Assembly: GCA_050953065.1 (NCBI GenBank)
Contig: JBMNLZ010000003.1
Location: 365,544-429,543 of the forward strand
DNA length: 64,000 nucleotides
Source of the DNA: Bacilli bacterium
GTDB lineage: Bacteria; Bacillota_I; Bacilli_A; ML615J-28; CAG-698
Reading direction: 5' to 3'
The notes under the pieces: model-generated
What the model was told of the DNA's origin: nothing
Databases searched by the model: none
What the model saw: only the letters and a program-made list of their open reading frames with translations
Shown here: positions 1-64,000 of the stretch, in pieces
How the letters are laid out: each line of letters starts with the position of its first letter
How positions within the stretch are numbered: position 1 is the first letter of the stretch
Position numbers and translations under genes: made by a program

Positions 1-857
1 TTTTCAGCTTTTAATTCTTTCTTTATTGACTCTTTATATTCTTCTACTGTATTAACATTATCAATTTCTAAAGTCTTAACAAATTCATCATTTAATTCAG
101 GATATTCTTTTTTCTTAACTTCGTGCACCTTTACTTTAAATGTTGCAGCTTTGCCCTTTAAGTTTTCTGCTTGATAGTTTTCAGGAAAAACCACATTAAC
201 ATCTTTTTCTTCATTTGCTTTCATTCCAATCATTTGGTCTTCAAAGCCAGGAATAAATTGGCCACTTCCAATTTCTAAACTATAGTTATTGGCTTGTCCG
301 CCTTCAAATGCTACTCCATCAACAAATCCTTCAAAATCAAAAACGGCAGTATCACCTTTTTCAATAGGTGAGTTTTCAGCTAATTTTAAAACAGCATTTG
401 AACCTAAAACTTTTTTAATTTCATTTTCAATTTCTTCTTCTGTTACTAAAGTTGATAACCTTTCAACTTCTAACTCTTTATATTGACCTAAAACAACTTC
501 AGGATAAACTTCTACTTCAGCAGAAAACGTAAAACTATTATTTTCAAGTGGTGTTACTAAATCAATAACTGGATCTGAAACCACTAAAATATTATTTTCT
601 TCAACCGCTTTAAAATATGCTTCTTGAATAGTTATATTAATTGCTTCTTGATATAAAGCACTTTCTCCAAACATTTTTAAGTAAACATCTTTTGGAACCT
701 TACCTTTTCTAAAGCCCTTAACGCTTACATCTTTTGAAACTTTTTCAAAAGCAGGATCTAATGCTTTTTCAAAATCTTCTTTTGTAACTGCAATAGTTAA
801 TTTTACCTTACAGCCTGATACTTTTTCTAAATTAAAAGTCTTGTTTTTTTCACTCAT
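1..857 (-). CDS. tig: trigger factor, N-terminal part (3' end lies beyond window edge)
   Basis: Not in the ORF track because it has no stop in the window. The minus-strand ATG at 857 reads MSEKNKTFNLEKVSGCKVKLTIAV...VKGFRKGKVPKDVYLKMFG, the typical trigger-factor N-terminal ribosome-binding signature (GFRxGxxP). The frame stays open to position 1. Confidence 0.9.
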   Translation of the reverse strand, partial: MSEKNKTFNLEKVSGCKVKLTIAVTKEDFEKALDPAFEKVSKDVSVKGFRKGKVPKDVYLKMFGESALYQEAINITIQEAYFKAVEENNILVVSDPVIDLVTPLENNSFTFSAEVEVYPEVVLGQYKELEVERLSTLVTEEEIENEIKKVLGSNAVLKLAENSPIEKGDTAVFDFEGFVDGVAFEGGQANNYSLEIGSGQFIPGFEDQMIGMKANEEKDVNVVFPENYQAENLKGKAATFKVKVHEVKKKEYPELNDEFVKTLEIDNVNTVEEYKESIKKELKAE

Positions 858-929
858 GATTGTATTCTCCTTTTTTTACTGTATGTAATTATATCAATTT
901 AAGGCGATTTATGCAAGCAATTTGTATTT

Positions 930-1529
930 TTATAAAAAAATATGCCTAGCATATTTTTCAATTTCAGAAATAACACTTTCATCATAGCCTAATTCATTTA
1001 TTGAATTAATTAAATCATAAAATCTATATAGCATATACTCCTTATCAATTTTAAACTCCCCAAGCATTTCTTTAAGCATTGCTTTTTGAAAAACTACTAA
1101 TAAAAGAGTAATTACTCTTTTTGAATCTTTAATAGATTTAATGTCTGTATAATTAGTTTTTTCTAAATCATCAAAAAAACATTTATTTTCTGGTAAAGTT
1201 AATAAACTGCTTTTCTCAATTAATAAACTACTAAAAAACAAATCTCTCTTTTCAATATAACTAGCCAACAATAAACTCAACAAATCATATGATTCATACC
1301 CCTTTGTTAATAATAACAAGCCTTTATCAATTACTTCTTTAAAAAGTCTTAAATTAAAAAAAGATGATAAAACTAAATCATAGATATTTGTTTTTTTATA
1401 AAAGTCAAAATCTTCTAATAACTGATTAAAATAAACAATTATTTTTTCATAATTAGAAGTTTCATATAAAGCATAAATTTTGTTTTCTAATACTATTTTT
1501 TCAGTGGGAAATTTAATAATCTTAGACAT
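930..1529 (-). CDS. hypothetical all-helical protein (TPR-like?) upstream of tig
   Basis: 199-aa ORF with no recognisable catalytic motif. It is Leu/Lys/Glu-rich and predicted helical. Its position just upstream of tig recalls the TPR-protein/tig synteny of Bacilli (memory only). Confidence 0.55.
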   Translation of the reverse strand: MSKIIKFPTEKIVLENKIYALYETSNYEKIIVYFNQLLEDFDFYKKTNIYDLVLSSFFNLRLFKEVIDKGLLLLTKGYESYDLLSLLLASYIEKRDLFFSSLLIEKSSLLTLPENKCFFDDLEKTNYTDIKSIKDSKRVITLLLVVFQKAMLKEMLGEFKIDKEYMLYRFYDLINSINELGYDESVISEIEKYARHIFL

Positions 1530-1672
1530 TTTTTCGTTTAAAAACCTTTCAGTTTAATCCTTAATTTTTAGTGCTTACTGATATATATTATACATTATTC
1601 TTAATCTAATTACAAATAAAATACATAAACAAAACCTTTAAACTTAATTTAAGAATTTTTTAAGTTTTCTAC

Positions 1673-1701
1673 TTTACAAAGAGCATAAAATTTAGTATAA
1701 T
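1673..1701 (+). promoter_or_regulatory. sigma-70-type promoter for tRNA-Arg
   Basis: TTTACA (1673-1678), 17-nt spacer, TATAAT (1696-1701), about 24 nt upstream of the tRNA. Confidence 0.55.
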
Positions 1702-1724
1702 ATTAAATGTATTTTGAAAATTTT

Positions 1725-1801
<77 letters not shown>

Positions 1802-1825
1802 ATCTTAATCTCTCTCTTTTTTTAG

Positions 1826-1856
1826 CTACACATAAATTTTTATGTGTAGTTTTTTT
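1826..1856 (+). terminator. rho-independent terminator after tRNA-Arg
   Basis: Stem CTACACATA/TATGTGTAG with loop AATTTT, followed by T7. Confidence 0.7.
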
Positions 1857-1929
1857 ATTAAATTAATATAGTTTTAATTTTTTTTATGATATAATCTAAT
1901 AAAGAAAGTTTTTATTAAAAAGGTGGATT

Positions 1930-2445
1930 ATGGCTGATAAACTATTCATCGCAAAAACTAAAGCAATTGAAAAAACTTTAGCTTTTTGTTCTCAAATTCT
2001 AAAGATGTCACCAATTAAATTAAAGTTCTTAATCTTTGAAGATTCAAGCAATGTTTTTGCTGCTTTTGATGCTTCAAAAAATAGAATTTTAATTGACTCT
2101 GCTTGGGCCAAGGATGCTACAATCATTGAAATAATTGTAGCTGTTGCCCACGAAATGAGACATGCTTACCAATTAAAACAAATCAATCTTTTAAATAAAA
2201 ATAAAAAAACAACAGAACCAAAAAATGTTGTTATGGAATGGCATAATGATTTTGAAAATTATGTCTTTCCCAAAACTGATTCTTTAGATGCCCAATACAT
2301 AAAATCATCAATTGAAATAGATGCTTTAGCCTTTTCTTATTACTTTGTTAAAAAACTTTATAATTATGAAACTGCAATTCCAGAAATTATTAAAGAATCA
2401 GTCTTCTTTCAAGTAAAAGTTTTAGAATCTAAAAAATTAATATAA
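1930..2445 (+). CDS. small putative zinc metallopeptidase-like protein (HEMRH motif)
   Basis: 171-aa ORF with RBS AAGGTGG 4 nt upstream. It has a single HExxH motif (VAHEMRHAYQ). No signal peptide or TM segment is seen. The family was not recognised. Confidence 0.65.
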   Translation: MADKLFIAKTKAIEKTLAFCSQILKMSPIKLKFLIFEDSSNVFAAFDASKNRILIDSAWAKDATIIEIIVAVAHEMRHAYQLKQINLLNKNKKTTEPKNVVMEWHNDFENYVFPKTDSLDAQYIKSSIEIDALAFSYYFVKKLYNYETAIPEIIKESVFFQVKVLESKKLI

Positions 2446-2452
2446 TTAAATT

Positions 2453-2482
2453 AAAAACATTTCGTTAAAACGAAATGTTTTT
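2453..2482. terminator. bidirectional hairpin terminator between convergent genes
   Basis: AAAAACATTTCG...CGAAATGTTTTT inverted repeat flanked by A and T runs, lying between the stops at 2445 (+) and 2502 (-). Confidence 0.6.
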
Positions 2483-2501
2483 AATATCCTTTTATAAGTC
2501 T

Positions 2502-3308
2502 TTAAAACAAATCAATTTTCTCAAGATTTAATTTAAATAATTTGACCTTTTTATTTTCTGAAGATGTTAATATTTTTATTTTTTCCAATTCATTTAACAA
2601 TCTTAAATAATATTGTTTTGAAAAATTATCGTTTGAAAACTCTTTATAATCTTTCCAATTAAAATAACCATTTTTAGTAAAATGAATTATTAAAATATGT
2701 TTTAAAGCAATTTCATTAGAACGAGGCATTTCTATGCCTTTTTTTGTTTTTAATTTATCTAGTATTGTATAAAAATTAATATATATTTTTGAATACTTTA
2801 ATATTATATCTCCCATATATTCTAAAAAGTAAGTTATATCATTTTCTGATTTTCTTGAATTCATAATTGCATTATAATAATCCTTTTTATGAACTTTATT
2901 ATTGATAGCTTCACTAACTAACAACAAACTAAGAGATGGTGCTTTTTTAAAATTATACCAAAAGGATAGCACCCTTCCCATTCTTCCATTATAATCAAAA
3001 TAAGGATGTAAATATACTAAATAATAATGAATTATATGAGAGGCAATCAAGTGTTCCTCATATTCTTTTTTTTGATTAATATAATCAATTAATCCATCCA
3101 TTAATTTAGGCAGCATTTGCCAGTTTACACCTCTATCAATAACTGTATTTAATGCATCTACAATGCTTACCTCAGCATGTCTATAAAAATTATTTGGTAG
3201 TAATTTTTCTTCTTCTTTTAAACATTTTTTAGATAATATTTCATATAATTTAAAAATGTTTTCTTTTGTTATATCATTTTCTTTAACAAACTCATATCCA
3301 AGTAACAT
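2502..3308 (-). CDS. Fic/DOC family protein, core plus C-terminal winged-helix-like part (downstream half of a split gene)
   Basis: The Fic active-site loop HPYFDYNGRMGR is encoded at 2973-3008; the canonical form is HPFx[DE]GNGRxxR. The C-terminal ~70 aa resemble the wHTH tail of long Fic proteins. There is no SD sequence in front of the ATG at 3308. Confidence 0.85.
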   Translation of the reverse strand: MLLGYEFVKENDITKENIFKLYEILSKKCLKEEEKLLPNNFYRHAEVSIVDALNTVIDRGVNWQMLPKLMDGLIDYINQKKEYEEHLIASHIIHYYLVYLHPYFDYNGRMGRVLSFWYNFKKAPSLSLLLVSEAINNKVHKKDYYNAIMNSRKSENDITYFLEYMGDIILKYSKIYINFYTILDKLKTKKGIEMPRSNEIALKHILIIHFTKNGYFNWKDYKEFSNDNFSKQYYLRLLNELEKIKILTSSENKKVKLFKLNLEKIDLF

Positions 3309-3324
3309 ATTTTTAATGATAATA

Positions 3325-3732
3325 TCATTTTTTTTCTTCTAAATCTTCATAATTTACTTTACTTAATTTTTCAATTTCAGCTCTTGTACTTCTAACACCT
3401 TCTATTGCTAAACTAGATTCAATTTCAGAAAAAATAAAACCATTAAGCATTTCTGAATCACTAAAATCAGAAAATTGATTAACTACAGAATTTCTAATCA
3501 AATCTTGACTATCAGCAAACTTTCTAATAATTTTTTTGCTATTCCAATAAAAAAGTTTTTCCCCTTTTTGATCATATAAGTCTAATTTCAAATATTCTTC
3601 ATCTATTAGTTTTCCCTGATAAACTTCAGCCATATCATTATGAGTTAAACCATGTTTATAAATAAGTTCTGATTCTCTAGGATAATGATCTAATTCTTGA
3701 CACAAATTTTTAAATTTATTATACACATTCAT
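3325..3732 (-). CDS. Fic N-terminal (Fic_N-like) fragment carrying the inhibitory-helix motif S-x-x-x-E-G
   Basis: 135-aa ORF with good RBS AGAGGG. SLAIEG, encoded at 3397-3414, matches the [ST]xxxE[GN] auto-inhibition motif of Fic proteins. The ORF ends at a TGA immediately after an A8 run. Confidence 0.75.
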   Translation of the reverse strand: MNVYNKFKNLCQELDHYPRESELIYKHGLTHNDMAEVYQGKLIDEEYLKLDLYDQKGEKLFYWNSKKIIRKFADSQDLIRNSVVNQFSDFSDSEMLNGFIFSEIESSLAIEGVRSTRAEIEKLSKVNYEDLEEKK

Positions 3733-3754
3733 TTTTTTACCCTCTTACAACAAT

Positions 3755-3783
3755 AGTTTACAATACTGTTTACGATATGTCAA
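3755..3783 (-). promoter_or_regulatory. putative promoter of the split Fic operon
   Basis: Minus strand: TTGACA (plus 3778-3783), 17 nt, TAAACT (plus 3755-3760). It sits about 20 nt upstream of RBS AGAGGG and the ATG at 3732. Confidence 0.5.
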
Positions 3784-3823
3784 TATATTTGTTTACGATT
3801 TAGTTTACAATTTTGTTTATAAT
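3756..3823. repeat. five phased direct repeats GTTTAYRAT (12-nt register) overlapping the Fic promoter
   Basis: GTTTACAAT 3756, GTTTACGAT 3768, GTTTACGAT 3791, GTTTACAAT 3803, GTTTATAAT 3815. A degenerate copy, GTCAATATA, fills the 3779 slot. Confidence 0.75.
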
Positions 3824-3841
3824 TAATCTTACAAAATTAAT

Positions 3842-3866
3842 AAAAGGCTTGATACGCAAGCCTTTT
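3842..3866 (-). terminator. rho-independent terminator after rsmD
   Basis: AAAAGGCTTG/CAAGCCTTTT stem with loop ATACG, followed by a T-rich run on the minus strand. Confidence 0.7.
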
Positions 3867-3868
3867 AT

Positions 3869-4417
3869 TTAAACTTTCTCAAATATTATAACTTCACTAT
3901 GACCAAATGATTTATTTTTTAAAACTTCTAAACCCTTAACTTCTAAATTAATTTCCTTTTTCATAATCTGACAAATAATTATAGCCTTATCTTTTAATAA
4001 ATCATCATTAATTAAAGTTTCAATTATTTCATTAATTACCTTTAATTTATATGGTGGATCTAAAAACACAATATCAAACTTTTGTTTATTATCTTTAAAC
4101 TTCTTTAGCGCATCTAAATAATCCATATTTAGAATACTAGAATTACTAGATTCTTTTGCTTTTAAAACATTTTTCTTAACAATTTCTAATGCTAGTTTAT
4201 CTAGTTCCACAAAATAAGTAAAACTTACTCCTCTACTTAATGCTTCAAGCCCTAAAGCACCAGAACCCGCAAATAAATCTAAAGCAATTCCACCTTCAAA
4301 AAAGGGGCCTATAGTATTAAAAATAGATTCTTTCATCCGATCCATCATCGGACGAGTTGTTGCACCTTCTAAAGTATAAAGCATCATCCTTTTATGCTTT
4401 CCTGCAATAATTCTCAT
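3869..4417 (-). CDS. rsmD: 16S rRNA (guanine966-N2)-methyltransferase
   Basis: MRIIAGKHKR...TRPMMDRMKESIFN...DLFAGSGALGLEALSRG...FLDPPY, the classic RsmD motifs. Its ATGA overlaps the upstream gene. Confidence 0.9.
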   Translation of the reverse strand: MRIIAGKHKRMMLYTLEGATTRPMMDRMKESIFNTIGPFFEGGIALDLFAGSGALGLEALSRGVSFTYFVELDKLALEIVKKNVLKAKESSNSSILNMDYLDALKKFKDNKQKFDIVFLDPPYKLKVINEIIETLINDDLLKDKAIIICQIMKKEINLEVKGLEVLKNKSFGHSEVIIFEKV

Positions 4418-5313
4418 TTTTTCTTCTCCTTATAAGTTGGAGCATAAATCCTTAAATGATTATGAAGGTTTTTAACTTTAATACTACCCTTTGGTCCTTC
4501 TTCTCCATCAACACACCAAGTAATATTATCATCACAAACAACTTCAAATTCAGAAGAAGAAAAATATCCTACATATCTATATTGTTTTTTCTTTCTAAAA
4601 GCAAAAATAATTGTTTTAACTAAATTAAGCATTCCTCTAAAAAGACCATACTTAACAGCTATAATATCAAAAACACCATCATTTAAATGTCCTTTTTTAT
4701 TAAATTTAATTCCACCCGCTCTCACAGAATTTAGAATTAAAAGCATTGGGACAACACCTTCAAAGTTAATATCTTCGCCCTTAATAACAATTTTGGCTAC
4801 TTTAGGTTTAAAAAAGTCCTTTACACCATCAAAAAAATAAGCCAGTCTTCCTAATATTTTCTTAGCTTTTTGTTTAGTCCTGTAACTTACTGCAGTAAAT
4901 GTCCCCATCCCTACAACATAGAGAAAATATCTATCGTTTACTACACCAACATCATGATTAATAATATTTCCATCAGTGATTACTTTTACTGATTTTTTAA
5001 TATTCTTAGAAATCTTTAAATTTCTAGCAATATCATTAACAGTCCCAGATGGAATATATCCTAAAACCGGTCTTTCCTCACATGAAGCAATCCCACAAGC
5101 AATATCATTAAATGTCCCATCGCCTCCAGAAAAAACTAAAACATCATATTCCCCACAAACTTCTTTAGCTTTTGTAACAGTATCAAGAGCTGATTTTGTT
5201 GCATAGATATTAACTTCACCAAAAACCTTTTTTAATTCGCTTTTGATGAAATTAACTTTTTTCAAAATCTTTCCCTTGCCACTAATGGGATTATACATAA
5301 AGATACATTTCAT
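4414..5313 (-). CDS. diacylglycerol/lipid kinase family protein (YegS/DagK-like)
   Basis: N-terminal NPISGKGK and the GGDGT motif of the DAGK catalytic domain. Confidence 0.85.
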   Translation of the reverse strand: MKCIFMYNPISGKGKILKKVNFIKSELKKVFGEVNIYATKSALDTVTKAKEVCGEYDVLVFSGGDGTFNDIACGIASCEERPVLGYIPSGTVNDIARNLKISKNIKKSVKVITDGNIINHDVGVVNDRYFLYVVGMGTFTAVSYRTKQKAKKILGRLAYFFDGVKDFFKPKVAKIVIKGEDINFEGVVPMLLILNSVRAGGIKFNKKGHLNDGVFDIIAVKYGLFRGMLNLVKTIIFAFRKKKQYRYVGYFSSSEFEVVCDDNITWCVDGEEGPKGSIKVKNLHNHLRIYAPTYKEKKK

Positions 5314-5498
5314 AATAATTTCTCCAATTACTACTATTATAAACGATTAATTCGCCTTTTAAAAGGAAAACCTTATTAAATAAAGAACTGTCTATTTAAA
5401 ATGTTTATTAATAGCATAAATTTAGCCTATAATCGCCTTTCTACTACTATCTATATAAATTCATGTATAAGGTGTTTTAATCAAAACAACCCATTTTT

Positions 5499-7328
5499 TT
5501 AGATATTTTTAGAAAGTTCTATTTTTGTTGTAATAAACTGATTTTTATATAGTTCAAAGTACTCTCCTTGTAGTTTTAATAAATCACTATGGCTTCCTTT
5601 TTCAATGATTTCACCATTTTTAATCACTAAAATTAAATCAGCATTAATTACCGTTGACAGCCTATGAGCAACCATTAAACATGTTCTATCTTTAGTAATC
5701 TTTTCAATTATTTTTTGAATACTTAATTCAGTCTTAGTATCAACTGAAGAGGTAGCTTCATCTAAAATCAAAATCTTTGGATTACTAATTAAGGCTCTTG
5801 CAAAACAAATTAATTGACGCTGCCCAACAGATAATTTAGAACCACCCTCTCCAACAATTGTATCATACTTATTATCAAATGTTTGAACAAAATCATCTAC
5901 TCCAACTTCTTTAGAAATTTTAATTATTTCTTCATTTGTTGCATCAAGTTTACCATATCTAATATTATCATAAATAGTCCCGTTAAATAAAAACGGATTT
6001 TGAAGAACATAGCCAAGATTAGCATGTAACCAAGAGATACTTCTTTTTTTATAATCTACACCATCAATCTTAATAATACCTTCGGTCGGCTCATAAAAAC
6101 GACTAATCAAATTAACAATCGTTGATTTTCCACTTCCAGTTTCACCAACTAATGCAACATTCATTCCTTTTTTTACTTTTAAATTAAAGTTTTTTAAAAT
6201 TGTTTGGCCCTTTATATAACTAAAACTAACATTCTCAAATTCAATTTCTCCTTTTAGACTTCCCCATGATTCTTTTTTAGGATTTAGAATTGTTCCATAT
6301 TTTTTAATGACATCTTCTGTATCATAAATATCAAGTGGTGTTTCAATCAAAGACATAATTCTTTCAGCTGATGCTTGAGCTTGTTGTAGTTCAGCAACCA
6401 CAGTTGAAATATGCATTACAGGATCAAAGAATTGAATTGTACAAGTAATAAATAAATAAAGTACTCCAAGTCCTAAATCACCCCTCATTACCATGGCTCC
6501 ACCTAGTCTCATGACAAATAAAACACCAACATATGAGACAACCATTAAAATAGGGAATAAAATAGCCGAACGAGTAACTGCTTTAATCGCATTTTTCTTC
6601 ATATCCCCACAAAGATTTTTAAAATCCTTATTAGTTTTATCTTCTAAAACTAACGTTTTAGTAGTTTTAGAACCAGCTATTCCCTCATTATATGAGGCTG
6701 TAATTTTAGAGTTTATTTTCCTTACCTTTCTGTAAGCTTTTAAAATTGTTTTTCTAAAATAAAGTCCTATAATAAATATTACTGGAGTTAATAAAATATT
6801 TACTATAGCTAAACGAATATTAGTTATGATTAGAATTATCATAATTCCACTCATCGTAGCTAGTCCCCAAAGAATATCAACCAATCCCCAAGATAAAATA
6901 CTAGATAACTTTCTAGAATCAGACGTAAGACGTGCCATAATCCAACCAGCTGGAGTCTTATCATAATATGAAAAAGGTAGATTTTGAAGTTTTAAAAAAG
7001 CTTCTTTTCTTATTTCATAGGCCACCTCTACCTCAACTTTTCCAGCCATTTTAATAAATGTAAAAACAGTAACCCCATATCCTAAAACAACTACAGCATA
7101 AAAAACTATAAAAAGAGGTAATTTTTCAAATTCTTCATTTTCAAAAAATGTTGTAATTCCATATGAATTTAAAAGAGGATAAACAACATCTAAAACTGCT
7201 AATCCAATAATTGCAATAATTAAAACAGTAACATGTAATTTATTCTTTAAAACTAATTTTAGAATCTTCTTCCAAACTTTAGAATCTATTTTTGAATTAC
7301 TATAATCATGTTCTTCAAAACGGTTCAT
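5499..7328 (-). CDS. ABC exporter, fused permease/ATPase half-transporter (consensus NBD)
   Basis: Six predicted TM segments. Walker A GETGSGKST, signature LSVGQRQ, Walker B ILILDEATS, H-loop AHRLST. Confidence 0.9.
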   Translation of the reverse strand: MNRFEEHDYSNSKIDSKVWKKILKLVLKNKLHVTVLIIAIIGLAVLDVVYPLLNSYGITTFFENEEFEKLPLFIVFYAVVVLGYGVTVFTFIKMAGKVEVEVAYEIRKEAFLKLQNLPFSYYDKTPAGWIMARLTSDSRKLSSILSWGLVDILWGLATMSGIMIILIITNIRLAIVNILLTPVIFIIGLYFRKTILKAYRKVRKINSKITASYNEGIAGSKTTKTLVLEDKTNKDFKNLCGDMKKNAIKAVTRSAILFPILMVVSYVGVLFVMRLGGAMVMRGDLGLGVLYLFITCTIQFFDPVMHISTVVAELQQAQASAERIMSLIETPLDIYDTEDVIKKYGTILNPKKESWGSLKGEIEFENVSFSYIKGQTILKNFNLKVKKGMNVALVGETGSGKSTIVNLISRFYEPTEGIIKIDGVDYKKRSISWLHANLGYVLQNPFLFNGTIYDNIRYGKLDATNEEIIKISKEVGVDDFVQTFDNKYDTIVGEGGSKLSVGQRQLICFARALISNPKILILDEATSSVDTKTELSIQKIIEKITKDRTCLMVAHRLSTVINADLILVIKNGEIIEKGSHSDLLKLQGEYFELYKNQFITTKIELSKNI

Positions 7329-9146
7329 TTAATTCACCTCCTTAGAAACTAATTCTTTAAATTCATCTTCTAAAGAGCCTTGAATTTCCCATAATGTTTT
7401 ATATAAACCTTCTTTTTTTATTAAATCCTCATGTCGTCCAATTTCTGTGATATAACCTTTTTCTAAAACCATGATTTTATCAGCTTGTAAAGCAGTTGTA
7501 ATCCTATGCGTAATAATAATTGATGTTAATTGTTTTTCTCTCATCTTTAAAGCATTTCTAATATTTAAATCAGTCCTAGTATCAACAGCGCTTAAAGAGT
7601 CATCAAAAATCATAATCGGTTTATTTAAAACAAGCATTCTAGCAATTGCTAAGCGCTGTTTTTGGCCTCCCGATAAAGTTACGCCCTTTTCTCCTACTAG
7701 CGTATTATAACCTTCTTTAAATTGAAGAATATCATTATGAAGGCTGGCAATTTGAGCAGCATTAAAAACAGACTTATTATCAAGAGATGAATCTGCAATC
7801 TTAATATTTTCCATAACAGTTTTTGCATAAATAAATGGGTCTTGTAAAATAATCCCAACATTTTCTCTAACCCATCTTTTTTTAATATCTCTTAATTCTA
7901 CACCATCAAGTTTAATTGAACCTAAGTAATCATACATTCTAACCAAAATATTAACAATCGTAGATTTCCCAGCCCCAGTCTTTCCAACTATAGCAATAGT
8001 CTCCCCACTATTTATTTCAAAACTAACATCATTTAAAATATGTTCTTTATTGTCTTCAAATTTAAAACGAACATTTTTAAAAACTATGTTTCCTGTTATT
8101 TGAGGAGTTAATTTTCCATCATTTACATATTCAGTTGGTTCATTTAAGATTTCTTCAATTCGTTTTGTAGCAACAATTGTTTTAGAAAAATCTCCTATAA
8201 TTCTACCAAGTCTTCTAATTGGATAAACTAACATTCCAACATACATCAAACATGCTATGATATCTCCAATTGAAACAATCCCTGTTTTTGCAAAATAAAC
8301 TGAAACTATAACAGTTAGTGCATATTGACCGATTGTAACTAAATCACTAAAGCCCCAAAAAAAGGCCATTGCATTATTTATCTTTTCAGAACTTTCCGTA
8401 AACTTCCTACTTTCTTCTTCAAATCTACTCATAGCATATTGTTCTCTTGCAAAAGCTTTTACCACTCTAACACCATTAACATTTTCTTGTAAAACGCTAA
8501 TCATCTTAGCTTCGTTTTCTTCACTAATCGTAAATTCCTTATAGATATATCTAAAATAAATAACTGAAGTTACAAAAGTAATTGGAACAGTTACTAAAGT
8601 AACTAACATAATTCTTAAATCAATTAAGGACATTTGATAAACACCTGCTGAAAGTGATGCTATAACAAACAATAACTCAGGCATTTGAACACTTAAAAAA
8701 GCTCTAATTGTTTCAACATCAGATGTACATCTTTGAATTAAATCTCCAGTATCTAGTTTACTGTGGTATGTATATGGTAAATCTTGAATATGAGAAAAAA
8801 GATTTGTTCTAATATCTTTAGCGATGCTTTCTGAATATACGCCTTTAAAATAACCATTTAAAAAAATTATAATTCCTCTTAAAATTAAATAGGCTATTAA
8901 TGTAATACCTAAGGCCCAAATCGCAGTTAGACCATCAAATTTGTTTAAAAAAGCCAATAAAAAAGAAGGGAGATTAATATCGCCTTCAATTATTTCACTT
9001 GAACCTAAAATAACGTCCATTAAATACTTTATGAATTGAGGCACATAAGAATATGTAATCGGTGTAAAAATTGTTAGTAAAGCAATTAGAACTACTAACA
9101 CCCAATACTTCTTAACCCATTTCATAAGTTTGAAAAATGTCGACAT
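7329..9146 (-). CDS. ABC exporter half-transporter with degenerate catalytic site
   Basis: Walker A GKTGAGKST and signature LSGGQKQR. Walker B is IMIFDDSLS, with Asp in place of the catalytic Glu. The track start at 9161 is a TTG with no RBS; the ATG at 9146 follows AGGGGG, so the start is uncertain. Confidence 0.88.
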   Translation of the reverse strand: MSTFFKLMKWVKKYWVLVVLIALLTIFTPITYSYVPQFIKYLMDVILGSSEIIEGDINLPSFLLAFLNKFDGLTAIWALGITLIAYLILRGIIIFLNGYFKGVYSESIAKDIRTNLFSHIQDLPYTYHSKLDTGDLIQRCTSDVETIRAFLSVQMPELLFVIASLSAGVYQMSLIDLRIMLVTLVTVPITFVTSVIYFRYIYKEFTISEENEAKMISVLQENVNGVRVVKAFAREQYAMSRFEEESRKFTESSEKINNAMAFFWGFSDLVTIGQYALTVIVSVYFAKTGIVSIGDIIACLMYVGMLVYPIRRLGRIIGDFSKTIVATKRIEEILNEPTEYVNDGKLTPQITGNIVFKNVRFKFEDNKEHILNDVSFEINSGETIAIVGKTGAGKSTIVNILVRMYDYLGSIKLDGVELRDIKKRWVRENVGIILQDPFIYAKTVMENIKIADSSLDNKSVFNAAQIASLHNDILQFKEGYNTLVGEKGVTLSGGQKQRLAIARMLVLNKPIMIFDDSLSAVDTRTDLNIRNALKMREKQLTSIIITHRITTALQADKIMVLEKGYITEIGRHEDLIKKEGLYKTLWEIQGSLEDEFKELVSKEVN

Positions 9147-9161
9147 ACATCCCCCTATCAA

Positions 9162-9821
9162 TTATTCTTGATAAACAGTGTTAAAATAAGAAACTAATAA
9201 TTCTTTAGCATTTTCAAAATCCTCTAATTTTAGCAAATTACTTCTTGCATAATATACCAAACTACTATCAGGATTAGTTTCTTCATCAAAATAAATATAA
9301 CTAAATGTTGGAATAGAAAAATCACTAGCAACAAGCGAATTTCCATTTGGTTTAATTAACGCTTTTGTTAAGTCGTTTAATTCTTCAGCGGTAATTCTAC
9401 TTGCATTTATATAATAAATTGTTTTAATATCATATTCTTCTTTTGCTAAAGTGTTAGCAGCGCCAACATATTCATCGCAAACTTTCTCACTTGGAGATCC
9501 ATAATATAAATGAAATGTTTCTTTTGCAGCGATTTTTTCCTTTATCTTTTCAATTGTTGTATATTCAAAAACATGTTCTGCACTACCTAAAGAAGGATAT
9601 TCTTTAGCAATTGTTCCCTTGCTAGTTGAAGGAGCAAATGTAATTACATTAAAGATTATAATCAAAGCTATTGCCAGTCCTGCTACTGCAAAAATTATTC
9701 CAAAAACTTTTTTTTCTGTTTTTGTCATTGGTTCTCTATTGCCAATCATTTCCTTAGCACCTTGAGTTGGAATATTACTCATTGCAGTTTTTGGTTGTTT
9801 TTTCTTCCTATTTCTAGCCAT
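9162..9821 (-). CDS. membrane-anchored hypothetical protein (single N-terminal TM, extracytoplasmic domain)
   Basis: 219 aa with RBS GGAGGT. A basic N-terminus is followed by the TM segment FGIIFAVAGLAIALIIIFNVI. No family was recognised. It is directly coupled to the ABC exporter genes. Confidence 0.6.
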   Translation of the reverse strand: MARNRKKKQPKTAMSNIPTQGAKEMIGNREPMTKTEKKVFGIIFAVAGLAIALIIIFNVITFAPSTSKGTIAKEYPSLGSAEHVFEYTTIEKIKEKIAAKETFHLYYGSPSEKVCDEYVGAANTLAKEEYDIKTIYYINASRITAEELNDLTKALIKPNGNSLVASDFSIPTFSYIYFDEETNPDSSLVYYARSNLLKLEDFENAKELLVSYFNTVYQE

Positions 9822-9942
9822 TTTATTACCTCCGAAATTTCTATATGAATTATAACATAGTTTTATTTTTTTTACTAGATTTTAATTATATAATCTTTAT
9901 TCTTTAAAAAGAACTCATATCTTATCTAATTTAGGACAAATA

Positions 9943-9974
9943 AAAATCTTCTAACGTACATGTTAGAAGATTTT
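9943..9974 (-). terminator. terminator of the rRNA/tRNA operon (bidirectional hairpin)
   Basis: 13-bp stem AAAATCTTCTAAC/GTTAGAAGATTTT with loop GTACAT and T/A runs on both sides. It lies 15 nt beyond tRNA-Glu. Confidence 0.75.
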
Positions 9975-9988
9975 TAAATTACTAAAAA

Positions 9989-10064
9989 TGGTGACCCGTA
10001 CGGGATTCGAACCCGTGAGTGCATGCGTGAAAGGCATGTGAGTTAACCGTTTCTCCAACGGGCC
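9989..10064 (-). tRNA. tRNA-Glu (anticodon TTC)
   Basis: The reverse complement is GGCCCGTTGG...CATGC CTTTCAC GCATG...GGTTCGAATCC...CACCA. The anticodon loop is CTTTCAC. Confidence 0.95.
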
Positions 10065-10071
10065 AAAAAAA

Positions 10072-10148
10072 TGGCGCCCCCACTAGGACTTGAACCTAGG
10101 ACCCCATGATTAACAGTCATGTGCTCTAACCAACTGAGCTATGGAGGC
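10072..10148 (-). tRNA. tRNA-Asn (anticodon GTT)
   Basis: The reverse complement is GCCTCCATAGCTCAGTTGGTTAGAGC...CATGA CTGTTAA TCATG...GGTTCAAGTCC...GCCA. Confidence 0.95.
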
Positions 10149-10168
10149 ATTTTAATAAAAATAGAAAG

Positions 10169-10287
10169 GAAGTAAGGCAACTTCCTACTTTTGCGGGGAA
10201 GCCCAACTATCATCGGCGTTAAAGTGCTTAACTTCTGTGTTCGAGATGGGAACAGGTGTTTCCACTTTGCTGTTGTCACCATACTTC
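10169..10287 (-). rRNA. rrf: 5S rRNA
   Basis: It contains CCTGTTCCCATCTCGAACACAGAAGTTAAGC...GATGATAGT...GTAGGA. Helix I pairs GAAGTATGGTGAC (5') with GTTGCCTTACTTC (3'). The ends are accurate to within a few nt. Confidence 0.85.
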
Positions 10288-10319
10288 TCTTTCAAAATTG
10301 AATAGTACTTCATCGCTTT

Positions 10320-13186
<2,867 letters not shown>

Positions 13187-13292
13187 ATTCTTTTTATTTA
13201 AACACTAAAATTTTTAAAAAGTGTTCTTACTTTCTTGCGACAAGTACTATTCAATTTTCAAAGATCTATTTTTATTTCTATTATGTTAGAAA

Positions 13293-13369
<77 letters not shown>

Positions 13370-13483
13370 ACAAATTAAATATTTTAGAAAGACAAAGTCT
13401 CTCAAAACTAAATAGAACATGATGGAGTAAAAAATCAAAGAAATTTAAAATAATTTTTGGTTAAAGGTTTAACCTTTCTCCTT

Positions 13484-15018
<1,535 letters not shown>

Positions 15019-15088
15019 AAGTTTATTCCTTACTCCACCTGTTCTATTTAGTTTTCAAAGACCTTATTTTTTTGTTAGAGCATTTATC

Positions 15089-15116
15089 ATTATACCACAT
15101 TCAGGGGTATTGTCAA
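15089..15116 (-). promoter_or_regulatory. rRNA promoter P2
   Basis: Minus strand: TTGACA, 16 nt, TGG-TATAAT (extended -10). Confidence 0.7.
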
Positions 15117-15167
15117 CATTTATTTTACTTTTTTTACTAAATTACCCATTTTTAGGCAACCTTATAC

Positions 15168-15196
15168 ATTATACTACTTTACATTTTCTAAGTCAA
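15168..15196 (-). promoter_or_regulatory. rRNA promoter P1
   Basis: Minus strand: TTGACT, 17 nt, TATAAT, near-perfect consensus. It lies about 80 nt upstream of P2. Confidence 0.7.
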
Positions 15197-15224
15197 TCAA
15201 TTTATTTTTACTCTTAAAAGGGTT

Positions 15225-15260
15225 AAAAAAGGCTTAAAAGTTTACACCTTTAAGCCTTTT
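15225..15260 (-). terminator. terminator after the 877-aa lipoprotein gene
   Basis: GGCTTAAA/TTTAAGCC stem with a 10-nt loop, followed by T6 on the minus strand. It insulates the rRNA promoters. Confidence 0.6.
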
Positions 15261-15305
15261 AAAATGTTTTTTTCTAAAACATTAACTTCTTTTCCAACTT
15301 AAATC

Positions 15306-17939
15306 TTAAGCATATTTTGAAGTAAAGAATAAATGTTCAACTGTAAGAGTTTCATTTCTTAATATGTCATAAACACCTTGACAGATATATCCTCTTTGAA
15401 GCATAAATCCACCAGGTTTAATTTCGTACTCAGTACCATCTCCGTTCATTGGAACTTCAATTGGAGTACAAAGTTTTGATTCTGAATCGAAGTTAAGGAT
15501 AATAGCTTTGTATGCAGCCATATAGTTAAAGCCACTGAAGTAGTCTTTAGTAGGAGTTGTGCTAAGATCTTTTGGAGTATCTACAACCCAAATTGATGCA
15601 TCTGTTGTGTTCTTAACAACTCTACCAAATGATCCAGATAGACCTGTTGATGCTAGATACATCTTATCTGCGCTTTCACCAATTGCTTCGCTACCTGCTC
15701 TAACGTTTGCACTTGTAAGATTTGCATAATTAGTTTTAGCAGAAACTACATAAATTACATACTCAACATCATTTGCTGTAATAGTTGTTTTGAAGATATT
15801 TCCGCTAAAGCCTTGCCATGAACGATCTCCAATGTTCTTTCCACCATCTGCAGCAGGTGTTTTAAAGCCATTTGTAGCAAGCCATTTTTCATAATTAAAT
15901 CCTGCAAGTGAAACATCTGATGTAATAGTTATAGCAACATCACTAGGTTTTTCCGCAATACCAACGTTAACAGTAAAGTTAACAGTTGCAGTGTTTTCAG
16001 AACCTTCTCTTGTTAGAGTTGCAACGATTGATGTTGATTTATACATAAAGTATTGTTTTAATAAATTAAATTCAGCATCAAAGATTGTAGTATCAGCAGG
16101 AGCCCATGTAATATTATAAGTATATTCTTCATGTACAAATGTTGCATCTAAATTAGTAAGTTGATTAACTGCAGTTTTTCCATATGGGAAGTGTTCTGGG
16201 ATACAAGTTGATGAAAGTCCATAATAGTAAGATGCCTTATCTACATCATGTTCAAATGGATTAATTGTAATAGGGAATGCAACATCTTGAGTAAAGTTAT
16301 AAGGATAATCTGCTTGCTTATAATATACAATAGTTGCAGTTAAAGTTATTTCAGTTGCAGTTTCAACCGGAGCAACTAAAGCACCAGTATTACTAATTAT
16401 ATCTGTATTAGATGAAGCCCAAGTAATTGTTGTACCAAATTTTGAATCTTTAATTGGTAGTGTAATTCCACCTTTTGTAGTATAGCCATCTAAGAATTTT
16501 AAATCACCAGCAGGATCATTAACAATATAATCAATTTTTTCTGCTTGAGTATATCCTGCAGCTAAAACTGAGAATTTTCTAATTTGACTTTGACTAGCTC
16601 TTCTTAAAGATACTTCTAATGGAACTAAAACATCATCATTTCCACGTTTATAAACACCAGCGTTAGAAATTGCATTTGCAAGTCCTGAAACCCAAGTCAC
16701 TGTAACACCTTCAAAAGTAAAGCCTGCAAAATCTAGATTTGCTGCTGCTTTGAAGTCTTCATCTAAATAACCTTTTTCTTCTAAGTATGCATCTAATGCA
16801 GCTAGAGCTTCTGCTACAATAACGTCATCAGTTTTTGCAATAACAACTACTTTTACTTCAAAATTAATAACTGTTTCATTAACTGTTACTGTAGTATCAA
16901 TAGTAACAACAACGTTATTAATTCCTTGTTCTGCAACAAACTCTGTAACAACTTCGCTATCTACTTGATATTCAATTGCAGCACCTGTAAATGTAGGTAG
17001 ATCAAAGTTTTCTCTTGTAGAAGCAGGAATATTAGATAAAATATGGTTCTTAGCTTGATAAGCTTTTAATAAATCAGGTTTACCAGCAGCGATAACTGCA
17101 ATTGTAAATGTATAACTTACTTCACCATCAGTAATAGTAATTACAGCCTCACCCTCATTAACACCAGTAACTTTACCTTCTTGATCAACTGTAGCTACTG
17201 TAACATCACTACTACTCCAAGTAAGTCCAGTACCTGTTAAAGAAGATAATAAAGTTGTTGATTCGCTAATAAACACATAAGATGAACCAGTAATACCAGC
17301 TAGACTAACGTCTTTTGCGATAACAATTGAAACATCGAATGTCTTAGATTTTCCACCATAACTTACATTAACTGAAAATGTTTGTTTTAAATCTGTAGGA
17401 GCTGGTTTGTATTTAAATACAGTGCCAACTGGATGGAATGTTCCATCATAAATATATCTAACTAAAACAACACCATCAGCATCAGGTAATACTAAATCTT
17501 CTGTTAGAACTTCAGGCAATAAATTTCTAATTGTTGCTTCAGCTCCATTTAATTTAGCCATTTTTTGAGCATCTGTTTCAATAATAGTAAATTCGATAGT
17601 TTCAACAATTGTTGTTAATTCACTAGAAGTTACAGTAATACTTACTGTCCCCTCACCTACAGCTGTAAGCAACCCTGCAGCAGAAATTGTAGCAACACTT
17701 TCATCACTACTACTCCAAGTAACTGCTTGATTTGCAATAGCTGGAGCAACAGTAGCCGATAACTGTTTTGTTTCGCCAACAATAAGTGAATCTCCACCCT
17801 CATAAATCATCATAACTTCAGTTGGTGTATCATCAAGTGGTTCGTCTTCTCCACCATCATCACCAATCAAGTCGCACCCTACTAGAAATAATCCTAGTAA
17901 AAAGATTACAAAGAACAACGTAAATTTTTTTACATTCAT
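15306..17939 (-). CDS. surface lipoprotein with Big_2 (bacterial Ig-like group 2) domains and a large uncharacterised C-terminal region
   Basis: Lipobox signal MNVKKFTLFFVIFLLGLFLVGC|D. The Big_2 signature (VTWSSSDESVATISAAGLLTAVGEGTVSITV) occurs at least twice. RBS is AGGAGG. No LPXTG or C-terminal TM is present. Confidence 0.85.
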   Translation of the reverse strand: MNVKKFTLFFVIFLLGLFLVGCDLIGDDGGEDEPLDDTPTEVMMIYEGGDSLIVGETKQLSATVAPAIANQAVTWSSSDESVATISAAGLLTAVGEGTVSITVTSSELTTIVETIEFTIIETDAQKMAKLNGAEATIRNLLPEVLTEDLVLPDADGVVLVRYIYDGTFHPVGTVFKYKPAPTDLKQTFSVNVSYGGKSKTFDVSIVIAKDVSLAGITGSSYVFISESTTLLSSLTGTGLTWSSSDVTVATVDQEGKVTGVNEGEAVITITDGEVSYTFTIAVIAAGKPDLLKAYQAKNHILSNIPASTRENFDLPTFTGAAIEYQVDSEVVTEFVAEQGINNVVVTIDTTVTVNETVINFEVKVVVIAKTDDVIVAEALAALDAYLEEKGYLDEDFKAAANLDFAGFTFEGVTVTWVSGLANAISNAGVYKRGNDDVLVPLEVSLRRASQSQIRKFSVLAAGYTQAEKIDYIVNDPAGDLKFLDGYTTKGGITLPIKDSKFGTTITWASSNTDIISNTGALVAPVETATEITLTATIVYYKQADYPYNFTQDVAFPITINPFEHDVDKASYYYGLSSTCIPEHFPYGKTAVNQLTNLDATFVHEEYTYNITWAPADTTIFDAEFNLLKQYFMYKSTSIVATLTREGSENTATVNFTVNVGIAEKPSDVAITITSDVSLAGFNYEKWLATNGFKTPAADGGKNIGDRSWQGFSGNIFKTTITANDVEYVIYVVSAKTNYANLTSANVRAGSEAIGESADKMYLASTGLSGSFGRVVKNTTDASIWVVDTPKDLSTTPTKDYFSGFNYMAAYKAIILNFDSESKLCTPIEVPMNGDGTEYEIKPGGFMLQRGYICQGVYDILRNETLTVEHLFFTSKYA

Positions 17940-17980
17940 TAATTAATTCCTCCTATATTTTTAAGTCTAAACTCAATATT

Positions 17981-18009
17981 ATTTTACTCTTTTTCTAAAG
18001 AAAAGTCAA
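17981..18009 (-). promoter_or_regulatory. promoter of the 877-aa lipoprotein gene
   Basis: Minus strand: TTGACT, 17 nt, TAAAAT. Confidence 0.55.
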
Positions 18010-18051
18010 CAAAATACAGCAATAAAAGATTTTTTATTTAAAATTCATTCC

Positions 18052-18789
18052 TTATCCTTTTAAAAACTCAACTGTTTTTGTTAATAATTCACTTCTTACA
18101 GCAACATTATCATAACCATGGCCAGCATTTTCGATAACAATTAGTTTAGCTCCTTTAATTGCTTTAGCATATTTTTCACCGAAACTAACATTAACCGCTA
18201 AGTCTTCTTTACCATGAACTATTAAACAAGGACATTTGATTTTTTCTAAATTAAGATATGGTGAAAACTTTTTAAAACTTTTAACTAAGTCCTCACTCAT
18301 TTCAAAACCTAAAAAATCTACATTACCGTTTTCTAGTTTCGGATATTTTGAAAAATAATTTTCAACAATTTGAGCAATATTTCCAGCCGGAGACCATAAA
18401 ACTAATTTTTCTAAAATCTCAGGCATCTTGCTGGCCATATATCCAGCTATTGCTCCACCCATACTAAAACCTAACAAAATTATCTTCTTTATATTTTTTA
18501 TCTTAAAAGCATAATCAATTATTAATTTAGCATCTTCTACTAAAGTATCAAATGTAAATTCATGAAATGCTCCATCAGACTCAGCATTACCATAAAAATC
18601 AAATCTTAAAGAAGCAATATTTTCTTTTGCTAGAAGCTCACTAATTGTTCTAAAAATTCTACCATGTTCTGCTTTATGACCAGTAAAACCATGAAACATA
18701 ACAACAATTTTTTTTGAAGTTTCTGGATTATTAAGGTAGCCTCTTAAATAAACATTTTCTTTTTTCTTTAATTCAACATATTTTTGCAT
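18052..18789 (-). CDS. alpha/beta-fold serine hydrolase (esterase/lipase-like)
   Basis: Nucleophile elbow GFSMGG and the HGFTGH oxyanion region, with a C-terminal His (NAGHGY). It is the last gene of the murQ transcription unit. Confidence 0.8.
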   Translation of the reverse strand: MQKYVELKKKENVYLRGYLNNPETSKKIVVMFHGFTGHKAEHGRIFRTISELLAKENIASLRFDFYGNAESDGAFHEFTFDTLVEDAKLIIDYAFKIKNIKKIILLGFSMGGAIAGYMASKMPEILEKLVLWSPAGNIAQIVENYFSKYPKLENGNVDFLGFEMSEDLVKSFKKFSPYLNLEKIKCPCLIVHGKEDLAVNVSFGEKYAKAIKGAKLIVIENAGHGYDNVAVRSELLTKTVEFLKG

Positions 18790-18790
18790 C

Positions 18791-19699
18791 CTATTTTCCT
18801 ACCTCTTTTAAGGCATTCCTTATATGTCCTTTATTATTAGCCAAATGTTTTTTTATTTTTTCTAGATCTTTTATACCGCTTAAACTAGCAAATAAAGCCT
18901 GTTTAACAGTTTTATATTTTATTAAAGCTTGTTTTGCTTCTTCATTAGAAATTCCTAAAGCCATTTCTAAAATACCTTCTGCTCTTTTAACCAATTTTTC
19001 ATTTGACATTTGAACATCTATCATTAAATTTTGATATACTTTCCCCATTTTAATCATTGAAGCAGTTGATAACATATTACAAATCATTTTTTGAGCAGTA
19101 CCTGATTTCATTCTAGTAGACCCTGTAATTGGTTCTTCTCCTGTGATGGCCTCAATTGGATAATCAACAATAGAAGCTAATTTACTATTAAAAGAAGTTA
19201 CAATCGCTCCAGTTGTTGCACCAATACTTTTAGCATATTCAATTGCACTAATTACATAGGGAGTCCTTCCACTAGCAGCAATTCCAACTACTATATCATC
19301 TTTAGTTAAATTAATTTTCTTTAAATCTTCTATTCCTAGAATCAAAGAATCTTCAGCGCCTTCAACTGACTTTACTACAGCCTCAAACCCACCTGCTATT
19401 AAACATTGAATAGTTTCATAACTAACACCAAAAGTAGGCGGGCATTCTGATGCATCTAATACTCCAATCCTGCCACTTGTTCCAGCCCCCATATAGATTA
19501 ATCTTGCATCTTTATAAAAGGCTTCTACAATTTTATCAACTAATGGTGCAATTTGAGGTAAAGCTTTTTCAACTGCATAAGCAATAGTTTTATCTTCATT
19601 ATTAATTTTTCTTAAAATTTCAATTGTACTAACTACATCAATATCAAGTGTATTTGAATTTCTTTGTTCAGTTCCTATTTTTTTTAAATCTACTGCCAT
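18791..19699 (-). CDS. murQ: N-acetylmuramic acid 6-phosphate etherase
   Basis: GAGTSGRIGVLDASECPPTFGV, GIAASGRTPYV and TGSTRMKSGTAQKMICNMLST are near-identical to the conserved blocks of E. coli MurQ. The ATG at 19699 is preceded by GAAAGGAAG; the track start at 19702 is a TTG. Confidence 0.93.
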   Translation of the reverse strand: MAVDLKKIGTEQRNSNTLDIDVVSTIEILRKINNEDKTIAYAVEKALPQIAPLVDKIVEAFYKDARLIYMGAGTSGRIGVLDASECPPTFGVSYETIQCLIAGGFEAVVKSVEGAEDSLILGIEDLKKINLTKDDIVVGIAASGRTPYVISAIEYAKSIGATTGAIVTSFNSKLASIVDYPIEAITGEEPITGSTRMKSGTAQKMICNMLSTASMIKMGKVYQNLMIDVQMSNEKLVKRAEGILEMALGISNEEAKQALIKYKTVKQALFASLSGIKDLEKIKKHLANNKGHIRNALKEVGK

Positions 19700-20819
19700 C
19701 AAAATCTTCCTTTCTTCTAGGACTTGGTGTAATTTGGCCTAAAATTACTTCTTCTTTTGCATTTGTTACTGTAATTAGATTGCTAGGTTTATTATTTATT
19801 GTTTGATAACCTAAAACAACAAAAGCTAACGCTTCTTTAGAATCAGAAATATCTGATTTTAAAACTTCTATTTCCAATTCCTCTTTTAATCTTTTCATAA
19901 TGTAATCATTATGTGAGCCACCTCCACTAACAATTAACTTATTAAATTTTGGAATAAATTTTTTCAAATTATAAACTATTCCAAAAACTGTGGCTTCAGT
20001 TATTGTTTTAACAACATCATTTGGCTTTTCTTTATCTAAAGCATATTTAATAATTAACTCTTCCATAAAAGAAACACTATATTTTTCTCTACCAGTTGAT
20101 TTTGGTGGATTTTTTAAAATAAAATCATCTTCTTTTAAAGCGTTAAATAGTTTTTCTATTATTTTACCACTACTTGCTATTTCACCAGATTTATCATAAT
20201 TTTTATTAAAATATTTTTTTGTGAAATAATCTATCATAATATTGCCAGGTCCACAATCAAAAGCTATAACGTCTTTCCCACAAGCATTTTTTGGTAAATA
20301 TGTAAAGTTACTAATTCCACCAATATTAAGTAAAACCAAATCCTCTTCTTTACTTACATATAACATATATTCAGAAAAAGGTACTAAAGGTGCTCCTTCT
20401 CCACCTGCTGCAACATCCATCACTCTAAAATTTGAAACAGTTTTTATATTAGTTAAATAACTAATAACACTAGCTTCACCTATCTGTAATGTTGATGGAG
20501 TCGCCCCTTTTGGATCATGCCAAATAGTTTGGCCATGACTTGCAACAAACTCAATATCTTTGTAATCAAGAAGAGTCCCTTCTAATACTTTATCGATAGC
20601 TTCTTTAAAGTAATATCCTAGTTCAAAATTTAGACTTGATACTTCATCTAATTTTGCTGTATCTTTATTTAAATTACGCATTAATTTAGCTCTAAATTTA
20701 TCACTATATTCTAAAGTGATAAAATTAATAATTGAAAATTCTTCATTCAAATTAATTTTTACAAGGCAAGCATCAACTCCATCTAAAGAAGTTCCGCTCA
20801 TCAAACCTATGGCATACAT
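19668..20819 (-). CDS. anmK: anhydro-N-acetylmuramic acid kinase
   Basis: GLMSGTSLDGVDACLV, HGQTIWH, AAGGEGAPLVP, LNIGGISN, CGPGNIMID, PKSTGRE, VSGGGSHN: all AnmK blocks are present. The 3' end overlaps murQ by 32 nt. Confidence 0.93.
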   Translation of the reverse strand: MYAIGLMSGTSLDGVDACLVKINLNEEFSIINFITLEYSDKFRAKLMRNLNKDTAKLDEVSSLNFELGYYFKEAIDKVLEGTLLDYKDIEFVASHGQTIWHDPKGATPSTLQIGEASVISYLTNIKTVSNFRVMDVAAGGEGAPLVPFSEYMLYVSKEEDLVLLNIGGISNFTYLPKNACGKDVIAFDCGPGNIMIDYFTKKYFNKNYDKSGEIASSGKIIEKLFNALKEDDFILKNPPKSTGREKYSVSFMEELIIKYALDKEKPNDVVKTITEATVFGIVYNLKKFIPKFNKLIVSGGGSHNDYIMKRLKEELEIEVLKSDISDSKEALAFVVLGYQTINNKPSNLITVTNAKEEVILGQITPSPRRKEDFDGSRFKKNRN

Positions 20820-20834
20820 TTAATTTTCCTCTTT

Positions 20835-22397
20835 TTAAAAAACTTTAACTGGCAAAATTCCTCTAGTGCCAATTTCTTTTTTCAAAAACTTAACTAAAGT
20901 TCTAATAGAATTAGGAGTATATTCATATAAACAAGAATAATTTTTAACATTTCTCATTTCTAGAATATCATATGGATTTCTAAATGATATTACATAAACT
21001 TCCCTTCCCTTTTCTAGAAGAAGATTAACCAGTTTTGCTTGAGACGGAAAACTTTTTACATTATATGTACAAACTAATACCTCACGAGCTGAACTTGCTT
21101 TTTCTGCTAGTTTTTCTATCTCAATATCTGTCATAATTAAAGGCATTTCAAAACATTTAACCTTAGGCAATTCTTGTTTAACTACTTCAACAAGGTTTCT
21201 AGAAGAAAGCCTATCTTCTGCAATCGTAGTTGCAAAAGGTGTTGGAGCAAAAATTACACTATCATCTAACAGTTCAAATGAATTTCCCATCACTTTAGTT
21301 AAAGATTCATCAACTATTCTTTGAGCTACTCTTTTATGATTAAAATTGTCAACCTTTGCTTTTGCGTAATCAAAATCAAAATTATAATAATGCTTATTTA
21401 AAGATTTTATTGCTTCATTCTTAGCATCTAAAATACGCTTAACTTTTGCATCAATTGCATCCATCGGTATTTCATTATTTAAAACTGCTTTTTCTAATAA
21501 TTCTAAAGCTTTAATTTGCTTTGATTCAGTTTGTGAGATACATGCTAAATCAAGTCCTGCTTTAATCCCCATCACTGTTCCTTTTTCAGTTGTATAAATA
21601 TCATCAATTGCTTTCATTTCCATACAATCGCTTACTATTAAACCTTTAAATCCTAACTCTTTTCTAAGCAAGTCTGTTAAGACTTCTTTAGATAAAGTTG
21701 CTGGCATATTATTAACAGTATATTCTTTAAAATCGATATGAGCAGACATTATTGCTTTCACACCACTATCAATTGCAGCTTTAAAAGGCACTAATTCAAC
21801 TTCTTCAATTCGCTTCCTACTGTGAGTAATTCTTGGTAGACCAAGATGAGAATCAACATTTGTATCTCCATGTCCTGGAAAATGTTTTGCAGTTGCAATT
21901 ACACCTTCCTCTTGAATTCCGTTAATAAAAGAAACACCATATTGAGCAACCTTAGTAGGATTATCTCCATAACTTCTAACCCCAATTACAGGATTAGCAG
22001 GGTTATTGTTAACATCTAAAGACGGTGCTAAATTCATATTGATACCAAGGGCTAATAACTCCTCCCCCATAATCCTACCAATCTCATAAGCATCATCAAT
22101 ACAAGTTGCTCCAAGCGTCATATTCCCAGGGCAAAAAGTTGCTCCTTCCATAATTCTAGTAACCATTCCACCTTCTTGATCAATTGTAATCAGAGGGATT
22201 GTATTTGTTGCTTCTTTTACTTCTTTATGAATTCTTTGACATAATTCATATAATTGCTTAATTGATTTAATATTTCTCGCAAACAAAATAACATTAGCTA
22301 CCTTATATTCTCTAATCATTTTCTTTAAATGATCATTAAATTCATAGCCATGAAAACCTATAATTAATAACTGACCTAATTTTTCTTTTAAATTCAT
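20835..22397 (-). CDS. nagZ: GH3 beta-N-acetylhexosaminidase (NagZ-like), cytoplasmic
   Basis: IDQEGGMVTR and KHFPGHGDTNVDSHLGLP are GH3 NagZ motifs. No signal peptide is present. Confidence 0.9.
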   Translation of the reverse strand: MNLKEKLGQLLIIGFHGYEFNDHLKKMIREYKVANVILFARNIKSIKQLYELCQRIHKEVKEATNTIPLITIDQEGGMVTRIMEGATFCPGNMTLGATCIDDAYEIGRIMGEELLALGINMNLAPSLDVNNNPANPVIGVRSYGDNPTKVAQYGVSFINGIQEEGVIATAKHFPGHGDTNVDSHLGLPRITHSRKRIEEVELVPFKAAIDSGVKAIMSAHIDFKEYTVNNMPATLSKEVLTDLLRKELGFKGLIVSDCMEMKAIDDIYTTEKGTVMGIKAGLDLACISQTESKQIKALELLEKAVLNNEIPMDAIDAKVKRILDAKNEAIKSLNKHYYNFDFDYAKAKVDNFNHKRVAQRIVDESLTKVMGNSFELLDDSVIFAPTPFATTIAEDRLSSRNLVEVVKQELPKVKCFEMPLIMTDIEIEKLAEKASSAREVLVCTYNVKSFPSQAKLVNLLLEKGREVYVISFRNPYDILEMRNVKNYSCLYEYTPNSIRTLVKFLKKEIGTRGILPVKVF

Positions 22398-22404
22398 AAC
22401 TCAC

Positions 22405-23544
22405 CTAATATAATAAATATTTCTTTCTAGTTTTACCGAATTCTTTTGTTTCTTTATCAATAATTGAAAATAGCTTATCTATCTCATATTTATCTTCAGT
22501 CACATACCCACAACCAGTATTATATTCTAACATTCTAGGGCGTCCTTCTACATATGGTGGTAGGACTTCAAAATCATTCGGATACATTCTTCTTACAACA
22601 TAAAGCATTAACCATCCAACCTTAACAGCTTGAAATTTATTTTTATCTAAAACATGAACTTCAACACCACCACATAATTTCTTTTCATTTTTTGAAAATA
22701 CAGGTGTAAAATAAAGCGGTCGGAAATATACTCCAGGAAGCTTATAACTATTAAGTTTTTCCGCATAATCATTAGAATTTATCCAAGGAGCCCCAACATA
22801 TTGAAATGGTGCCGTAGTCCCTCGTCCTTCAGATACATTAGTTCCTTCAAAAATACAAGTTGCATTATAAACAACAGCCGAAAGCGGTGTTGGAAGGTTA
22901 GGTGAAGGCATCACCCAAGGAAGAAGAGTTTCTGAAAAATACATTTCTCTTTTATAATTTTTCATCAAAATCATATGAAGTTTACATCCGATTTCATATT
23001 CTTCATTAAACAGCTTAGCAAGCTCTGCAATAGTTAAACCATGACGTTGTACAATTGGATAATATCCAACAAAAGAACGATATTCTAAATCTAAGATATT
23101 TCCTTCAAAATCTTTAGCATTAACCGGATTTGGCCTATCAAAGATAACAAACTCTTTATCATATTCTTTACATGCCATCATAGCATAAGCCATTGTATAG
23201 ATATATGTATAAAATCTAGATCCAGCATCTTGAATATCCATACATAAAATATCAATCCCATCCATCATTTCTTGAGTTGGCCTTCTAGTTTGTCCATATA
23301 AACTATGAACAATACAACCACTTTCTGGATCAAAATAAGTTTCTAATTTTTCACCAGCTTGAATATTTCCTCTAACGCCATGTTCTGGCGAAAAAAGTGC
23401 TACAAGATTTGTTTTTTCTTTTAAAACTTCAATTGAAGATCTAAAATCACTTGTCATTCCAGTTGGATTTGTAATTAAGCCAACTCTTTTACCTGAAAAA
23501 AGATTTAAATATTCACCAATTCTTTCAATCCCTAATTTTACCAT
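22405..23544 (-). CDS. DUF1343 family protein (YbbC/NamZ-like exo-beta-N-acetylmuramidase candidate)
   Basis: KRVGLITNPTG...LFSPEHG...DIQDAGSRFYTYI is typical of DUF1343. The B. subtilis member ybbC/namZ sits in the MurNAc recovery operon. Confidence 0.82.
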   Translation of the reverse strand: MVKLGIERIGEYLNLFSGKRVGLITNPTGMTSDFRSSIEVLKEKTNLVALFSPEHGVRGNIQAGEKLETYFDPESGCIVHSLYGQTRRPTQEMMDGIDILCMDIQDAGSRFYTYIYTMAYAMMACKEYDKEFVIFDRPNPVNAKDFEGNILDLEYRSFVGYYPIVQRHGLTIAELAKLFNEEYEIGCKLHMILMKNYKREMYFSETLLPWVMPSPNLPTPLSAVVYNATCIFEGTNVSEGRGTTAPFQYVGAPWINSNDYAEKLNSYKLPGVYFRPLYFTPVFSKNEKKLCGGVEVHVLDKNKFQAVKVGWLMLYVVRRMYPNDFEVLPPYVEGRPRMLEYNTGCGYVTEDKYEIDKLFSIIDKETKEFGKTRKKYLLY

Positions 23545-24244
23545 TTTCTTCCTCTCCTTCTAAATCAAATTTATCGACTGTTTTTATATCATCTTCATTA
23601 TCAGATAAATACCAATATACTCCCCTTGTTAAGTTATAAGAAACAAAAAGCGGTCCACTAATACCAATTAAAAACCAGAAAGGTATTAAAAACTTAACTA
23701 AAATCGCTCCTATACTTAAAGCCCACACTAAAAATAAAATAAAGGTTGTAAAGAAAAATTTTAAACACATATAAAAACTCATTTTTAATGTATCTTTAAC
23801 AGAAAAGTTAAAATAAGTCATCACCATTGGTAAATGTATTAACATTAGCCCAACAATAAACATACAAAACAACATATAAAAAAAACCAACTGCATAGACT
23901 AAACTAAAATCTTTAAAACTAAAATTAGCCTCTAACAAACTAGGTGCATAATACCACACAGCAAAACCTAAAATTAAAAAAATACTTAAAAATATTAAAG
24001 TAATAAAAATTGTTTTTTTAAAATCATATGCCATATTCTTAAAATAAATTTTAAAAATATTACCACTTTGTTTACCTTCTTTAAAATCTTTTATAGTTCT
24101 AAAAGTAGCAAGATATGATGGAATAAAACCTATAAAAGCAGTTACTGCCGAAATAAAAATTATAATTACATTCATAACTATCAATCGCCAAAGCCAATCA
24201 ATAAAACTAAAGCCTCTGCTATTGACAAACTTTTCCATATCCAT
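23525..24244 (-). CDS. DUF624/YesL-like polytopic membrane protein
   Basis: Six predicted TM segments. The N-terminus FIDWLWRLIVMNVIIIF... resembles YesL-type proteins that accompany CUT1 sugar ABC operons. It overlaps the next gene by 20 nt. Confidence 0.65.
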   Translation of the reverse strand: MDMEKFVNSRGFSFIDWLWRLIVMNVIIIFISAVTAFIGFIPSYLATFRTIKDFKEGKQSGNIFKIYFKNMAYDFKKTIFITLIFLSIFLILGFAVWYYAPSLLEANFSFKDFSLVYAVGFFYMLFCMFIVGLMLIHLPMVMTYFNFSVKDTLKMSFYMCLKFFFTTFILFLVWALSIGAILVKFLIPFWFLIGISGPLFVSYNLTRGVYWYLSDNEDDIKTVDKFDLEGEEENGKIRD

Positions 24245-24310
24245 AGTTTTCCCTCGTTTTAAAAAACTAAACTATTAATATTATACCATAGAACCTAACT
24301 ATAAACAATA

Positions 24311-24338
24311 AAAAAACTGTGTCTTGCGACACAGTTTT
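24311..24338 (-). terminator. rho-independent terminator after the binding-protein gene
   Basis: AAAACTGTGTC/GACACAGTTTT stem with loop TTGC, followed by T7 on the minus strand. Confidence 0.75.
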
Positions 24339-24348
24339 CATTATTATA

Positions 24349-25998
24349 TTATCCAAATTTTCTAAGTAAAGCAGCTTCAACAACTGGTGCCACTGTAGAC
24401 AATGTTTGTTGATAGTCTCCACCTTGGATAACTGTTCTTAAAGCAGGGCCTAATCCATCAGGTTGTGTAAATGAATATACACCTTCAAGTGGATCATAGA
24501 AATATCTTAAGTTAACTGGATTATCACCTTTATCATTAACATACATAATAGCCTTAACGCTTTCTGGGTCATCAGTTAATCTTTGAGCATTTTGTAATCT
24601 CAAGTCATACTCATCATAACCAGGAGCATTTAGAACGTTTTCTCTAGTTAACAAGTACATTTCATTAATAGCACGATAAACTGCTTCTTGGTCAGCATCA
24701 CGTCCAGTAGCCATAATGTAAACAGCCTCATCTGGCATCGCTACTCTAACGTCTGCTTTTGACATTCCATCAGCATATGGGAATGGAACATAACCAATAT
24801 CAAATAAACTATCACGATAAGTTTTCCATCTATTTTCAGCATTTAAGAACCAGAATTGTCCTGGACAGAAAATTGCATTTCCTGTATTAAATGCTACTGA
24901 ACCAGCATCATGATTCATTGCAGGATCGAATGCGTTTGCTGCATAGATATCTGTTAATATTTGAGCTGCATTAACACAGTTTTCATTTTGATAGTCAACG
25001 ATTAAGTTGTCAAGGTTAGCAACTTTAACACCAGAAGAAATACTCATACCATACCAGTAATAAATTCCATGGCCTGATAATGCATATTGTCCTTCTTCAC
25101 TCATTTTAGCTTGAGCAGCTAATGCCCATGCTTTAAAATCTGAATATGTCCATTCATCATCATTGAATTTCTTAGCAGGTGTATCTAATTCAAGTTGATT
25201 TACTAAGTCTAAGTTATAGAATAAACCATTAATTAATCCAGATCCAGCATTTGTCATACCATATAATTTTCCTTTATATGTACAAGCTTGACGGAATGCA
25301 GCATCCATCTTATCTTCACCATAAGTTCCATACAAATCAGTTAAATCAACTACAGAACCACCTTCAACAAAATCAGGAATCCAGTCACTTCCAACAATAT
25401 AGAAGTCTGCTTCAGGAGTTCCTAAAGAAGCTTGTAAGTTGATATAGTCAATACGAGTTTGTCCCCATTCAGCTCCAGCTGGATAGTCAATAACTGTAAT
25501 ATCACAGTTATACATTTCTTTTACAGCAGTGAAAGCAGCTTTCTTAGCTTCCTTATCACTTGCAGCATAGTCTTCTTCATTGTTTGCATTACGATGGAAA
25601 GGATCATATTCGTTTTGCGCCTTTGCCATAATTGTAATTACATAACCTTGTAAGTCAGGGCGATCACCATCACCAGTACCAGTTCCTCTAACTGTAATTA
25701 AAACTGGTTGTTTCAAATCTGGATTAGCAACTGATGTAGCAGTGATTGAAACTCTACCCGCTGAGATACCTTTAACTAATCCTGTGTCAGTAACAGTAGC
25801 AATTGCAGCATTACCGCTTTCCCATGTTACACTTTGATCAGCTTTCGCAGGTGTAATTTTTGCAGTCAATTGAGTAGTAGCACTAATACTTACTGATAAA
25901 TTACCAGTGATTTCAATTGCCTTAGGTTTTGCTTTTTTACATCCTACTAAAGCGAATAAACTTACCATTAATAATGGTACAATAAGCCATTTTTTCAT
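24349..25998 (-). CDS. lipoprotein: N-terminal Big_2 domain fused to a family-1 (CUT1) extracellular solute-binding protein
   Basis: Lipobox LFALVGC|KK. The Big_2 block is VTWESGNAAIATVTDTGLVKGISAGRVSITAT, followed by a G/D linker and then the SBP_bac_1-like body. RBS is GAGGAGG. Confidence 0.85.
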   Translation of the reverse strand: MKKWLIVPLLMVSLFALVGCKKAKPKAIEITGNLSVSISATTQLTAKITPAKADQSVTWESGNAAIATVTDTGLVKGISAGRVSITATSVANPDLKQPVLITVRGTGTGDGDRPDLQGYVITIMAKAQNEYDPFHRNANNEEDYAASDKEAKKAAFTAVKEMYNCDITVIDYPAGAEWGQTRIDYINLQASLGTPEADFYIVGSDWIPDFVEGGSVVDLTDLYGTYGEDKMDAAFRQACTYKGKLYGMTNAGSGLINGLFYNLDLVNQLELDTPAKKFNDDEWTYSDFKAWALAAQAKMSEEGQYALSGHGIYYWYGMSISSGVKVANLDNLIVDYQNENCVNAAQILTDIYAANAFDPAMNHDAGSVAFNTGNAIFCPGQFWFLNAENRWKTYRDSLFDIGYVPFPYADGMSKADVRVAMPDEAVYIMATGRDADQEAVYRAINEMYLLTRENVLNAPGYDEYDLRLQNAQRLTDDPESVKAIMYVNDKGDNPVNLRYFYDPLEGVYSFTQPDGLGPALRTVIQGGDYQQTLSTVAPVVEAALLRKFG

Positions 25999-26060
25999 TT
26001 TTCCTCCTCATTTTTCGTCTTTTTTTTTAAGAATTTCCTTAAGATAAGGTTTACATCAAT

Positions 26061-26089
26061 ATTATATAACAAATCAAAGATATTTGCAA
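26061..26089 (-). promoter_or_regulatory. promoter of the binding-protein gene
   Basis: Minus strand: TTGCAA, 17 nt, TATAAT. Confidence 0.55.
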
Positions 26090-26092
26090 TAT

Positions 26093-27019
26093 TTAATTTA
26101 AATCTTTTTCCGTATAGATGTAGTTTTTCCATACTTCAAAGCCAAATTTTTGGTAAAATTCTAAAAGCCCAGTCCAATCAATCATGATATCTGTAGTCTT
26201 AGTCTTTTTCAAAAGATTTAAAGCATAAGAGATAATATCCTTGCCTAAACCAAGTTTTCTATGAGATTCTTCTACTCCTAAAGGACCAATCCCAGTTAGT
26301 CTTTCAAACCTTTGATACCAAGTAATATTATATGGTTTTTTATTTAATTCTATTTGATTGCATCTTAGAAATGCTACTACATCTGTATTTTCTTTAGATA
26401 CGGCAACTATATATGATGCTTCAAAATCATTATGTTCAATAGCATCAAGCCCCTCATCATACCACCTTTTAGAAAAAGTTTTTAATAAATCTAAAACTTT
26501 GTCTTTTTCTTCTAGCCTAGCATATCTAAAAATAAAACCTTTATCTAATACCTCATATGTTTTAGATAAATTATTTTTAACAATTAAATCATGTGTATAG
26601 CGGCTCATCTTATATCCCTTTTTCTCAAACCAAGGACAACTTAAATTTACAAAATCACTTGGAATTCCTGGAAAAAAGTTATCATAATCTGAACCTACTT
26701 TAATTTTATTAACTTTTTTTTCTTTAAACTCTTCTTCTAGTTTTAAAAGTAAATTACTTCCTACTCCTTGGTGTCTTTCTTTTTTTGAAACATAAAATAA
26801 ACTAATCCAACCAAGAAGGGTTTCTTCATTTATTTTACTAATAATAAAGCCTATTGCCTTTTCTTCTAAATATGCAATATAACTAGAAAATAAATATTTG
26901 CTTTCTAAAACTCTTTTTAAGAAAATCTCTTCAGCAATAGGATAAATAAACCCCACTTCACCATTCCATAAAGATAAAACATCTTTATAATTAGTAAGAT
27001 TTAATTTCTTAATTTCCAT
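26093..27019 (-). CDS. two-domain GNAT family N-acetyltransferase
   Basis: Two acetyl-CoA motifs are present (RHQGVGSNLL and HRKLGLGKDI). The ATG at 27019 lies 1 nt after the nagB stop; the track start at 27049 is a TTG inside nagB. Confidence 0.8.
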   Translation of the reverse strand: MEIKKLNLTNYKDVLSLWNGEVGFIYPIAEEIFLKRVLESKYLFSSYIAYLEEKAIGFIISKINEETLLGWISLFYVSKKERHQGVGSNLLLKLEEEFKEKKVNKIKVGSDYDNFFPGIPSDFVNLSCPWFEKKGYKMSRYTHDLIVKNNLSKTYEVLDKGFIFRYARLEEKDKVLDLLKTFSKRWYDEGLDAIEHNDFEASYIVAVSKENTDVVAFLRCNQIELNKKPYNITWYQRFERLTGIGPLGVEESHRKLGLGKDIISYALNLLKKTKTTDIMIDWTGLLEFYQKFGFEVWKNYIYTEKDLN

Positions 27020-27020
27020 A

Positions 27021-27743
27021 TTATAAAAGACTAGCTGCGTCTTTATCAACTATAACAATTACATCTTTATGATTCTTTAAAACTGATGCAGGGAAAGCCT
27101 CAGTAATCTCACCCTTTACTAAAGACTTAATTGCTTCTGCTTTTGATTTTCCAGATGCAATAAGTAAGATTTTTTTAGCCTGCATTATGTTTTTAATTCC
27201 CATAGTAATTGCACTAGTTGGAACTTCATCAATACTATTAAAGAATCTCTTATTATCTTCACGAGTTTTTTCTGCTAAAGTAACGATAAATGTTTCTTGG
27301 CTAAATGGAGTCCCTGGTTCATTAAAACCAATATGTCCATTTCCACCAATTCCTAGGATTTGTAAGTCAATACTAGCTTTAGCTAACAACTTATTATAAT
27401 CATCACAAAGTTTATTTAAATCTTTACCATTTCCTTCTGGAATATGAATATTTTCTTCTTTTATATCAATATGATTAAATAAATTTTCATGCATAAAAGT
27501 ATAATAACTTTGAGAATGATTTTTATCTAAATTACAATATTCATCTAAATTATACGTTTTAACATCTTTAAAAGAAATCTCACCTTTTTTATATGACTCA
27601 ATTAAATTTTTATAAAGGCCAATTGGTGAAGACCCAGTTGCTAACCCTAATGTACAACTAGGTTTTGTTTTAATTAATTCAATTAAAATTTTTGCTGCTA
27701 CTTGACTTAATTCTTGATAATCTTTAACTTCAACTATTTTCAT
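27021..27743 (-). CDS. nagB: glucosamine-6-phosphate deaminase
   Basis: LGLATGSSPIGLY...YNLDEY...GIGGNGHIGFNEPG, the canonical NagB motifs. Confidence 0.93.
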   Translation of the reverse strand: MKIVEVKDYQELSQVAAKILIELIKTKPSCTLGLATGSSPIGLYKNLIESYKKGEISFKDVKTYNLDEYCNLDKNHSQSYYTFMHENLFNHIDIKEENIHIPEGNGKDLNKLCDDYNKLLAKASIDLQILGIGGNGHIGFNEPGTPFSQETFIVTLAEKTREDNKRFFNSIDEVPTSAITMGIKNIMQAKKILLIASGKSKAEAIKSLVKGEITEAFPASVLKNHKDVIVIVDKDAASLL

Positions 27744-29238
27744 TTATACCTCCAATTTTTACTGGCAATTTTCCTTTTGCCTTATTTTTTCCATATATAA
27801 TATTCTTACATGCTTCTAACATGTAACTAGATACCTCATACAAACAAATGTAGTTTTCAACACCTTCTAAATACATTACATCATAAGGTGATCTTAGACT
27901 AATTACAAGTGTCTTCTTTTTATCTAATTCTTTAAATATTTTAGTTTGATAATCTTCATCACTTACATTATAAGTAATTAAAATTATTCTTTCATATTCT
28001 AAAACTTTCTCTCTAACTAAATCTAAATTACTTAAATCTTCGTCAATAAATATTTCCTCGCCATTAAAATAATCACTAAACTTAAAATTATCAGGATTAT
28101 TGTTATCAACTAAACTAGACATTTTAATTTTTGGTGAGATTATTAAACATTTATTTGTTTCATCTAACGGCAATATTTCATCTAAAACAACTGTTACAGC
28201 ATCAGTTGAAACCTCTTTTGTTAGAGCATCATCTATTTTTATTTTATTTTCAACCCTATTACAATATTTACCTTTAAGATTAATTATTTTTCGGTATGAT
28301 TCTTCTATTCTTTCAACAGGAATCTTTCCTTCTTCAACTAATCTTACAAAAGTATTAAAAACATTTAATTGATCTTCTAATATAGCTTGTCCACAAAAAA
28401 CAAGCATATCACATCCTGCCATCACAGAATTATAAATAACCTCTTCTAACAAATAATTCTTACTAATTGCTTGCATTGTTAAGGAATCTGTAACAATTAA
28501 CCCTTTAAAGTTTAGTTCATTAATTAAAAAATCTCTCACAATATTTTTAGATAAACTTGCAGGGTAAGTATCAAAACTAGAATAGATGATATGAGACATC
28601 ATAACCCCATCAATTCCTTGTTCTATTGCTTCTTTAAAAGGAATGATTTCTCCTTTTAAAACATCTTCTCTAGATAATCCTACTCGAGGAAGTCCTAAAT
28701 GCGAATCTACATTGGTATTACCATGCCCTGGAAAATGTTTTATCGTAGCAAGTAATCCCGCATCTTGAAACCCTTTAAATGCAGCAGTTGCATATTCTTT
28801 AACAACATTAAAATTATCCGAATAACTTCTTGCATTAATTACAGGATTATAAGGATTATTATTAACATCTCCAACTGGAGCAAAGTTAATATTAAAACCT
28901 AAACTTTTTAAATCTTTGCCTGTTTTTAAACACAAATCATAAGTTTTAGTTGTTCTAGATGCTGCTAATGCCATTGCTCCTGGTAGATGATTAATAGAGG
29001 TAAGTCTTCTAACATAGCCTCCTTCTTGATCTACACAAATAAAAAGTGGAATTTTAGCTTTTTCTTGCATTATATTATTTAATTCTAAAACTTGTTCATT
29101 TGAATCAATGTTATGTTTAAAATATACAATCCCACCAACTTTAATTTTTTCAACTAAAGTTTTAAGTTGCTTATTATAAGTATTGCCCTTAAATGAAAAA
29201 CAAAGCATTTGGGCTATTTTTTCTTTTAGTAATTTCAT
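27730..29238 (-). CDS. second GH3 beta-N-acetylhexosaminidase (NagZ paralogue), cytoplasmic
   Basis: VDQEGGYVRR and KHFPGHGNTNVDSHLGLP. No signal peptide is present. Confidence 0.9.
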   Translation of the reverse strand: MKLLKEKIAQMLCFSFKGNTYNKQLKTLVEKIKVGGIVYFKHNIDSNEQVLELNNIMQEKAKIPLFICVDQEGGYVRRLTSINHLPGAMALAASRTTKTYDLCLKTGKDLKSLGFNINFAPVGDVNNNPYNPVINARSYSDNFNVVKEYATAAFKGFQDAGLLATIKHFPGHGNTNVDSHLGLPRVGLSREDVLKGEIIPFKEAIEQGIDGVMMSHIIYSSFDTYPASLSKNIVRDFLINELNFKGLIVTDSLTMQAISKNYLLEEVIYNSVMAGCDMLVFCGQAILEDQLNVFNTFVRLVEEGKIPVERIEESYRKIINLKGKYCNRVENKIKIDDALTKEVSTDAVTVVLDEILPLDETNKCLIISPKIKMSSLVDNNNPDNFKFSDYFNGEEIFIDEDLSNLDLVREKVLEYERIILITYNVSDEDYQTKIFKELDKKKTLVISLRSPYDVMYLEGVENYICLYEVSSYMLEACKNIIYGKNKAKGKLPVKIGGINENS

Positions 29239-29268
29239 AATGTGCCCCTTAATTTAGATTATAAGATA

Positions 29269-29299
29269 AAAGATGTCATTTAATAAATGACATCTTTTA
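29269..29299 (-). terminator. terminator closing the nine-gene transporter operon
   Basis: 13-bp stem AAAAGATGTCATT/AATGACATCTTTT with loop TAATA and T/A runs on both sides. Confidence 0.7.
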
Positions 29300-29305
29300 T
29301 TTAGA

Positions 29306-30328
29306 TTAACCAACAATACCTGTTCTTTCAATGCTCTCAACAAATAATTTTTGAACAAAGAAATAAGCTATTAGTAATGGTAACATCATTAACAATGCCA
29401 TGGTATTACTTAAAAGTCCTAAGAATTGCGAACTTCTGATTATATCAACATCTATTCCAAGTCTATTCCAATAAGCCATATTACCACCGATAACTGTACT
29501 TGTGTTTTCAGCTAAACCAAATAATTTAGTACCTAAAACTGTAGTATATCTAAATACTTGGGCGAAATAATAATCATTCCATTGCCAAACAAAAGCAAAC
29601 AATCCAACAGTAACAATCGCACCACGAGCGTTTGGAAGCATTACACTCCAGAAAGTTCTAATAACACCCGCACCATCTATTTGAGCAGACTCTTCTAATT
29701 CAATAGGGACTCCCCTAAAGAATTGCCTAAAGATATATATAAAGATAGCAGACCTTATCCCCATACCAAACGCTGACATGATATACATCGCAAACCATTT
29801 TCCAATGAGCATGATTCCAAAGAATCCATTATTAGAAAAATATAGCCTTCTTGCAATATTAAGTGTTTCATTTGGTACTACTAATGTAAATAACACGATA
29901 AAGAATATAATGTTATTTCCAGGAAATTTAAGTCTTGCAAATGAGTACCCTGCAACTGCCGTAGCAATTATTTGAATAAAAGTACTAATTGATGCTAACA
30001 CTAAACTACCAAAGAATGAATCCACATAACTCATTAATTCCCAAGATAGTCTAATATTTATTAAACTAAAAGTTTCAGGAATCCACATTACTCTTGGATT
30101 AGAAATATCTTGTGGTGCACGTAGTGCAAAACTAAATTTCTGGATTAGAGGTAATATAATAATAAAACACAAACCAGTCAACAATAACATTCTTAACAAA
30201 ATTGCGAAGAACATCAAAACCTTTTGGTTTCTAAGTCTTGCAGTGCTTGGATCTCTCCAAGCTGCAGCGAAATCACTTAACTTTTCTTTAAAAGTTTTCT
30301 TCATTACTTTATTCTCATTATTCGTCAT
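29306..30328 (-). CDS. CUT1 carbohydrate ABC transporter permease (MalG-type)
   Basis: EAA loop ESAQIDGAGVIRTFWSVMLPNARG. The probable start is MTNNENK at 30328, overlapping the upstream permease; the track start at 30370 lies well inside the upstream gene. Confidence 0.85.
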   Translation of the reverse strand: MTNNENKVMKKTFKEKLSDFAAAWRDPSTARLRNQKVLMFFAILLRMLLLTGLCFIIILPLIQKFSFALRAPQDISNPRVMWIPETFSLINIRLSWELMSYVDSFFGSLVLASISTFIQIIATAVAGYSFARLKFPGNNIIFFIVLFTLVVPNETLNIARRLYFSNNGFFGIMLIGKWFAMYIMSAFGMGIRSAIFIYIFRQFFRGVPIELEESAQIDGAGVIRTFWSVMLPNARGAIVTVGLFAFVWQWNDYYFAQVFRYTTVLGTKLFGLAENTSTVIGGNMAYWNRLGIDVDIIRSSQFLGLLSNTMALLMMLPLLIAYFFVQKLFVESIERTGIVG

Positions 30329-31436
30329 AGTAGAACACCATCCTTGATAATAAGAATAGAACAATAGCAATTATTAACAACGCTCCTAAGCAGAACAACC
30401 ATGACATCGCTGCATTTATGCCATAATTGGATAGATACGTTTTAACTCCATCATCAATAGGCGTACCTAAGAATGTTGAAACTCCATAATTACTATTAAC
30501 GTTTCCTGCACTGATAAACTTCTTAAGTTCTCTTAAGACATCTGATCTTAAGAAGGCATCAACTATCGTATAAACCCCTGCCGTAAGCATTAAAGGTGAA
30601 ACCATTGGGAAAGTTATTTTCCAGAAAATTTCATACTGAGTTGCGCCTTCAATCTTTGCTGCCTCATACAAATGTTTAGGCACAGATTGAATACCAGATA
30701 GGAAGATTAATATTTGAACACCCGAATAAGAAATTATATCATAAATTCTTGATACTGCATCTCCTAAATAGCCAACAAAAGTAACTGGCAAGTTTGCACT
30801 TAACAAGAAATCTTGGAAACTAAACATTGATGCGAACAATTCTCTTGTTGTTGCATTAATTGAATCTTGCATAACTGTACTAGTTGAAAGTGCTGCCTCA
30901 ATTGCTTGAGAGTTAAAGATAACCGGCATAAAGAAGATTGCTCTTACTAAAGCACGACCTTTAAACTTTGTATTTAGAATAACTGCAATAATTAAACTAA
31001 AGATTAGAATAATTGGAACATCTATTAAAATACTAATAATTGAACTAGACAATGTTTGAGTATAACTTGGATGTTCTAAGAAAATATATTTATAATTTCC
31101 TAATCCTAAAAACTGAGTTTGAACCCCTTCACCAGCTGCTCCTTTTACATAACAAAAACTATAATATAGAGTTTGTATAAAAGGAATAAAGAAGAAATAT
31201 ATAAATCCTATCATCAAAGGAATTATAAAGACAACTCCCCAAAGGGCTTTTCTTTTTCTATAAACAATTTTTGAAGCGATTTTCTTTGGAATATAACCCA
31301 TAATTTCACTAAATTTAATCATAAACTTAGTTTGTCTGAATTTATACCAAACCTCACTCAGCCAAGATCTGAACCTGCTAAATAGTCTACCGATTGGAGC
31401 AAACATTTTAGCAAAAATTGATTTAATTTTTCCCAT
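30318..31436 (-). CDS. CUT1 carbohydrate ABC transporter permease (MalF-type)
   Basis: EAA loop YEAAKIEGATQYEIFWKITFPMVSP. RBS is AGGAGG. Confidence 0.85.
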   Translation of the reverse strand: MGKIKSIFAKMFAPIGRLFSRFRSWLSEVWYKFRQTKFMIKFSEIMGYIPKKIASKIVYRKRKALWGVVFIIPLMIGFIYFFFIPFIQTLYYSFCYVKGAAGEGVQTQFLGLGNYKYIFLEHPSYTQTLSSSIISILIDVPIILIFSLIIAVILNTKFKGRALVRAIFFMPVIFNSQAIEAALSTSTVMQDSINATTRELFASMFSFQDFLLSANLPVTFVGYLGDAVSRIYDIISYSGVQILIFLSGIQSVPKHLYEAAKIEGATQYEIFWKITFPMVSPLMLTAGVYTIVDAFLRSDVLRELKKFISAGNVNSNYGVSTFLGTPIDDGVKTYLSNYGINAAMSWLFCLGALLIIAIVLFLLSRMVFYYDE

Positions 31437-31437
31437 A

Positions 31438-34400
31438 TTAATGACCTCCTGATAAGACTAAATAGCTTTTCGCTTTTACTGTAATTCCGTTTATACTATC
31501 AACATAATCTGCTGTAAGCGATTTGTTAATTAATATTTCAACACCATTAGAATAAACTACCTTAACAACATTTGTTCTTCCACCTACTAATTCATGACTT
31601 ACTAATCTTCCACCATGAATTCCAACTGCATCTAAAGTTTCTTTAGTATTAACAACTTTAGCTTTCCAGTTAGCATAATAAGTTTGAGGATAATGATTGT
31701 ATCTTGTATCATATAAAATCTTTGGATCTTCATATGAGAAAACAAATTGTAAATTAGAACCAGTTTCAAGTAGTTTCAATAATTCCATTTGCTCATCACC
31801 AGTAAGGTTATAAGCTGGTCCAGTGTAATCAAATAATCCACTTATTATTAATTGATAGAAAGGAATTGTATAGTCAATGATTGGATTTTGTGATGAATAA
31901 ATAGGCACATCAACTGCATAGTCAACATATGATAATGCATATTCAAATGGCGCACTTAATTTAACCTTACCAATCTCTTCTTTAAACATTCCAAGAGCTT
32001 GTTTTTGATAAGCACAACCAACCTCAGCATATACTTCTGCTCCTCTTTGATAATCACTAACTTTAACATTTCCTAAGTCAACTGCATATACACCTTCACT
32101 GTTTAACTTCTTAAATGAAGGAAGTAGTGTGTCAACTAGCGAAGTATAATATTTAGCAGAAACATAGTTTGTTCCTATATAAGTTCTCTTATCTTGAACT
32201 TTTGTTGCTAAGTTATAAGGATAATGCGTAGAATATGATGCACCAATACTCTTACCAGTATATTTCATATTACCAAAAGAATAATCATAACCTTTATTTG
32301 TAGTAACATTCATTTCTGGATAAAAATCAATATTGTTTTGATACAAGAAATCTTTGAACTTATTTAAGCCCTTCACTCCTCCTAAAACTTTTGCAACTTT
32401 ATGATTGCTACGAGCTTTAAATTCTAAAGCATCCTCACTCCAACCACGATAACTAACACTTAAATTATGAATATCATAATCCATTAATTCTTCTAATATT
32501 TCTTGTGCTTGTTTGAATGTAGTAAGAGATGATTTAATTTTATGTTTAACTCCTAAAGTTAAGATATATCTTTCATAAGCTCCTAAAAAGTTAACATCAA
32601 CTAACGTATTAGCACTTGTATCATGTGCTTCAAGTAAATATTTATTAACTAAATAAATTCTATATACTTCAGCTACTTTTGAATATGTTAATTGATTAGC
32701 CCTTAAGAATATAAAGTCATATTGAAAATCAATTGTATTTAAAGTTGTACTCCATTTATTAAACTTAGAAGTATTCCATTTATTAGTACCAACTGCAACT
32801 TCTTCCATTTCTCTAAAATAAGTTTGGAATTTAGCATGGTTATATGGTTTACCACGTTGACTATCATGAAGTGTTCCTGCATCAAGAACAGAACTATTAG
32901 CACCATTTGCTACTATTCCAACAACACCCTTTTGATTAGTTGTATCAATGTAACCATACATTGGAAACATCAATTTTTCAGCGTTATCAGAATCAGGCAT
33001 TTGATATGGAGCAATATTCATATCTCTACCATACATCCTCTTCCTAAAATCATTATAGTTTAATTCTTGAGCACCATTATTAAACTTAATAACAGCGCCA
33101 GACCCATCTGGTACAACTAACATACCTTCGCTTGTAGCCTCATCATTAAACGTAAAATATGGTAAAAAGTCAATATATGATAAACGATAATTATGACTAT
33201 AAGGATCATTATAATCAAGTGAACCATTACCTTCTTTTAATATATCACCTAAAAGCATGAATTTAACGCCTTCATAATCTTTTGCTAAAGATACTTCCAT
33301 ACCAACTCTAAATCTAACAGGTACTAAGTCACCTTCAACACCAAAGTATTGGTTTTCATGGTAAGCTTCTTCTATTGAATAATATGCTGGAATTGGCAAG
33401 CCATCTTCATCATAAATAAAGCCATCTTCATCTCGTGCTGCATATCCTGCATTTCTTCTCGCAAGATAATATTTAGGATCATCTTCTAGATTATCAAAAT
33501 TCAAAGATTTAGCTGCTACAAGCTCATCAATTTTATCTTGGTCATCTAAAAGACTTGCATCATAAACATATTTTTCATTTACTAAATGTCTTTCAGATGT
33601 TTCATAAAGCAAATTAAATAAAGCTGTAAATTGTGTGCTAGATGTCGCTTTTAATTTATAAAAACGATATTTATCAGGCTCTTCATCTTTGTTTACTTGA
33701 TCATCTGTTTCGATTTTATAAAATCCATCAAATAATGAGTTTTTAGTTCCTTCATAAATAAACGGGTTAACTATACAAGGAGAGGCTCCTTCTTCGCCAT
33801 AATTAGTTGCATTAATTGTTGTTCCCCAGCCATTAACAAACTCTTCAGTTAAATAAGTTATATTAAAGTAAAGGTTTGTAGCATCTGGTTCAACTGTTTC
33901 TGGAAGCGGATTTACATCTCCATAGTTGTTATCATGAATATATTTTGCAACATCATAATTTGATGTTGTAGCACTATAAGTGCCACTATTTTGATATTCT
34001 CTATATCTAACCACTCTAATAGACATAGTATCACCAAATGAATCCATAATACTTACATTAGCATATTCTTGATTAATTCTAATATTCCCGATGAATTGAT
34101 TAATCATTTTTTCAATTCTCATTTTATCTGGATAATAAGTTTGAGTAAAACGACCTATATCATAAGAGATTTGAACCCCATCATCAATGTAATTAATAGC
34201 ATAATGTTTTTCATATGTATTTGATGTTTTATTATAAAAGTTTACGCTATCAGTCATAGTATTAAGACCAGTTGTAATTTGAGTTCCATTAGCACCATAA
34301 TAGAACAATCTAAAATGGCTACCATAGGCTGAAGATACATCATCATTAGTTGTTGTATATGTCTTACCTGTTCTTTTATCAACAATTGTAATTCTAGTAG

Positions 34401-34638
34401 TTTCTTCATTGATAAACATTTCAAAATTGTCATTTTCAGCAAACTTTTTATTATTATCAAATGTTTCCATTGAAGATGCTTCAACAAAATCTTCTAGATT
34501 TATTTTTTTATTAGTAAAAGCTAATTCTTCTGCTAAAGCAATAGTACTAAGACCTCCAACAAAATAAACTAATAACGTAATCACTAAAACAATAACTAAT
34601 AAAGAAGGAATAATATATTTAGCTTTTAAAAATCTCAT
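31438..34638 (-). CDS. giant N-terminally membrane-anchored extracytoplasmic protein of unknown function (DUF5696-like?)
   Basis: About 1066 aa with one N-terminal TM (IIPSLLVIVLVITLLVYFVGGL). No motif was recognised. Its size and its neighbours (a Yip1 protein, CUT1 permeases) resemble DUF5696-type proteins as I recall them. The second ATG (34638) has better spacing from GGAGGG. Confidence 0.75.
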   Translation of the reverse strand: MRFLKAKYIIPSLLVIVLVITLLVYFVGGLSTIALAEELAFTNKKINLEDFVEASSMETFDNNKKFAENDNFEMFINEETTRITIVDKRTGKTYTTTNDDVSSAYGSHFRLFYYGANGTQITTGLNTMTDSVNFYNKTSNTYEKHYAINYIDDGVQISYDIGRFTQTYYPDKMRIEKMINQFIGNIRINQEYANVSIMDSFGDTMSIRVVRYREYQNSGTYSATTSNYDVAKYIHDNNYGDVNPLPETVEPDATNLYFNITYLTEEFVNGWGTTINATNYGEEGASPCIVNPFIYEGTKNSLFDGFYKIETDDQVNKDEEPDKYRFYKLKATSSTQFTALFNLLYETSERHLVNEKYVYDASLLDDQDKIDELVAAKSLNFDNLEDDPKYYLARRNAGYAARDEDGFIYDEDGLPIPAYYSIEEAYHENQYFGVEGDLVPVRFRVGMEVSLAKDYEGVKFMLLGDILKEGNGSLDYNDPYSHNYRLSYIDFLPYFTFNDEATSEGMLVVPDGSGAVIKFNNGAQELNYNDFRKRMYGRDMNIAPYQMPDSDNAEKLMFPMYGYIDTTNQKGVVGIVANGANSSVLDAGTLHDSQRGKPYNHAKFQTYFREMEEVAVGTNKWNTSKFNKWSTTLNTIDFQYDFIFLRANQLTYSKVAEVYRIYLVNKYLLEAHDTSANTLVDVNFLGAYERYILTLGVKHKIKSSLTTFKQAQEILEELMDYDIHNLSVSYRGWSEDALEFKARSNHKVAKVLGGVKGLNKFKDFLYQNNIDFYPEMNVTTNKGYDYSFGNMKYTGKSIGASYSTHYPYNLATKVQDKRTYIGTNYVSAKYYTSLVDTLLPSFKKLNSEGVYAVDLGNVKVSDYQRGAEVYAEVGCAYQKQALGMFKEEIGKVKLSAPFEYALSYVDYAVDVPIYSSQNPIIDYTIPFYQLIISGLFDYTGPAYNLTGDEQMELLKLLETGSNLQFVFSYEDPKILYDTRYNHYPQTYYANWKAKVVNTKETLDAVGIHGGRLVSHELVGGRTNVVKVVYSNGVEILINKSLTADYVDSINGITVKAKSYLVLSGGH

Positions 34639-34649
34639 AAACATCCCTC

Positions 34650-35339
34650 CTATAAATACCTCAGTGATATTTCACGATAAATGGTATATATGAAACCTAT
34701 TATTGTTTGGAAAAGGTTGAAGCAAAGAAGTAGGATAAATGCAACTACCATCGCTGCAATTGCAGTAGCAACAATAGTAAGAATACATTTAAGTAAACCG
34801 TACTCATGAACTCCAATAATTCCAAAGAAAGCCATATATCCCATCATGAACACACCAAGACTATTTACTAAATGATATAAAGCCATCTCTTCTGCAACAA
34901 GCACATTGCTTAAAACCATTCCTATAATAGTAGTAAATATCATAGGATATAAGCAATAACTTATCATTAAAAAGATATCTTTCATTTTTCCTTTACCATC
35001 AAACAAAGTCGCAACTGACCAGTTTGAAACAGTAAATAAAACAATCGGAGCAACAACATAAGCAATTTCTGCGAATGTGCTCAATTCATTAATATTTCTA
35101 TCACTTACTAAGAATCCCAAAAATTGGAATTTTAGTATTTGAAGTAAAATAATCACAGCAATAAATGTTAAAGCTACTGACCATTTACCTCTATTTTCTC
35201 TTTTGAATTCATCAAAACCTTTAATTGGGTGAGCTAAAATATAACCAGGGAATTTAACGAATTCTGCATAAAAATACTTTAATCTACTTTTTACTTTAGC
35301 ACCAAAGCCAGTTTTATTATTTGTTTCAGTATTATTCAT
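34650..35339 (-). CDS. Yip1-domain polytopic membrane protein
   Basis: N-terminal HPIKGFDEFKRENRGKW followed by five TM segments. Its start overlaps the upstream stop as TAATG. Confidence 0.7.
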   Translation of the reverse strand: MNNTETNNKTGFGAKVKSRLKYFYAEFVKFPGYILAHPIKGFDEFKRENRGKWSVALTFIAVIILLQILKFQFLGFLVSDRNINELSTFAEIAYVVAPIVLFTVSNWSVATLFDGKGKMKDIFLMISYCLYPMIFTTIIGMVLSNVLVAEEMALYHLVNSLGVFMMGYMAFFGIIGVHEYGLLKCILTIVATAIAAMVVAFILLLCFNLFQTIIGFIYTIYREISLRYL

Positions 35340-37045
35340 TATTCATCACCTATTCCTGATTCTTCATAACCACCTCGTTTTACACGTTTGTATATACTCC
35401 ATCCCACTAATCCTACGACTATAGCTAAGCCTATATACATTACAGTTGTAAAATATTCCTTGATTATCTCATCACGATATAATTTATAAGCACGTGAATA
35501 TAAATCTTTATTATAACCAAGTTCGAAGTAATCTAATGCTTCAATGTATTCACCCTCATACATTAAAGTCTTTCCAATACCAACATATGCATATTGATAG
35601 TTAGCATTTTTTTGAACAACTTTTCGCCATTCTCTTGCAGACTCAATATAGTCTCCATCAACATAATACTTAACTGCTTTATTGATAATTGCTCCAATAT
35701 CTGTTGGTTGGAAAACCATTAAAGCTTTTGAGTTTTTATCAATCAGTAAAACATTTTCACCTTGATAAACAAGTGCTACTGGATTATCAAGCTCATTAAT
35801 TTGAGTTCCTTTTCCACCTGAAATATAAAGCAAGTTTCCTTCAGCATCATATGTAAAAAGTCTTCCGTTAGCTGAGTCTGCTACAGTATAAATTCCATAA
35901 TCATTAACTGCAATTGCAGTTAAGTCAGGATGAGATGTTGCTTGAGTTGTTCTTAGGTATACTATATCTCCCTTAGGTACATTATAACCATTTCTCTTTA
36001 AAACATCACTTTCAGCTGGATTTAACTTCTTAATCATTGATCTATCGTTAGTTACAAGACCTTTTGTATTAGTAGTAGGACCAGCTGTTGTATAAATGAA
36101 GTTAGCGCTATCTATACAAAGAGAGTTAAAGATTTGGTTTAATACTTGCGTAGATTGAGAAAGTTGAGCCTCAGTTGCAAGATTTCTCCAGAATATTTCC
36201 CAAACACTTAAAGCAACTTTATTAACCCCAGTAAAACCATAAAATTCTCCAGTTGGACTTAGTTTAATAATCCCTTCATTAATTCCTGAAGAAATTACAT
36301 AAAGTCTTCCTGAACTATCTGCTACCATTTTGAAAGGTAAGAAAGCCTTTGTTTTAAAAGCATGCGCTTGTGGAGTTGAAATTACTCTAATAACTTTAAA
36401 TGTATCACTATCTAAAACAATGACTTGTTGGTTATTAGTATCACAAATATAGATATAATCTTCTCCTGTAGTTCTAACTACACCTCTAAAGACTCCATTT
36501 GGACCATTTAAAACAATACTAGCTCCAGTTGCTTGAAAATCTTCAAAGCTAACTAAACCAACATTTGTTCCATCTACTTCTCTAATAATTAAAGGAGTTC
36601 TAATACCATTATTATTAGTATTAATCTTTAATGCTTCTTCATATGTAAACTTTGTTTTATCAAGTTCAAAGGCATCAATTACATAATCATCTTCTGGATT
36701 ATCATCTACTCCCATTATTTTTAAAAGACTTAAATTCTTATCAAAAATAAACATCTTATTAGAAATTGAGTCTACTAAATAAAGTTTTTCTTCATATCCT
36801 AATAATTCATGGAATTCATTTCTTAATTCTTTTTTAAACAAAAACAAATCAGCTGGTGATCTAAAGTCAGCATCTCTTAACCCTAAATCTCCAAACTTAT
36901 AAACATTTGACACAGTAAGACCTTTATCAGAATAGATTGGTTTATTATCATGAGTATAAATATATCCTGTTTCAGCCTTTACTATCGGCAAAGTACACAT
37001 TAAAACCATTAAAATAAATACAATTAAAATTCTTCTTTTTATCAT
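35339..37045 (-). CDS. secreted beta-propeller-like (NHL/YVTN-type repeats) protein with C-terminal TPR-like segment and TM anchor
   Basis: Signal peptide ...LPIVKA|E. Repeated strand-rich units are present (LYVISSG, LFTYDAEGNLLYISGG, DNPVALVYQGENVLLID). It then has YAYVGIGKTLMYEGEYIEALDYF (TPR-like) and the TM MYIGLAIVVGLVGWSIY. Confidence 0.65.
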   Translation of the reverse strand: MIKRRILIVFILMVLMCTLPIVKAETGYIYTHDNKPIYSDKGLTVSNVYKFGDLGLRDADFRSPADLFLFKKELRNEFHELLGYEEKLYLVDSISNKMFIFDKNLSLLKIMGVDDNPEDDYVIDAFELDKTKFTYEEALKINTNNNGIRTPLIIREVDGTNVGLVSFEDFQATGASIVLNGPNGVFRGVVRTTGEDYIYICDTNNQQVIVLDSDTFKVIRVISTPQAHAFKTKAFLPFKMVADSSGRLYVISSGINEGIIKLSPTGEFYGFTGVNKVALSVWEIFWRNLATEAQLSQSTQVLNQIFNSLCIDSANFIYTTAGPTTNTKGLVTNDRSMIKKLNPAESDVLKRNGYNVPKGDIVYLRTTQATSHPDLTAIAVNDYGIYTVADSANGRLFTYDAEGNLLYISGGKGTQINELDNPVALVYQGENVLLIDKNSKALMVFQPTDIGAIINKAVKYYVDGDYIESAREWRKVVQKNANYQYAYVGIGKTLMYEGEYIEALDYFELGYNKDLYSRAYKLYRDEIIKEYFTTVMYIGLAIVVGLVGWSIYKRVKRGGYEESGIGDE

Positions 37046-37057
37046 TTCAATTCACCT

Positions 37058-38572
37058 CTACTTCATACCCGAATGAGCCATCGTTTCCATAATTTGACTC
37101 TGAGATATTATAAATATAGTAATTGGAACCGAAATCATAATCAAACTAACTGCCGCTAAAACCCCAACACGAGCAGGTCCTGCTGTTGAAATTTGAACCA
37201 GTGCATAACTTACCATTTTTAAGTCTTCACGATAAATAAATGTAGATCCATCAGCTGCCCATAATCTTTGGAATACCAAAATAATTAAAGTAAGCCAAGC
37301 AGGTTTTACTAAAGGCATAACAATAGAAAACCATATCTTAAATTCTCCAGCTCCATCAATCTTAGCTGACTCAATTAACGAAGTCGGCACTTGAGACATA
37401 AACTGTTTCATTAAGAATAGCCCTAACGGGAAGGATATCATCGGCAAGATCATAGCCCAATAAGTATCTATCAATCCAATATAGTTAAATACAATATAGT
37501 TAGGAATACTTGTTACTTCATGAGGGAACATCAATGAATAAACAATTAGTCCAAAGATAATTGATCCACCAGGAACTTTATATTTTGCTAGTGCATAAGC
37601 ACACATCGAAGCAAATATAACGTGTCCAATTGTACCCATAATAGTTATAAAAATTGTATTAAAGAAATATCTTGAGAAAGGTACTAAAGAAGCACCTAAA
37701 ACTCCACCTAAATCCTTAAAGTTTTCTAAACTAGGGTTTCTCGGGAAAAATCTTGGTGGGAATAAGAATAATTCATCAAGTGGTTTAAATGCATTTGAAA
37801 TTGTTAGAATTAATGGTAACAAACTAAATGCTCCACATAATGCTAAGAATAAGAATAAGAAAAAATCTCCAGTCTTTGATCTATTAAGTCTTTTCTTTTT
37901 CTTAGATTTCATTTTTATTTTCAAAGCATTAATTTCAGCAAATGGTCTAGAATCTACTACTCTATGTAGTTTAATTTTAGCTCCATCAACTTCTTCTAAG
38001 CCTTCTTCTTGCATCTTAGTTTTTAATTCTAAATAGAATTCATATTTTGCTAACTCTATTAAAGGGATAACCCAACAAAGCAAAACACCTAAAGTTATGA
38101 TTCCAAGTAAAATTAATGGTAAATAACTAAGATATAATTTAAACAATTCCTTTTTATGTCCATGCATCATCCTTTTACTTTTTTGAATTGCTTTAGATGA
38201 TCCTATCTTTGGTTCATCAAGCAAAATGTAAAAAGACATTGAATAACTTAAGGCTTTAACAATTCCAGGAATTATTAATAAAATTGTCCAAAAAATTTGA
38301 TAAAGTGTCTTTTTAATATATAAAACTATTTTATCGTTAATATGATTAAATTCTGAAAATAGTTTCTTTAAAGATATTTCTTCACCCTTAGAGATACTAA
38401 CTATAACACTTGAAAATCCCATTAATAATGGCCCGCCAATAATCAAGGCACCAAGTAGTGGAGGAATAATCCAAGCTGCTAAAATTATCAACCCACAGAT
38501 AAAGCTAATTAACGCTGCTGTTTTAAAATTGGGTTTAATCTTACTTAATGCAAGACTTCTATATTTTTTCAT
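37058..38572 (-). CDS. fusion: DUF975-like membrane domain + CUT1 ABC permease (MalG-type)
   Basis: Residues 1-185 match the DUF975 pattern (GGPLLMGFSSVIVSISKGEEISLKKLFSEF...). A charged linker (KKKKRLNRSK) follows, then a six-TM permease with EAA loop ESAKIDGAGEFKIWFSIVMPLVKP. Confidence 0.85.
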   Translation of the reverse strand: MKKYRSLALSKIKPNFKTAALISFICGLIILAAWIIPPLLGALIIGGPLLMGFSSVIVSISKGEEISLKKLFSEFNHINDKIVLYIKKTLYQIFWTILLIIPGIVKALSYSMSFYILLDEPKIGSSKAIQKSKRMMHGHKKELFKLYLSYLPLILLGIITLGVLLCWVIPLIELAKYEFYLELKTKMQEEGLEEVDGAKIKLHRVVDSRPFAEINALKIKMKSKKKKRLNRSKTGDFFLFLFLALCGAFSLLPLILTISNAFKPLDELFLFPPRFFPRNPSLENFKDLGGVLGASLVPFSRYFFNTIFITIMGTIGHVIFASMCAYALAKYKVPGGSIIFGLIVYSLMFPHEVTSIPNYIVFNYIGLIDTYWAMILPMISFPLGLFLMKQFMSQVPTSLIESAKIDGAGEFKIWFSIVMPLVKPAWLTLIILVFQRLWAADGSTFIYREDLKMVSYALVQISTAGPARVGVLAAVSLIMISVPITIFIISQSQIMETMAHSGMK

Positions 38573-38586
38573 CTTGTCCTCCTTTC

Positions 38587-39663
38587 CTATGTGCCGACCT
38601 TGCGGATAATCTTTTGAATTGCTTTATTAAGTAGTATCGCTGTTACGAATAATAGTGTTGCGATGGCTGAGGCATATCCCATTTCAAATCTAACACTACC
38701 ATAATCGGTTAAGTGGTTGATGATTGTATGTCCTGAATATTCAATTGAAGGGAATCCTGCCAAAGCTGTTGAAATCGCACCAACACCAAGAGAAGCTGAA
38801 ATTTGAATAACGGCACTAAATGTTAATTGTGGTTTCATATTAGGTAATGTAATAAACCATAATTCTTGCCATCTATTTCTAACACCATCCACGGCAGCTG
38901 CTTCATATTGAGTTTTATCAACGCTCTTTAATCCCGCAATTAAAGCTAGGAAGTTAACACCTAAACTCATCCATAATTGTACTACAATAATAATCGGCAA
39001 AATATATTTTGAGTTTTGAAGCCAAGTAATTGGTTCTGCAATAAATCCAAATTGGATTAAGAATGAGTTCGCATAACCATAAATATCACTATTGAAAATC
39101 AAAGTCCAAATAAGAATCGCATTTCCTGCTAAAGAAGGAGCATAGAATGCTAAAGTAATAAATGGTTTTATTTTTGGAGGTAATTCATTAATTAACCAAG
39201 CAAATACGAAACTCAGTAAATATCCAATCGGTCCAGTAACAACTGCAATAATCAAAGTGTTTTTAACTGCAGTTATAAAAATATCATCATCTAAAAACAA
39301 AGTTAAATAGTTTGAAAAGCCTACCCAACGTGGTGCTTCTAAAAGGTTAAAATAAGTAAAACTTAATCCAAAGCTCATTACAACTGGTAAAACTGTAAAA
39401 ACAGTGAATAGTAGTACATAAGGAAACATCATTAGATATAGAGTTCTATTTAAATATAGTTTTCTTCTAAAAGGTTTCTTTCTACTCCACAGATCAATTT
39501 TCTTTCCAGTGCGCTCTTTCCAAGCAATAAATCTTTTCCATAAATCTTTTAAAGTTTTCTTACCTTGAGAAGAATCATTAGACTTTGTTGATTCACTAAT
39601 TTCTTCAAGATTATTGTTTTCTTCTTTAGAAACATTTAAATCTTTATCAATTACATTTTCCAT
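38587..39663 (-). CDS. CUT1 carbohydrate ABC transporter permease (MalF-type) with ~60-aa acidic/Ser-rich N-terminal extension
   Basis: EAA loop YEAAAVDGVRNRWQELWFITLPNMKP. Confidence 0.85.
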   Translation of the reverse strand: MENVIDKDLNVSKEENNNLEEISESTKSNDSSQGKKTLKDLWKRFIAWKERTGKKIDLWSRKKPFRRKLYLNRTLYLMMFPYVLLFTVFTVLPVVMSFGLSFTYFNLLEAPRWVGFSNYLTLFLDDDIFITAVKNTLIIAVVTGPIGYLLSFVFAWLINELPPKIKPFITLAFYAPSLAGNAILIWTLIFNSDIYGYANSFLIQFGFIAEPITWLQNSKYILPIIIVVQLWMSLGVNFLALIAGLKSVDKTQYEAAAVDGVRNRWQELWFITLPNMKPQLTFSAVIQISASLGVGAISTALAGFPSIEYSGHTIINHLTDYGSVRFEMGYASAIATLLFVTAILLNKAIQKIIRKVGT

Positions 39664-39677
39664 TGATCTTCTCCTTT

Positions 39678-42600
39678 CTAATCAAGTCCAAACTCAGCGC
39701 GTTTTCTAGCAATCTCACTGTTTATAATTTGGATGTATTGTTCTAGTGTTTCGCGTGGTTCTTTATCTTTATTTACAACTTCACGGAAGGCATTTTCTAA
39801 GTTACGTCCTGTATAATATCCACCAGGAACTTCTGGTACACCAACAGTTTTTTTCCATTGAGTAGTTAATACTTCAATTTCTTTTGCTGTCCATGCCATT
39901 CTTCTAAATGCTTTAATATTAGGAGTATTATGACGAGCTGCTGGCCCTAAAACTGATTCCAATTCACGAGCATAAGCAAATTGTGTTTCTTCACTTGTCC
40001 ACCATTTCATAAATTCCCAAGCAGCTTCTTTTTCTCTAGCTTGAGCCATCATTACAACAGCAGTTCCACCTGCTGCACCTCTATGATCTAGAGTACCATC
40101 TTCTCTAATTGTTCCAGGAAGTAGGGCAAAGTCCCATTTACCTCTAATCTCTGGCGCAGAAACCATCAAAGTATTATACATTTCATAGTTAGCAATTCCA
40201 ATTGGAGTTTCCCCAGTTCTAAAACGGTTAAAGAATGATGCTGCAAGAGGGAAACTATATTCACTATAAAATCTTGACCAAGTATCAAAAGCATTCATTG
40301 CTGCAGGGCTATCAAAAGCTGATTCACGATTACCATTCTTATAGAATGTTCCATCTTGTTGATAAAGCATTGAAGCAAAGATTTGGTTAACTACAGAGTT
40401 AGCTAAAACTGTATTAAGTGGTAAATAAAATTGCAAGTTTTTAAGTTGTAATTCTGGAATAATTTCAATTACATCTTCCCAAGTCCAAGGATTTTCTAAA
40501 GTAGGACGTTTCCATTCATATTCATTGAAAATATCTGTTCTATAAAATGTTACTAAAAATGACTGAGTATTAGGTAAAGCATAATATGCACCGTTTAACT
40601 CATATGGAACCATGGCACTTGCTTGGAAGTTTCTATTTTCATCTTCTGGATCTACATTTGCAGTACATGTTCCACGAGCAATTTCATCCGCTGAACAAAT
40701 TCCAGTTGTTTCATAGAATCCCTCATATTTTGAAATATCTTCAATTGCATTACGAAGTGCATAGTTAATTGGAAGTCCATTTGGAACGTTGATTGCTACA
40801 TCAGGCCCTCTTTTTGCAAGTGTTGCTGGAAGTAGTACACCAGGTGCTACTAATTTCAAGCTAACGTTTGCATGATCAAATGTATCTAAAATTAGATTAC
40901 TCAAAGCATTTGCTTGTTCACGTCCAGCTGTCTCACTTGTTAAAAACCAAACTTGAATTGTTGGTAAATTAGCTTTAGCTTCAGTTACACCAATACTTTC
41001 ATAATCAAAGAAGAATGATTTGAAGAATGATTTAATACTAAACCAACTACCTGCAAAGAAATTAGGATTTGCTTTTGGCAAAGCATTTTTCCTGCTTAAA
41101 CTTGATTTATCTGAATGAATAAATAATTGATCAACTACAATTGATTGTTCACTGATTTGTAAAATCCATGTTCCTAAAGCTGAAATGTTGTTACTATAAT
41201 CTTTAAGACGTCTTTGAATCGTTCTAACGTTATTAACAAATGAATCAAGTTGTAGAGCCATTCTATCAAGACTTGCTGTCATATCGCTTTTCCCACCAGA
41301 TAATTCAGCTAAGATTCTATTAACATCTCTTAACTCTTTTGCACATTTTGCAAATGTTTCTTTTAATCCAACAATGCTTTTGCCATCTTCATAATAAACA
41401 GAAACAAAATCAGCTAAGTTTTCTACTAAGTAATAATCAATATATGGGTCTGGGTTTAAAGTAGTAACTGCAATAATTCTACGATAAACTCTATTTAACT
41501 CATCAATTACTGTATTTACTCTACTAACTAAACTACTGTAATCTCCTAAAGTTGCTTCCATTGTAATAGTATTTTTACCAGCATTTAAGTGGAAATAATA
41601 TGGAATTTCTTTTCCTGTCTCATCAAAGCCGCCCAAAGTCATGATTTTCCAATCTCTACTAAACTTGTATTTAGTATTTAGTGCTTCATCAAAAGGTACC
41701 TCACCATTTATTAAAACTTTTCTTGTCGTATAAACACCTCTTGAAACTCCTTGTTTTGCTCTAAATGAAATTTGATATAATCCTTCTTTTTCTACATCTA
41801 CTTTCCAAGAAATCCAATCGCCAGGTGAAGACCATTTAGTTCCACCAATTGCATTATATCTAATCCTTACAGGGTCACACGGAGAGTTCTTCGCACTCGT
41901 TCTATCATTTACTGCATAAAGTGTCGCAGATGAAGATGTTCTAATGTTTGGGTCTTCTGCTTCGTATAAAATCATCGTATCATCAACTTTATCAGCATCA
42001 TCAAACTGACCTATATAATCACTATAAGACATATAATCAGTTTTAGCACAAATATCAATTGCAAAAATACTCATTGGTTCTCTAATTGATTCAATTGTGA
42101 TTGTATTTTCACCTTCAAGCAAATGAATTAAATAAGGTTCAGTAACATACCCTAAATCATCTACAACATAGGCTCTAGTAATTTTTGGTTTTTCAATTTG
42201 AGTTGGTTTCATATCATTGCCCATGGCATCCATAAAGAACATTGATCCTTTAGATGCATCAATTGGACCATCTCCCCAAGTTCTTGAAAACACAATATTT
42301 TTCAAAGCCTCATATGGAGTTACGCCATTGATTTTAATACTTCTTTCAATTGATGCAGAACCACCTTTCTCAGGATAATAACTAAGTCTAATATTATAAT
42401 ATCCTGCATCTGGTACTGTAAATTTCCAAGTTGCACTACCTACTTCTGAAGTATAAAAAGGCTTAACTCCATTTACGATTGTTGCAAGATTAGCAACATC
42501 TGTAAAATCAGAGTGTACTAAGTCAGTATTATTTGTTGTATCAATAGTAATATTATTATTTGGAGTAATCATTTCATATGCTTTTAAATACTCCCCATAT

Positions 42601-42770
42601 TCGCCAACTATTTCATAATCTCCAGGCACTGTTGCTTTTGTATAAACATGGCCCGAAGCATAACTTGTAATCACACTACTTAAAAATAATGCAACTAAAA
42701 GAACTAGTATAATTAGCAAGATACTGCGTTTAACTAATTTAGGTGTGATCAATCCCTTAAGTTTTTTCAT
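39678..42770 (-). CDS. 1030-aa membrane-anchored protein: two CBM-like beta-sandwich modules + helical linker + C-terminal extracellular solute-binding domain
   Basis: N-terminal TM. There is an internal duplication: ATWKFTVPDAGYYNIRLSYYP...RSIKINGVTPYEAL...FSRTW and ISWKVDVEKEGLYQISFRAK...RKVLINGEVPFDEAL...FSRDW (a CBM6/35-like pattern). The C-terminal ~400 aa are SBP-like. Its ATGA overlaps GH20. Confidence 0.82.
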   Translation of the reverse strand: MKKLKGLITPKLVKRSILLIILVLLVALFLSSVITSYASGHVYTKATVPGDYEIVGEYGEYLKAYEMITPNNNITIDTTNNTDLVHSDFTDVANLATIVNGVKPFYTSEVGSATWKFTVPDAGYYNIRLSYYPEKGGSASIERSIKINGVTPYEALKNIVFSRTWGDGPIDASKGSMFFMDAMGNDMKPTQIEKPKITRAYVVDDLGYVTEPYLIHLLEGENTITIESIREPMSIFAIDICAKTDYMSYSDYIGQFDDADKVDDTMILYEAEDPNIRTSSSATLYAVNDRTSAKNSPCDPVRIRYNAIGGTKWSSPGDWISWKVDVEKEGLYQISFRAKQGVSRGVYTTRKVLINGEVPFDEALNTKYKFSRDWKIMTLGGFDETGKEIPYYFHLNAGKNTITMEATLGDYSSLVSRVNTVIDELNRVYRRIIAVTTLNPDPYIDYYLVENLADFVSVYYEDGKSIVGLKETFAKCAKELRDVNRILAELSGGKSDMTASLDRMALQLDSFVNNVRTIQRRLKDYSNNISALGTWILQISEQSIVVDQLFIHSDKSSLSRKNALPKANPNFFAGSWFSIKSFFKSFFFDYESIGVTEAKANLPTIQVWFLTSETAGREQANALSNLILDTFDHANVSLKLVAPGVLLPATLAKRGPDVAINVPNGLPINYALRNAIEDISKYEGFYETTGICSADEIARGTCTANVDPEDENRNFQASAMVPYELNGAYYALPNTQSFLVTFYRTDIFNEYEWKRPTLENPWTWEDVIEIIPELQLKNLQFYLPLNTVLANSVVNQIFASMLYQQDGTFYKNGNRESAFDSPAAMNAFDTWSRFYSEYSFPLAASFFNRFRTGETPIGIANYEMYNTLMVSAPEIRGKWDFALLPGTIREDGTLDHRGAAGGTAVVMMAQAREKEAAWEFMKWWTSEETQFAYARELESVLGPAARHNTPNIKAFRRMAWTAKEIEVLTTQWKKTVGVPEVPGGYYTGRNLENAFREVVNKDKEPRETLEQYIQIINSEIARKRAEFGLD

Positions 42771-44617
42771 TTTTTTACCCCTTCTATGTATTTTAATCTT
42801 TCTTCTGAAAATACAATTAGTTTTTCAATATAATCTAACGTTTCATTTAACATGCTTTCTTTGTTTCTTTGAAGCCATAAAGTTTTTAAATCATTTTTAA
42901 TTTTTAAAGCGTCTTTTAAGGCTTCTTTTAACAGTGTGATTCTTACAGTTTTTTCTAAAGAATCATTCCCACAAACATTAATTTTTAGTAATAAAGAAAT
43001 CATCTCAATTGTCCAAACAACTTCATCTTTAATTAAAGAATCATTAAATTTGATAAGCTCAATTTCTTTTTTCTTATAGTTTAAATATTCTTCTGCACTT
43101 TGATATTTCTTATAACTCAAAGTATTATATTTCATCTTTTCTTTAACATATTCTATCCTATTTTCTTCTTTGAAAGAATAAGTTATCCAAAGCAACATAT
43201 AAAATGTAGCAGTCCCATTACCAATATAAGCATTTTCAAAGCGATTGATTGTTCCTAAATCCATAATAGCATCTGCTATTAGGTTTTCTTTATCTTTGAA
43301 AATAAATCTATTTAAATATTGTTTAACTGATAGATAAACTCCTTCTTCACATCTGTAACTCATTAAGCCAGCATAGACAAGTGGTGCAAAACTAAATGGT
43401 AACATCTGCATATGTCCGACATCTCCCCAATCAGTTAATAAGATTCCTTCACCACCGTTATCCTTAACAGCCCAACAAGCGTTCGCAATGTTCTCAATCC
43501 AATCACTTTGTCTTAGTGATAAACTACACCAAGAAGTAGTTCCAGGAGCTGCCATGAATTTTACTTTGGCTTTTTTTAGCTTTTTAATATTTTTAGAGAA
43601 AGAATAAAAAGCATCATAGCCCCAATCAATAAAAATCATATCTTTTGGAAGCTTTTTAAATAACTCAGGATGATTATTTAAAACATCTCCCCAAATCAAA
43701 GGAATTTTTTTATATTTTTTTATCTCTTTATAAGCTTTTAATGTATAGTCTAAATAAACCTTGCCAAGACCTACTTTCTCACATTCAGCCTTTGACTTAC
43801 CTTTACCTAGTTCAAATGGTTCATCAAAGTTCATATTGAAGTATTTTGAATTAGAATGAGGCAACATATCTTGATACATTTTCTTTAATAACTCTAAAGA
43901 TTTTGGATCAAGTGGATTGAGTGTACTTGGCGCTCTATGAGTCCCCCATAAATGAATTCCTTCAGGACACTCTGCCAAACTAGAAAACTCATCTTTTTTA
44001 AGCCAAGCGGCCATATGACCAAAACCATTTTGATTTGGAACTAAATCTATAAAATGTTTATTAGCATAGTCTTCAATTGCTTTATATTCTTCAACTGTAA
44101 TATATGAATCCTTTTTTAAATAATCTTTAAAACTTTGATATTCAAAAGAAAAACCTTCAACATATAATTCTAAATGATTCATTTTTAAATCACTCATAAT
44201 ATCAATAATTTTAAAAACAGTTTCTATTTTAGGAACTTTATTTCGGCTTATGTCATACATAAAGCCTCTTATTTTTAAATCTGGTTCATCATAGATTTCT
44301 AGACATTCTATTTGATTGTTTTTAATAATTTGTTTTAAAGTCTTAACTGCATAATATGCACCTGGTGCATCTTTATGATAAATCGTAATAACATCTGGTT
44401 TAACTTCAATTTTATATGCTTCAGCACTTAATTTTTTGTCAATAAAAAAACGAACATCGGCTTTTTTAGATTTACCTACTTGCAAATTTAAAAAAGAATC
44501 CAATTCTTTCTTAACTATTTCATTGGGCTTGTCAAAAAAAGCAATGCTCTTTTCTTTCATTTTGTAAACGTCGTTATTATATTTTATTTCTTTTACCTTA
44601 GGAAATATATTTACCAT
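42767..44617 (-). CDS. GH20-like beta-N-acetylhexosaminidase, cytoplasmic
   Basis: TIM-barrel region RGFMYDISRNKVP...MNHLELYVE...NQNGFGHM...FNMNFDEP resembles the GH20 catalytic domain. No signal peptide is present. Confidence 0.78.
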   Translation of the reverse strand: MVNIFPKVKEIKYNNDVYKMKEKSIAFFDKPNEIVKKELDSFLNLQVGKSKKADVRFFIDKKLSAEAYKIEVKPDVITIYHKDAPGAYYAVKTLKQIIKNNQIECLEIYDEPDLKIRGFMYDISRNKVPKIETVFKIIDIMSDLKMNHLELYVEGFSFEYQSFKDYLKKDSYITVEEYKAIEDYANKHFIDLVPNQNGFGHMAAWLKKDEFSSLAECPEGIHLWGTHRAPSTLNPLDPKSLELLKKMYQDMLPHSNSKYFNMNFDEPFELGKGKSKAECEKVGLGKVYLDYTLKAYKEIKKYKKIPLIWGDVLNNHPELFKKLPKDMIFIDWGYDAFYSFSKNIKKLKKAKVKFMAAPGTTSWCSLSLRQSDWIENIANACWAVKDNGGEGILLTDWGDVGHMQMLPFSFAPLVYAGLMSYRCEEGVYLSVKQYLNRFIFKDKENLIADAIMDLGTINRFENAYIGNGTATFYMLLWITYSFKEENRIEYVKEKMKYNTLSYKKYQSAEEYLNYKKKEIELIKFNDSLIKDEVVWTIEMISLLLKINVCGNDSLEKTVRITLLKEALKDALKIKNDLKTLWLQRNKESMLNETLDYIEKLIVFSEERLKYIEGVKK

Positions 44618-44656
44618 AAAAACTCCATTTTGCTATATAAATGTATTACTCTAATT

Positions 44657-44685
44657 ATTATATAACAAAAAGCGTTTTTATTCAA
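44657..44685 (-). promoter_or_regulatory. promoter of the nine-gene GH20/transporter operon
   Basis: Minus strand: TTGAAT, 17 nt, TATAAT. Confidence 0.55.
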
Positions 44686-44780
44686 GTTTTTATTGGCAAT
44701 TTATCTAGTTATTTTGAAGAAAACTTACCATATTTTCTAATAAATTTAGAGTCATTTTTAAATAATATGAATTAAAATTA

Positions 44781-44808
44781 AAAAAGCAAGGTTTTAAAAC
44801 CTTACTTT
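44781..44808 (-). terminator. terminator overlapping the stop codon of the 44802-46142 gene
   Basis: AAGTAAGGTT/AACCTTGCTT stem (one G-U pair) with loop TTAA, followed by T5 on the minus strand. Confidence 0.6.
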
Positions 44809-46142
44809 TCAAATTTTATTGTTATAACAGGCCTTATTCCAATAGTCGAATAAGCATTGTTAAAGCCTGTAACACTAACCTTACCATCAAAGAAAACCCC
44901 TGATAAATATTGCATTGTAAAACCAGGTGATCTTGAGAAATATTTTCCTTGATTAGTAGAAGAATTTTCAACACCTGTTTTAATTGCAAACTCAGTATTA
45001 TAAGCAATCCTATTAGAATCTGCTTCATCTGTTTTTGTTTTAAATCCAAAACGCTTTCTAATCAAATCATTGTATGATAACAAATAAACATAATCTTGTG
45101 TATCATCACCTTCATTAGCAGCATAGGCAGGATAAGAAATTCCTTTATTAGAAACGGTTGTTAAAACAATCCCACTTTTTTCGCTACTACTAAATGAAGC
45201 ATTATAAAAATCATTGTTTAACCAAAATCTTAAATAACTATTCTTCCAAGTTTTATCGTTATTATCAACAATTACAATTTTATAATTAACAACTGTTGTT
45301 TCTTCTGGATGTTCTTTTGTAGGGCCACTTCCAGTTATTGTTACTTCACCTTTTGAAATTGCATTTACCATTACTTGTACTTGAGCTTTTAGTTCTCCTT
45401 TTACTCCATTAATTACCCAATATCCCGCTTCATCAATTTCTAGTTCAGCGCTAGTTGCTTCTCCTACTGGAACATATGTATTTTTACCTTCAATCCACCA
45501 ATTGTTATCAGAGCCAACTGTAGCTTTAATTGTATCGATATTTTTACTTACTAAAGCAAGATTTTCATCACTTGAGGTCCAAGTAGAATTTACTAAATCC
45601 ATATTAGTAGCCCCTATATAAATACTTCTTGTTTCTCCGATTCCAAATAAATAATTATGATAAGAAGCTTTAGAATCTAATATTTTATCAGATACAAGAA
45701 CCGCATTAACCCCATCAATACTTAAAATTTTCCATTCAATTGAATCAACTAAGAAAAACTCTCTTGATTCAATGTAGGTTTCTTCTCCTTCAACTACTTC
45801 TCTTGTAAAAGTAGAAACTTTAGCATAACGATGTCCTTCATATGGGTAATATCCATAACTATCAGCAAGAATTGTCTCTTCATCAATTCCAGCATTTAAC
45901 GATGCAATTATTTCATCATCTGTTACTAATCTTTGAGGATATTCACCATAAAACATTTTACTATAAGTTACAGTATTTTTCTCTACATCAATAATTGGAT
46001 TATGATATCCTGCATCAAAATAATACGTTACCTTTTCTGGAGTAGTTATTGCCTCAGGATCACTATCAACAGGGCTTTTATCACAAGCACTAAGTACTAA
46101 TAATAAAACTATAATCAATGAGCAAAATAATCTCTTCTTCAT
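44802..46142 (-). CDS. lipoprotein of unknown function (Big_2-like middle, DUF6273-like C-terminus?)
   Basis: The start MKKRLFCSLIIVLLLVLSAC|DKS at 46142 has RBS AGAGG. The C-terminus ...YFSRSPG...GKVSVTGFNNAYSTIGIRPVITI resembles the DUF6273 pattern as I recall it. Confidence 0.72.
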   Translation of the reverse strand: MKKRLFCSLIIVLLLVLSACDKSPVDSDPEAITTPEKVTYYFDAGYHNPIIDVEKNTVTYSKMFYGEYPQRLVTDDEIIASLNAGIDEETILADSYGYYPYEGHRYAKVSTFTREVVEGEETYIESREFFLVDSIEWKILSIDGVNAVLVSDKILDSKASYHNYLFGIGETRSIYIGATNMDLVNSTWTSSDENLALVSKNIDTIKATVGSDNNWWIEGKNTYVPVGEATSAELEIDEAGYWVINGVKGELKAQVQVMVNAISKGEVTITGSGPTKEHPEETTVVNYKIVIVDNNDKTWKNSYLRFWLNNDFYNASFSSSEKSGIVLTTVSNKGISYPAYAANEGDDTQDYVYLLSYNDLIRKRFGFKTKTDEADSNRIAYNTEFAIKTGVENSSTNQGKYFSRSPGFTMQYLSGVFFDGKVSVTGFNNAYSTIGIRPVITIKFEK

Positions 46143-46212
46143 TTTATTACCTCTAAACAAATTTATTTGATAACTCATTTTAACAAATATTTAAACAATT
46201 AGCAAGAAAAAG

Positions 46213-46242
46213 AAAGATAGTCTAATTTATTAAACTATCTTT
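46213..46242 (-). terminator. terminator after the GHL10 gene
   Basis: AAAGATAGT/ACTATCTTT stem with a 12-nt loop and a T-rich tail on the minus strand. Confidence 0.6.
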
Positions 46243-46253
46243 TTAATTTATAC

Positions 46254-47558
46254 TTAAACTGGCTTTACTTCTTTTGTCCAAATGGTTTTTAATAATTTCC
46301 TACCTTCAACAAGGGCAACAACATCTTCTTTAACAAAAGAATTATAAGTAAAATAAATTGTTCCAGAAATATTGTCATAATTTTGATTATACCTAAGTTG
46401 ATTAATTATCTCTTCTGGATTACTCCAATTTCCTTTATCGCTATAGCGATAAAATGCTTGACCAATATATAATTTCGTATTAGTTTCTTTACAAATTCCA
46501 CTCCACCATTTTACTAAATCAGCATATTTTACTAAAGTGATTTCTTCTAAAGAACCATCTTCTTTTGGTTTAGAATTATCTAAATCAAAATAAACTTGAG
46601 GTACTACGTAATCAATCCATTTTTCTTTCATCCATAAGTAAACATCTGCATAAAGTCTATCATAACATTGCAAGCATTTCTCATGATTATCAGACCCTTT
46701 ATCCCAACCACCAACTCCAGATTCAAAATATTTTGAATGAGTTCTAAAAATACCAAAAGGACTGATTCCAAATTCTACCTTTTTAGGAAGTCTAGCTAAC
46801 TTATCATGAATAAGTTTAATCATACGATTAACATTGTCTCTTCTAAAGTCACTCAAAGATTCATCATTTTTCTTCCATTTTAAATATTTTTCTTGTTCTT
46901 TATCATCACAAATTTCCTCATAAGGATAAAAATAATCATCGATATGAACAGCTTTTATATCATAGTTTTCAGCAATTTCTAAAACTGAATCAGAAACAAA
47001 TTCCATTACTTCTTCACTTGATGGGTCTAGAATTAGTTTTGTTTCTGAAGTTTCAATTACTAAATCAGGACGCTTGCGAGCAAAGTTTTTCTCACTTAAT
47101 GTTTTTAAAAAGTCATCTTTATTAGTATTTAAATCTTTTAATCTTTTTTGACAAACACGATATGGATTAATCCAAGCATGAACTTCAATGTTTTCCTTTT
47201 TAGCTTCTTCTATAAAGAAACCAAAAACATCAAAGCCAGGATATTTATCCTCAATTCCAGTAATATATGCACTCCAAGGATTTAACTTTGATTTATAAAA
47301 TGCATCATTTGTTGGTCTTGCTTGAAAAATAACTGTATTCATTTTATATTCTTTAACACGTTTTATAACACTTTTTAAATATTCTTTATAACTTTCAACA
47401 CTAGTCATTTTAGCTACATCAATATTAGCAACAGTCGAAAACCAAACACCACGCAATTCTTCTTGCTTTTCTTTATATTCATCTGGTATTAAAACAGCCT
47501 CATCGCTTCCATAATAAGTAACAAAACCTTCTTTTTTAAACTTAGCAATTTTTTTCAT
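46254..47558 (-). CDS. GHL10/DUF187 (YngK-like) glycoside-hydrolase-like protein, no signal peptide
   Basis: ELRGVWFSTVANID, HAWINPYR and KAVHIDDYFYP are the characteristic GHL10 blocks. Confidence 0.78.
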   Translation of the reverse strand: MKKIAKFKKEGFVTYYGSDEAVLIPDEYKEKQEELRGVWFSTVANIDVAKMTSVESYKEYLKSVIKRVKEYKMNTVIFQARPTNDAFYKSKLNPWSAYITGIEDKYPGFDVFGFFIEEAKKENIEVHAWINPYRVCQKRLKDLNTNKDDFLKTLSEKNFARKRPDLVIETSETKLILDPSSEEVMEFVSDSVLEIAENYDIKAVHIDDYFYPYEEICDDKEQEKYLKWKKNDESLSDFRRDNVNRMIKLIHDKLARLPKKVEFGISPFGIFRTHSKYFESGVGGWDKGSDNHEKCLQCYDRLYADVYLWMKEKWIDYVVPQVYFDLDNSKPKEDGSLEEITLVKYADLVKWWSGICKETNTKLYIGQAFYRYSDKGNWSNPEEIINQLRYNQNYDNISGTIYFTYNSFVKEDVVALVEGRKLLKTIWTKEVKPV

Positions 47559-47559
47559 T

Positions 47560-48252
47560 TTATATCTCCTTATTTCTTATAAATTTTTGATAGTCTTCAA
47601 CTGCAAAAGCAGCAGCATTTTTCGTTTTATTTAAAGCACCCCTTACAAAAGATAAATGCGTATAATAATCATAATATTTAAATGAAGGACTATTCATAAT
47701 AAACCAATGTTTTTGAATTGCTTTACACCATAAATCATATCCTTCAGTCCCATCAATATAAACATATGGAACAAAGCCATCTCGATCTTCCCAGTTTTCA
47801 CAGTAATATATAGGAGCATAATGTCTTTCACCTTCTACCTTATCGCCCATATCAACGCCAGCATAAAAAGCTGCATCAACTACGTTTAAATAAGTATTTC
47901 TATGATCTTTATGCATACTGTTTTTCCAATGCGTAAAGATAGCACTTGGTTTATATTTTCTAATTAAACTAGCAATTCTAAACTTAACTTCATCATTAAC
48001 TGGTAACTCTCCATCAGGATATTCAAAAACAATTGCATCCCCTTTTAACATACGAGCAAATTCGCTAGCTTCTTTTTCTTTTTGAAGCCTATATTCTTCT
48101 ACACTCATACCTTTAGGATTACCACGCTCTCCTCCAGTTAAAGCAATAGTTACAATTTTATTTCCCTTTAAACTTTCAGTAGCAAGAATTAACCCTGCCG
48201 TTAATTCCATATCACCAACATGGCCACCAATTGCTAAAAATGTTTTACTCAT
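47560..48252 (-). CDS. PIG-L/LmbE family N-acetylglucosaminyl deacetylase
   Basis: LAIGGHVGDMELTAGL...HKDHRN are the PIG-L zinc-site motifs. Confidence 0.85.
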   Translation of the reverse strand: MSKTFLAIGGHVGDMELTAGLILATESLKGNKIVTIALTGGERGNPKGMSVEEYRLQKEKEASEFARMLKGDAIVFEYPDGELPVNDEVKFRIASLIRKYKPSAIFTHWKNSMHKDHRNTYLNVVDAAFYAGVDMGDKVEGERHYAPIYYCENWEDRDGFVPYVYIDGTEGYDLWCKAIQKHWFIMNSPSFKYYDYYTHLSFVRGALNKTKNAAAFAVEDYQKFIRNKEI

Positions 48253-48255
48253 AGA

Positions 48256-49239
48256 TTATAAATCCTTTCTTAAAATCGCAAAAGATTGCACTAATCTAAA
48301 ACCTGCATAAAAATAAAGATTTCTTGCAGGATTTTCACTACCTGTAAAAAGTGTCATAAACTTAGCACCATTTTGTTTTGAAATATAACACAAATAACAA
48401 AATAGCGTTTTACCTAATCCTCTTCCTTGAACTTTAGGATGAACTCCTACTCCATCAAAATGCCCTCTCCCACCATCCTCAGTATAAACAGCACCAGTCC
48501 AGCCTAAAATTTCTCCATCCTTTTCAACAATTAGCATCGGTTTTGGATCTTTTTTTGCTAGATTATTTTCAGTTACTGCTTTCCAACCAGGATTATTTAA
48601 TGCCTCAAACAATTCATTAAAACCATGATGTTTTTTAGAATCATACATTGTTATATTATAACCATCAGCTTTATTTTGTTCAATTTGTTCTACTACTTTT
48701 TGTGGTAATTCATAATTTTGTAAGTCTAAGAAATAACCATCTAATTGTCCATTATTTGTATAACGATTATTCATAAACAAAAAATAATATTTTGAATTAT
48801 AAGGAATCGCTGGAGCCCCACCATGATAGGCATCCTCATTTGGAATTAACCATTTAAAATTAACTGGATTATAAAACATTAATCTAACAAACTTTTTACC
48901 CTTGTCTTTCAAAAAATCTTCTAAGGCTTTTAAAACAAGTGAACCATAACCATTTTTTTGATGTTCATTTTTAATAAAAACACATGTAATAAAACCAGGA
49001 GTTTCCTCAATGTTTTCATCATTTTTATTAATCATTGCATTCCCATAACCAATTGGTTCTCCTGCTAAAGTTATAGTCAAACTGCCTTCAGAATCATAGT
49101 TAGAATTTTTCATAAAAGTTTGTTTAAATAATTCAACTGTAAAAGGAGCATAAACTGAATTTCCTACTACATCACTATTCCAAATTGAAACTAGCGTTGA
49201 TACATCTTCATCTTTAAATTTTCTAATTTCCATTAACAT
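48256..49239 (-). CDS. two-domain GNAT family N-acetyltransferase (paralogue of 26093-27019)
   Basis: Two GNAT cores are present (HQKNGYGSLVL and VQGRGLGKTLF). Its architecture matches the other double GNAT. Confidence 0.8.
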   Translation of the reverse strand: MLMEIRKFKDEDVSTLVSIWNSDVVGNSVYAPFTVELFKQTFMKNSNYDSEGSLTITLAGEPIGYGNAMINKNDENIEETPGFITCVFIKNEHQKNGYGSLVLKALEDFLKDKGKKFVRLMFYNPVNFKWLIPNEDAYHGGAPAIPYNSKYYFLFMNNRYTNNGQLDGYFLDLQNYELPQKVVEQIEQNKADGYNITMYDSKKHHGFNELFEALNNPGWKAVTENNLAKKDPKPMLIVEKDGEILGWTGAVYTEDGGRGHFDGVGVHPKVQGRGLGKTLFCYLCYISKQNGAKFMTLFTGSENPARNLYFYAGFRLVQSFAILRKDL

Positions 49240-49268
49240 ATATCTTTTCTCCTCTAAGTTTATTTTTT

Positions 49269-50336
49269 TTAAGTAAAGTTAGCGATTATATAATTTCCAA
49301 TTTTACTTCTAAAAGGAATTATCTTATTGTTTTCTCTTGTTGGATGAACTCTATTACTTAACATACAAAAAGCAATTTTATTATCTCTATCAATAAATAA
49401 ATTAGTCCCCGTAAAACCAGTATGTAAAATTGTATTAGGACTTGCTAAGTCTCCACATGATGGATAATCACTCTTTAAGATCCACCCTAACCCTCTTTTA
49501 CTACCAACTAAACTAATTCCTTCTTTTTCTTCTACTTGTGGGGTAAAAAGCAAATCAATACTTGCTTTAGATAAAATGCGTCTACCTTTATATACTCCAT
49601 TATTTAAAATCATTTCCATAAAGTTACCAATATCATCTGCTGTTGAAAATACTCCAGCATGTCCTGCAACACCACCTAAAATATAAGCTTTTTCATCATG
49701 AACTTTTCCACGTAATAAATCCTGACAAATAGCATCATTTCTTTTTTCAGTTGGAGCACATCTTTCAGTATTTTTAGGATTATATGTTGTATCTTTCATA
49801 TCAAGTTTTGAAAAAACATATAATTTAGCTGCTCTATCTAAACCCATTCCTGAAACTGTTTCAATTAGTTTCCCCAGCAAAATAAAACCGATATCTGAAT
49901 ATATTATCTTTTCACTTCTTCCTGCTTTAAGTGGTACTTTATAAGCAAAATCAAAAACCTCTTCAGGCTTTGCTAGTGTATTAGCTTTAGGAATATCAGG
50001 TACTAAACCTGAAGTATGAGTCATTAAATCAAAGATAGTAATATCATCGTTTTTAAAATCAGGCAAGTATTTACTAACACTATCATAAAGCCTTATTTTA
50101 CCCGCTTCTAATAATTGCATTAAAAGTGTAGTTGTAGAAACAACTTTCGAAACTGAAGCCATATCATAAATTGTATTAATATAATTTTCTTCCTTTTTAG
50201 GAAGCAACGCTTTATACCCAAAAGCTCCAGTATAACGCCTCTTTCCTGCAATCAAACAATAAGTCGCACCGGGAAAAACACCATCTTTAACAGCTTCTTC
50301 CATCAAATCATTAAACCCAATCATTTTAGAATTCAT
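49269..50336 (-). CDS. beta-lactamase-fold serine hydrolase (AmiE/YbbE-like MurNAc-L-Ala amidase candidate)
   Basis: SxxK motif MASVSKVV and YSD (YxN-like). No signal peptide is present. The ATG at 50336 is preceded by AAGGGGA and overlaps the upstream stop. Confidence 0.78.
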   Translation of the reverse strand: MNSKMIGFNDLMEEAVKDGVFPGATYCLIAGKRRYTGAFGYKALLPKKEENYINTIYDMASVSKVVSTTTLLMQLLEAGKIRLYDSVSKYLPDFKNDDITIFDLMTHTSGLVPDIPKANTLAKPEEVFDFAYKVPLKAGRSEKIIYSDIGFILLGKLIETVSGMGLDRAAKLYVFSKLDMKDTTYNPKNTERCAPTEKRNDAICQDLLRGKVHDEKAYILGGVAGHAGVFSTADDIGNFMEMILNNGVYKGRRILSKASIDLLFTPQVEEKEGISLVGSKRGLGWILKSDYPSCGDLASPNTILHTGFTGTNLFIDRDNKIAFCMLSNRVHPTRENNKIIPFRSKIGNYIIANFT

Positions 50337-52503
50337 AAACTTTCCCCTTAAATCTATTATAAAAATTATCAAATGTGATTTTTTTAATTACATTATCACT
50401 ATAGCCTTTAACACGAAGCCTTTCAATTAAAAGATTAATTTCAGTTACTTTAGAAATCTCTTTTGTATTAGAACTTGGAAAATCATCCAAATAATCCATA
50501 AAGTCTAACCCTAAACATACATTATCAATCCCAAGTGCATTAATAGCATATTCAATATGTTTAATAAACATATCAATACTTTTATCTTCTTTTGAAATGA
50601 AATTTCCAACTAAAGTTAAACCTAATAAACCATCGGCTTCTTTTAATGCTTTTAATTGAGCATCATCTAAATTTCTTTTATGATCACATAGACTTCTAAT
50701 ATTTCCGTGTGAATAAATAATATTTTTATTTGTTAGTTTTAAAACATCAAAAAAACTTTGATAATTTAGATGAGCTAAATCAATTATCATATCAAGTTTT
50801 TCCATTTTTTTAATTAAATCTTTTCCTTTTTCAGTTAAGCCTCTTTCAGGATTGCCCTTTACTCCAGTAGCATAATCATTTTCTTCATTCCATGTTAACA
50901 TTGCATGACGAAAACCTAATTTATATAAAGTATCTAAATCATTTATGCTTTTTAAATTTCTTAACCCTTCAAAACCTAAAATCAATTTAAAATCAACTAA
51001 TAATTTAAAATCAATTTGAGCAAGAGCCTTTTTAGATGCTTCAATTAAATCAAATTCATCAGGCGAATATAGTGTCCAAAGTCCACCTTTAACTGATGTT
51101 TCTGATAATTGTTGCAAGTGAAAATCAAATCTATTTTCAATTCCCATTTTAGCCTTATCATATAAATCATATAAGATATCAGTGTGAGTATCAAAGATAG
51201 GCAAACTTTTTTGATTAAAACTAGATAAAAGTTTATCATAACTTTCTCTTTTAATTGCTAGATTAACGTTATCCTCTTTTACAAAAACAACAGCTGGTCT
51301 AACATGAGAATTATAATTCATAGACATTGAATATCCATATGCTCCAGTTGAATAAACAACTAAAATATCTCCTCTTTTAAAACTAGGCACTTCTACTCCT
51401 TGAGCTATGATATCACCACTCTCGCAACAAGGTCCAACAATATCACATTTAATAGTTTTTAACTCATTCATCTTATTAGCTACATCAACACTATATTTAG
51501 CTTGATATAAAGCAGGCCTAATATTATCATTCATTCCACCATCAACTGGTAAATATATTTTCTTATTATAAGTTTCTTTCAAATCACCTATTGTATAAAG
51601 TGTACTACAAGCATCGCCTACAATACTTCTGCCTGGTTCAATCATTAAAGTATTTAAAGCAATTTTAAATTTATTAGTTAAATCTTCTACTTCTTTTACA
51701 ACTTCTTTTAAAGTTTTTTCCAAATCAATTTCAGTATCTGTTTTTAAATATTTAATTCCAAAGCCTCCACCTAAATTAAGAACCTTCGCCTCAAAGTCAT
51801 ATTTTTCTTTTACATCTTTTAAAAACTCTACCATTGTTTTAGCTGAATTAATAAAAGAATCAGGAGTTGTTATTTGAGAACCAATATGAGCATGAAAACC
51901 ATCTAATTCAATATAAGATGCATTTTTATAAAAGTCAATTATTTTTTCTATTTTTGCCTCATCAAAGATTGACTCTCCAAATTTAGAATCAACAGATGAT
52001 GTTTGAATATATTCATGAGTATGAGCTGAAATTCCAGGGTTTATTCTAAATAAAGTTTTAACTTGTTTTTTGTTGATTCTAGCAATTTTTTCTAATCTTT
52101 CTAACTCTGGAATATTGTCTACAATAATATATTTTACTCCTAATTTAACTGCAAATTCTAATTCTTCATCCGTTTTATTATTTCCATGAAAAACTGCTTT
52201 AGAAAGAGGAAAGTTAGTTTTATGTAAAATATATAAATCTCCATAACTAACACTATCAATCCCAACATTATATTCTAATAAAATATCATTTAGATAACTT
52301 GAAAGAAAAGCTTTAGATGCATAATATATTTCACAATTAAACTTCTTACTTTTAAAGTTATTAATAAAAGTAGATATTTTATTTCTCAAATGCAATTCAT
52401 CAAAAACCATTAAAGGAGTCCCATAAATTCTTGCTAAATCTTTAGCAGATTTTTTACCAAAATATAATGCGTTTCCTTTAACACTCATTCCTAATGTTTT
52501 CAT
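50326..52503 (-). CDS. fusion protein: diaminopimelate decarboxylase (LysA-type, PLP fold III) + M19 membrane-dipeptidase-family domain
   Basis: The N-terminal ~425 aa carry YASKAF (PLP Lys), HAHIGSQ, LGGGFG, EPGRSIVG, CCESGD and GAYGYSM. The C-terminal ~300 aa carry IFDTHTDILYD...LTWNEEN...DLAHLN...SHGNIRSLCDHKRNLDD (M19). The ATG at 52503 has RBS GAGGA; the track start is a GTG. Confidence 0.88.
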   Translation of the reverse strand: MKTLGMSVKGNALYFGKKSAKDLARIYGTPLMVFDELHLRNKISTFINNFKSKKFNCEIYYASKAFLSSYLNDILLEYNVGIDSVSYGDLYILHKTNFPLSKAVFHGNNKTDEELEFAVKLGVKYIIVDNIPELERLEKIARINKKQVKTLFRINPGISAHTHEYIQTSSVDSKFGESIFDEAKIEKIIDFYKNASYIELDGFHAHIGSQITTPDSFINSAKTMVEFLKDVKEKYDFEAKVLNLGGGFGIKYLKTDTEIDLEKTLKEVVKEVEDLTNKFKIALNTLMIEPGRSIVGDACSTLYTIGDLKETYNKKIYLPVDGGMNDNIRPALYQAKYSVDVANKMNELKTIKCDIVGPCCESGDIIAQGVEVPSFKRGDILVVYSTGAYGYSMSMNYNSHVRPAVVFVKEDNVNLAIKRESYDKLLSSFNQKSLPIFDTHTDILYDLYDKAKMGIENRFDFHLQQLSETSVKGGLWTLYSPDEFDLIEASKKALAQIDFKLLVDFKLILGFEGLRNLKSINDLDTLYKLGFRHAMLTWNEENDYATGVKGNPERGLTEKGKDLIKKMEKLDMIIDLAHLNYQSFFDVLKLTNKNIIYSHGNIRSLCDHKRNLDDAQLKALKEADGLLGLTLVGNFISKEDKSIDMFIKHIEYAINALGIDNVCLGLDFMDYLDDFPSSNTKEISKVTEINLLIERLRVKGYSDNVIKKITFDNFYNRFKGKVYEF

Positions 52504-52542
52504 AAGTTTCCTCACTAAAAATTAATTAAACTATCAAATCAT

Positions 52543-52551
52543 ATTATAACA
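52543..52551 (-). promoter_or_regulatory. extended -10 element (TGTTATAAT) for the lysA-fusion operon
   Basis: This is the only -10-like element between the SRP RNA terminator and the RBS. The -35 is poor. Confidence 0.4.
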
Positions 52552-52600
52552 CAATTTCTATAAAATAAATTGTTTTCTTTAAAACTTTTTAAATAAAAAA

Positions 52601-52717
52601 GATTCTTTACTTAATTTCCCACACTCACATACCAAGTTAAGCTTAAGGCTGCTTCAGTCAAGACCTGACCTGGTTCACTGCCTGATATTGAATGCAGGAA
52701 TCTAAATAAAGAATCCC
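52601..52717 (-). ncRNA. ffs: signal recognition particle RNA, short 4.5S type
   Basis: The minus strand reads ...GTGAACCAGGTCAGGTCTTGACTGAAGCAGCCTTAAGC..., the conserved domain IV. The 5' GGGATTCTTTATTTAGATTCC pairs with the 3' GGGAAATTAAGTAAAGAATC, followed by T6. TGGTATAAT sits 7 nt upstream, at 52725-52733. Confidence 0.85.
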
Positions 52718-52867
52718 TAATTTCATTATACCACTTTTTCATGTTTTTTAAAAGATTTTTTTAAATTAATACGCTAAACTAAGTTAGTAGTTTTCTTTTC
52801 ATCTTTAAAGCCTTAAATTGCCTCTGGTTTAGAGTTTTTATAAAGATTTTAGTATTTATATCAAAAA

Positions 52868-52902
52868 GAAAAACCACTTCCTTAAAAGAAAGTGGTTTTT
52901 TT
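52868..52902 (-). terminator. terminator after the 1130-aa lipoprotein gene
   Basis: AAAACCACTT/AAGTGGTTTT stem with a 10-nt loop and T/A runs on both sides. Confidence 0.7.
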
Positions 52903-52912
52903 AAGTTAAAAA

Positions 52913-55900
52913 TTATTTTTTAGGAATGCTGTAAGTATCCAGTACAGTACCTGATGCATTAAACATTTGACCAGTAATTTGAGTTGAACTAACTGTAATA
53001 GTTGAAATTGTACTGATATCATTATTGTTAGTTGAGCCACCATATACTTTAGCAGAATATGAACTTGCTGCTGTTGCAATTCTACCACGTGCTCCTATTT
53101 GGTTGGCTGTAATATAAACAGTTCCAACAGAAGCTGTTGAGACAGCACCATTTTTAATTGGTTTGCTTCTTACGTATACATGGTCATCTCCTGATAAGAC
53201 TAAATCAACTCCTAGACTTTCTAAAGTACTTCCATAAATATTATAACAATCACTTGACTTAGCAACTCCACTTGGTGCACTAGCAGTTGACCCGTGGAAA
53301 AATTCTCTATGAGAAAAGGCAATTACAAAATCACTTGGATTATTATTAATTACAGTAGAAAGCCATGATTTTTGAGCATTTCTTCTTGTAGTGTCTAGAA
53401 CTTCTGAGTTTATACCAACAAACAATACATTATTATATTTAAAATAATAAGATGAATTTGAAATACCACTTGCTCCATTTTTAGGATTATTAAACATAGC
53501 ATTATAATAAACATCTGATGTATGTTCAGGATATACACTACCTTGAGCTTTATAATAATCATGGTTTCCTGGAACCGAAGCTAAAAAATAATTTTTAGCA
53601 AATGGAGCTGTTGCTAAATGTTTCCATTGATAATAATCACTTCCATGAGCAGTTAAATCACCTGTGAATAAAACAAAACTTAAACCACTTACCTTTGATT
53701 CAGCTCTTGAAACCAATGAATTAGCTGTACTTAATCTAGAACTTAGTGCAGGATAAGCATGGACGTCTGACATATAGATAAAACTAAATGTTGTAGTTGA
53801 AGCAGTTTTAAAATAATAATCACTTGAAGCACTTGAGCCTATAATTCTATATCTATATTCAGTATTAGCTGTTAAACCTGTAATGTTTACAAGTTTTCTA
53901 AAATAACTTACAGTACCATTATATCCTTGACTGTTTCCATCTGATGTACTTACAAAAGAAGCTGAAGTGCTAGATGGAGCTACTTGAACTTTATTTGCAT
54001 AAGTAGTATCGCTTTTTTTAGTATACTCTAAATATCCTCCACTTGTTGTATGATGCCAACTAATATTCATTTGAGAACTAGCATTTGCACCAGGAGATGC
54101 AAACACTAAACTAGATGTACCAGTAGCTGCTGGCATTGTTCCTCCCGGAGGATTTGATCCACCTGTGCCAATTGTTAGAGTAATTGTTCCAGATCCTTTT
54201 GAAGGATGAGTTACAGTAATTGTTACTGTACCATCTTTTAATGCTGAAATTGTTCCATAAGTTGAAACTGTTGCAACACTTGAATCACTTGATGTAAAGA
54301 CACATTCAAGACGAGAAACACTTGTTCCACCTGAATCTCTTACATAAATTTGGTATCCAGAACCACCCACTGGAACATTTGCACTAGGATCAGCTGTGAT
54401 TGTTAGAGTTCCTGCTGGAGGATTTGTTACTGTTATAGTACATGTTGCTTTTACTGATGTATCGGCAACTGAAGTTGCTGTAATTGTTGCTGTTCCTGCT
54501 GCTTTAGCTGTTACAACACCGTTTGTAACAGTTGCAACTGTTGCATTACTTGTTGTCCATGTAACACTTGTATTACTTGCATTTGTTACTGTGGCTGTTA
54601 ATGTTTTTGTTGCATTAACAAGTAATGAGGCTGTTGTATCTGATAGAGTAATAGTTGGTGTAGGTTGAGCGGTAACTGTCACACTTGCTTGAGCTTGAAT
54701 ACTATTATTTGCATTAAGCTTTGCAATAATGTTTGCTGTTCCAGCTGCTACTGCTGTTACTTTTCCATTACTGTCTACTGTTGCAACACTTGTATTACTA
54801 CTGCTCCATGAAACTGATTTATCAGTTAGGGATGCTGCTACTACTGTTGCTGTTAATGTTTGATTAGATCCAGCCACTAGATTTAATGAAGTAGGATTTA
54901 AAGTAATACTCATTTGATCAGTTACTGTTACCTGATGAGTTGCTTTAATGCTTGCACTTACTATTGAAGTTGCTGTGATTGTTGCTGTACCTACTTTCAT
55001 TCCAGTTACTCTACCATTTACATCTATGGTTGCAACTGTAGAATCACTTGAAGTCCACGTAACTATGTTTGTTGCTCCTGTTGGAGTTGCTGTTGCTGTT
55101 AGAATTATATTTTGTCCATAACTAACTGTTGATGCTCCATTAATTGTAATTCCTGTTGGAAGAGGAATTACAGTTACTGTAAAGTTTGCTTTCTTTTCAG
55201 GATCTCCAACAAGTGATGCTGTAATTTGAACAACACCTCCAGAAACTCCTGTTACCCAGCCTGCTGCATCTACTATTGCAACACTAGTGTTGCTTGAAGC
55301 ATAAGTAAACGTTGCAGGTTCATTAGCTGGAGTATATGTTACATTTAATTTAATTTTATTTCCCTGTAATACTTCATTAGCTCCAGAAAGATTAATTGAA
55401 GTAATTGGGCTAGCTGAAGTTTCAGATTCTTTTACGACTAAAGTAAATGTATTTGAAACAGATGTATCATCTGTTAGAGTTGCTGTGATTGTTACAATTC
55501 CTGTTGCAACACCTGTTACAATTCCAAATTCATTTACTGTTGCTTTTGAATTATCACTACTTGTCCAAGTAATGCCTGTTATATTTCCTTGATTTGGAGT
55601 TACAGTTAAAATAACTGAATCACTAACATTAACAAAACTACTTCCGTTAATTATAAGTGATGTTGGTTTAACTACTACCGCCCCATCTGTTCTTACGTTA
55701 ACAACGATTGTTGCAGAACGAGCCCCATATAAAGCTATGATAGATGTAACACCAGCTGCTTTTGCAGTCAAAACACCATTTGATGTTATTGATGCTACTT
55801 CTCCATTACTAGACATCCAAGAAATAGTTCCATTAACTATTTCTCCACCTAATAAAACTTGTAAAGTAACAGTACTACCTACAGTCAAATTTTGATTCCC

Positions 55901-56305
55901 GTTAACTATTACAAAAGTTTGAGTATTAGGGTCTGGTTTGTTTTCGCCTGGGTTATCATCAATTGGATTATCAGTTGATCCATCATCTATAGCAGTTACT
56001 ATTACAGTTATCTTAATAAAGACTTCTGTATTTAAAACTCCAATTGTTAGTTCAGCTTGACCTGCACTAATTCCACTAATAACTCCATTTGAAACTGTAA
56101 AAATAGCCTCGTTAGAAGAAACATAGTAAAGGGCATTAGTTGATCCTACAACTTTAGGAGCAATTGAGACCATATCTTCTTCCTCAACAGTAATAGTATA
56201 ACTATCAACTGTAATTTTAACTTCTCCACTCCCTAAACTTAAACCTTGACAACCAACTAATAAAATACTAATTAACAAAGTAAAAACAATAAAGATTTTT
56301 TTCAT
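52913..56305 (-). CDS. giant surface lipoprotein: about nine Big_2 domains + purple-acid-phosphatase-like metallophosphoesterase at the C-terminus
   Basis: Lipobox LISILLVGC|QG. Big_2 units (VTWTSSDSTVATIDVNGRVTGMKVGTATITAT and similar) are repeated. The C-terminus has the phosphoesterase motifs DVH, GDLTAHG, GNHD, SHREF and GDDHVY after an FN3-like PAP N-domain. Confidence 0.88.
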   Translation of the reverse strand: MKKIFIVFTLLISILLVGCQGLSLGSGEVKITVDSYTITVEEEDMVSIAPKVVGSTNALYYVSSNEAIFTVSNGVISGISAGQAELTIGVLNTEVFIKITVIVTAIDDGSTDNPIDDNPGENKPDPNTQTFVIVNGNQNLTVGSTVTLQVLLGGEIVNGTISWMSSNGEVASITSNGVLTAKAAGVTSIIALYGARSATIVVNVRTDGAVVVKPTSLIINGSSFVNVSDSVILTVTPNQGNITGITWTSSDNSKATVNEFGIVTGVATGIVTITATLTDDTSVSNTFTLVVKESETSASPITSINLSGANEVLQGNKIKLNVTYTPANEPATFTYASSNTSVAIVDAAGWVTGVSGGVVQITASLVGDPEKKANFTVTVIPLPTGITINGASTVSYGQNIILTATATPTGATNIVTWTSSDSTVATIDVNGRVTGMKVGTATITATSIVSASIKATHQVTVTDQMSITLNPTSLNLVAGSNQTLTATVVAASLTDKSVSWSSSNTSVATVDSNGKVTAVAAGTANIIAKLNANNSIQAQASVTVTAQPTPTITLSDTTASLLVNATKTLTATVTNASNTSVTWTTSNATVATVTNGVVTAKAAGTATITATSVADTSVKATCTITVTNPPAGTLTITADPSANVPVGGSGYQIYVRDSGGTSVSRLECVFTSSDSSVATVSTYGTISALKDGTVTITVTHPSKGSGTITLTIGTGGSNPPGGTMPAATGTSSLVFASPGANASSQMNISWHHTTSGGYLEYTKKSDTTYANKVQVAPSSTSASFVSTSDGNSQGYNGTVSYFRKLVNITGLTANTEYRYRIIGSSASSDYYFKTASTTTFSFIYMSDVHAYPALSSRLSTANSLVSRAESKVSGLSFVLFTGDLTAHGSDYYQWKHLATAPFAKNYFLASVPGNHDYYKAQGSVYPEHTSDVYYNAMFNNPKNGASGISNSSYYFKYNNVLFVGINSEVLDTTRRNAQKSWLSTVINNNPSDFVIAFSHREFFHGSTASAPSGVAKSSDCYNIYGSTLESLGVDLVLSGDDHVYVRSKPIKNGAVSTASVGTVYITANQIGARGRIATAASSYSAKVYGGSTNNNDISTISTITVSSTQITGQMFNASGTVLDTYSIPKK

Positions 56306-56323
56306 TTTTAACTCCTCTAAAAA

Positions 56324-56368
56324 AGCTACTTGTACAACACCTCAATTTTTATGTATTAACAAGTAGCT
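56324..56368 (-). terminator. possible terminator/attenuator hairpin between the GDPD and lipoprotein genes
   Basis: 10-bp stem AGCTACTTGT/ACAAGTAGCT with a long 25-nt loop, followed by T6 on the minus strand just before the next RBS. Confidence 0.4.
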
Positions 56369-56376
56369 GATCTGTT

Positions 56377-57177
56377 TTATCTTTTATACTCTACTACTTT
56401 CCCATCTTTAAAATAAAGGTAATCAGTAGTAATCATATCTACTCCCTTTTTAATAAAAGAGAGAGCCTTATTTTTCTTATTTAAAGTATAGGTATTCACA
56501 ATCAACCCTTTAGCATGGAAACAATCAATTATTCTTTTGTTTAAATGTTTATAATCCATATCCAATGAAATTCTTTTTTCAAAACATTCTTCTTTAAATT
56601 CTTTATATCTTTTTTTAGAAGAACATAAGAATTGTAGTCTTGCATCAGGATACTTAGATCTTATCGCTTTTAACACTTCAAACATTGAAGTCATAAAATA
56701 TGTTTTTTGATACATTTCCTTGCTTTTAACAAAATCAACTAATAACGAAACATTTGACTGATCATTATTATTTAATCCAGTTGTCCACTTAATTTCAATG
56801 ATAGCTTCTACATCATATTTTTTACACAAATCTAAGTATTCATCTAGGCCAGCTATTTTTCCATTAAATAGACAAGCTGGCCCAAGAGATGAACCTCTAT
56901 TTTGTGTTACTATCATTTCTTTTAATTCTGAATAATTTTTTGATTCTGGAGTTGATCCGCTTTTTGGTTCTGTTAATACTCTTTCACCATATGTATCATT
57001 TAAATAAGGATTGTGAAAAATAATAAACTTTTTATCTTTTGTGACTCTAATGTCACACTCTAAAGCTTTCGCTCCACGAGCAATCCCTTCTTCAAATGCT
57101 TCCATAGTATTGGCAACAAAAGCACCACCAGCACCTCGATGACCTACCCAAATAAAGTTATTCTTATTTTTTTTCAT
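56377..57177 (-). CDS. glycerophosphodiester phosphodiesterase (GDPD family), no signal peptide
   Basis: VGHRGAGG...ALECDIRVTKD...FHN are the GDPD catalytic motifs. Confidence 0.87.
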   Translation of the reverse strand: MKKNKNNFIWVGHRGAGGAFVANTMEAFEEGIARGAKALECDIRVTKDKKFIIFHNPYLNDTYGERVLTEPKSGSTPESKNYSELKEMIVTQNRGSSLGPACLFNGKIAGLDEYLDLCKKYDVEAIIEIKWTTGLNNNDQSNVSLLVDFVKSKEMYQKTYFMTSMFEVLKAIRSKYPDARLQFLCSSKKRYKEFKEECFEKRISLDMDYKHLNKRIIDCFHAKGLIVNTYTLNKKNKALSFIKKGVDMITTDYLYFKDGKVVEYKR

Positions 57178-57186
57178 TCAAGTTTC

Positions 57187-60100
57187 TTATGCAACTACCG
57201 TAACACTTACTGTACCTACATTACCACCAGTCTTGTGTGTAACAGTAATTGTTACTGGACCACCAGTTGCTAATGTAGTAATATTTCCTGTATCAGAAAT
57301 TGTTAAAATACCAGTGTTGCTAGAAACAATATTACATGCTAAACGGCTAACAGCTTTTTGATTAGTATCCCAGATAAAGACTTGATAATATCCTGCTGTA
57401 CCACCTAAGGCTAGAGAAATTGTTTCTAATGATGGATTTGCATAACTACCACCACCACCTGATTGAGGAACTTGAACCTTAACTGTTAAGGCTCCTGCTC
57501 CAGGAGTAATAGTTAACTCAATTGTAGCTTTTACACTAGGGTTTGCTACTAAAGTAGCTGTTATTATAATTGTACCTGCACTTACTCCTGTTACTAGACC
57601 AGTTTCATTAACTGTAGCAATCCATGCTTTTCCTTCTTCACCTGACCAAGTAACTTGATGTCCACCCACTATTGATAACTGAGAAGTAGTACCAGCAGCA
57701 AACGAAGTATATTGTGCTGATATAGTGATTGATGATGGAGTACCACTACCGCCACCATAAGACCCTACTGCAGTCCATTTTGCATAATACATTGCGGCTG
57801 GAGCAGTTCCTGCTGCAATAACTGATACCGGACTACCTGTTAAGCCTGAATTATCATACCATCCTTCAAAAACATAACCTTCTCTAAATGGTTCTTTTAA
57901 GACTGCAACTTGTCCATGTGGATAAGATGTAGTTTGATAAGTTGTAGCAGCGCTAACTCTTGCTGAACCACTTTCATAATATCTTAAAGTTGGAGTTGGA
58001 ATACAAGAACGGAAGCTATTAGCTAAAGTTGCATTAGCAAATGTAGAACTATTAACATTTTGAGTTCCATAGAAATATCCATCTAAGATAAATCCAAATG
58101 CACTTCTACCATGGAAAACTCCTGCATTTTCAGTTGTAATTGGAGAATATCCACTAGATGCAGCACCTTCTTTTGTACGATATAATTCGTGAACAGTTTC
58201 AAGTAAATTCTTATATTTTGATTGATATGGTTCAGTTCCGAAGAATCCACCCGTTACACTTGTAATCTTCTTAGTTGTAGCATCAGTTGCAATACTGTTC
58301 CAGAAGAATTGAGAATATCCATCAATTTTTGAATATGATACAACTGTTCCTGATACCCAATTATACCATGCTTGTGGGTCAACAGCATTTGCCTTAAAGG
58401 CATCCCAAGTTGTTTTGTGTAGATTTGAAGCAACTAATGATGAACTTAGTAAATTGTTATCTTTCAAATATTTATAGAAGTCTTGCATAAAGATTTCTGG
58501 TAAATTTGAAACTCCATCAATATAATATTCTCCAGCATAATCTCCTGATGGTACAGTAGTTACAGTACCTGATGACCAACTCCATGAACCACCATTTAAT
58601 GTATAATTTAATGTATAGTTAGCTGGATTAACTGTAATTTGACATGTTGCTTTTAAGTTTGTATTAACAGCAGCTGTTGCTGTAATTACTGCTTCACCTT
58701 GAGCAACCGCTGTTACAAGTCCTGATGAAGAAACTGTTGCAACACTTGCATTACTTGTTGACCAAGTAACATTTGTATTACTTGAATAACTAACTGTTGC
58801 AGTTAATTGTAAAGTTGCATCTATTGCTAAAGTTCCAGATGTTGGTGCTACTGTAATTGTTGGAGCTGGATTAACTGTAATTTGACATGTTGCTGTTAAG
58901 CTTGGATCTCCAACTGAAGTTGCTGTAATTGTTACACTACCTTGAGCAACACCTGTTACAACACCTGTTGATGAGTTAACTGTTGCTTTGCTTGTATCAC
59001 CTGATGAATAAGTTACAGAAGTATTACTTAAGTTTTGTACTGTTGCAGTTACTGTAACTGTTTCATTTTGGTTAACTGTTGCTGTAGTTGGTGTCATTGT
59101 AATTGTTGGAGCTGGATTAACTGTAATTTGACATGTTGCTTTTAAGTCTGGATCCACATCAGCTGTAGCTGTGATTGTTACATTACCTTGAGCAACACCT
59201 GTTACAACACCTGTTGATGAGTTAACTGTTGCGATTGAAGTATCACTTGATGAATAAGCTACAACTGTATTGCTTGAATTATGTACTGTAGCTGTTACTT
59301 TTACAGTCTTACCTGCAACAATTGTCGCTGAAGTTGGATCAATTGTAATTGTTGGATAAGGCACGACTGTAACTTCTACTGTTGCTGTAAAGTTTGGATC
59401 TCCATTTGCTGTTGCTGTAATTGTAGCAGTACCTTCAGCAACACCTGTTATCTTACCAGTTTGATCAACTGTTGCGTATGCTGCAGCACTTGTTGACCAA
59501 GTAACTGTAGTATCTGTTAGGTTTGTAACAGTTGCAGTAATTGTTTTTTCTTGAGTAACTGAAATTGTAATTGCTGATTCAGAAAGTGTAATTGTTGGTC
59601 TTGCAGCAACTGTGATATCAACTGTTGCTACTAAACTAGCATTAACATCAGCTGTAGCAATAATAGTTGCAGTTCCTGCAGAAACACCTGTTACAACTCC
59701 TGTTTCTGCATTAACTGTTGCTACTAAAACGTTACTAGATGAATAACTTACACCTGTATTACTTGAATTATGTACTGTACCAGTTACTGTAATTGTATCT
59801 CCAACATATAAAGTTTCAGCTGTAGCCGAAGCTTCAATTGAAGGTCCTGGTGTAACTGTGATTTCTTTATATCCTATTATTTGAGAATTTGATTTTGAAA
59901 CAGCTGTAATCGTTACTGTACCTTCTGTAACACCTGTTACAACACCAGCACTTGTTATAGTAGCCCTACTTGTTTTAAGTGACACCCATGATACCTCATT
60001 AGATGCTCCTTCAGGGCTAGCCACAGCTGTTAATTCTATTGTTGAACCGACTTGAACTGTACTAGGTCCATTAATTGTAATTGATGTTACAGCAGGTGCA

Positions 60101-61191
60101 ACATAGTTAACTGTTACTTCATAAGTATTTGAAATTGAACCATCTTCTTCTAAAGAAACTGTAATTGTAGCAACCCCTGCTGCAAGACCTGTTACTTTAC
60201 CCGTTTGATCAACTGATACGATTTCATCTTGTTCAGTTCCCCAAACTAAAGTTCCAGTTGCACCACTTGGTTGAATTTCTGCAGTAAGGTTAATACTCTT
60301 ACCAGTATCTACACTAGTTGGACCTGAAATTGTAATCCCTGATGGATTAATTATTTCTGATACAACTTGAATTGTTTTTGTTTTTATTACACCTGGGTAA
60401 TCTACTAAAGAAACTAAAATAATTGTTGAACCAACAGAAACACCTGTTACAACTCCTGTTTCTGCATCAACTGTTGCAATTGCATTATTACTACTACTAA
60501 ATGCAGCTGCGAAATCTCCTGCAACATCTGCTGAATAAGTAAGTTGAATAGACTCACCAATTGCTACTACATTTTCGCCATATACTTCAAGTGCAGTCGG
60601 TACAACTATACTTCCTTCTGGAACAACATTAACTGTTACTTCATCATCAGCACCACCAGCTGCTGCTTTAACTGTTGTTGTTCCTTCTTTTAAGGCTGTA
60701 AACTTCCCTGCAGCTGTGATAGTTCCTACAGCTTGATTGCTAGAAGTCCACTTTAACGTGTCTGTATAAGCAACATTGCTTGTAACAGCGAAGTTATGTG
60801 TATCTCCTACTTCCAAAGTTATTTCTCTAGCCCCGTTTATCGTAAGCGTTAAAACAACAGGCGCTGTTACTGAAACAACTAATGTACAAGCCTTTCCTTG
60901 AACATTATTCAACCTTGCAGTAATTGTTGTACTACCAACACCTACTGCCTTTAAATAATAATCATCGCCTACTTGTTCGATAATTACTACTGCTTCATTC
61001 CCCGATGCATATGTTATGCTCGGTTTTTCAGCTAAATTAGTAATTGTTGGAAAAAGTTTTTCCGTTGCATCAACTTCTAATCTATAATTAGTTTTGTTGA
61101 AGGAAAAAGTTATTGGATTCGTATTTTGAAAACATCCAACCAATAAAAATAAGCCCAAAGCTAAAAGCAAAAATTTTCTCATTTTTCTCAT
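57187..61191 (-). CDS. giant surface lipoprotein: about 11 Big_2 domains, an uncharacterised ~260-aa insert with a Listeria-Bacteroides-type repeat, and more Ig-like domains
   Basis: Lipobox LGLFLLVGC|F. Many Big_2 units are present. The insert is ...YVFEGWYDNSGLTGSPVS...YYAKWT (Flg_new-like). There is no LPXTG and no C-terminal TM. Confidence 0.88.
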   Translation of the reverse strand: MRKMRKFLLLALGLFLLVGCFQNTNPITFSFNKTNYRLEVDATEKLFPTITNLAEKPSITYASGNEAVVIIEQVGDDYYLKAVGVGSTTITARLNNVQGKACTLVVSVTAPVVLTLTINGAREITLEVGDTHNFAVTSNVAYTDTLKWTSSNQAVGTITAAGKFTALKEGTTTVKAAAGGADDEVTVNVVPEGSIVVPTALEVYGENVVAIGESIQLTYSADVAGDFAAAFSSSNNAIATVDAETGVVTGVSVGSTIILVSLVDYPGVIKTKTIQVVSEIINPSGITISGPTSVDTGKSINLTAEIQPSGATGTLVWGTEQDEIVSVDQTGKVTGLAAGVATITVSLEEDGSISNTYEVTVNYVAPAVTSITINGPSTVQVGSTIELTAVASPEGASNEVSWVSLKTSRATITSAGVVTGVTEGTVTITAVSKSNSQIIGYKEITVTPGPSIEASATAETLYVGDTITVTGTVHNSSNTGVSYSSSNVLVATVNAETGVVTGVSAGTATIIATADVNASLVATVDITVAARPTITLSESAITISVTQEKTITATVTNLTDTTVTWSTSAAAYATVDQTGKITGVAEGTATITATANGDPNFTATVEVTVVPYPTITIDPTSATIVAGKTVKVTATVHNSSNTVVAYSSSDTSIATVNSSTGVVTGVAQGNVTITATADVDPDLKATCQITVNPAPTITMTPTTATVNQNETVTVTATVQNLSNTSVTYSSGDTSKATVNSSTGVVTGVAQGSVTITATSVGDPSLTATCQITVNPAPTITVAPTSGTLAIDATLQLTATVSYSSNTNVTWSTSNASVATVSSSGLVTAVAQGEAVITATAAVNTNLKATCQITVNPANYTLNYTLNGGSWSWSSGTVTTVPSGDYAGEYYIDGVSNLPEIFMQDFYKYLKDNNLLSSSLVASNLHKTTWDAFKANAVDPQAWYNWVSGTVVSYSKIDGYSQFFWNSIATDATTKKITSVTGGFFGTEPYQSKYKNLLETVHELYRTKEGAASSGYSPITTENAGVFHGRSAFGFILDGYFYGTQNVNSSTFANATLANSFRSCIPTPTLRYYESGSARVSAATTYQTTSYPHGQVAVLKEPFREGYVFEGWYDNSGLTGSPVSVIAAGTAPAAMYYAKWTAVGSYGGGSGTPSSITISAQYTSFAAGTTSQLSIVGGHQVTWSGEEGKAWIATVNETGLVTGVSAGTIIITATLVANPSVKATIELTITPGAGALTVKVQVPQSGGGGSYANPSLETISLALGGTAGYYQVFIWDTNQKAVSRLACNIVSSNTGILTISDTGNITTLATGGPVTITVTHKTGGNVGTVSVTVVA
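58622..59350. repeat. three in-frame tandem DNA repeats (243 and 246 nt) inside the 1334-aa gene
   Basis: The identical 29-mer GCTGGATTAACTGTAATTTGACATGTTGC starts at 58622, 58865 and 59111. Copies 2 and 3 also share a perfect 48-nt run (ACCTTGAGCAACACCTGTTACAACACCTGTTGATGAGTTAACTGTTGC). Confidence 0.85.
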
Positions 61192-61339
61192 AATTATTCA
61201 TCTCCTTTAAATAGATCTTACCCCCATTTTATATCCTTATTATAACATATTTTAGAAAAAGTAAAACCTTTTCATTAAAAAAAATAAAAATTTTTTAAAT
61301 TATCTTAAGGTATCTTTAAACTTCAAATAATAATAATTA

Positions 61340-61366
61340 AAAAATGCCTCTTTTTTAAGAAGCATT
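61340..61366 (-). terminator. possible terminator after dusB
   Basis: AATGCTTC/GAGGCATT stem (one G-U pair) followed by T5 on the minus strand. Confidence 0.45.
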
Positions 61367-61372
61367 AAGTTA

Positions 61373-62323
61373 TTATATTTCTTTAATAATCTCTATAATT
61401 TCAGAACTTTTTTTAGCATTTACTATTTTAAATTTTATTTCTTTAGCATTAACGAAACCTTTTAAGTAAAATCCTGCAATACTTTTAAATTCCAAAACCG
61501 CAACCTTTTCTTGTTTTAAAGTGACTAAATCTATTAAATGTTTAAGCATTTTATTTTTAATTTCTTCCCTAGATGGATTTACTAAAGGAAGACCATCTAA
61601 TGTATTAACAATATTTTCTATTAACCAAGGATTCCCTAAAATACCGCGGCCTATCATTACCATATCACATCCGGTATATTTAAACATTTCTAAAGCATCC
61701 TCAACAGTTTTAATATCACCATTTCCAATGACAGGAATCTTAACACTTTCCTTAACCATCTTTATGTAATCTAGATTTACCTTACCACGGTATAAATCAC
61801 TCTTAGTTCTTCCGTGAATTGTAATAGCACTAGCTTTAGCTTTTTCAATTGCTTGAGCTATTTCAACACAGTTAATTGAATCATGATCCCAACCTGCTCT
61901 AATTTTTACACTAACAGGTAAACCGACACTATCAACTACTGCTTTTACCATTTGATAGACCTTATCTTTATCTAAAAGTAATGATGCTCCAGAATTAGAT
62001 TTTAAAACCTTTTTAACAGGGCAGCCCATATTAAGATCAATCATATCTGCTTTTGTTTTTTCTTCGATTAAAATAGCAGCTTTTTTTAAATCTTCTATTT
62101 CTCCTCCAAAAAGTTGTAATGCTACAGGGCGTTCCTTTTCACTGATTGTAGTTAACTCCCAAGTCTTACTACTTTTATAAAGTAGCCCTTTAGCACTAAT
62201 CATTTCAGTAAAGACTAGTCCTGCTTTATGTTCTTTCATCATTTCTCTAAATACCAAATTACTATAGCCTGCAAGAGGCGCACTAGCAATAGGATTATTT
62301 ATTAGAATATTTCCTATCTTCAT
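61373..62323 (-). CDS. dusB: tRNA-dihydrouridine synthase
   Basis: LAPLAGYSN..FR, DLNMGCPVKKV and HGRT are the Dus family motifs. Confidence 0.9.
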   Translation of the reverse strand: MKIGNILINNPIASAPLAGYSNLVFREMMKEHKAGLVFTEMISAKGLLYKSSKTWELTTISEKERPVALQLFGGEIEDLKKAAILIEEKTKADMIDLNMGCPVKKVLKSNSGASLLLDKDKVYQMVKAVVDSVGLPVSVKIRAGWDHDSINCVEIAQAIEKAKASAITIHGRTKSDLYRGKVNLDYIKMVKESVKIPVIGNGDIKTVEDALEMFKYTGCDMVMIGRGILGNPWLIENIVNTLDGLPLVNPSREEIKNKMLKHLIDLVTLKQEKVAVLEFKSIAGFYLKGFVNAKEIKFKIVNAKKSSEIIEIIKEI

Positions 62324-62777
62324 CTGCTTTCTCTTTTCTTATTTTCTTAAAAAAACTTTGCATTAGATTTTTTATTTCTTCTTCATAAAGCCCACTAACA
62401 ACTTCAACCTTATGATTAAACTCGCATTTGTTAACATCTATCACACTATTAATAGCACCAAACTTTTCTTCTTTTAATCCATAAACTATTTTTTTCATTC
62501 TGGCTTGCATAATCACGCCACTACACATTAAGCAAGGTTCTACTGTAACATAAATTGTAGCATCATCTAATATCCAACGCTTTAATTTTTTACAGGCCTT
62601 TGAAATTGCTAAAACTTCTGCATGGTATAATACTTGTCTTTTTGTATGTCTTAAATTATGAGCTTTTGAGATTACTTTATTGTTAACTACTACAATCGCT
62701 CCAATTGGTACTTCGCCCTTAAGAAAAGCCTTTTTAGCTTCTAAAAAGGCTAGTTTCATATATTCTAAATCGCTCAT
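62295..62777 (-). CDS. tadA: tRNA adenosine(34) deaminase
   Basis: HAEVLAI and PCLMCSG are the zinc-site motifs. The start [10 protein letters not shown] at 62777 forms an ATGA overlap with the tdk stop; the track start at 62801 lies inside tdk. Confidence 0.92.
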
Positions 62778-63346
62778 TTTACAACATGGCAATGACGACA
62801 TCTTGCTTCGTAATGTTCTTTAGCACCAACCATAATAATAGGGTCTTCATATCTTGCTGGTTGTTGATCAATAATTCTTTGAGTTCTAGTAGCTAAAGTT
62901 CCACAAACCTGACAAATCGCACTAAGTTTTGTAACGTATTCTGCTCTTGCCATTAACTCTGGCATCACTCCAAAGGGTTCTCCTCTAAAGTCTCTATCAA
63001 GCCCTGCAATGATTACTCTAACTCCTTTATTGGCTAGATTTTCTGCTACATCAACAATTCCTTTATCTAAGAACTGTACTTCATCAATTGCAACTACTGA
63101 AACATCATTAGTAACGGCTTCTAAGATTTCGCTAGAGTTTCTAATTCCAATTGATTTAGCTCTCTCATTATTATGTGAAACAACTTCTTCGCTACTATAG
63201 CGACTATCTAATATAGGTTTAAATACTAAAATATTTTGTTTAGCATATTCAACCCTTCTAACCCTTCTTAATAACTCCTCAGTTTTCCCCGCAAACATGC
63301 ACCCTGTAATTACTTCTATCCAACCCGGTTTTATTTGAGCTTCCAT
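62774..63346 (-). CDS. tdk: thymidine kinase
   Basis: [15 protein letters not shown]-loop and C-terminal CxxC...CxxC zinc ribbon. RBS is AGGAGG. Confidence 0.93.
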
Positions 63347-63426
63347 TTGTATTCCTCCTTTTACATCCTACCTAAATTATACTACATTTCATTCATTTTA
63401 AAAAGCCATTTTTTATGTTTTTTAAG

Positions 63427-63455
63427 TTGACAAGGAAGTTTTCTTATTGTATAAT
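63427..63455 (+). promoter_or_regulatory. rpmE promoter
   Basis: TTGACA, 17 nt, TATAAT. The TTG start proposed by the ORF track (63447) lies inside this promoter. Confidence 0.6.
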
Positions 63456-63512
63456 CTACTAGTATCTTACTATAGTTACTATTTAATAAACTATGGCGGA
63501 AGGAGTAAACAT

Positions 63513-63725
63513 ATGAAAAAAGGAATTCATCCAAACTACCAAAAAGTTAAAGTTGTTTGTACTACTTGTGGAAACACTTTTGAAACTGGTTCAGTTTTAA
63601 AAGAAATGAGGGTTGATACATGTTCAAATTGTCATCCATTCTATACAGGGCAACAAAAATTTGTTCAAGCTACTGGTCAAGTTGAAAAATTCAAAAAACG
63701 TTTAGCTAAAAAAGAAGAAAAATAG
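63513..63725 (+). CDS. rpmE: 50S ribosomal protein L31
   Basis: [27 protein letters not shown]...[21 protein letters not shown] lies 7 nt upstream of the ATG at 63513. Confidence 0.93.
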
Positions 63726-63739
63726 TTTTCTTTAAAAAT

Positions 63740-63761
63740 AAAACCTACCAATGTAGGTTTT
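63740..63761 (+). terminator. rpmE terminator
   Basis: AAAACCTAC/GTAGGTTTT stem with loop CAAT and a T-rich tail. Confidence 0.75.
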
Positions 63762-63777
63762 TATTTTTTATTAAATT

Positions 63778-63809
63778 AAAAAACTCATAACTTCTGTTAT
63801 GAGTTTTTT
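63778..63809 (-). terminator. terminator of the LemA-like gene (bidirectional hairpin)
   Basis: AAACTCATAAC/GTTATGAGTTT stem with loop TTCT and T/A runs on both sides. Confidence 0.7.
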
Positions 63810-63816
63810 GTTTTAC

Positions 63817-64000
63817 TTAAAAACTTACCTTTACATTTTGTCTTTCTTCTTGCATTACTTCAAAGAAAGCAGCTGATTTAAATCCAAACATTTTAGCGAA
63901 AATAACTCTTGGAAATACTTCTCTAAAATTGTTATATTTAAGAACAATATCATTATAGAATTGTCTTGAATAAGAAATTTTATCTTCTGTATCTTTTAAG
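63817..64000 (-). CDS. LemA family protein, C-terminal part (5' end beyond window edge)
   Basis: Not in the track. The minus-strand frame reads ...FYNDIVLKYNNFREVFPRVIFAKMFGFKSAAFFEVMQEERQNVKVSF*, the typical LemA C-terminus. Confidence 0.78.
   Translation of the reverse strand, partial: LKDTEDKISYSRQFYNDIVLKYNNFREVFPRVIFAKMFGFKSAAFFEVMQEERQNVKVSF

Follow-up and report, generated by a model that had tools for sequence, protein, structure and literature searches.

Positions 18052–52515 of the window, as we call the whole 64,000-nucleotide stretch analysed, hold 25 genes in one block of about 34 kb. All of them lie on the minus strand, as do the hairpins, the promoter-like site and the SRP RNA described below. 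Proteins were identified with Pfam and NCBIfam profiles against curated cut-offs (bit scores are given versus cut-off), and the cytoplasmic and anchoring calls come from a hydrophobicity and regular-expression heuristic, not SignalP. Two terminator-like hairpins, at 24312–24339 (a 12-bp stem, then a T run) and 44781–44810, split the region, which appears to make up about three transcription units. Both are consensus matches only, and the former suggests an operon boundary.

The first unit opens with a DUF624 polytopic membrane protein (23525–24244; PF04854 at threshold, six hydrophobic segments), followed by a protein originally predicted as DUF1343 that carries NamZ_N and NamZ_C and is a predicted GH171 exo-beta-N-acetylmuramidase (22405–23544; family function in PMC8054146). 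Next come a NagZ-type GH3 beta-N-acetylglucosaminidase (20835–22397; PF00933; NF003740 219 vs 207), the anhydro-MurNAc kinase AnmK (19668–20819; PF03702, E 1.5e-95; NF007148 401 vs 387) and the MurNAc-6-phosphate etherase MurQ (18791–19702; TIGR00274 356 bits vs 302; SIS and GKRP domains), whose products are GlcNAc-6-phosphate and D-lactate. The last gene (18052–18789; Hydrolase_4, Abhydrolase_1) encodes a cytoplasmic alpha/beta-hydrolase of carboxyl-esterase type. Among PDB entries it is closest to esterases, 7q4h and feruloyl/cinnamoyl esterases among them, and as a guess it might strip O-acetyl groups from MurNAc.

The central unit (24349–44617) holds both ABC importer sets. The solute-binding protein of system 1 (24349–25998) is a lipoprotein (lipobox LVGC) with an N-terminal Big_2 domain and SBP_bac_1, and the 24312–24339 hairpin lies 3′ of its gene. 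Its two permeases (29306–30370 and 30318–31436, together 29306–31436; BPD_transp_1) are separated from it by three genes. These encode a double-GNAT acetyltransferase (A; 26093–27049; two Acetyltransf_1 stretches), which may re-N-acetylate GlcN or MurN residues, the glucosamine-6-phosphate deaminase NagB (27021–27743; TIGR00502 308 vs 237), the catabolic exit to fructose-6-phosphate, and a second NagZ-type GH3 enzyme (27730–29238; PF00933) that falls just under the NF003740 cut-off (204 vs 207). Both GH3 proteins carry the NagZ motif KHFPGHG....DSH, and the prediction of two such enzymes stands.

Further along the central unit, a 1068-residue DUF5696 protein (31438–34644; PF18952, E 1e-119) faces outward behind one N-terminal transmembrane segment at residue 3. 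It has no PDB sequence match and its AF2 model is unusable (pLDDT 39); it could be a surface factor for fragment processing or hand-over. A Yip1-family polytopic membrane protein (34650–35339; PF04893) and an exported 568-residue protein (35339–37045; signal sequence, C-terminal transmembrane anchor, weak TPR and NHL repeats) precede the system 2 permeases (37058–38572, with an N-terminal DUF975 part, and 38587–39663, together 37058–39663; BPD_transp_1). The 1030-residue binding protein of system 2 (39678–42770) is transmembrane-anchored, with SBP_bac_8 and SBP_bac_1 at residues 653–935. Its N-terminal extension of about 650 residues has two weak CBM-like modules (CBM_35 at E 2.6e-4, under the cut-off). 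A cytoplasmic GH20 beta-hexosaminidase (42767–44617; Glyco_hydro_20 and Glyco_hydro_20b) completes the unit.

The third unit ends with a DUF6273 lipoprotein (44802–46178; PF19789; lipobox LSAC) that has no PDB match. The 44781–44810 hairpin lies 3′ of its gene and is followed by a promoter-like site at 44685–44657, likewise a consensus match only. Upstream are the GHL10 protein (46254–47558; PF02638, E 2e-53), a PIG-L/LmbE-family de-N-acetylase (47560–48252; PF02585; weak BshB1 similarity, HKDH motif) and a second double-GNAT protein (B; 48256–49239; Pfam), whose weak PDB similarity to GNATs includes GlcN-6-phosphate N-acetyltransferase. The PIG-L protein could take the place of NagA, which the locus lacks, or it could work on fragments that contain GlcNAc.

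The adjoining serine hydrolase (49269–50372; PF00144, E 3e-56; SVSK and HTG motifs) had been called AmiE-like. The beta-lactamase fold and cytoplasmic location hold, but the name is a family-level call of AmiE/YfeW (PBP4B) type because the best NCBIfam model, PBP4B/YfeW, scores 168 bits, below its cut-off. We propose the protein as a candidate MurNAc-L-Ala amidase or peptide-trimming enzyme.

The predicted fusion of LysA with a dipeptidase (50326–52515) is real. Its diaminopimelate decarboxylase half (residues ~1–432; TIGR01048 417 vs 298) and M19 dipeptidase half (~439–729; PF01244, Peptidase_M19) carry the motifs EPGR, CESGD and HTD, and the junction is identical in independent contigs from two studies. 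The architecture is nearly unique: a set of 1.84 billion representative proteins contains only one further full-length example. The block had been drawn to 52503, which is the first ATG inside this GTG-started ORF.

The original prediction also named MurQ, AnmK, NagB, GH20, GHL10, PIG-L and the two GNATs, all of which Pfam and NCBIfam find at the coordinates above. The rRNA operon is confirmed too. It is likewise upheld that the enzymes lack signal peptides, with hydrophilic N-termini throughout. The set was said to be the cytoplasmic MurNAc recovery route of B. subtilis. The genes are indeed present, but B. subtilis secretes its AmiE, NagZ and NamZ and takes up MurNAc by a PTS (PMC8054146), whereas here the same kinds of enzymes are predicted to be cytoplasmic.

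The GHL10 protein matches, over residues 27–427, the lytic-transglycosylase domain of Cwp19 (PDB 5OQ2, E 4e-66), and Cwp19 produces anhydro-muropeptides experimentally (PMC6016235). The GHL10 protein has neither signal peptide nor wall-binding repeats, and its N-terminus is hydrophilic even on the longest possible ORF. A Cwp19-type enzyme kept inside the cell would thus be the intracellular source of the 1,6-anhydro-MurNAc ends that AnmK needs.

Profile searches find no NagA, MurNAc or GlcNAc kinase, regulator or ABC ATPase for either permease set in the locus. MurP and MurR are also missing from it, as are Mpl, AmgK, MurU and MurK (Pfam). AnmK is its sole MurNAc-family kinase (Pfam), so MurNAc released by NamZ has no visible kinase there.

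Gene order over the ~34 kb is kept in the relatives L010, L018/L019 and L020 at 34–85% protein identity, hence the clustering is not due to chance. The NamZ–AnmK core is also kept in L009, a MAG labelled Candidatus Izemoplasmatales. The esterase adjoins MurQ in L010 and L018, the DUF624 position is kept in L009, L010 and L018, and GNAT A in L009 and L010. The system 1 permeases are 90–92% identical to L010, and the DUF5696 position is kept in L010 and L019. Identity to L019 is 53% for the Yip1-family protein, 41% for the TPR/NHL protein and 67–73% for the system 2 permeases, which lack the DUF975 part there. The 1030-residue binding protein is 49% identical in L019 and L020. In L020, the DUF6273 lipoprotein is absent, the PIG-L protein is 67% identical and the beta-lactamase-fold gene adjoins LysA::M19.

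At the same place the relatives add more peptidoglycan-specific genes, namely a GH3::MupG fusion, a BadF-type kinase and LdcA/S66, and right after MurQ an ETF with an FAD-dependent D-lactate-dehydrogenase-like oxidase. Metatranscriptome contigs spread across the entire locus, at low depth and possibly including DNA. The host, a low-GC bacterium of the class Bacilli with ties to the Mollicutes, is uncultured and lives in anaerobic digesters and sludge; it occurs in digester, sludge and biogas metagenomes.

We consider it likely that this is a conserved locus for the uptake and catabolism of exogenous peptidoglycan fragments. The original prediction of a peptidoglycan and amino-sugar salvage region that takes fragments in and degrades them in the cytoplasm is supported; its wall-less premise is not. 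Soluble wall fragments would be bound at the cell surface by the Big_2 lipoprotein and the 1030-residue CBM-like protein. The DUF5696, TPR/NHL, Yip1, DUF975 and DUF624 proteins would perhaps help, and perhaps also a lipoprotein with Amidase_2 (MurNAc-L-Ala amidase) encoded about 3 kb outside the window. Oligomeric fragments would then enter through the two CUT1-type permease pairs, powered by an ATPase encoded elsewhere.

Inside the cell, GHL10 would cut the glycan strands to 1,6-anhydro-MurNAc ends, the two NagZ enzymes and GH20 would remove GlcNAc, NamZ would remove terminal MurNAc, and the AmiE/YfeW-like hydrolase would take off the stem peptides. AnmK would convert anhydro-MurNAc to MurNAc-6-phosphate, and MurQ would split that into GlcNAc-6-phosphate and D-lactate. 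Once PIG-L, or a NagA whose gene lies elsewhere, had removed the N-acetyl group, NagB would yield fructose-6-phosphate and ammonium. The M19 half would trim the stem peptides and the LysA half turn meso-diaminopimelate into lysine. These substrates and the order of steps are read from the gene content.

The original prediction went further, to a wall-less host like Acholeplasma or Izemoplasma whose locus can harvest only other bacteria's walls. We hold a wall-less host to be quite possible though short of probable, and the same applies to that narrower reading of the locus. The closest named homologues are labelled 'Bacilli bacterium', 'Acholeplasmataceae bacterium' (Dus, 56–58%) and 'Candidatus Izemoplasmatales bacterium' (NamZ, 64%, in the same core cluster), and electron microscopy shows Izemoplasma isolates to have no wall (PMC8397711). 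LysA is present here only as the salvage-type fusion. Some 50 kb of sequence flanking the window, taken from the strain of this MAG and from a close relative, contains no wall-synthesis gene, which argues weakly in the same direction. The short 4.5S-type SRP RNA (52609–52704; RF00169 46.1 vs 40), context outside the pathway, is present as described but is not diagnostic. Short SRP RNAs are not restricted to wall-less taxa.

As was noted earlier, the binding and large surface proteins are anchored by a lipobox or a single transmembrane segment alone, with no LPXTG or wall-binding domain in the window; we find the same for the adjoining amidase. This accords with a missing wall but does not diagnose it, because ML615J-28 and RFN20 lack sortases as well, and the majority of ML615J-28 species and two of RFN20's four families are predicted to be walled (Field et al., PMC10868615). 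Against a wall-less host, moreover, the label 'Bacilli bacterium', which this genome shares with its conspecific MAGs, hints at a GTDB order such as ML615J-28, RFN20 or RF39. The same study predicts Acholeplasmatales to be mixed, 75% of the 'Tenericutes' from bioreactors are reported to carry mraY and murG (bioRxiv 10.1101/2020.01.21.914887), and genes for peptidoglycan synthesis are reported for one genome of the Izemoplasmatales (PMC7761423).

A thin-walled bacterium might instead mainly recover its own turnover products, since MurQ, AnmK, NagZ and the relatives' LdcA are classical recycling enzymes, the lipoprotein amidase could be an autolysin and the cited literature makes a thin wall plausible for the lineage. 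We find this unlikely. Described recycling sets have few genes, versus 25 here with two importers and giant CBM-like and Ig-like binding proteins, and in B. subtilis, the one Gram-positive recycling system compared, these enzymes are secreted with MurNAc taken up by a PTS (PMC8054146). NagB, LysA and the relatives' D-lactate dehydrogenase/ETF lead to catabolism, not to UDP-MurNAc-peptide, and Mpl, AmgK and MurU are missing from the locus. Thus, foraging on exogenous wall suits the locus better than housekeeping recycling because of these catabolic ends, the scale and the surface capture proteins.

The locus could also be composite, a reading that we judge improbable. The outer units, MurQ–AnmK–NagZ–NamZ and LysA::M19–AmiE–GHL10, would be peptidoglycan-specific, and the DUF5696/Yip1/giant-binding-protein/GH20 centre would import chitin oligomers, PNAG or glycoprotein glycans. 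Pfam finds no peptidoglycan-specific marker in 31438–44617, many GlcNAc glycosides are substrates of GH20 and NagZ, and the hairpins delimit three units, of which the central one also holds NagB, the second GH3 enzyme and system 1. However, the central block stays between both peptidoglycan blocks in relatives down to 34–53% identity, and neither a chitinase nor a chitin-binding domain nor a GlcNAc kinase is seen. Least plausible, and very unlikely, is a precursor auxotroph building its own wall from fragments, as Tannerella does with its NamZ enzymes (bioRxiv 10.1101/2021.12.02.470905). According to Field et al., RF39, ML615J-28 and RFN20 family CAG-631 have gaps in their precursor pathways that would make them depend on scavenged muropeptides. 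Here, however, MurQ destroys MurNAc, LysA destroys diaminopimelate, and AmgK/MurU, MurK and Mpl are missing from the locus.

The uptake explanation would hold with or without a cell wall of the host's own. If the cell is walled, some of the material passing through the pathway could stem from its own wall turnover. The central third (DUF5696, Yip1, TPR, DUF975, giant binding protein, GH20) might serve another amino-sugar polymer. The main substrate would come from other bacteria; in pig slurry, Acholeplasma was the chief assimilator of 13C-labelled dead E. coli biomass (PMC4628116). The locus should yield sugar, lactate and lysine from imported pieces of bacterial wall.

The 25 co-oriented genes at 18052-52515 (minus strand) form a peptidoglycan and amino-sugar salvage locus. 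Two NagZ-type GH3 enzymes, a DUF1343 (NamZ) protein, an AmiE-like hydrolase, MurQ, AnmK, NagB, GH20, GHL10, PIG-L, two GNATs and a LysA-dipeptidase fusion had been predicted here, and Pfam and NCBIfam place every one of them where it was predicted. The MurQ etherase (TIGR00274, 356 bits against a cut-off of 302), AnmK (NF007148), the first GH3 (NF003740), NagB (TIGR00502) and the LysA half of the fusion (TIGR01048) score above the NCBI curated equivalog cut-offs. The second GH3 falls 3 bits under the NF003740 cut-off, and both GH3 proteins have the NagZ signature KHFPGHG....DSH with its Asp-His motif. The NamZ protein matches both the NamZ_N and NamZ_C domains.

The AmiE-like protein belongs to the PF00144 serine hydrolases. 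Its top NCBIfam model, PBP4B/YfeW, is matched under the cut-off, so a MurNAc-L-Ala amidase function is a family-level prediction. The only matches of AnmK in the genome collection are at 42% (Kapaibacterium) and 33% (Planctomycetota). Against PDB, the two double-GNAT proteins give generic GNAT similarity only. The locus further encodes a Yip1 protein, a membrane protein of the DUF624 family and an alpha/beta hydrolase of the esterase type. Domain searches find no ABC ATPase, NagA, MurNAc/GlcNAc kinase, PTS component or regulator within it; NagA, a kinase for the free MurNAc released by NamZ and the ABC ATPase may be encoded elsewhere. A chitin-only locus is rejected, since peptidoglycan-specific enzymes occur both here (MurQ, AnmK, NamZ, GHL10 and LysA) and in relatives (MupG and LdcA).

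The GHL10 protein (46254-47558, minus strand) matches PF02638 with an E-value of 2e-53 and the catalytic domain of Clostridioides difficile Cwp19 (PDB 5OQ2) with 4e-66. Experiments identified Cwp19 as a lytic transglycosylase with 1,6-anhydro-muropeptides as its products, and it is the only one among the GHL10/Cwp19 lytic transglycosylases for which formation of the 1,6-anhydro-MurNAc product is demonstrated (PMC6016235). The two share a homologous catalytic domain but differ in their setting. Cwp19 is an autolysin equipped with a signal peptide and three CWB2 wall-binding repeats, whereas the window protein is a bare domain of 434 aa in a catabolic operon, with neither signal peptide nor CWB2 repeats even on the longest possible ORF. 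We propose that this predicted lytic transglycosylase would be an internal source of anhydro-MurNAc ends. AnmK could therefore suffice as the only MurNAc kinase of the organism, while the relatives also keep MupG and a BadF-type kinase.

LysA::M19 (50326-52515, minus strand) fuses a diaminopimelate decarboxylase with an M19 dipeptidase, and has the EPGR and CESGD motifs of LysA and the HxD motif of M19. Its junction is identical in contigs from two independent studies and relatives carry the fusion too, so its origin as an assembly error is rejected. The fusion is rare. Among the matches listed (the best 150 from 1.84 billion representative proteins), one other protein aligns over both halves and the remaining long ones align over the LysA part only. 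By its domain content, LysA::M19 is proposed to link stem-peptide breakdown to lysine supply.

Protein locations were called by hydrophobicity and a lipobox scan of the N-termini. The enzymes have hydrophilic N-termini with no hydrophobic segment, as expected from the predicted lack of signal peptides. The binding and large surface proteins include five lipoproteins and several single-TM proteins. Their anchoring exclusively by lipobox or TM, with no LPXTG-type motif or wall-binding module, is borne out by the motif and domain scan.

The transport part consists of two pairs of ABC permease genes, four in all, together with two solute-binding proteins. One binding protein is a 549-aa Big_2-SBP lipoprotein; the other is TM-anchored, has 1030 aa and bears two weak CBM_35-like modules. 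A TM-anchored DUF5696 protein of 1068 aa has 6 homologues by word search, no sequence match in PDB and an AlphaFold2 model with a pLDDT of 39. An exported TPR/NHL protein of 568 aa and a DUF6273 lipoprotein, the latter with no PDB match, are also present. At its N-terminus, the permease at 37058-38572 (minus strand) is extended by a DUF975 membrane domain of about 170 aa, which is missing from the orthologous 332-aa permease in a distant relative (L019). The only ABC ATPase domains of the window are in two adjoining half-size exporter genes (ABC_membrane plus ABC_tran; 5499-9161, minus strand). Being of the exporter type, they do not supply the ATPase that the two importers lack.

The window has a G+C content of about 30% over its 64 kb, and the minus strand holds all ORFs of at least 100 aa between 15306 and 63346. 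The rRNA operon (10172-15019, minus strand) consists of 16S (13486-15019), tRNA-Ile, 23S and 5S, followed by tRNA-Asn and tRNA-Glu; tRNA-Ile is the sole tRNA in the 16S-23S spacer, without tRNA-Ala. Terminator-like hairpins at 24312-24339 and 44781-44810, both consensus matches only, suggest that the locus may be divided into three transcription units. Contigs from three sludge metatranscriptome datasets spread at low depth across the whole locus and its flanks. They are compatible with transcription in situ but are weak evidence of it, because such libraries can contain DNA. Near-identical DNA occurs in metagenomes from anaerobic digesters, bioreactors, activated sludge, biogas fermenters and some soils.

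Gene order is kept in the contigs of relatives. From DUF5696 through the esterase, each gene of the window has its counterpart in L010, whose NamZ is 85% identical. A more distant 273-kb JGI contig (L018/L019; NamZ 72% and DUF5696 34% identical) runs GHL10, GH20, a 1047-aa SBP, two permeases, a TPR-like protein, Yip1, DUF5696, two permeases, GH3, NagB, a Big_2 protein, a membrane protein, NamZ and a GH3::MupG fusion. It continues with a BadF-type kinase, AnmK, MurQ, the esterase, ETF-beta, ETF-alpha and an FAD-dependent oxidase of the D-lactate-dehydrogenase type. As D-lactate is the by-product of MurQ, this last neighbourhood points to catabolic use. The core in L009 (GCA_028691315.1, 'Candidatus Izemoplasmatales bacterium') is GH3, NagB, GNAT, Big_2 proteins, NamZ, GH3::MupG, a kinase and AnmK. 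L020, with a 54% identical fusion, has Dus, LysA::M19, a beta-lactamase-fold protein, a double GNAT, PIG-L, an S66 LD-carboxypeptidase of the LdcA family, GHL10, GH20 and an SBP. Some peptidoglycan-related genes of the relatives are not in the window: GH3::MupG (MupG being 6-phospho-N-acetylmuramidase), the BadF-type kinase and the ETF-alpha/beta and FAD oxidase genes at L018:11156-20862, and the S66 enzyme between PIG-L and GHL10 at L020:7138-8076.

A mechanism can be proposed on the observed gene identities, topology signals, synteny and fusion. Wall fragments would be captured at the surface, possibly with trimming by a neighbouring lipoprotein amidase, and oligomers would enter by ABC import. 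In the cytoplasm, GHL10, the two NagZ enzymes, GH20, NamZ and the AmiE-like hydrolase would cut them. The sugars would then pass from AnmK through MurQ and a de-N-acetylase to NagB, and the peptides would be handled by the M19 dipeptidase and LysA. The substrates and the order of the steps are what we infer from the protein families, as are any roles of the GNATs, the esterase, PIG-L and the DUF proteins.

The amidase is encoded about 3 kb past the window end (L012:2106-4112 on a contig of the same or a near-identical strain, about 66.5-68.6 kb in window numbering), adjoining DUF2207, LemA and L31. It is a 668-aa lipoprotein with the lipobox IAGC, three atrophied Big_2 (aBig_2) repeats and a C-terminal Amidase_2 domain (N-acetylmuramoyl-L-alanine amidase). 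By its domains it could plausibly be a surface enzyme that strips peptides from wall material, or an autolysin.

Other neighbours were noted on their own account. At 52913-61191 (minus strand), two giant Big_2-repeat lipoproteins lie on either side of a cytoplasmic glycerophosphodiester phosphodiesterase. The first has 1130 aa and a purple-acid-phosphatase-like metallophosphoesterase domain; the second has 1334 aa, 10 Big_2 repeats and a Listeria-Bacteroides repeat. Together the three genes resemble a surface module that would scavenge phosphodiesters, possibly from nucleic acid, teichoic acid or phospholipid. A Fic-domain gene (2502-3732, minus strand) is split into ORFs of 135 and 268 aa by a one-base difference in an A-run, and is intact with 409 aa on a JGI contig of the same organism (L016:1937-3166). 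Either the MAG has a homopolymer error here, in which case long-read assembly would be suggested, or the frameshift is real. In other strains (L026 and L027), a variable defence island is found near the 5'-nucleotidase and AAA_14 genes, at a distance of roughly 60 gene numbers ahead of the window on the MAG. It includes Thoeris ThsA (Macro), three ThsB/TIR genes, the type I R-M methylase HsdM and AAA_13 and DUF4238 proteins. By accession numbers about 60 genes separate the defence region from SecG in the MAG, whereas in an ENA strain (L022) the two are at most 9 kb apart.

The original prediction saw in the locus the full cytoplasmic route known from B. subtilis, and this does not hold. B. subtilis secretes AmiE, NagZ and NamZ and imports only MurNAc in its free form, via the PTS MurP under MurR control (PMC8054146), so the topology is inverted here. 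The locus shares with the B. subtilis murQ-murR-murP-amiE-nagZ-namZ operon the clustered families of MurQ, Asp-His NagZ, NamZ/DUF1343 and a beta-lactamase-fold AmiE-type hydrolase. However, it lacks the defining features of that operon, which are MurP, MurR and secreted hydrolases: no window ORF has a PTS or RpiR/HTH domain, and the hydrolases have no export signals. Uptake is by ABC systems with giant binding proteins, and AnmK, GHL10, NagB, GH20, PIG-L, GNATs and LysA::M19 are added. With the enzyme families in the cytoplasm and uptake by ABC systems, oligomers must be imported.

The Gram-negative anhydromuropeptide recycling (AmpG, NagZ, AmpD, LdcA, AnmK and MurQ) likewise imports oligomers and then uses cytoplasmic NagZ, amidase, AnmK and MurQ. 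Its combination of AnmK, predicted-cytoplasmic NagZ and MurQ is present in the locus, but domain searches of the window find no AmpG permease, cytoplasmic AmpD, LdcA or Mpl. The neighbouring Amidase_2 protein is a lipoprotein, and LdcA is found only in the copy of the locus in L020. ABC importers stand in place of AmpG and an AmiE/YfeW-like hydrolase in place of cytoplasmic AmpD. Anhydro ends are proposed to be made intracellularly by the GHL10 enzyme instead of in the periplasm, and the products would go to catabolism and not to Mpl-dependent re-use.

Tannerella forsythia also exploits the peptidoglycan of other bacteria with NamZ-family exo-muramidases and MurQ (NamZ1/2, MurT, MurK, MurQ and AmgK/MurU). 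It is walled and needs MurNAc for synthesis, whereas the locus ends in NagB and LysA with no MurK, AmgK or MurU visible. The Bacteroidota polysaccharide utilisation loci of 'selfish' uptake follow the same logic of surface capture, oligomer import and internal exo-acting breakdown in one co-regulated block. In contrast to them, this organism has no SusC/SusD, outer membrane or periplasm and transport is of the Gram-positive CUT1 ABC type; with no TonB-dependent receptor or SusD domain in the window, the locus is not a Sus-type one. By analogy, it would combine the cytoplasmic anhydromuropeptide pathway of Gram-negatives with an ABC-based glycan utilisation locus of the Gram-positive kind. In the literature that we searched, no such locus is described from Acholeplasmatales or Izemoplasmatales.

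The organism had been predicted to be wall-less and Acholeplasma-like. Its short SRP RNA is confirmed at 52609-52704, but this feature, the Mollicutes-like rRNA and the lipobox/TM-only anchoring fit the whole clade including its walled members. Walled ML615J-28 and RFN20 reportedly also have no sortases (Field et al., PMC10868615), so missing sortase substrates do not discriminate. The nearest named homologues of Dus, a housekeeping enzyme, are from 'Bacilli bacterium' (84%, then 55-59%) and 'Acholeplasmataceae bacterium' (56-58%); those of NamZ are from 'Bacilli bacterium' (67%) and 'Candidatus Izemoplasmatales bacterium' (64%).

Among such lineages, mur genes are in 40-60% of Anaeroplasmataceae genomes (Field et al., PMC10868615), mraY and murG are in 75% of bioreactor 'Tenericutes' grouped with ML615 (Wang et al. 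2020, bioRxiv 10.1101/2020.01.21.914887), and a nearly complete peptidoglycan pathway is encoded in one gut genome of Izemoplasmatales (PMC7761423). Izemoplasma in culture has no wall (PMC8397711). We read about 7 kb past one window end, about 9-18 kb past the other and a separate 13-kb stretch. About 50 kb of flanking sequence, from assemblies of the same or a near-identical strain, contains no wall-synthesis genes, a sample far too small to establish absence. The genes on these stretches are trigger factor, ClpX, Lon, SecG, RNase R, SmpB, 5'-nucleotidase, the defence island, L31, LemA, DUF2207 and the amidase lipoprotein. On balance, we give wall-lessness somewhat less than even credence.

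Whatever the wall status, the locus points to foraging on exogenous wall fragments over recycling for re-synthesis. Foraging is favoured because the locus is large, has two importers with elaborate capture proteins and leads to catabolic exits, and because Mpl, AmgK and MurU are absent from it and the habitat is rich in dead biomass. In pig slurry isotope probing, Acholeplasma-like cells were the dominant early consumers of 13C-labelled dead E. coli, with the substrate not identified there (PMC4628116). A minor precedent for using MurNAc without a wall is the murP of Spiroplasma melliferum (PMC3563533), the sole case in a wall-less bacterium found in our literature search. The fullest reading is of a free-living wall-less Acholeplasma/Izemoplasma relative that feeds partly on the walls of other bacteria. 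It would combine stripping and capture of fragments at a naked membrane, oligomer import, a cytoplasmic lytic transglycosylase with AnmK and MurQ, and lysine from diaminopimelate via a clade-specific fusion, in a lineage that discarded peptidoglycan yet kept and expanded its digestion. This whole picture is given slightly less credence than wall-lessness itself and is offered tentatively.

Digesters, sludge and sediments contain much carbon and nitrogen in the form of peptidoglycan, whose anaerobic consumers and routes are not known in detail. The locus is a concrete and testable gene set for its anaerobic use in a widespread uncultured lineage. It has three unusual elements: exo-lytic wall hydrolases, secreted in B. 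subtilis, are placed intracellularly; a cytoplasmic Cwp19-type lytic transglycosylase is paired with AnmK; and LysA::M19 would tie the breakdown of stem peptides to the supply of lysine. In a thin-walled organism, the locus is still an unusually elaborate Gram-positive counterpart of the polysaccharide utilisation locus, aimed at peptidoglycan. If the organism is wall-less, a lineage without peptidoglycan synthesis would have retained and enlarged peptidoglycan catabolism as a foraging trait, and this would offer a mechanism for Acholeplasma-like cells being the fastest consumers of dead biomass in pig slurry.

Follow-up and report, generated by a model that had tools for sequence, protein, structure and literature searches.

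The question raised by this locus is why one operon should encode four CUT1 permeases, a giant binding protein (SBP) and three proteins of other kinds, with no importer ATPase among its genes. The operon lies on the minus strand of the window (the whole 64-kb stretch of DNA analysed), where nine tightly packed genes occupy positions 29306-44617 and every ORF was found where it had earlier been placed. The recomputed intergenic gaps are +14, +14, +12, +5 and +1 nt and the overlaps are 4, 1 and 11 nt; both start/stop overlaps, ATGA at 42770-42767 and TAATG at 35341-35337, were read directly in the sequence, and the nine-gene operon is confirmed. The features of the region are as follows.

44657-44685, minus strand: promoter-like site TTGAAT-17-TATAAT, 40 nt before the start codon of GH20 (consensus match only)
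42767-44617, minus strand: GH20 beta-N-acetylhexosaminidase-like protein, 616 aa (Pfam Glyco_hydro_20b and Glyco_hydro_20)
39678-42770, minus strand: giant SBP, 1030 aa (SBP_bac_8 E 2e-18; SBP_bac_8/1 Pfam matches)
38587-39663, minus strand: F1, MalF/UgpA-type CUT1 permease, 358 aa (BPD_transp_1; NCBIfam UgpA/GlcT-like; EAA motif YEAAAVDG)
37058-38572, minus strand: G1, fusion of DUF975 with a MalG/UgpE-type CUT1 permease, 504 aa (DUF975 74.8 bits; BPD_transp_1; UgpE-like; EAA motif IESAKIDG)
35339-37045, minus strand: NHL/TPR protein, 568 aa (N-terminal signal/anchor; C-terminal TM helix, residues 533-551)
34650-35339, minus strand: Yip1-family membrane protein, 229 aa (Pfam Yip1 42 bits, cut-off 28.6 bits; five predicted TM segments)
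31438-34644, minus strand: DUF5696 protein, 1068 aa (DUF5696 E 1.4e-119; N-terminal TM anchor)
30318-31436, minus strand: F2, divergent MalF-type CUT1 permease, 372 aa (BPD_transp_1 28.4 bits; UgpA-like; EAA motif YEAAKIEG)
29306-30328, minus strand: G2, MalG-type CUT1 permease, 340 aa from the ATG at 30328 (BPD_transp_1; UgpE-like; EAA motif EESAQIDG)
29269-29299, minus strand: hairpin 3' of the last permease, perfect 16-bp stem (-16.7 kcal/mol, z = -7.1)
27021-29238, minus strand: GH3 (NagZ-like, cytoplasmic) and NagB-like deaminase genes (Pfam), directly downstream in close relatives
24349-25998, minus strand: second, ordinary SBP, 549 aa (Pfam Big_2 and SBP_bac_1), displaced in the window's lineage downstream of GH3-NagB-GNAT

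The promoter of the original prediction is present as sequence, but the region holds no excess of promoter-like sites (75, where 92.9 would be expected), so the match is compatible with a promoter and is not evidence for one. The proposed terminator is a perfect hairpin and a possible intrinsic terminator; however, its U-tract is poor and the GH3 gene starts 30 nt beyond it, so read-through is possible, and the GH3 and NagB-like genes may be co-transcribed with the operon. GH3-NagB synteny is also seen in loci L001, L003, L005-L009, L012 and L168.

Linkage of the DUF5696, Yip1 and propeller genes to ABC permeases in other genomes, on which the original prediction hung, was borne out very strongly. 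The core order giant SBP-F1-G1-NHL/TPR-Yip1-DUF5696-F2-G2 was found in 136 of the 164 fetched loci, some of which are duplicated between scans; of the remaining 28, contig ends truncate most, a few show rearrangement with the genes still clustered, and two carry frameshifts. The scans were each seeded on a DUF5696 motif and took the best 80 loci each, so that the sampling is biased, from at least 594 and 406 genome loci found; the family itself comprises 4297 representative clusters at 50% identity. Carriers of the core order include Paenibacillus, Cohnella, Lederbergia, Mahella, Caldicoprobacter, Clostridia and uncultured Bacilli, and several genomes hold two or three copies of the module. 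The same order recurs, at 20-23% DUF5696 identity, in two additional loci, where precomputed Pfam calls independently place NHL, TPR and Yip1 on one protein of 710-714 aa. None of the sampled DUF5696 genes lies outside this module context, and F2 directly follows the DUF5696 gene wherever the contig extends that far. A single SBP for the system, as first proposed, proved incomplete, since an ordinary second SBP occurs in 133 of the 136 complete loci (127 beside the core, six elsewhere in the locus). In the window this is the Big_2-SBP protein, and it is similarly displaced in L001, L005, L006, L008 and L009.

The giant SBP combines an N-terminal TM anchor (one segment predicted, residues 12-30), two regions weakly resembling CBM35/Golvesin_C beta-sandwiches, a coiled-coil stretch and, at the C-terminus, an SBP domain of CUT1 family 1. 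Its profile matched in the PDB the sugar SBP Lin1841 (E 5e-24), the CBM35 region of CITase (E 3e-5) and designed coiled coils, and its median length over the 136 complete loci is 982 aa. All of the Pfam families expected for the operon were found, NHL and TPR by way of an orthologue profile; the CBM call is a weak one (CBM_35 E 0.0015; Golvesin_C in six of 11 orthologues, best E 8.7e-5). The window's sequence on its own scores under the Pfam cut-offs for NHL and TPR, while NHL was detected in 9/11 orthologues. Against the PDB, the orthologue profile matched Pizza and PknD NHL propellers (E 2e-48 to 7e-22), with a six-bladed propeller, and TPR structures (E 9e-30). The NHL/TPR and Yip1 parts form a single protein in 49 of the 136 complete loci, with Yip1 as the C-terminal part, and are separate in the remaining 87.

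The giant DUF5696 protein, earlier regarded as unassigned, is not wholly so. Its AF2 model (pLDDT 88.9, pTM 0.84) retrieved GH129 (E 1e-23) and GH101 (E 1e-13) in a Foldseek search, followed by GH36 and GH31, and its profile aligned to ZgGH129 in three collinear pieces (E 2.5e-9) and to NagBb (E 2e-3); a profile of the barrel only gave no significant alignment. By model and profile, the protein is a predicted extracytoplasmic three-domain glycosidase fold and a distant GH129 homologue. It shares with GH129 (the Bifidobacterium bifidum alpha-N-acetylgalactosaminidase NagBb and the Zobellia galactanivorans 3,6-anhydro-D-galactosidase) and with GH101 an N-terminal beta-sandwich, a (beta/alpha)8 barrel and a C-terminal beta-sandwich, as well as a profile-level similarity and, in the window's clade, acidic residues at roughly equivalent barrel positions. 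It differs from both families in its identity of about 11-13%, its N-terminal membrane anchor, an insertion of roughly 200 residues in the long form, candidate catalytic residues that are not conserved family-wide, and the constant linkage of its gene to ABC permease genes. The window's long-form clade conserves both D856 and D/E901 (23/26), and in the set A8 the former is invariant and the latter nearly so. D856 and E901 are candidate catalytic carboxylates, mapped onto the GH129 pair by their spacing of 45 residues, that of the NagBb catalytic pair being 43. Family-wide, D856 is retained in 57 and D/E901 in 49 of 102 representatives, and the residues conserved throughout are D513, Y538, D541, D924, Q931, Y940, N946 and E960. 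The linkages cut by known GH129 and GH101 enzymes are alpha, those of peptidoglycan and chitin beta, and direct cutting of these backbones is therefore not implied.

The window copy is flanked by genes of peptidoglycan and amino-sugar catabolism. These encode NamZ, AnmK, a MurQ-like protein, GH3 twice, the NagB-like deaminase, PIG-L, GNATs, a beta-lactamase-family protein and a DAP-decarboxylase/M19 fusion; in L001, NamZ and MupG adjoin the operon. The GH20 gene is present in all eight close loci whose contig extends upstream of the giant SBP, and its product is predicted to be cytoplasmic, since no TM segment, signal peptide or hydrophobic segment was detected in it. No signals were predicted in GH20, GH3, NamZ, GHL10 or the peptidases, and outside anchoring is predicted for the giant SBP, the NHL/TPR protein and the DUF5696 protein only. 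Elsewhere the module is flanked by GH26 and LacI, by a kinase with NanE and GHL10, by isomerases, or by housekeeping genes. Judged by its own neighbours, the window copy probably has cell-wall amino-sugar oligomers as its special substrate.

The reported lack of an ATPase was confirmed, but it is nothing special to this locus. A search for ORFs with Walker A and LSGGQ found no importer-type ABC ATPase in the 64-kb window, its only such ORFs being two exporter-type fused ABC proteins at 5499-9161. ABC-ATPase-like ORFs lie within 10 kb of the core in just 10 of 164 homologous loci, none of these ten having an MsmK-sized ATPase gene beside the core. Firmicutes CUT1 systems often share one MsmK/MsmX ATPase encoded elsewhere.

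With moderate confidence, the operon is read as the amino-sugar or cell-wall-fragment version of a widespread, conserved double CUT1 importer module of monoderm bacteria, in which a surface capture and trimming apparatus feeds two translocons energised by an unlinked MsmK-type ATPase. The name proposed is double CUT1 importer with a GH129-like/NHL-TPR/Yip1 accessory set. Three anchored proteins would stand outside the membrane: the giant SBP, carrying beta-sandwich modules and its SBP domain on a coiled-coil stalk; the NHL/TPR protein, fixed in the membrane at either end and attached to Yip1 with its five helices; and the DUF5696 protein. This set would take hold of an oligo- or polysaccharide at the membrane surface and trim it there, with DUF5696 as the putative catalyst. 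The products would enter through the heterodimeric translocons F1G1 and F2G2, presumably served by the giant and the ordinary SBP, and both translocons would draw on the shared MsmK/MsmX-type ATPase. Cytoplasmic finishing would fall to GH20, the two GH3 enzymes, NamZ, AnmK, the MurQ-like and NagB-like proteins, the deacetylase and acetyltransferases, and the peptidases. The likely substrate would be GlcNAc/MurNAc-containing oligomers, and the accessory proteins and translocons may form a physical complex.

Compared with CUT1 importers in general (TC 3.A.1.1; MalEFGK2, UgpBAEC and the MsmK/MsmX sharers), the module has the usual family-1 SBP domain, BPD_transp_1 permeases of MalF/UgpA and MalG/UgpE type, EAA motifs and, as is common in Firmicutes, an ATPase encoded elsewhere. 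Unlike them it always encodes two permease pairs as one unit, one of its SBPs is membrane-anchored and about 1000 aa long with extra N-terminal modules and a coiled coil, and the GH129-like, NHL/TPR and Yip1 proteins are obligatorily linked to it. The predicted surface glycan-binders and putative surface glycosidase tied genetically to a transporter suggest a purely functional analogy with the Sus-like systems (polysaccharide utilisation loci) of Bacteroidota, which are likewise portable and occur in several copies with different enzyme sets; the module, however, has no SusC/SusD homologues and no outer membrane, and ABC importers carry out the transport. In Bacillus subtilis YknWXYZ another bacterial Yip1-family protein, YknW, is encoded with an ABC transporter (YknXYZ), whose assembly it is reported to modulate (PMC4887032, citing Yamada et al. 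2012); that system is a MacB-type exporter for efflux, of another ABC class and with a membrane-fusion protein, and it is without propeller/TPR protein, glycosidase-like protein or SBP. The claim of an undescribed system did not wholly stand. The module is widespread and experimentally uncharacterised, yet by annotation it already figures in the xylan degradation locus of Caldicellulosiruptor. The C. bescii genes Athe_0174-0181 (SBP-F-G-NHL protein-putative GH129-F-G-SBP) form one XynR/AraR-controlled unit (PMC8579813), which xylan and Avicel induce along with msmK (PMC8579813; PMC5658599). This locus, named xloEFG-X-GH129-axoFGE, with the C. saccharolyticus counterpart Csac_2419-2412, is by annotation and gene order the same module. 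The published account treats it as a pair of distinct transporters, along with the NHL protein and the putative GH129, and assigns no role to the middle genes; the context there is xylan rather than the amino sugars of the window.

That reading, two independent ordinary CUT1 importers side by side with the three middle genes as unconnected bystanders (a secreted glycosidase and a surface protein working by themselves, for instance), is considered quite unlikely here. It agrees with the treatment of XloEFG and AxoFGE as two transporters in PMC8579813, with the canonical look of all four permeases, each of which retains its EAA coupling motif on reading of the translations, and with the SBP-F-G composition of each half once the second SBP is included. 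It does not account for eight genes whose order is the same in Bacilli MAGs, Paenibacillus and Clostridia while their surroundings vary, nor for the gene lists of L165 and L166, which lack an ordinary second SBP yet retain four permeases, and neither importer half was seen alone wherever the contig context could be read. A single apparatus serving two translocons gains support from a gene order invariant to 20% identity, from the lack of sampled DUF5696 genes elsewhere and from the NHL/TPR-Yip1 fusions, which link a soluble-domain protein to an integral membrane partner. The apparatus could also be kept unchanged with DUF5696 as a catalytically dead GH129-like pseudo-enzyme, acting as an anchored glycan-binder or scaffold, or as a receptor for F2G2 that replaces or joins an SBP. 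This is a tentative possibility, on the unlikely side. About half of the 102 representatives carry other residues in place of the canonical beta4 and beta5/6 carboxylates, the residues invariant family-wide are others, the gene always stands right before F2-G2 where an SBP gene usually is, and the very different catabolic contexts are hard to square with one bond specificity. Conservation of both carboxylates in the window's clade argues for an enzyme, as do the many conserved acidic and aromatic residues at the C-terminal ends of the barrel strands, and D864, D912 and D924 could serve as replacement carboxylates in other clades.

It is highly improbable that the trio is a sensing or regulatory device outside the uptake path, with the propeller as an extracellular ligand sensor that gates or stabilises the transporters. 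The PknD sensor domain is the propeller's closest natural bacterial match in the PDB (E 7e-22), and YknW is reported to modulate assembly rather than transport (PMC4887032). However, no kinase, HTH, GGDEF or other output domain is fused to the module or conserved beside it, the flanking regulators vary (LacI, AraC, two-component systems) or are absent, and a regulator would hardly be a GH-fold protein of 850-1960 aa. A role in turnover, recycling or remodelling of the cell's own surface glycopolymers, in place of foraged glycans, is hardly credible, although the modules of L165 and L166 lie amid housekeeping genes without neighbouring catabolic CAZymes and the window copy lies amid genes of the peptidoglycan-recycling kind. 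The nearest relatives of the window include a MAG of the Acholeplasmataceae, whose members are wall-less, so that recycling of an own wall is moot there. GH26 mannanase and sugar-isomerase neighbours in other genomes, the paralogous copies per genome, and the induction by xylan and Avicel in Caldicellulosiruptor (PMC8579813; PMC5658599) also speak against such a role.

Two minor features concern the MalG-type permeases. The DUF975 membrane domain makes up residues 1 to about 190 of G1, and the fusion occurs in the window, L003 and L168 only, the median length of G1 being 290 aa elsewhere; it is peculiar to the window's lineage and not to the module. For G2, the longest ORF begins at a TTG at 30370, and the L168 orthologue is called as 340 aa.

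The nine open reading frames of the operon lie on the minus strand and occupy positions 29306-44617 of the window, in the order GH20, a giant binding protein (gSBP, 1030 aa), a MalF- and MalG-type permease pair (F1, G1), an NHL/TPR propeller protein, Yip1, DUF5696 and a second permease pair (F2, G2). The genes are as tightly packed as originally predicted, with gaps of +14, +14, +12, +5 and +1 nt and overlaps at the other three junctions; the ATGA junction between GH20 and gSBP (42770-42767) and the TAATG junction between NHL/TPR and Yip1 (35341-35337) were read directly in the sequence. The start of G2 is most likely the ATG at 30328, giving an 11-nt overlap with the preceding gene, since the orthologue of the nearest relative is called in the same way. 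Seven of 40 ORFs end in TGA, which means that the standard bacterial code is in use. Promoter-like hexamers are present at 44685-44657, where a promoter had been proposed, but such matches are not enriched in this AT-rich DNA and carry little weight. The terminator proposed downstream of the operon forms a perfectly paired 16-bp stem (-16.7 kcal/mol, z = -7.1), but its U-tract is poor, and because GH3 starts only 30 nt beyond it, transcriptional read-through is possible. A hydrophobicity scan found one N-terminal transmembrane segment each in gSBP and DUF5696, an N-terminal and a C-terminal segment in NHL/TPR, five segments in Yip1, and none in GH20, both GH3 proteins, NamZ, GHL10, the beta-lactamase-family protein or the decarboxylase-dipeptidase fusion. 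The operon is therefore predicted to encode five integral membrane proteins, a glycosidase (GH20) that stays in the cytoplasm, and three large proteins that are anchored to the membrane and face outwards.

The linkage of DUF5696, NHL/TPR and Yip1 to ABC permeases, on which the original prediction depended, recurs in other genomes. Two scans of species-representative genomes, seeded on a DUF5696 motif, gave at least 594 and 406 loci with overlap between the scans, which puts this CUT1 variant with three fixed extra proteins and a doubled translocon in about 1000 places. Fetched loci were annotated with HMMs built from close orthologues. The eight-gene core from gSBP to G2 is present in identical order in 136 of 164 loci (some duplicated between the scans); most of the remaining 28 are cut by contig ends, a few are rearranged but clustered (L081/L112, L156, L061/L161) and two are frameshifted. 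In these two, L083 (Bacillus sp. JCM 19034, 5874-14303) and L145, F1, NHL/TPR, F2 and G2 are each split in two ORFs, either in a decaying copy or through draft-assembly frameshifts. Twelve related loci from uncultured Bacilli and Acholeplasmataceae MAGs, with DUF5696 at 33-40% identity in eleven loci and at 82% in the twelfth, keep the order GH20-gSBP-F1-G1-NHL/TPR-Yip1-DUF5696-F2-G2-GH3-NagB as far as each contig extends. The same arrangement surrounds two distant DUF5696 proteins (20-23% identity; 1249 and 1960 aa) by independent precomputed gene and Pfam calls. The larger of these (P0007 of L166, 10001-15883) is roughly double the normal size, in a module that is otherwise standard and is flanked by a two-component system. 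Carriers belong to Paenibacillus, Cohnella, Lederbergia, Bacillus, Fundicoccus, Mahella, Caldicoprobacter, Hungateiclostridiaceae, Oscillospiraceae, Lachnospiraceae/Roseburia and Tissierellaceae; they thus include industrially relevant biomass degraders (Paenibacillus and, by annotation, Caldicellulosiruptor), Roseburia/Lachnospiraceae MAGs and reduced-genome Bacilli. A short contig binned to a Verrucomicrobiota MAG (Candidatus Udaeobacter, L092, 139-4144) carries DUF5696-F2-G2, by either horizontal transfer or binning error; another locus, L006, is likewise labelled Bacteroidales.

The flanks of the core differ between genomes. In P. amylolyticus it is accompanied by GH26 and LacI, and P. baekrokdamisoli has a kinase, DUF4127, NanE and GHL10 beside it; a Clostridiaceae MAG carries sugar isomerases and an oxidoreductase there, and in locus L165 the neighbours are housekeeping genes. 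Some genomes hold two or three copies of the module. To judge from these gene neighbourhoods, the core behaves as a portable cassette joined to differing catabolic enzymes.

Firmicutes take up oligosaccharides mainly through CUT1 ABC importers, which are thought to require only a solute-binding protein (SBP), two permeases and an ATPase. The Pfam families predicted for the operon were recovered (GH20b plus GH20, SBP_bac_8/1, BPD_transp_1 four times, DUF975, Yip1 and DUF5696). All four permeases score above the BPD_transp_1 cut-off, the EAA coupling motif was read in them, and their best partial matches in NCBIfam are UgpA/GlcT for F1 and F2 and UgpE/GlcU/MalG for G1 and G2. The GH20 protein has a GH20b N-domain (48.9 bits) and a GH20 barrel domain (62.2 bits), both over the cut-off. 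In gSBP the family-1 binding-protein match lies in the C-terminal third (residues 653-935, SBP_bac_8, E 2e-18), and a gSBP profile matched sugar SBPs in the PDB (E 5e-24). For the CBM label given earlier to the rest of the protein the support is weak (CBM_35, E 0.0015; Golvesin_C in 6 of 11 orthologues); gSBP also matches the CBM35 region of a glucanotransferase (E 3e-5), and another stretch matches designed coiled coils. Of the 136 complete loci, 133 also have an ordinary SBP of about 465 aa, which lies directly upstream of gSBP in 110, directly after G2 in 17 and elsewhere in the locus in 6. The DUF975 domain (PF06161) on residues 1 to ~185 of G1 (37058-38572, minus strand; 74.8 bits against a cut-off of 34.8) is fused to the permease only in the window and in its two closest relatives, L003 and L168 (82-91% identity), whereas in all other loci G1 is an unfused permease of about 290 aa.

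The window holds no importer-type ATPase within its 64 kb; its absence from the operon had been noted. Among the 164 homologous loci, an ABC-ATPase-like ORF lies within 10 kb in only 10 and an MsmK-sized gene beside the core in none, so that the lack of a linked ATPase characterises the class as a whole; as an unusual feature of the window it was ruled out. It fits the norm in Firmicutes, where MsmK/MsmX ATPases are shared and unlinked.

In the single window sequence the NHL and TPR domains proposed earlier fell below the Pfam cut-offs, but both were recovered with a profile of 11 NHL/TPR orthologues, which matched NHL propellers in the PDB (E 2e-48, in 5-6 stretches), including the PknD sensor domain (E 7e-22), and also TPR proteins (E 9e-30); NHL was found in 9 of the 11 orthologues and TPR_2 also in 9. 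Yip1 (PF04893) scores 42.0 bits against a cut-off of 28.6, spanning model positions 3-172 of 173. NHL/TPR and Yip1 are fused into one protein of roughly 690-790 aa in 49 of the complete loci and in the two distant ones, which argues that both act together at the membrane. A kinship of Yip1 with DUF975 was rejected, or is undetectable at this depth (hhalign probability 1%).

The window DUF5696 protein matches PF18952 at E 1.4e-119 (400.8 bits against a cut-off of 25.6; model positions 10-612 of 612). The family comprises 4297 clusters at 50% identity in an exhaustive HMM search. Even when given 7- and 102-sequence alignments, word-indexed homologue searches found no more than 6-7 relatives, and an exhaustive representative search was used instead. 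The AlphaFold2 model built with 102 sequences reached a pLDDT of 88.9 and a pTM of 0.84, while that with only 7 sequences was unusable (pLDDT 39). Foldseek against the PDB gave GH129 enzymes as best matches, namely the Zobellia 3,6-anhydro-D-galactosidase (E 1e-23) and Bifidobacterium NagBb (E 4e-20); the top entries 5opq, 8rzk and 5wz* range from E 1e-23 to 1e-18, with a target TM of 0.58-0.64 over ~670 columns, and are followed by GH101 (E 1e-13) and then GH36, GH31 and GH13. The 102-sequence profile aligned with ZgGH129 over three collinear pieces (E 2.5e-9) and also matched NagBb (E 2e-3); a single sequence, a 7-sequence profile (in the PDB sequence search) and a barrel-only profile gave no significant similarity to GH129. 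Since the Foldseek and profile matches both point there, DUF5696 is predicted to be a distant GH129 homologue rather than a clear member. The model has the GH129 layout of an N-terminal beta-sandwich, a (beta/alpha)8 barrel and a C-terminal beta-sandwich, to which DUF5696 adds a membrane anchor and the long-form clade of the window protein an insertion of about 200 residues.

Positions 32-100 of the barrel profile align weakly with residues 292-360 of NagBb. With the rough offset that this provides, the candidates D856, the Asp of a "DLG" motif, and E901 would fall at the expected GH129 nucleophile and acid/base positions. They are 45 residues apart; the catalytic pair of NagBb, Asp435/Glu478, has a spacing of 43. 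The barrel-only profile gave no significant match to the GH129 catalytic region (D486N versus wild type), so the mapping stays inferential. Both candidates are kept in 23 of 26 long-form proteins; across the 102 representatives D856 is kept in 56% and E901 in 48%. Invariant throughout the family are D513, in a PDGSG hairpin of the N-domain, and Y538, D541, D924, Q931, Y940, N946 and E960.

The operon is embedded in a ~34-kb block of amino-sugar and peptidoglycan catabolism genes. The features of this block and of its immediate context are:
18052-29238, downstream block: S33 hydrolase, MurQ-like SIS protein, AnmK, GH3, NamZ, double GNAT, NagB-like protein, second GH3, DUF624
23525-24244, minus strand, DUF624 membrane protein with five TM segments, encoded directly after the Big_2-SBP
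24349-25998, minus strand, Big_2-SBP, the second SBP of the window, 3' of GH3-NagB-GNAT
44802-52515, upstream block: GHL10, PIG-L-type deacetylase, GNAT, beta-lactamase-family protein, diaminopimelate/ornithine-decarboxylase-M19 fusion
44802-46178, minus strand, DUF6273 protein with an N-terminal anchor, between GHL10 and GH20
44810-44781, good terminator-like hairpin after the DUF6273 gene, dividing it from the operon
50326-52515, minus strand, 729 aa, GTG start, PLP-type Orn/DAP-decarboxylase module with a C-terminal M19 membrane-dipeptidase, an unusual fusion

With the DUF624 protein, one more small membrane protein is associated with a CUT1 component; its pairing with the Big_2-SBP is kept in L001, L005 and L009, and a DUF624 homologue lies just past the core on the opposite strand in L019, L021 and L083. 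In L001, L005 and L011 GHL10 directly precedes GH20 without the DUF6273 insertion. The syntenic block of L001 runs on into NamZ and a GH3-MupG fusion.

The catabolic enzymes of the ~34-kb block carry no export signals, and because of this enzyme content the cargo of the window copy would likeliest be GlcNAc/MurNAc-containing oligomers, with or without peptide stems; chitooligosaccharides are the alternative. The decarboxylase-M19 fusion could process DAP-containing peptide stems of imported muropeptides. Taken together, its genes resemble an island dedicated to the scavenging of cell-wall debris. Uncultured low-GC Bacilli, one of them an Acholeplasmataceae MAG, are the nearest relatives, which suggests that the host scavenges the walls of other cells and has a lifestyle on the cell-wall debris of other bacteria.

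Literature searches returned no papers naming DUF5696 or PF18952 and none on an operon combining NHL with an SBP. A regulon reconstruction of Caldicellulosiruptor bescii described the operon xloEFG-X-GH129-axoFGE (Athe_0174-0181), the genes of which are induced on xylan and Avicel under XynR/AraR, with msmK induced in parallel; its authors interpreted the operon as a pair of CUT1 transporters and assigned no function to the genes in between (PMC8579813). The orthologous transporters of C. saccharolyticus respond to xylan-rich biomass (PMC5658599). Judged by annotation and gene order alone, Athe_0174-0181 is the same module; an exact-DNA look-up for the Caldicellulosiruptor locus, with the XynR operator given in two papers and a C. 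saccharolyticus upstream stretch, gave 0 matches. For bacterial Yip1 the one functional precedent is YknW, which reportedly modulates assembly of the YknXYZ ABC transporter (PMC4887032). The claim that the trio lacks an assigned function and marks an undescribed system thus needs revision, as DUF5696 appears to be a distant GH129 homologue and the module already figures, by annotation, in the Caldicellulosiruptor literature, where it was taken for two separate transporters. All parts come from known superfamilies and the transporter core is a CUT1 importer, so the module is not categorically new. The fixed set of a doubled translocon, a stalked gSBP, an anchored GH129-like protein and NHL/TPR-Yip1 has not been recognised or studied as a unit, and the window operon is a lineage-specific member of it, with its DUF975 fusion, GH20 lead gene and peptidoglycan context.

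We lean towards a proposal in which gSBP, NHL/TPR and DUF5696, all anchored, would form with Yip1 a capture and trimming station at the membrane surface that feeds the two translocons F1G1 and F2G2. The gSBP and the ordinary SBP would serve these translocons, an unlinked MsmK-type ATPase would power both, and GH20, GH3, NamZ and other cytoplasmic enzymes would complete the breakdown. What the analysis itself establishes is the set of genes, their homologies and predicted topology, the fold, the invariant synteny, the fusion and the portability of the module; that the proteins associate physically, that DUF5696 is catalytic, which SBP pairs with which translocon and what the substrate is are inferred. 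A pair of independent importers, with passenger genes between them, would account for the paired permeases, yet this is an improbable reading, hard to reconcile with an order kept down to 20% identity and never seen split. That DUF5696 is non-catalytic, lectin-like or SBP-like, is unlikely for the window's clade in particular, but the family-wide loss of the canonical carboxylates makes it a serious option. There is a slight chance that the trio is sensing or regulatory, and a slighter one that the module handles the cell's own glycopolymers. No feature pointed to a role in defence or to a mobile element.

A stronger version of the proposed station, which we regard as doubtful, is a single supramolecular uptake machine: a Yip1 scaffold and an NHL/TPR arm would hold the GH129-like enzyme and the stalked gSBP over two translocons, mechanically coupling surface depolymerisation to the import of two product classes. 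In its sharpest form DUF5696 would dock on F2G2 as binding proteins do. Were this true, Gram-positive bacteria would have a counterpart of Sus-like systems, and ABC importers a new architectural class. The resemblance to a Bacteroidota Sus-like PUL is functional only; in the 29 window proteins scanned no Pfam families of SusC-like TonB-dependent transporters or SusD-like lipoproteins were found. If the parts act as one machine, the picture of glycan capture in monoderm bacteria would be revised and handles for engineering polysaccharide uptake gained. DUF5696 gains a fold and a testable enzymatic hypothesis, and the bacterial Yip1 and NHL/TPR proteins a concrete context. The module renders two orphan families testable.

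Further features of the window are:
10172-15019, minus strand, complete rRNA operon
9992-10148, 13296-13369 and 52609-52704, flanking and spacer tRNAs and a small SRP RNA
52913-61191, minus strand, two giant surface proteins with Big_2 repeats (1130 and 1334 aa) flanking a GDPD glycerophosphodiesterase

One of the Big_2 giants carries a metallophosphoesterase/purple-acid-phosphatase module, and these proteins may scavenge teichoic-acid or phospholipid head groups.

Follow-up and report, generated by a model that had tools for sequence, protein, structure and literature searches.

Two routes for the breakdown of peptidoglycan stem peptides are the closest described systems. In E. coli the murein tripeptide is catabolised by LdcA, MpaA, YcjG and PepD followed by LysA (Uehara and Park 2003, summarised in PMC2954226), and B. 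subtilis carries a murQ-murR-murP-amiE-nagZ-namZ operon together with ykfABCD (PMC8054146, PMC2954226). The locus analysed here lies in a window of 64,000 nucleotides (the whole stretch of DNA under study) from an uncultured Acholeplasma-like bacterium and is headed by one gene joining a meso-diaminopimelate (mDAP) decarboxylase, LysA, to an M19 dipeptidase. As in E. coli, tetrapeptide would be converted to tripeptide and mDAP and L-Ala-D-Glu would be released, leaving mDAP open to LysA, and LdcA (S66) is found in the cluster of 19 relatives of the locus. Unlike E. coli, the locus has an M19 dipeptidase in place of homologues of MpaA, YcjG and PepD, LysA is part of the catabolic cluster and physically joined to the peptidase, and import would use ABC systems rather than AmpG or Opp. 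MurQ, an AmiE-family (PF00144) hydrolase, NagZ (GH3) and NamZ are shared with B. subtilis, whereas the MurP PTS, YkfB and YkfC are missing, the proteins checked (fusion, S12 hydrolase and GHL10) have no signal peptide, and the LysA-M19 unit has no counterpart there. AnmK is a further difference from B. subtilis and implies the use of anhydro-muropeptides. As the preliminary description had supposed, we found no published account of a LysA-M19 fusion, and public records label the protein just "diaminopimelate decarboxylase".

The fusion gene heads a peptidoglycan-catabolic locus of about 34 kb in which the downstream genes lie on the same strand and two ABC importers are encoded (Table 1). The members of a MurNAc-recycling cluster, namely a MurQ-like protein, AnmK, NagZ-like GH3 proteins (Pfam GH3 scores of 324 and 272 bits for the two genes), NamZ and an AmiE-family hydrolase, are all encoded together. 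Domain matches also agree with the genes first proposed to follow the fusion, an AmiE-like hydrolase, a GNAT (here a double one), a PIG-L protein and GHL10. The name AmiE-like is fair at the family level, as PF00144 is also the family of B. subtilis AmiE/YbbE (PMC10653849); the PBP4B model NF002968 scored 168 bits against this S12 gene, under its cut-off. The likely start of the S12 gene is ATG 50336, for which a Shine-Dalgarno (SD) sequence was read, and the gene overlaps the 3' end of the fusion by 11 nt. In about 20 loci, at about 50% identity, the order fusion, S12, GNAT, PIG-L, (S66 LdcA), GHL10, GH20, solute-binding protein and permeases is retained, with S12 adjoining the fusion and the S66 LD-carboxypeptidase inserted in 19 of the related loci. 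The DUF6273 gene is a lineage-specific insertion that also occurs in locus L086. A tblastn search found no S66 LD-carboxypeptidase in the 64 kb window, and the scanned ORFs of the locus contained neither a gamma-D-Glu-mDAP peptidase (MpaA/M14 or YkfC/NlpC-P60 type) nor an L-Ala-D/L-Glu epimerase (YcjG/YkfB type, MR_MLE).

Table 1. Positions of features of the locus within the window, in order of transcription
Feature	Position	Strand	Remarks
Candidate extended -10 element TGTTATAAT (52551-52543) and SD GAGGA (52513-52509)	52509..52551	minus	read from sequence
LysA-M19 fusion CDS	50326..52503	minus	725 aa + stop; first gene in transcription unit
LysA half, PLP fold-III meso-diaminopimelate decarboxylase	51223..52503	minus	residues 1-427; TIGR01048, 1HKV, Foldseek
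Junction/linker SFNQKSLP	51199..51222	minus	residues 428-435; short (~8 residues), non-conserved
M19 half, compact bacterial renal-dipeptidase-type TIM barrel, binuclear metal site	50329..51198	minus	residues 436-725; PF01244
S12 beta-lactamase-fold serine hydrolase (PBP4B/AmpH/AmiE-like)	49269..50336	minus	PF00144, 191 bits
Double-GNAT acyltransferase	48256..49239	minus	domain match, synteny
PIG-L/LmbE-type zinc de-N-acetylase	47560..48252	minus	domain match, synteny
GHL10 glycosyl-hydrolase-like protein	46254..47558	minus	domain match, synteny; no signal peptide
DUF6273 lipoprotein	44802..46178	minus	domain match; final gene of six-gene unit
Intrinsic-terminator-like hairpin	44781..44810	minus	13 pairs + T run; closes six-gene unit
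GH20 hexosaminidase	42767-44617	minus	within 37058..44617 block; syntenic with fusion in relatives
Solute-binding protein, 1030 aa	39678-42770	minus	within 37058..44617 block; syntenic with fusion in relatives
Two ABC permeases	within 37058..44617	minus	syntenic with fusion in relatives
Further peptidoglycan-sugar catabolic genes	18791..31436	minus	
Two ABC permeases	29306-31436	minus	
GH3 (NagZ-like)	27730-29238	minus	
NagB-like	27021-27743	minus	
Double GNAT	26093-27049	minus	
Big_2 + SBP	24349-25998	minus	
DUF624	23525-24244	minus	
NamZ	22405-23544	minus	NamZ_N 278 bits, NamZ_C 160 bits
GH3 (NagZ-like)	20835-22397	minus	
AnmK	19668-20819	minus	321 bits
MurQ-like SIS protein (SIS/GKRP-type)	18791-19702	minus	

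As judged from the sequence, both domains of the fusion are complete and every catalytic residue is conserved. All the motifs first noted in the protein are found in the translation, with YASKAF, HAHIGSQ, GGGFG, EPGR, CESGD and GAYGYS belonging to the LysA half and FDTHTD, LTWNEEN and SHGN...HKRNLDD to the M19 half. The LysA half scores 417.5 bits against the NCBIfam equivalog TIGR01048 (lysA; cut-off 297.9) and matches Pfam Orn_Arg_deC_N (PF02784, residues 44-295, 151 bits) and Orn_DAP_Arg_deC (PF00278, residues 297-387, 69 bits), in keeping with the fold-III layout of an alanine-racemase-like barrel followed by a C-terminal beta domain. It aligns with M. tuberculosis LysA (1HKV) at 256 bits, and Foldseek comparison with LysA structures gave a TM to target of 0.86-0.90. 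Among 35 diverse fused proteins, the PLP lysine K64, H204/H206 and G245-G247 of the phosphate-binding HIGSQ and GGG motifs, E289-R292, R329, Y333, C360-E361 and Y389 were observed to be invariant. R292 (EPGR), R329 and Y333 (NIRPALY) and C360-E361 align to 1HKV, and we take these residues, with C360-E361 contributed by the partner subunit, to be those that bind the L-centre of DAP in the 1HKV and 1TWI structures. Their invariance points to free rather than peptide-bound mDAP as the substrate of the LysA half.

Model scores also support the first assignment of this half to LysA and not to an ornithine, arginine or D-Orn/D-Lys decarboxylase. DokD (D-Orn/D-Lys decarboxylase) was rejected at 162.7 bits (cut-off 700) and SpeA (arginine decarboxylase) at 38 bits (cut-off 624). 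The bifunctional aspartate kinase/diaminopimelate decarboxylase NF006515 is, like the window protein, a LysA fusion, and it is a described one, but its partner is biosynthetic, so that the one part begins lysine synthesis and the other ends it. Only the LysA part of this model is matched by the window protein (model positions 528-855, 191 bits, cut-off 802), and this identity was likewise rejected.

The M19 half matches Pfam Peptidase_M19 (PF01244) at 229.7 bits (cut-off 26) in two stretches, with a gap that is accounted for by the reduced N-terminal third usual in compact bacterial M19s. Fold, metal ligands and catalytic residues are shared with Lmo2462 (3NEH/3LU2), Rsp0802 (3FDG/3LY0), Sco3058 (3ID7) and human DPEP1 (1ITQ), and 3FDG/3LY0, 3NEH/3LU2 and 1ITQ were recovered as PDB relatives. 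The ligands of the binuclear metal site, namely H440 and D442 of the H-x-D motif, the bridging E512 and the two histidines H578 and H599, do not vary within the subfamily, and 90% or more of 125 outgroup M19s keep them. R610 and D667 are also invariant in the subfamily; by comparison with human DPEP1 and Sco3058, R610 presumably binds the C-terminal carboxylate of the substrate, and we take D667, in the DF motif, to be the catalytic Asp. Human His152 is replaced by Trp538 of the LTWN motif. Lmo2462, which shares the motif, also has Trp at this position, as do at least 90% of the compact bacterial M19s in the comparison; the replacement therefore characterises the bacterial branch and does not signify lost function. 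The pLDDT over this half is mostly >90. Unlike the compact comparators, to which it is just ~35-45% identical, the window M19 belongs to its own tight subfamily (three 50%-identity representatives score >270 bits and the next scores are <=224) that is always embedded in a peptidoglycan cluster and often fused to LysA. This subfamily departs from 125 generic compact M19s at just 5 positions, all uncharged, which we count in favour of a conventional M19 substrate class. Sco3058, Lmo2462 and Rsp0802 reportedly prefer L-Xaa-D-Xaa dipeptides, and the crystal structures of Lmo2462 and Rsp0802 are said to contain phosphinate mimics of L-Leu-D-Ala and L-Ala-D-Ala. We know of no physiological substrate for the compact comparators.

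Taken at the level of the pathway, the protein is probably a cytoplasmic bifunctional enzyme that finishes the catabolism of peptidoglycan stem peptides and turns the freed mDAP into lysine. The preliminary description had read it as a stem-peptide disposal enzyme, and this reading is supported by the gene order conserved in about 20 loci, by S66 in 19 related loci and by the nearby NamZ, AnmK, MurQ, GH3, NagB, GH20 and importer genes. The LysA-M19 pairing and its placement within a peptidoglycan-catabolic cluster are conserved. Far from being widespread outside an amino-sugar context, the pairing was found in such a context at every locus extending past the gene, in fused and split form alike. 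We infer the following activities and order of steps from sequence. The adjacent ABC importers would bring in muropeptides, from which the NagZ-like GH3s, NamZ, GH20 and GHL10 would strip the sugars, and these would go on through AnmK, MurQ and NagB. The AmiE-like S12 hydrolase would free the peptide L-Ala-gamma-D-Glu-mDAP(-D-Ala), the M19 half would act on a fragment of it, hydrolysing an alpha-linked L-Xaa-D-Xaa bond, and the LysA half would decarboxylate the freed meso-diaminopimelate at its D-centre, yielding L-lysine.

Our preferred but tentative assignment for the M19 half is the dipeptide mDAP(L-centre)-D-Ala, whose product mDAP would go straight to the LysA half. An M19 dipeptidase alone could not take the tripeptide to free mDAP, and as the scanned ORFs hold no gamma-D-Glu-mDAP peptidase or epimerase, the step making mDAP-D-Ala or free mDAP is without a candidate. 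S66 in most relatives would already strip D-Ala from the tetrapeptide, and an mDAP-D-Ala dipeptidase would thus be partly redundant there. The AlphaFold model of the fusion (pTM 0.62) gives no confident inter-domain geometry and so lends no support to channelling between the halves.

L-Ala-D-Glu is nearly as likely a substrate. It is an L-Xaa-D-Xaa dipeptide, the class that M19 enzymes accept, and the two halves might possibly serve parallel branches in which another enzyme splits the tripeptide, M19 cuts L-Ala-D-Glu directly and LysA takes the mDAP. M19 could perhaps stand in for the epimerase and PepD that E. coli and B. subtilis use in succession, and the locus has no YcjG/YkfB-type epimerase; alternatively, it may remove L-Ala from L-Ala-gamma-D-Glu-mDAP, where the free alpha-carboxylate of D-Glu mimics L-Xaa-D-Xaa. 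The canonical epimerase/PepD route has been described (PMC2954226). The parallel arrangement also fits the LdcA of the cluster, which already handles the mDAP-D-Ala bond, and a second type of fusion, Amidase_2 (AmpD-type)-M19, that sets M19 directly after the enzyme exposing the N-terminal L-Ala. This fusion, for which we likewise found no published description, also joins M19 to a stem-peptide enzyme and is counted in favour of an independent link of M19 to stem-peptide processing. It differs in its partner, a MurNAc-L-Ala amidase, and in its M19 lineage (~37% identity), and it is rare (7 clusters, P0329 and P0404-P0409, one of them annotated Candidatus Woesearchaeota). Against parallel branches, fusion or translational coupling mostly joins consecutive steps or subunits of one complex, whereas in this arrangement LysA would act on something other than the M19 product, and a gamma-D-Glu-mDAP peptidase with no candidate in the locus would still be required.

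If the M19 half hydrolysed gamma-D-Glu-mDAP, it would fill that sole step without a candidate and add a third, non-homologous enzyme type to MpaA (M14) and YkfC (NlpC/P60). We consider this unlikely. Such an enzyme would feed mDAP to LysA, so that the fusion would join consecutive steps, and in the minimal cluster of the split-form locus L081 the only peptide-acting enzymes are S12, M19 and LysA. However, known M19 enzymes cleave alpha-peptide bonds of dipeptides bearing a free alpha-amino group, and a re-tooled enzyme should show some private active-site changes against the 125 generic M19s, of which there are almost none. A biosynthetic role, with LysA as the ordinary final lysine step and M19 standing in for an N-acyl-LL-DAP deacylase (DapE/DapL-like), is very improbable. 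The LysA half does qualify as a full equivalog of the biosynthetic enzyme, and N-acyl-amino-acid deacylases are among the members of the amidohydrolase superfamily, of which the M19 barrel is part, but a dap gene is adjacent in 0 of ~25 loci, the conserved neighbours are all importers or catabolic peptidoglycan/amino-sugar genes, no lysine riboswitch was found within the window, and DapE and LysA are not consecutive as DapF acts between them.

The fused architecture is not rare but common in public data, where it forms 108 full-length database clusters at 49-91% identity, many of them occurring on several contigs. P0001-P0003, which are close relatives found in other assemblies (81-99% identity), are all three fused, two of them at full length, and the remaining fused clusters show 49-56% identity. 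In sister lineages LysA and M19 are separate genes, and in almost every split lineage examined they lie side by side. In L081, where the junction was inspected, they overlap by 8 nt with an SD inside the 3' end of LysA and synteny is unchanged, and in L083 the cluster is reshuffled yet the adjacency is retained; in L085, a divergent lineage, M19 lies apart from LysA. At least 107 split clusters are interspersed with the 108 fused ones on the M19 tree, where the state changes 6-10 times in 100/100 bootstraps against 31.6 with random labels. Fused clades differ in linker sequence, and some junctions retain the former M19 start Met as a fossil initiator. The interspersed states and this fossil Met indicate that LysA and M19 were fused several times in evolution.

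All 108 fused clusters come from Acholeplasmataceae, "Bacilli" or "Tenericutes" MAGs, and one split-form relative retains a MurA-type gene. It is conceivable, if speculative, that Acholeplasma-like bacteria, some perhaps wall-less or thin-walled, feed on foreign peptidoglycan, with M19 releasing meso-DAP from mDAP-D-Ala or gamma-D-Glu-mDAP and handing it to the fused LysA. If so, lysine would be drawn from foreign cell wall instead of the DAP pathway, bacterial M19 dipeptidases would gain a first physiological role, and the pair would form a third, non-homologous solution to stem-peptide breakdown, selected strongly enough for at least six fusions.

Pfam and NCBIfam matches together with the open, stop-free frame across the junction confirm the single ORF first reported. 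A sequencing or assembly frameshift joining two genes has a negligible chance of explaining it: the junction DNA includes an A6 run ('CAAAAAAG') and relatives with split forms exist, but P0001 (91%) and P0003 (81%) are likewise fused in frame and have other residues at the junction, inspection of the window junction found neither a relic start codon nor an SD, and the architecture shared by P0001-P0003 and the 108 full-length clusters excludes the sequencing-derived loss of a stop codon about which concern had been raised. The coordinates first given for the fusion, from ATG 52503 to a stop ending at 50326, are also right, since the GTG at 52515 to which the mechanical ORF list stretches the frame falls within the SD of that ATG. 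Upstream of this SD, TGTTATAAT is a candidate extended -10 promoter by consensus match.

The LysA-M19 fusion proposed in the preliminary description, a diaminopimelate decarboxylase (LysA) half joined to an M19 dipeptidase half, was confirmed as a single minus-strand gene, and all the motifs quoted for it were found in its translation. Both domains were recognised as members of their families. The LysA identity of the N-terminal half also held, as the NCBIfam lysA equivalog TIGR01048 gave 417.5 bits (cut-off 297.9), while the models for D-Orn/D-Lys, arginine and N-citrylornithine decarboxylases scored far lower. The junction was checked for a lost stop codon and its DNA was observed to be an uninterrupted frame. 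A mechanical ORF list places the start at an upstream GTG instead of the ATG, and this GTG falls within the GAGGA Shine-Dalgarno sequence that serves the ATG. A candidate extended -10 element, TGTTATAAT, can be read further upstream. No lysine riboswitch was found in the window.

Features of the fusion gene, its locus and the flanking regions (window coordinates, or residues of the fusion protein)
Feature	Position	Strand	Remark
Fusion gene	ATG 52503 to stop 50326-50328	-	725 aa
Orn_Arg_deC_N	residues 44-295		Pfam
Orn_DAP_Arg_deC	residues 297-387		Pfam
Peptidase_M19	C-terminal half		Pfam, 229.7 bits
LysA half	residues 1-427
Linker SFNQKSLP	residues 428-435		short, unconserved
Compact M19 barrel	residues 436-725
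Start in ORF list	GTG 52515
Shine-Dalgarno GAGGA	52513-52509
Candidate extended -10	52551-52543
S12 start	ATG 50336		11-nt overlap with fusion
First double GNAT	48256-49239		327 aa
PIG-L de-N-acetylase	47560-48252
PIG-L/GHL10 boundary	47558-47560		genes abut
Putative terminator	44810-44781		strong
DUF5696, Yip1 and TPR genes	31438-37045	-
NagB-like deaminase	27021-27743
Second double GNAT	26093-27049		318 aa
SRP RNA gene	52609-52704	-	46 bits, gathering score 40
SRP RNA promoter	52752-52725		TTTAAA-16-TGgTATAAT
Insert	52913-61191	-
GDPD gene in insert	56377-57177
Dus/deaminase	61373-62801
rRNA operon	9992-15019	-
16S	13486-15019	-
tRNA	13296-13369	-
23S	10320-13184	-
5S	10172-10283	-	followed by two tRNAs

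Among solved structures, the best relative of the LysA half is M. tuberculosis LysA (1HKV, 256 bits), and superposing its AlphaFold model on LysA structures gives TM 0.86-0.90. The M19 half is nearest to Rsp0802 (3FDG/3LY0) and Lmo2462 (3NEH/3LU2), followed by GliJ and human DPEP1. Aligning 35 diverse fused proteins showed no variation at the catalytic and DAP-binding positions of LysA (K64, H204, G245-G247, E289-R292, R329, Y333, C360-E361 and Y389) or at the metal and catalytic positions of M19 (H440, D442, E512, H578, H599, R610 and D667). The residues gripping the free L-centre of DAP, which we take to be those of the 1HKV and 1TWI structures, are kept in the LysA half, which argues that it acts on free meso-diaminopimelate (mDAP) rather than on peptide-bound mDAP. 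No signal peptide was found in the fusion protein and it is therefore expected to be cytoplasmic. The AlphaFold model of the whole protein has confident domains (pLDDT 87.9) and a pTM of only 0.62, so that it predicts neither the mutual orientation of the halves nor a channelling geometry. LysA and M19 enzymes both form homodimers.

The fusion opens a six-gene unit in which it is followed by S12 (an AmiE-like beta-lactamase-fold hydrolase, PF00144), a double GNAT, PIG-L, GHL10 and a DUF6273 lipoprotein, and which is closed by a putative terminator. The same strand continues with GH20, a 1030-aa solute-binding protein (SBP) and two permeases, then TPR, Yip1 and DUF5696 proteins with two further permeases, then GH3, a NagB-like protein, a second double GNAT, a Big_2-SBP and DUF624, and lastly NamZ, a second GH3, AnmK and a MurQ-like SIS protein. 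This locus of about 34 kb is predicted to be one for the import and breakdown of muropeptides. The label AmiE-like, already used for the S12 gene, is reasonable at the family level because B. subtilis AmiE itself belongs to PF00144 (PMC10653849); that enzyme is a MurNAc-L-Ala amidase working with NagZ and NamZ (PMC8054146). When the window proteins were compared by tblastn with 25 related loci, the order fusion-S12-GNAT-PIG-L-GHL10-GH20-SBP was observed to be kept at only ~50% identity. In 19 related loci, PIG-L and GHL10 are separated by a gene for an S66 LD-carboxypeptidase (LdcA; at 14955-15893 in L001), which acts on the mDAP-D-Ala bond of tetrapeptides. No S66 gene was detectable anywhere in the 64 kb window, and it is also missing from the split-form loci L081 and L082, where LysA and M19 are separate genes.

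The sugar part of the cluster matches known recycling systems whereas the peptide part does not. No NagA-type (Amidohydro_1) GlcNAc-6-P deacetylase was found among the scanned ORFs of the locus, and PIG-L may stand in for it. The locus encodes both a PIG-L de-N-acetylase and a NagB-like deaminase, and a nagB-PIGL fusion has been listed in ciliates (PMC13198582). The locus also contains duplicates, namely the two double GNATs, which are paralogous, two GH3 genes and two ABC importer sets. The DUF5696 protein (1068 aa, 401 bits), the Yip1-domain membrane protein and the TPR protein are located between the two permease pairs. In the reshuffled cluster L083, the GNAT is placed among peptide-acting genes (S12-GNAT-S66-LysA-M19).

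The fusion is neither an artefact nor rare and is common in public data. Full-length proteins of 700-745 aa with the three Pfam domains form 108 clusters in a large protein collection, where P0001 and P0003 share 91% and 81% identity with the window protein and all the others 49-56%; a third close relative, P0002 (99%), is partial at 686 aa. Among species-representative genomes, the carriers are MAGs labelled Acholeplasmataceae, Acholeplasmatales, Mollicutes, Tenericutes or Bacilli, and the habitats of fusion-bearing MAGs are digesters, guts and sediments. Fusion-bearing MAGs with long contigs include JBMNLX01 (a 518 kb contig), CAKJYW01, JAVBLL01 and CAYPLR01. A contig index contained no exact copy of the window protein. 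Source names read 'MAG: diaminopimelate decarboxylase [Bacilli bacterium / Acholeplasmataceae bacterium]' (for example MDD3170860.1), and more than 100 database entries with only 'diaminopimelate decarboxylase' as their title hide half of the protein. One candidate, L061, with a match up to residue 540, was rejected: its lysA is an ordinary high-GC gene for 439 aa, and the ORF after it is unrelated. On the contig of P0001 (L086), the nearest relative with a long contig, the fusion is intact and other cluster genes were called in fragments (beta-lactamase 120 + 94 aa, PIG-L 171 aa, GHL10 322 aa and GDPD in two pieces), which are probably assembly errors rather than pseudogenes since the contig coverage is only 2.9x.

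In the sister lineage of L081, the same position is occupied by genes for a 437-aa LysA and a 297-aa M19 with an 8-nt overlap. This LysA gene terminates in ...GAGGAGGAAAATAATGAATAA, with a GGAGG Shine-Dalgarno sequence in its last codons, followed by the M19 ATG. Stand-alone M19 proteins (~296 aa) of the same tight subfamily form at least 107 clusters. Another split pair is P0115 with its M19 neighbour, and the split form also occurs on contigs of 1.07-1.53 Mb. LysA and M19 are still neighbours in the divergent lineage of L083, with the order S12-GNAT-S66-LysA-M19-GHL10-GHL10-GH20-SBP, and in one other lineage M19 is flanked by two GHL10 genes. In an NJ tree built from the M19 domain, fused and split forms are interspersed and require at least 7 changes of state, and bootstrapping (100 replicates, 103 sequences) gave a minimum of 6-10 changes in every replicate versus 31.6 with shuffled labels. 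The recurrent change of state across the family is robust.

The junctions vary among fused clades and several keep the former initiator Met, as in the fused ...STCVFKEEK-MKIFDTHSD versus the split ...STCVFEEENNE* then MKIFD. Repeated fusion is the simpler reading of these changes because a frameshift where stop and start overlap is enough to join split genes, whereas the reverse needs a new Shine-Dalgarno sequence, start and stop. The window protein, P0001 and P0003 form a deep-branching clade with a junction of its own. A separate fusion event in this clade is only suggested; its M19 half is equidistant from fused and split forms (54.3 vs 54.2% identity) and its LysA half is only slightly nearer to the split (55.7%) than to the fused forms (52.0%).

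In the proposed mechanism, imported muropeptides would be stripped of their sugars, the stem peptide would be released by the S12 enzyme, a fragment of it would be cut by the M19 half and the freed mDAP would be converted to lysine by the LysA half. A role of the fusion in stem-peptide breakdown and the conversion of mDAP to lysine is quite probable given the synteny with the peptidoglycan-specific NamZ, AnmK, MurQ and LdcA, the repeated fusion and the intact active sites. The weak point of every version is that the scanned locus yielded neither a gamma-D-Glu-mDAP peptidase (M14 or NlpC/P60) nor an L-Ala-D/L-Glu epimerase, the enzymes of known routes (PMC2954226).

The M19 subfamily shares every catalytic residue with 125 generic compact M19s and differs from these only by the private positions S480, L486, N516, L631 and N679, none of them charged. 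These residues give no substrate call past 'conventional M19-like', and the shared catalytic residues and the five uncharged positions make a gamma-glutamyl bond less likely as the target than a conventional alpha-linked L-Xaa-D-Xaa dipeptide. For bacterial M19 dipeptidases, structures and evidence of L-Xaa-D-Xaa activity in vitro are available; we know of no established physiological role for them and found none in the literature. Two stem-peptide fragments belong to the L-Xaa-D-Xaa class. Our tentative first choice of substrate is mDAP(L)-D-Ala, since the product would be the substrate of LysA and the two steps would be consecutive. L-Ala-D-Glu, which would place the M19 step on a branch parallel to the LysA step, is only a little less likely, and an Amidase_2-M19 architecture slightly favours an N-terminal L-Ala substrate. 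This second fusion, of an AmpD-type MurNAc-L-Ala amidase with Peptidase_M19 (~480-497 aa), was found in seven clusters (P0329, P0404-P0409) with 40-73% identity, and no description of it was found. It would independently tie M19 enzymes to stem peptides. For one of its clusters the annotation is Candidatus Woesearchaeota, a DPANN archaeon without a cell wall. More distant M19 relatives include a Maf-M19 protein (680 aa; P0357) and tandem double-M19 proteins (653-898 aa; P0376, P0383 and P0386).

Uptake of external wall fragments is suggested by the two ABC importers, whose binding proteins are giant lipoproteins, by the AnmK gene and by the adjacent surface proteins. The alternative is that the cell recycles its own wall. 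The split-form relative L081 has a MurA-type gene (ISGAKNSAVAIIPA), so that this lineage may still make some peptidoglycan. When the 79-aa N-terminus of this MurA was searched against genome contigs with exact 8-mers required, none of the ~20 fusion-bearing MAG accessions was among the best 80 loci and the best matches reached only 53-55% (Bacillales). The gene, an enolpyruvyl transferase at 1-238 (minus strand) of L081 with the N-terminus ...VQISGAKNSAVAIIPA..., is located ~10 kb from the cluster and adjoins an M55 D-aminopeptidase (DppA-like) gene.

The belief that a LysA-M19 fusion was undescribed agrees with the literature, where we found no description of it and none of an M19 enzyme in peptidoglycan recycling. 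Aspartokinase-LysA (NF006515) is a known LysA fusion; its partner enzyme is biosynthetic, and the aspartokinase part of the model has no match in the window protein. Here LysA appears within a catabolic or salvage module, not a biosynthetic operon. The fate of stem peptides is poorly charted beyond E. coli (MpaA/YcjG/PepD) and B. subtilis (YkfABC), and this cluster lacks the usual stem-peptide enzymes and conserves a different set. The enzyme families and the pathway type are known, and the undescribed, recurrently selected combination points to a new role for M19 dipeptidases. The finding is not categorically new; it is well supported, testable and fills a gap in cell-wall recycling, as a gene pair repeatedly fused and always in a peptidoglycan-catabolic cluster gives a concrete, testable hypothesis for M19. 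A salvage role of LysA would bear on lysine supply and necromass use by reduced-genome Bacilli of digesters, guts and sediments. Bacterial genes acquired by bacterivorous ciliates include lysA, listed beside pbp4b, NamZ, anmK and murQ (PMC13198582), which fits the general idea.

In relatives, Dus, deaminase and TK genes are found immediately upstream of the fusion. The window retains Dus/deaminase, with ~9 kb inserted between these and the fusion as compared with L001 and L081. The insert encodes Big_2-repeat lipoproteins of 1334 and 1130 aa and a GDPD glycerophosphodiesterase, which may be surface enzymes scavenging other envelope polymers, for example teichoic acids or phospholipid head groups. 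The 1130-aa Big_2 protein has a counterpart with a Metallophos domain in the close relative L086. A bacterial small SRP RNA gene with its own promoter lies directly upstream of the fusion, at the position taken by Dus in L001 and L081. Elsewhere in the window, a complete rRNA operon explains the rise in GC to 41-49% in a sequence otherwise of 26-34% GC.
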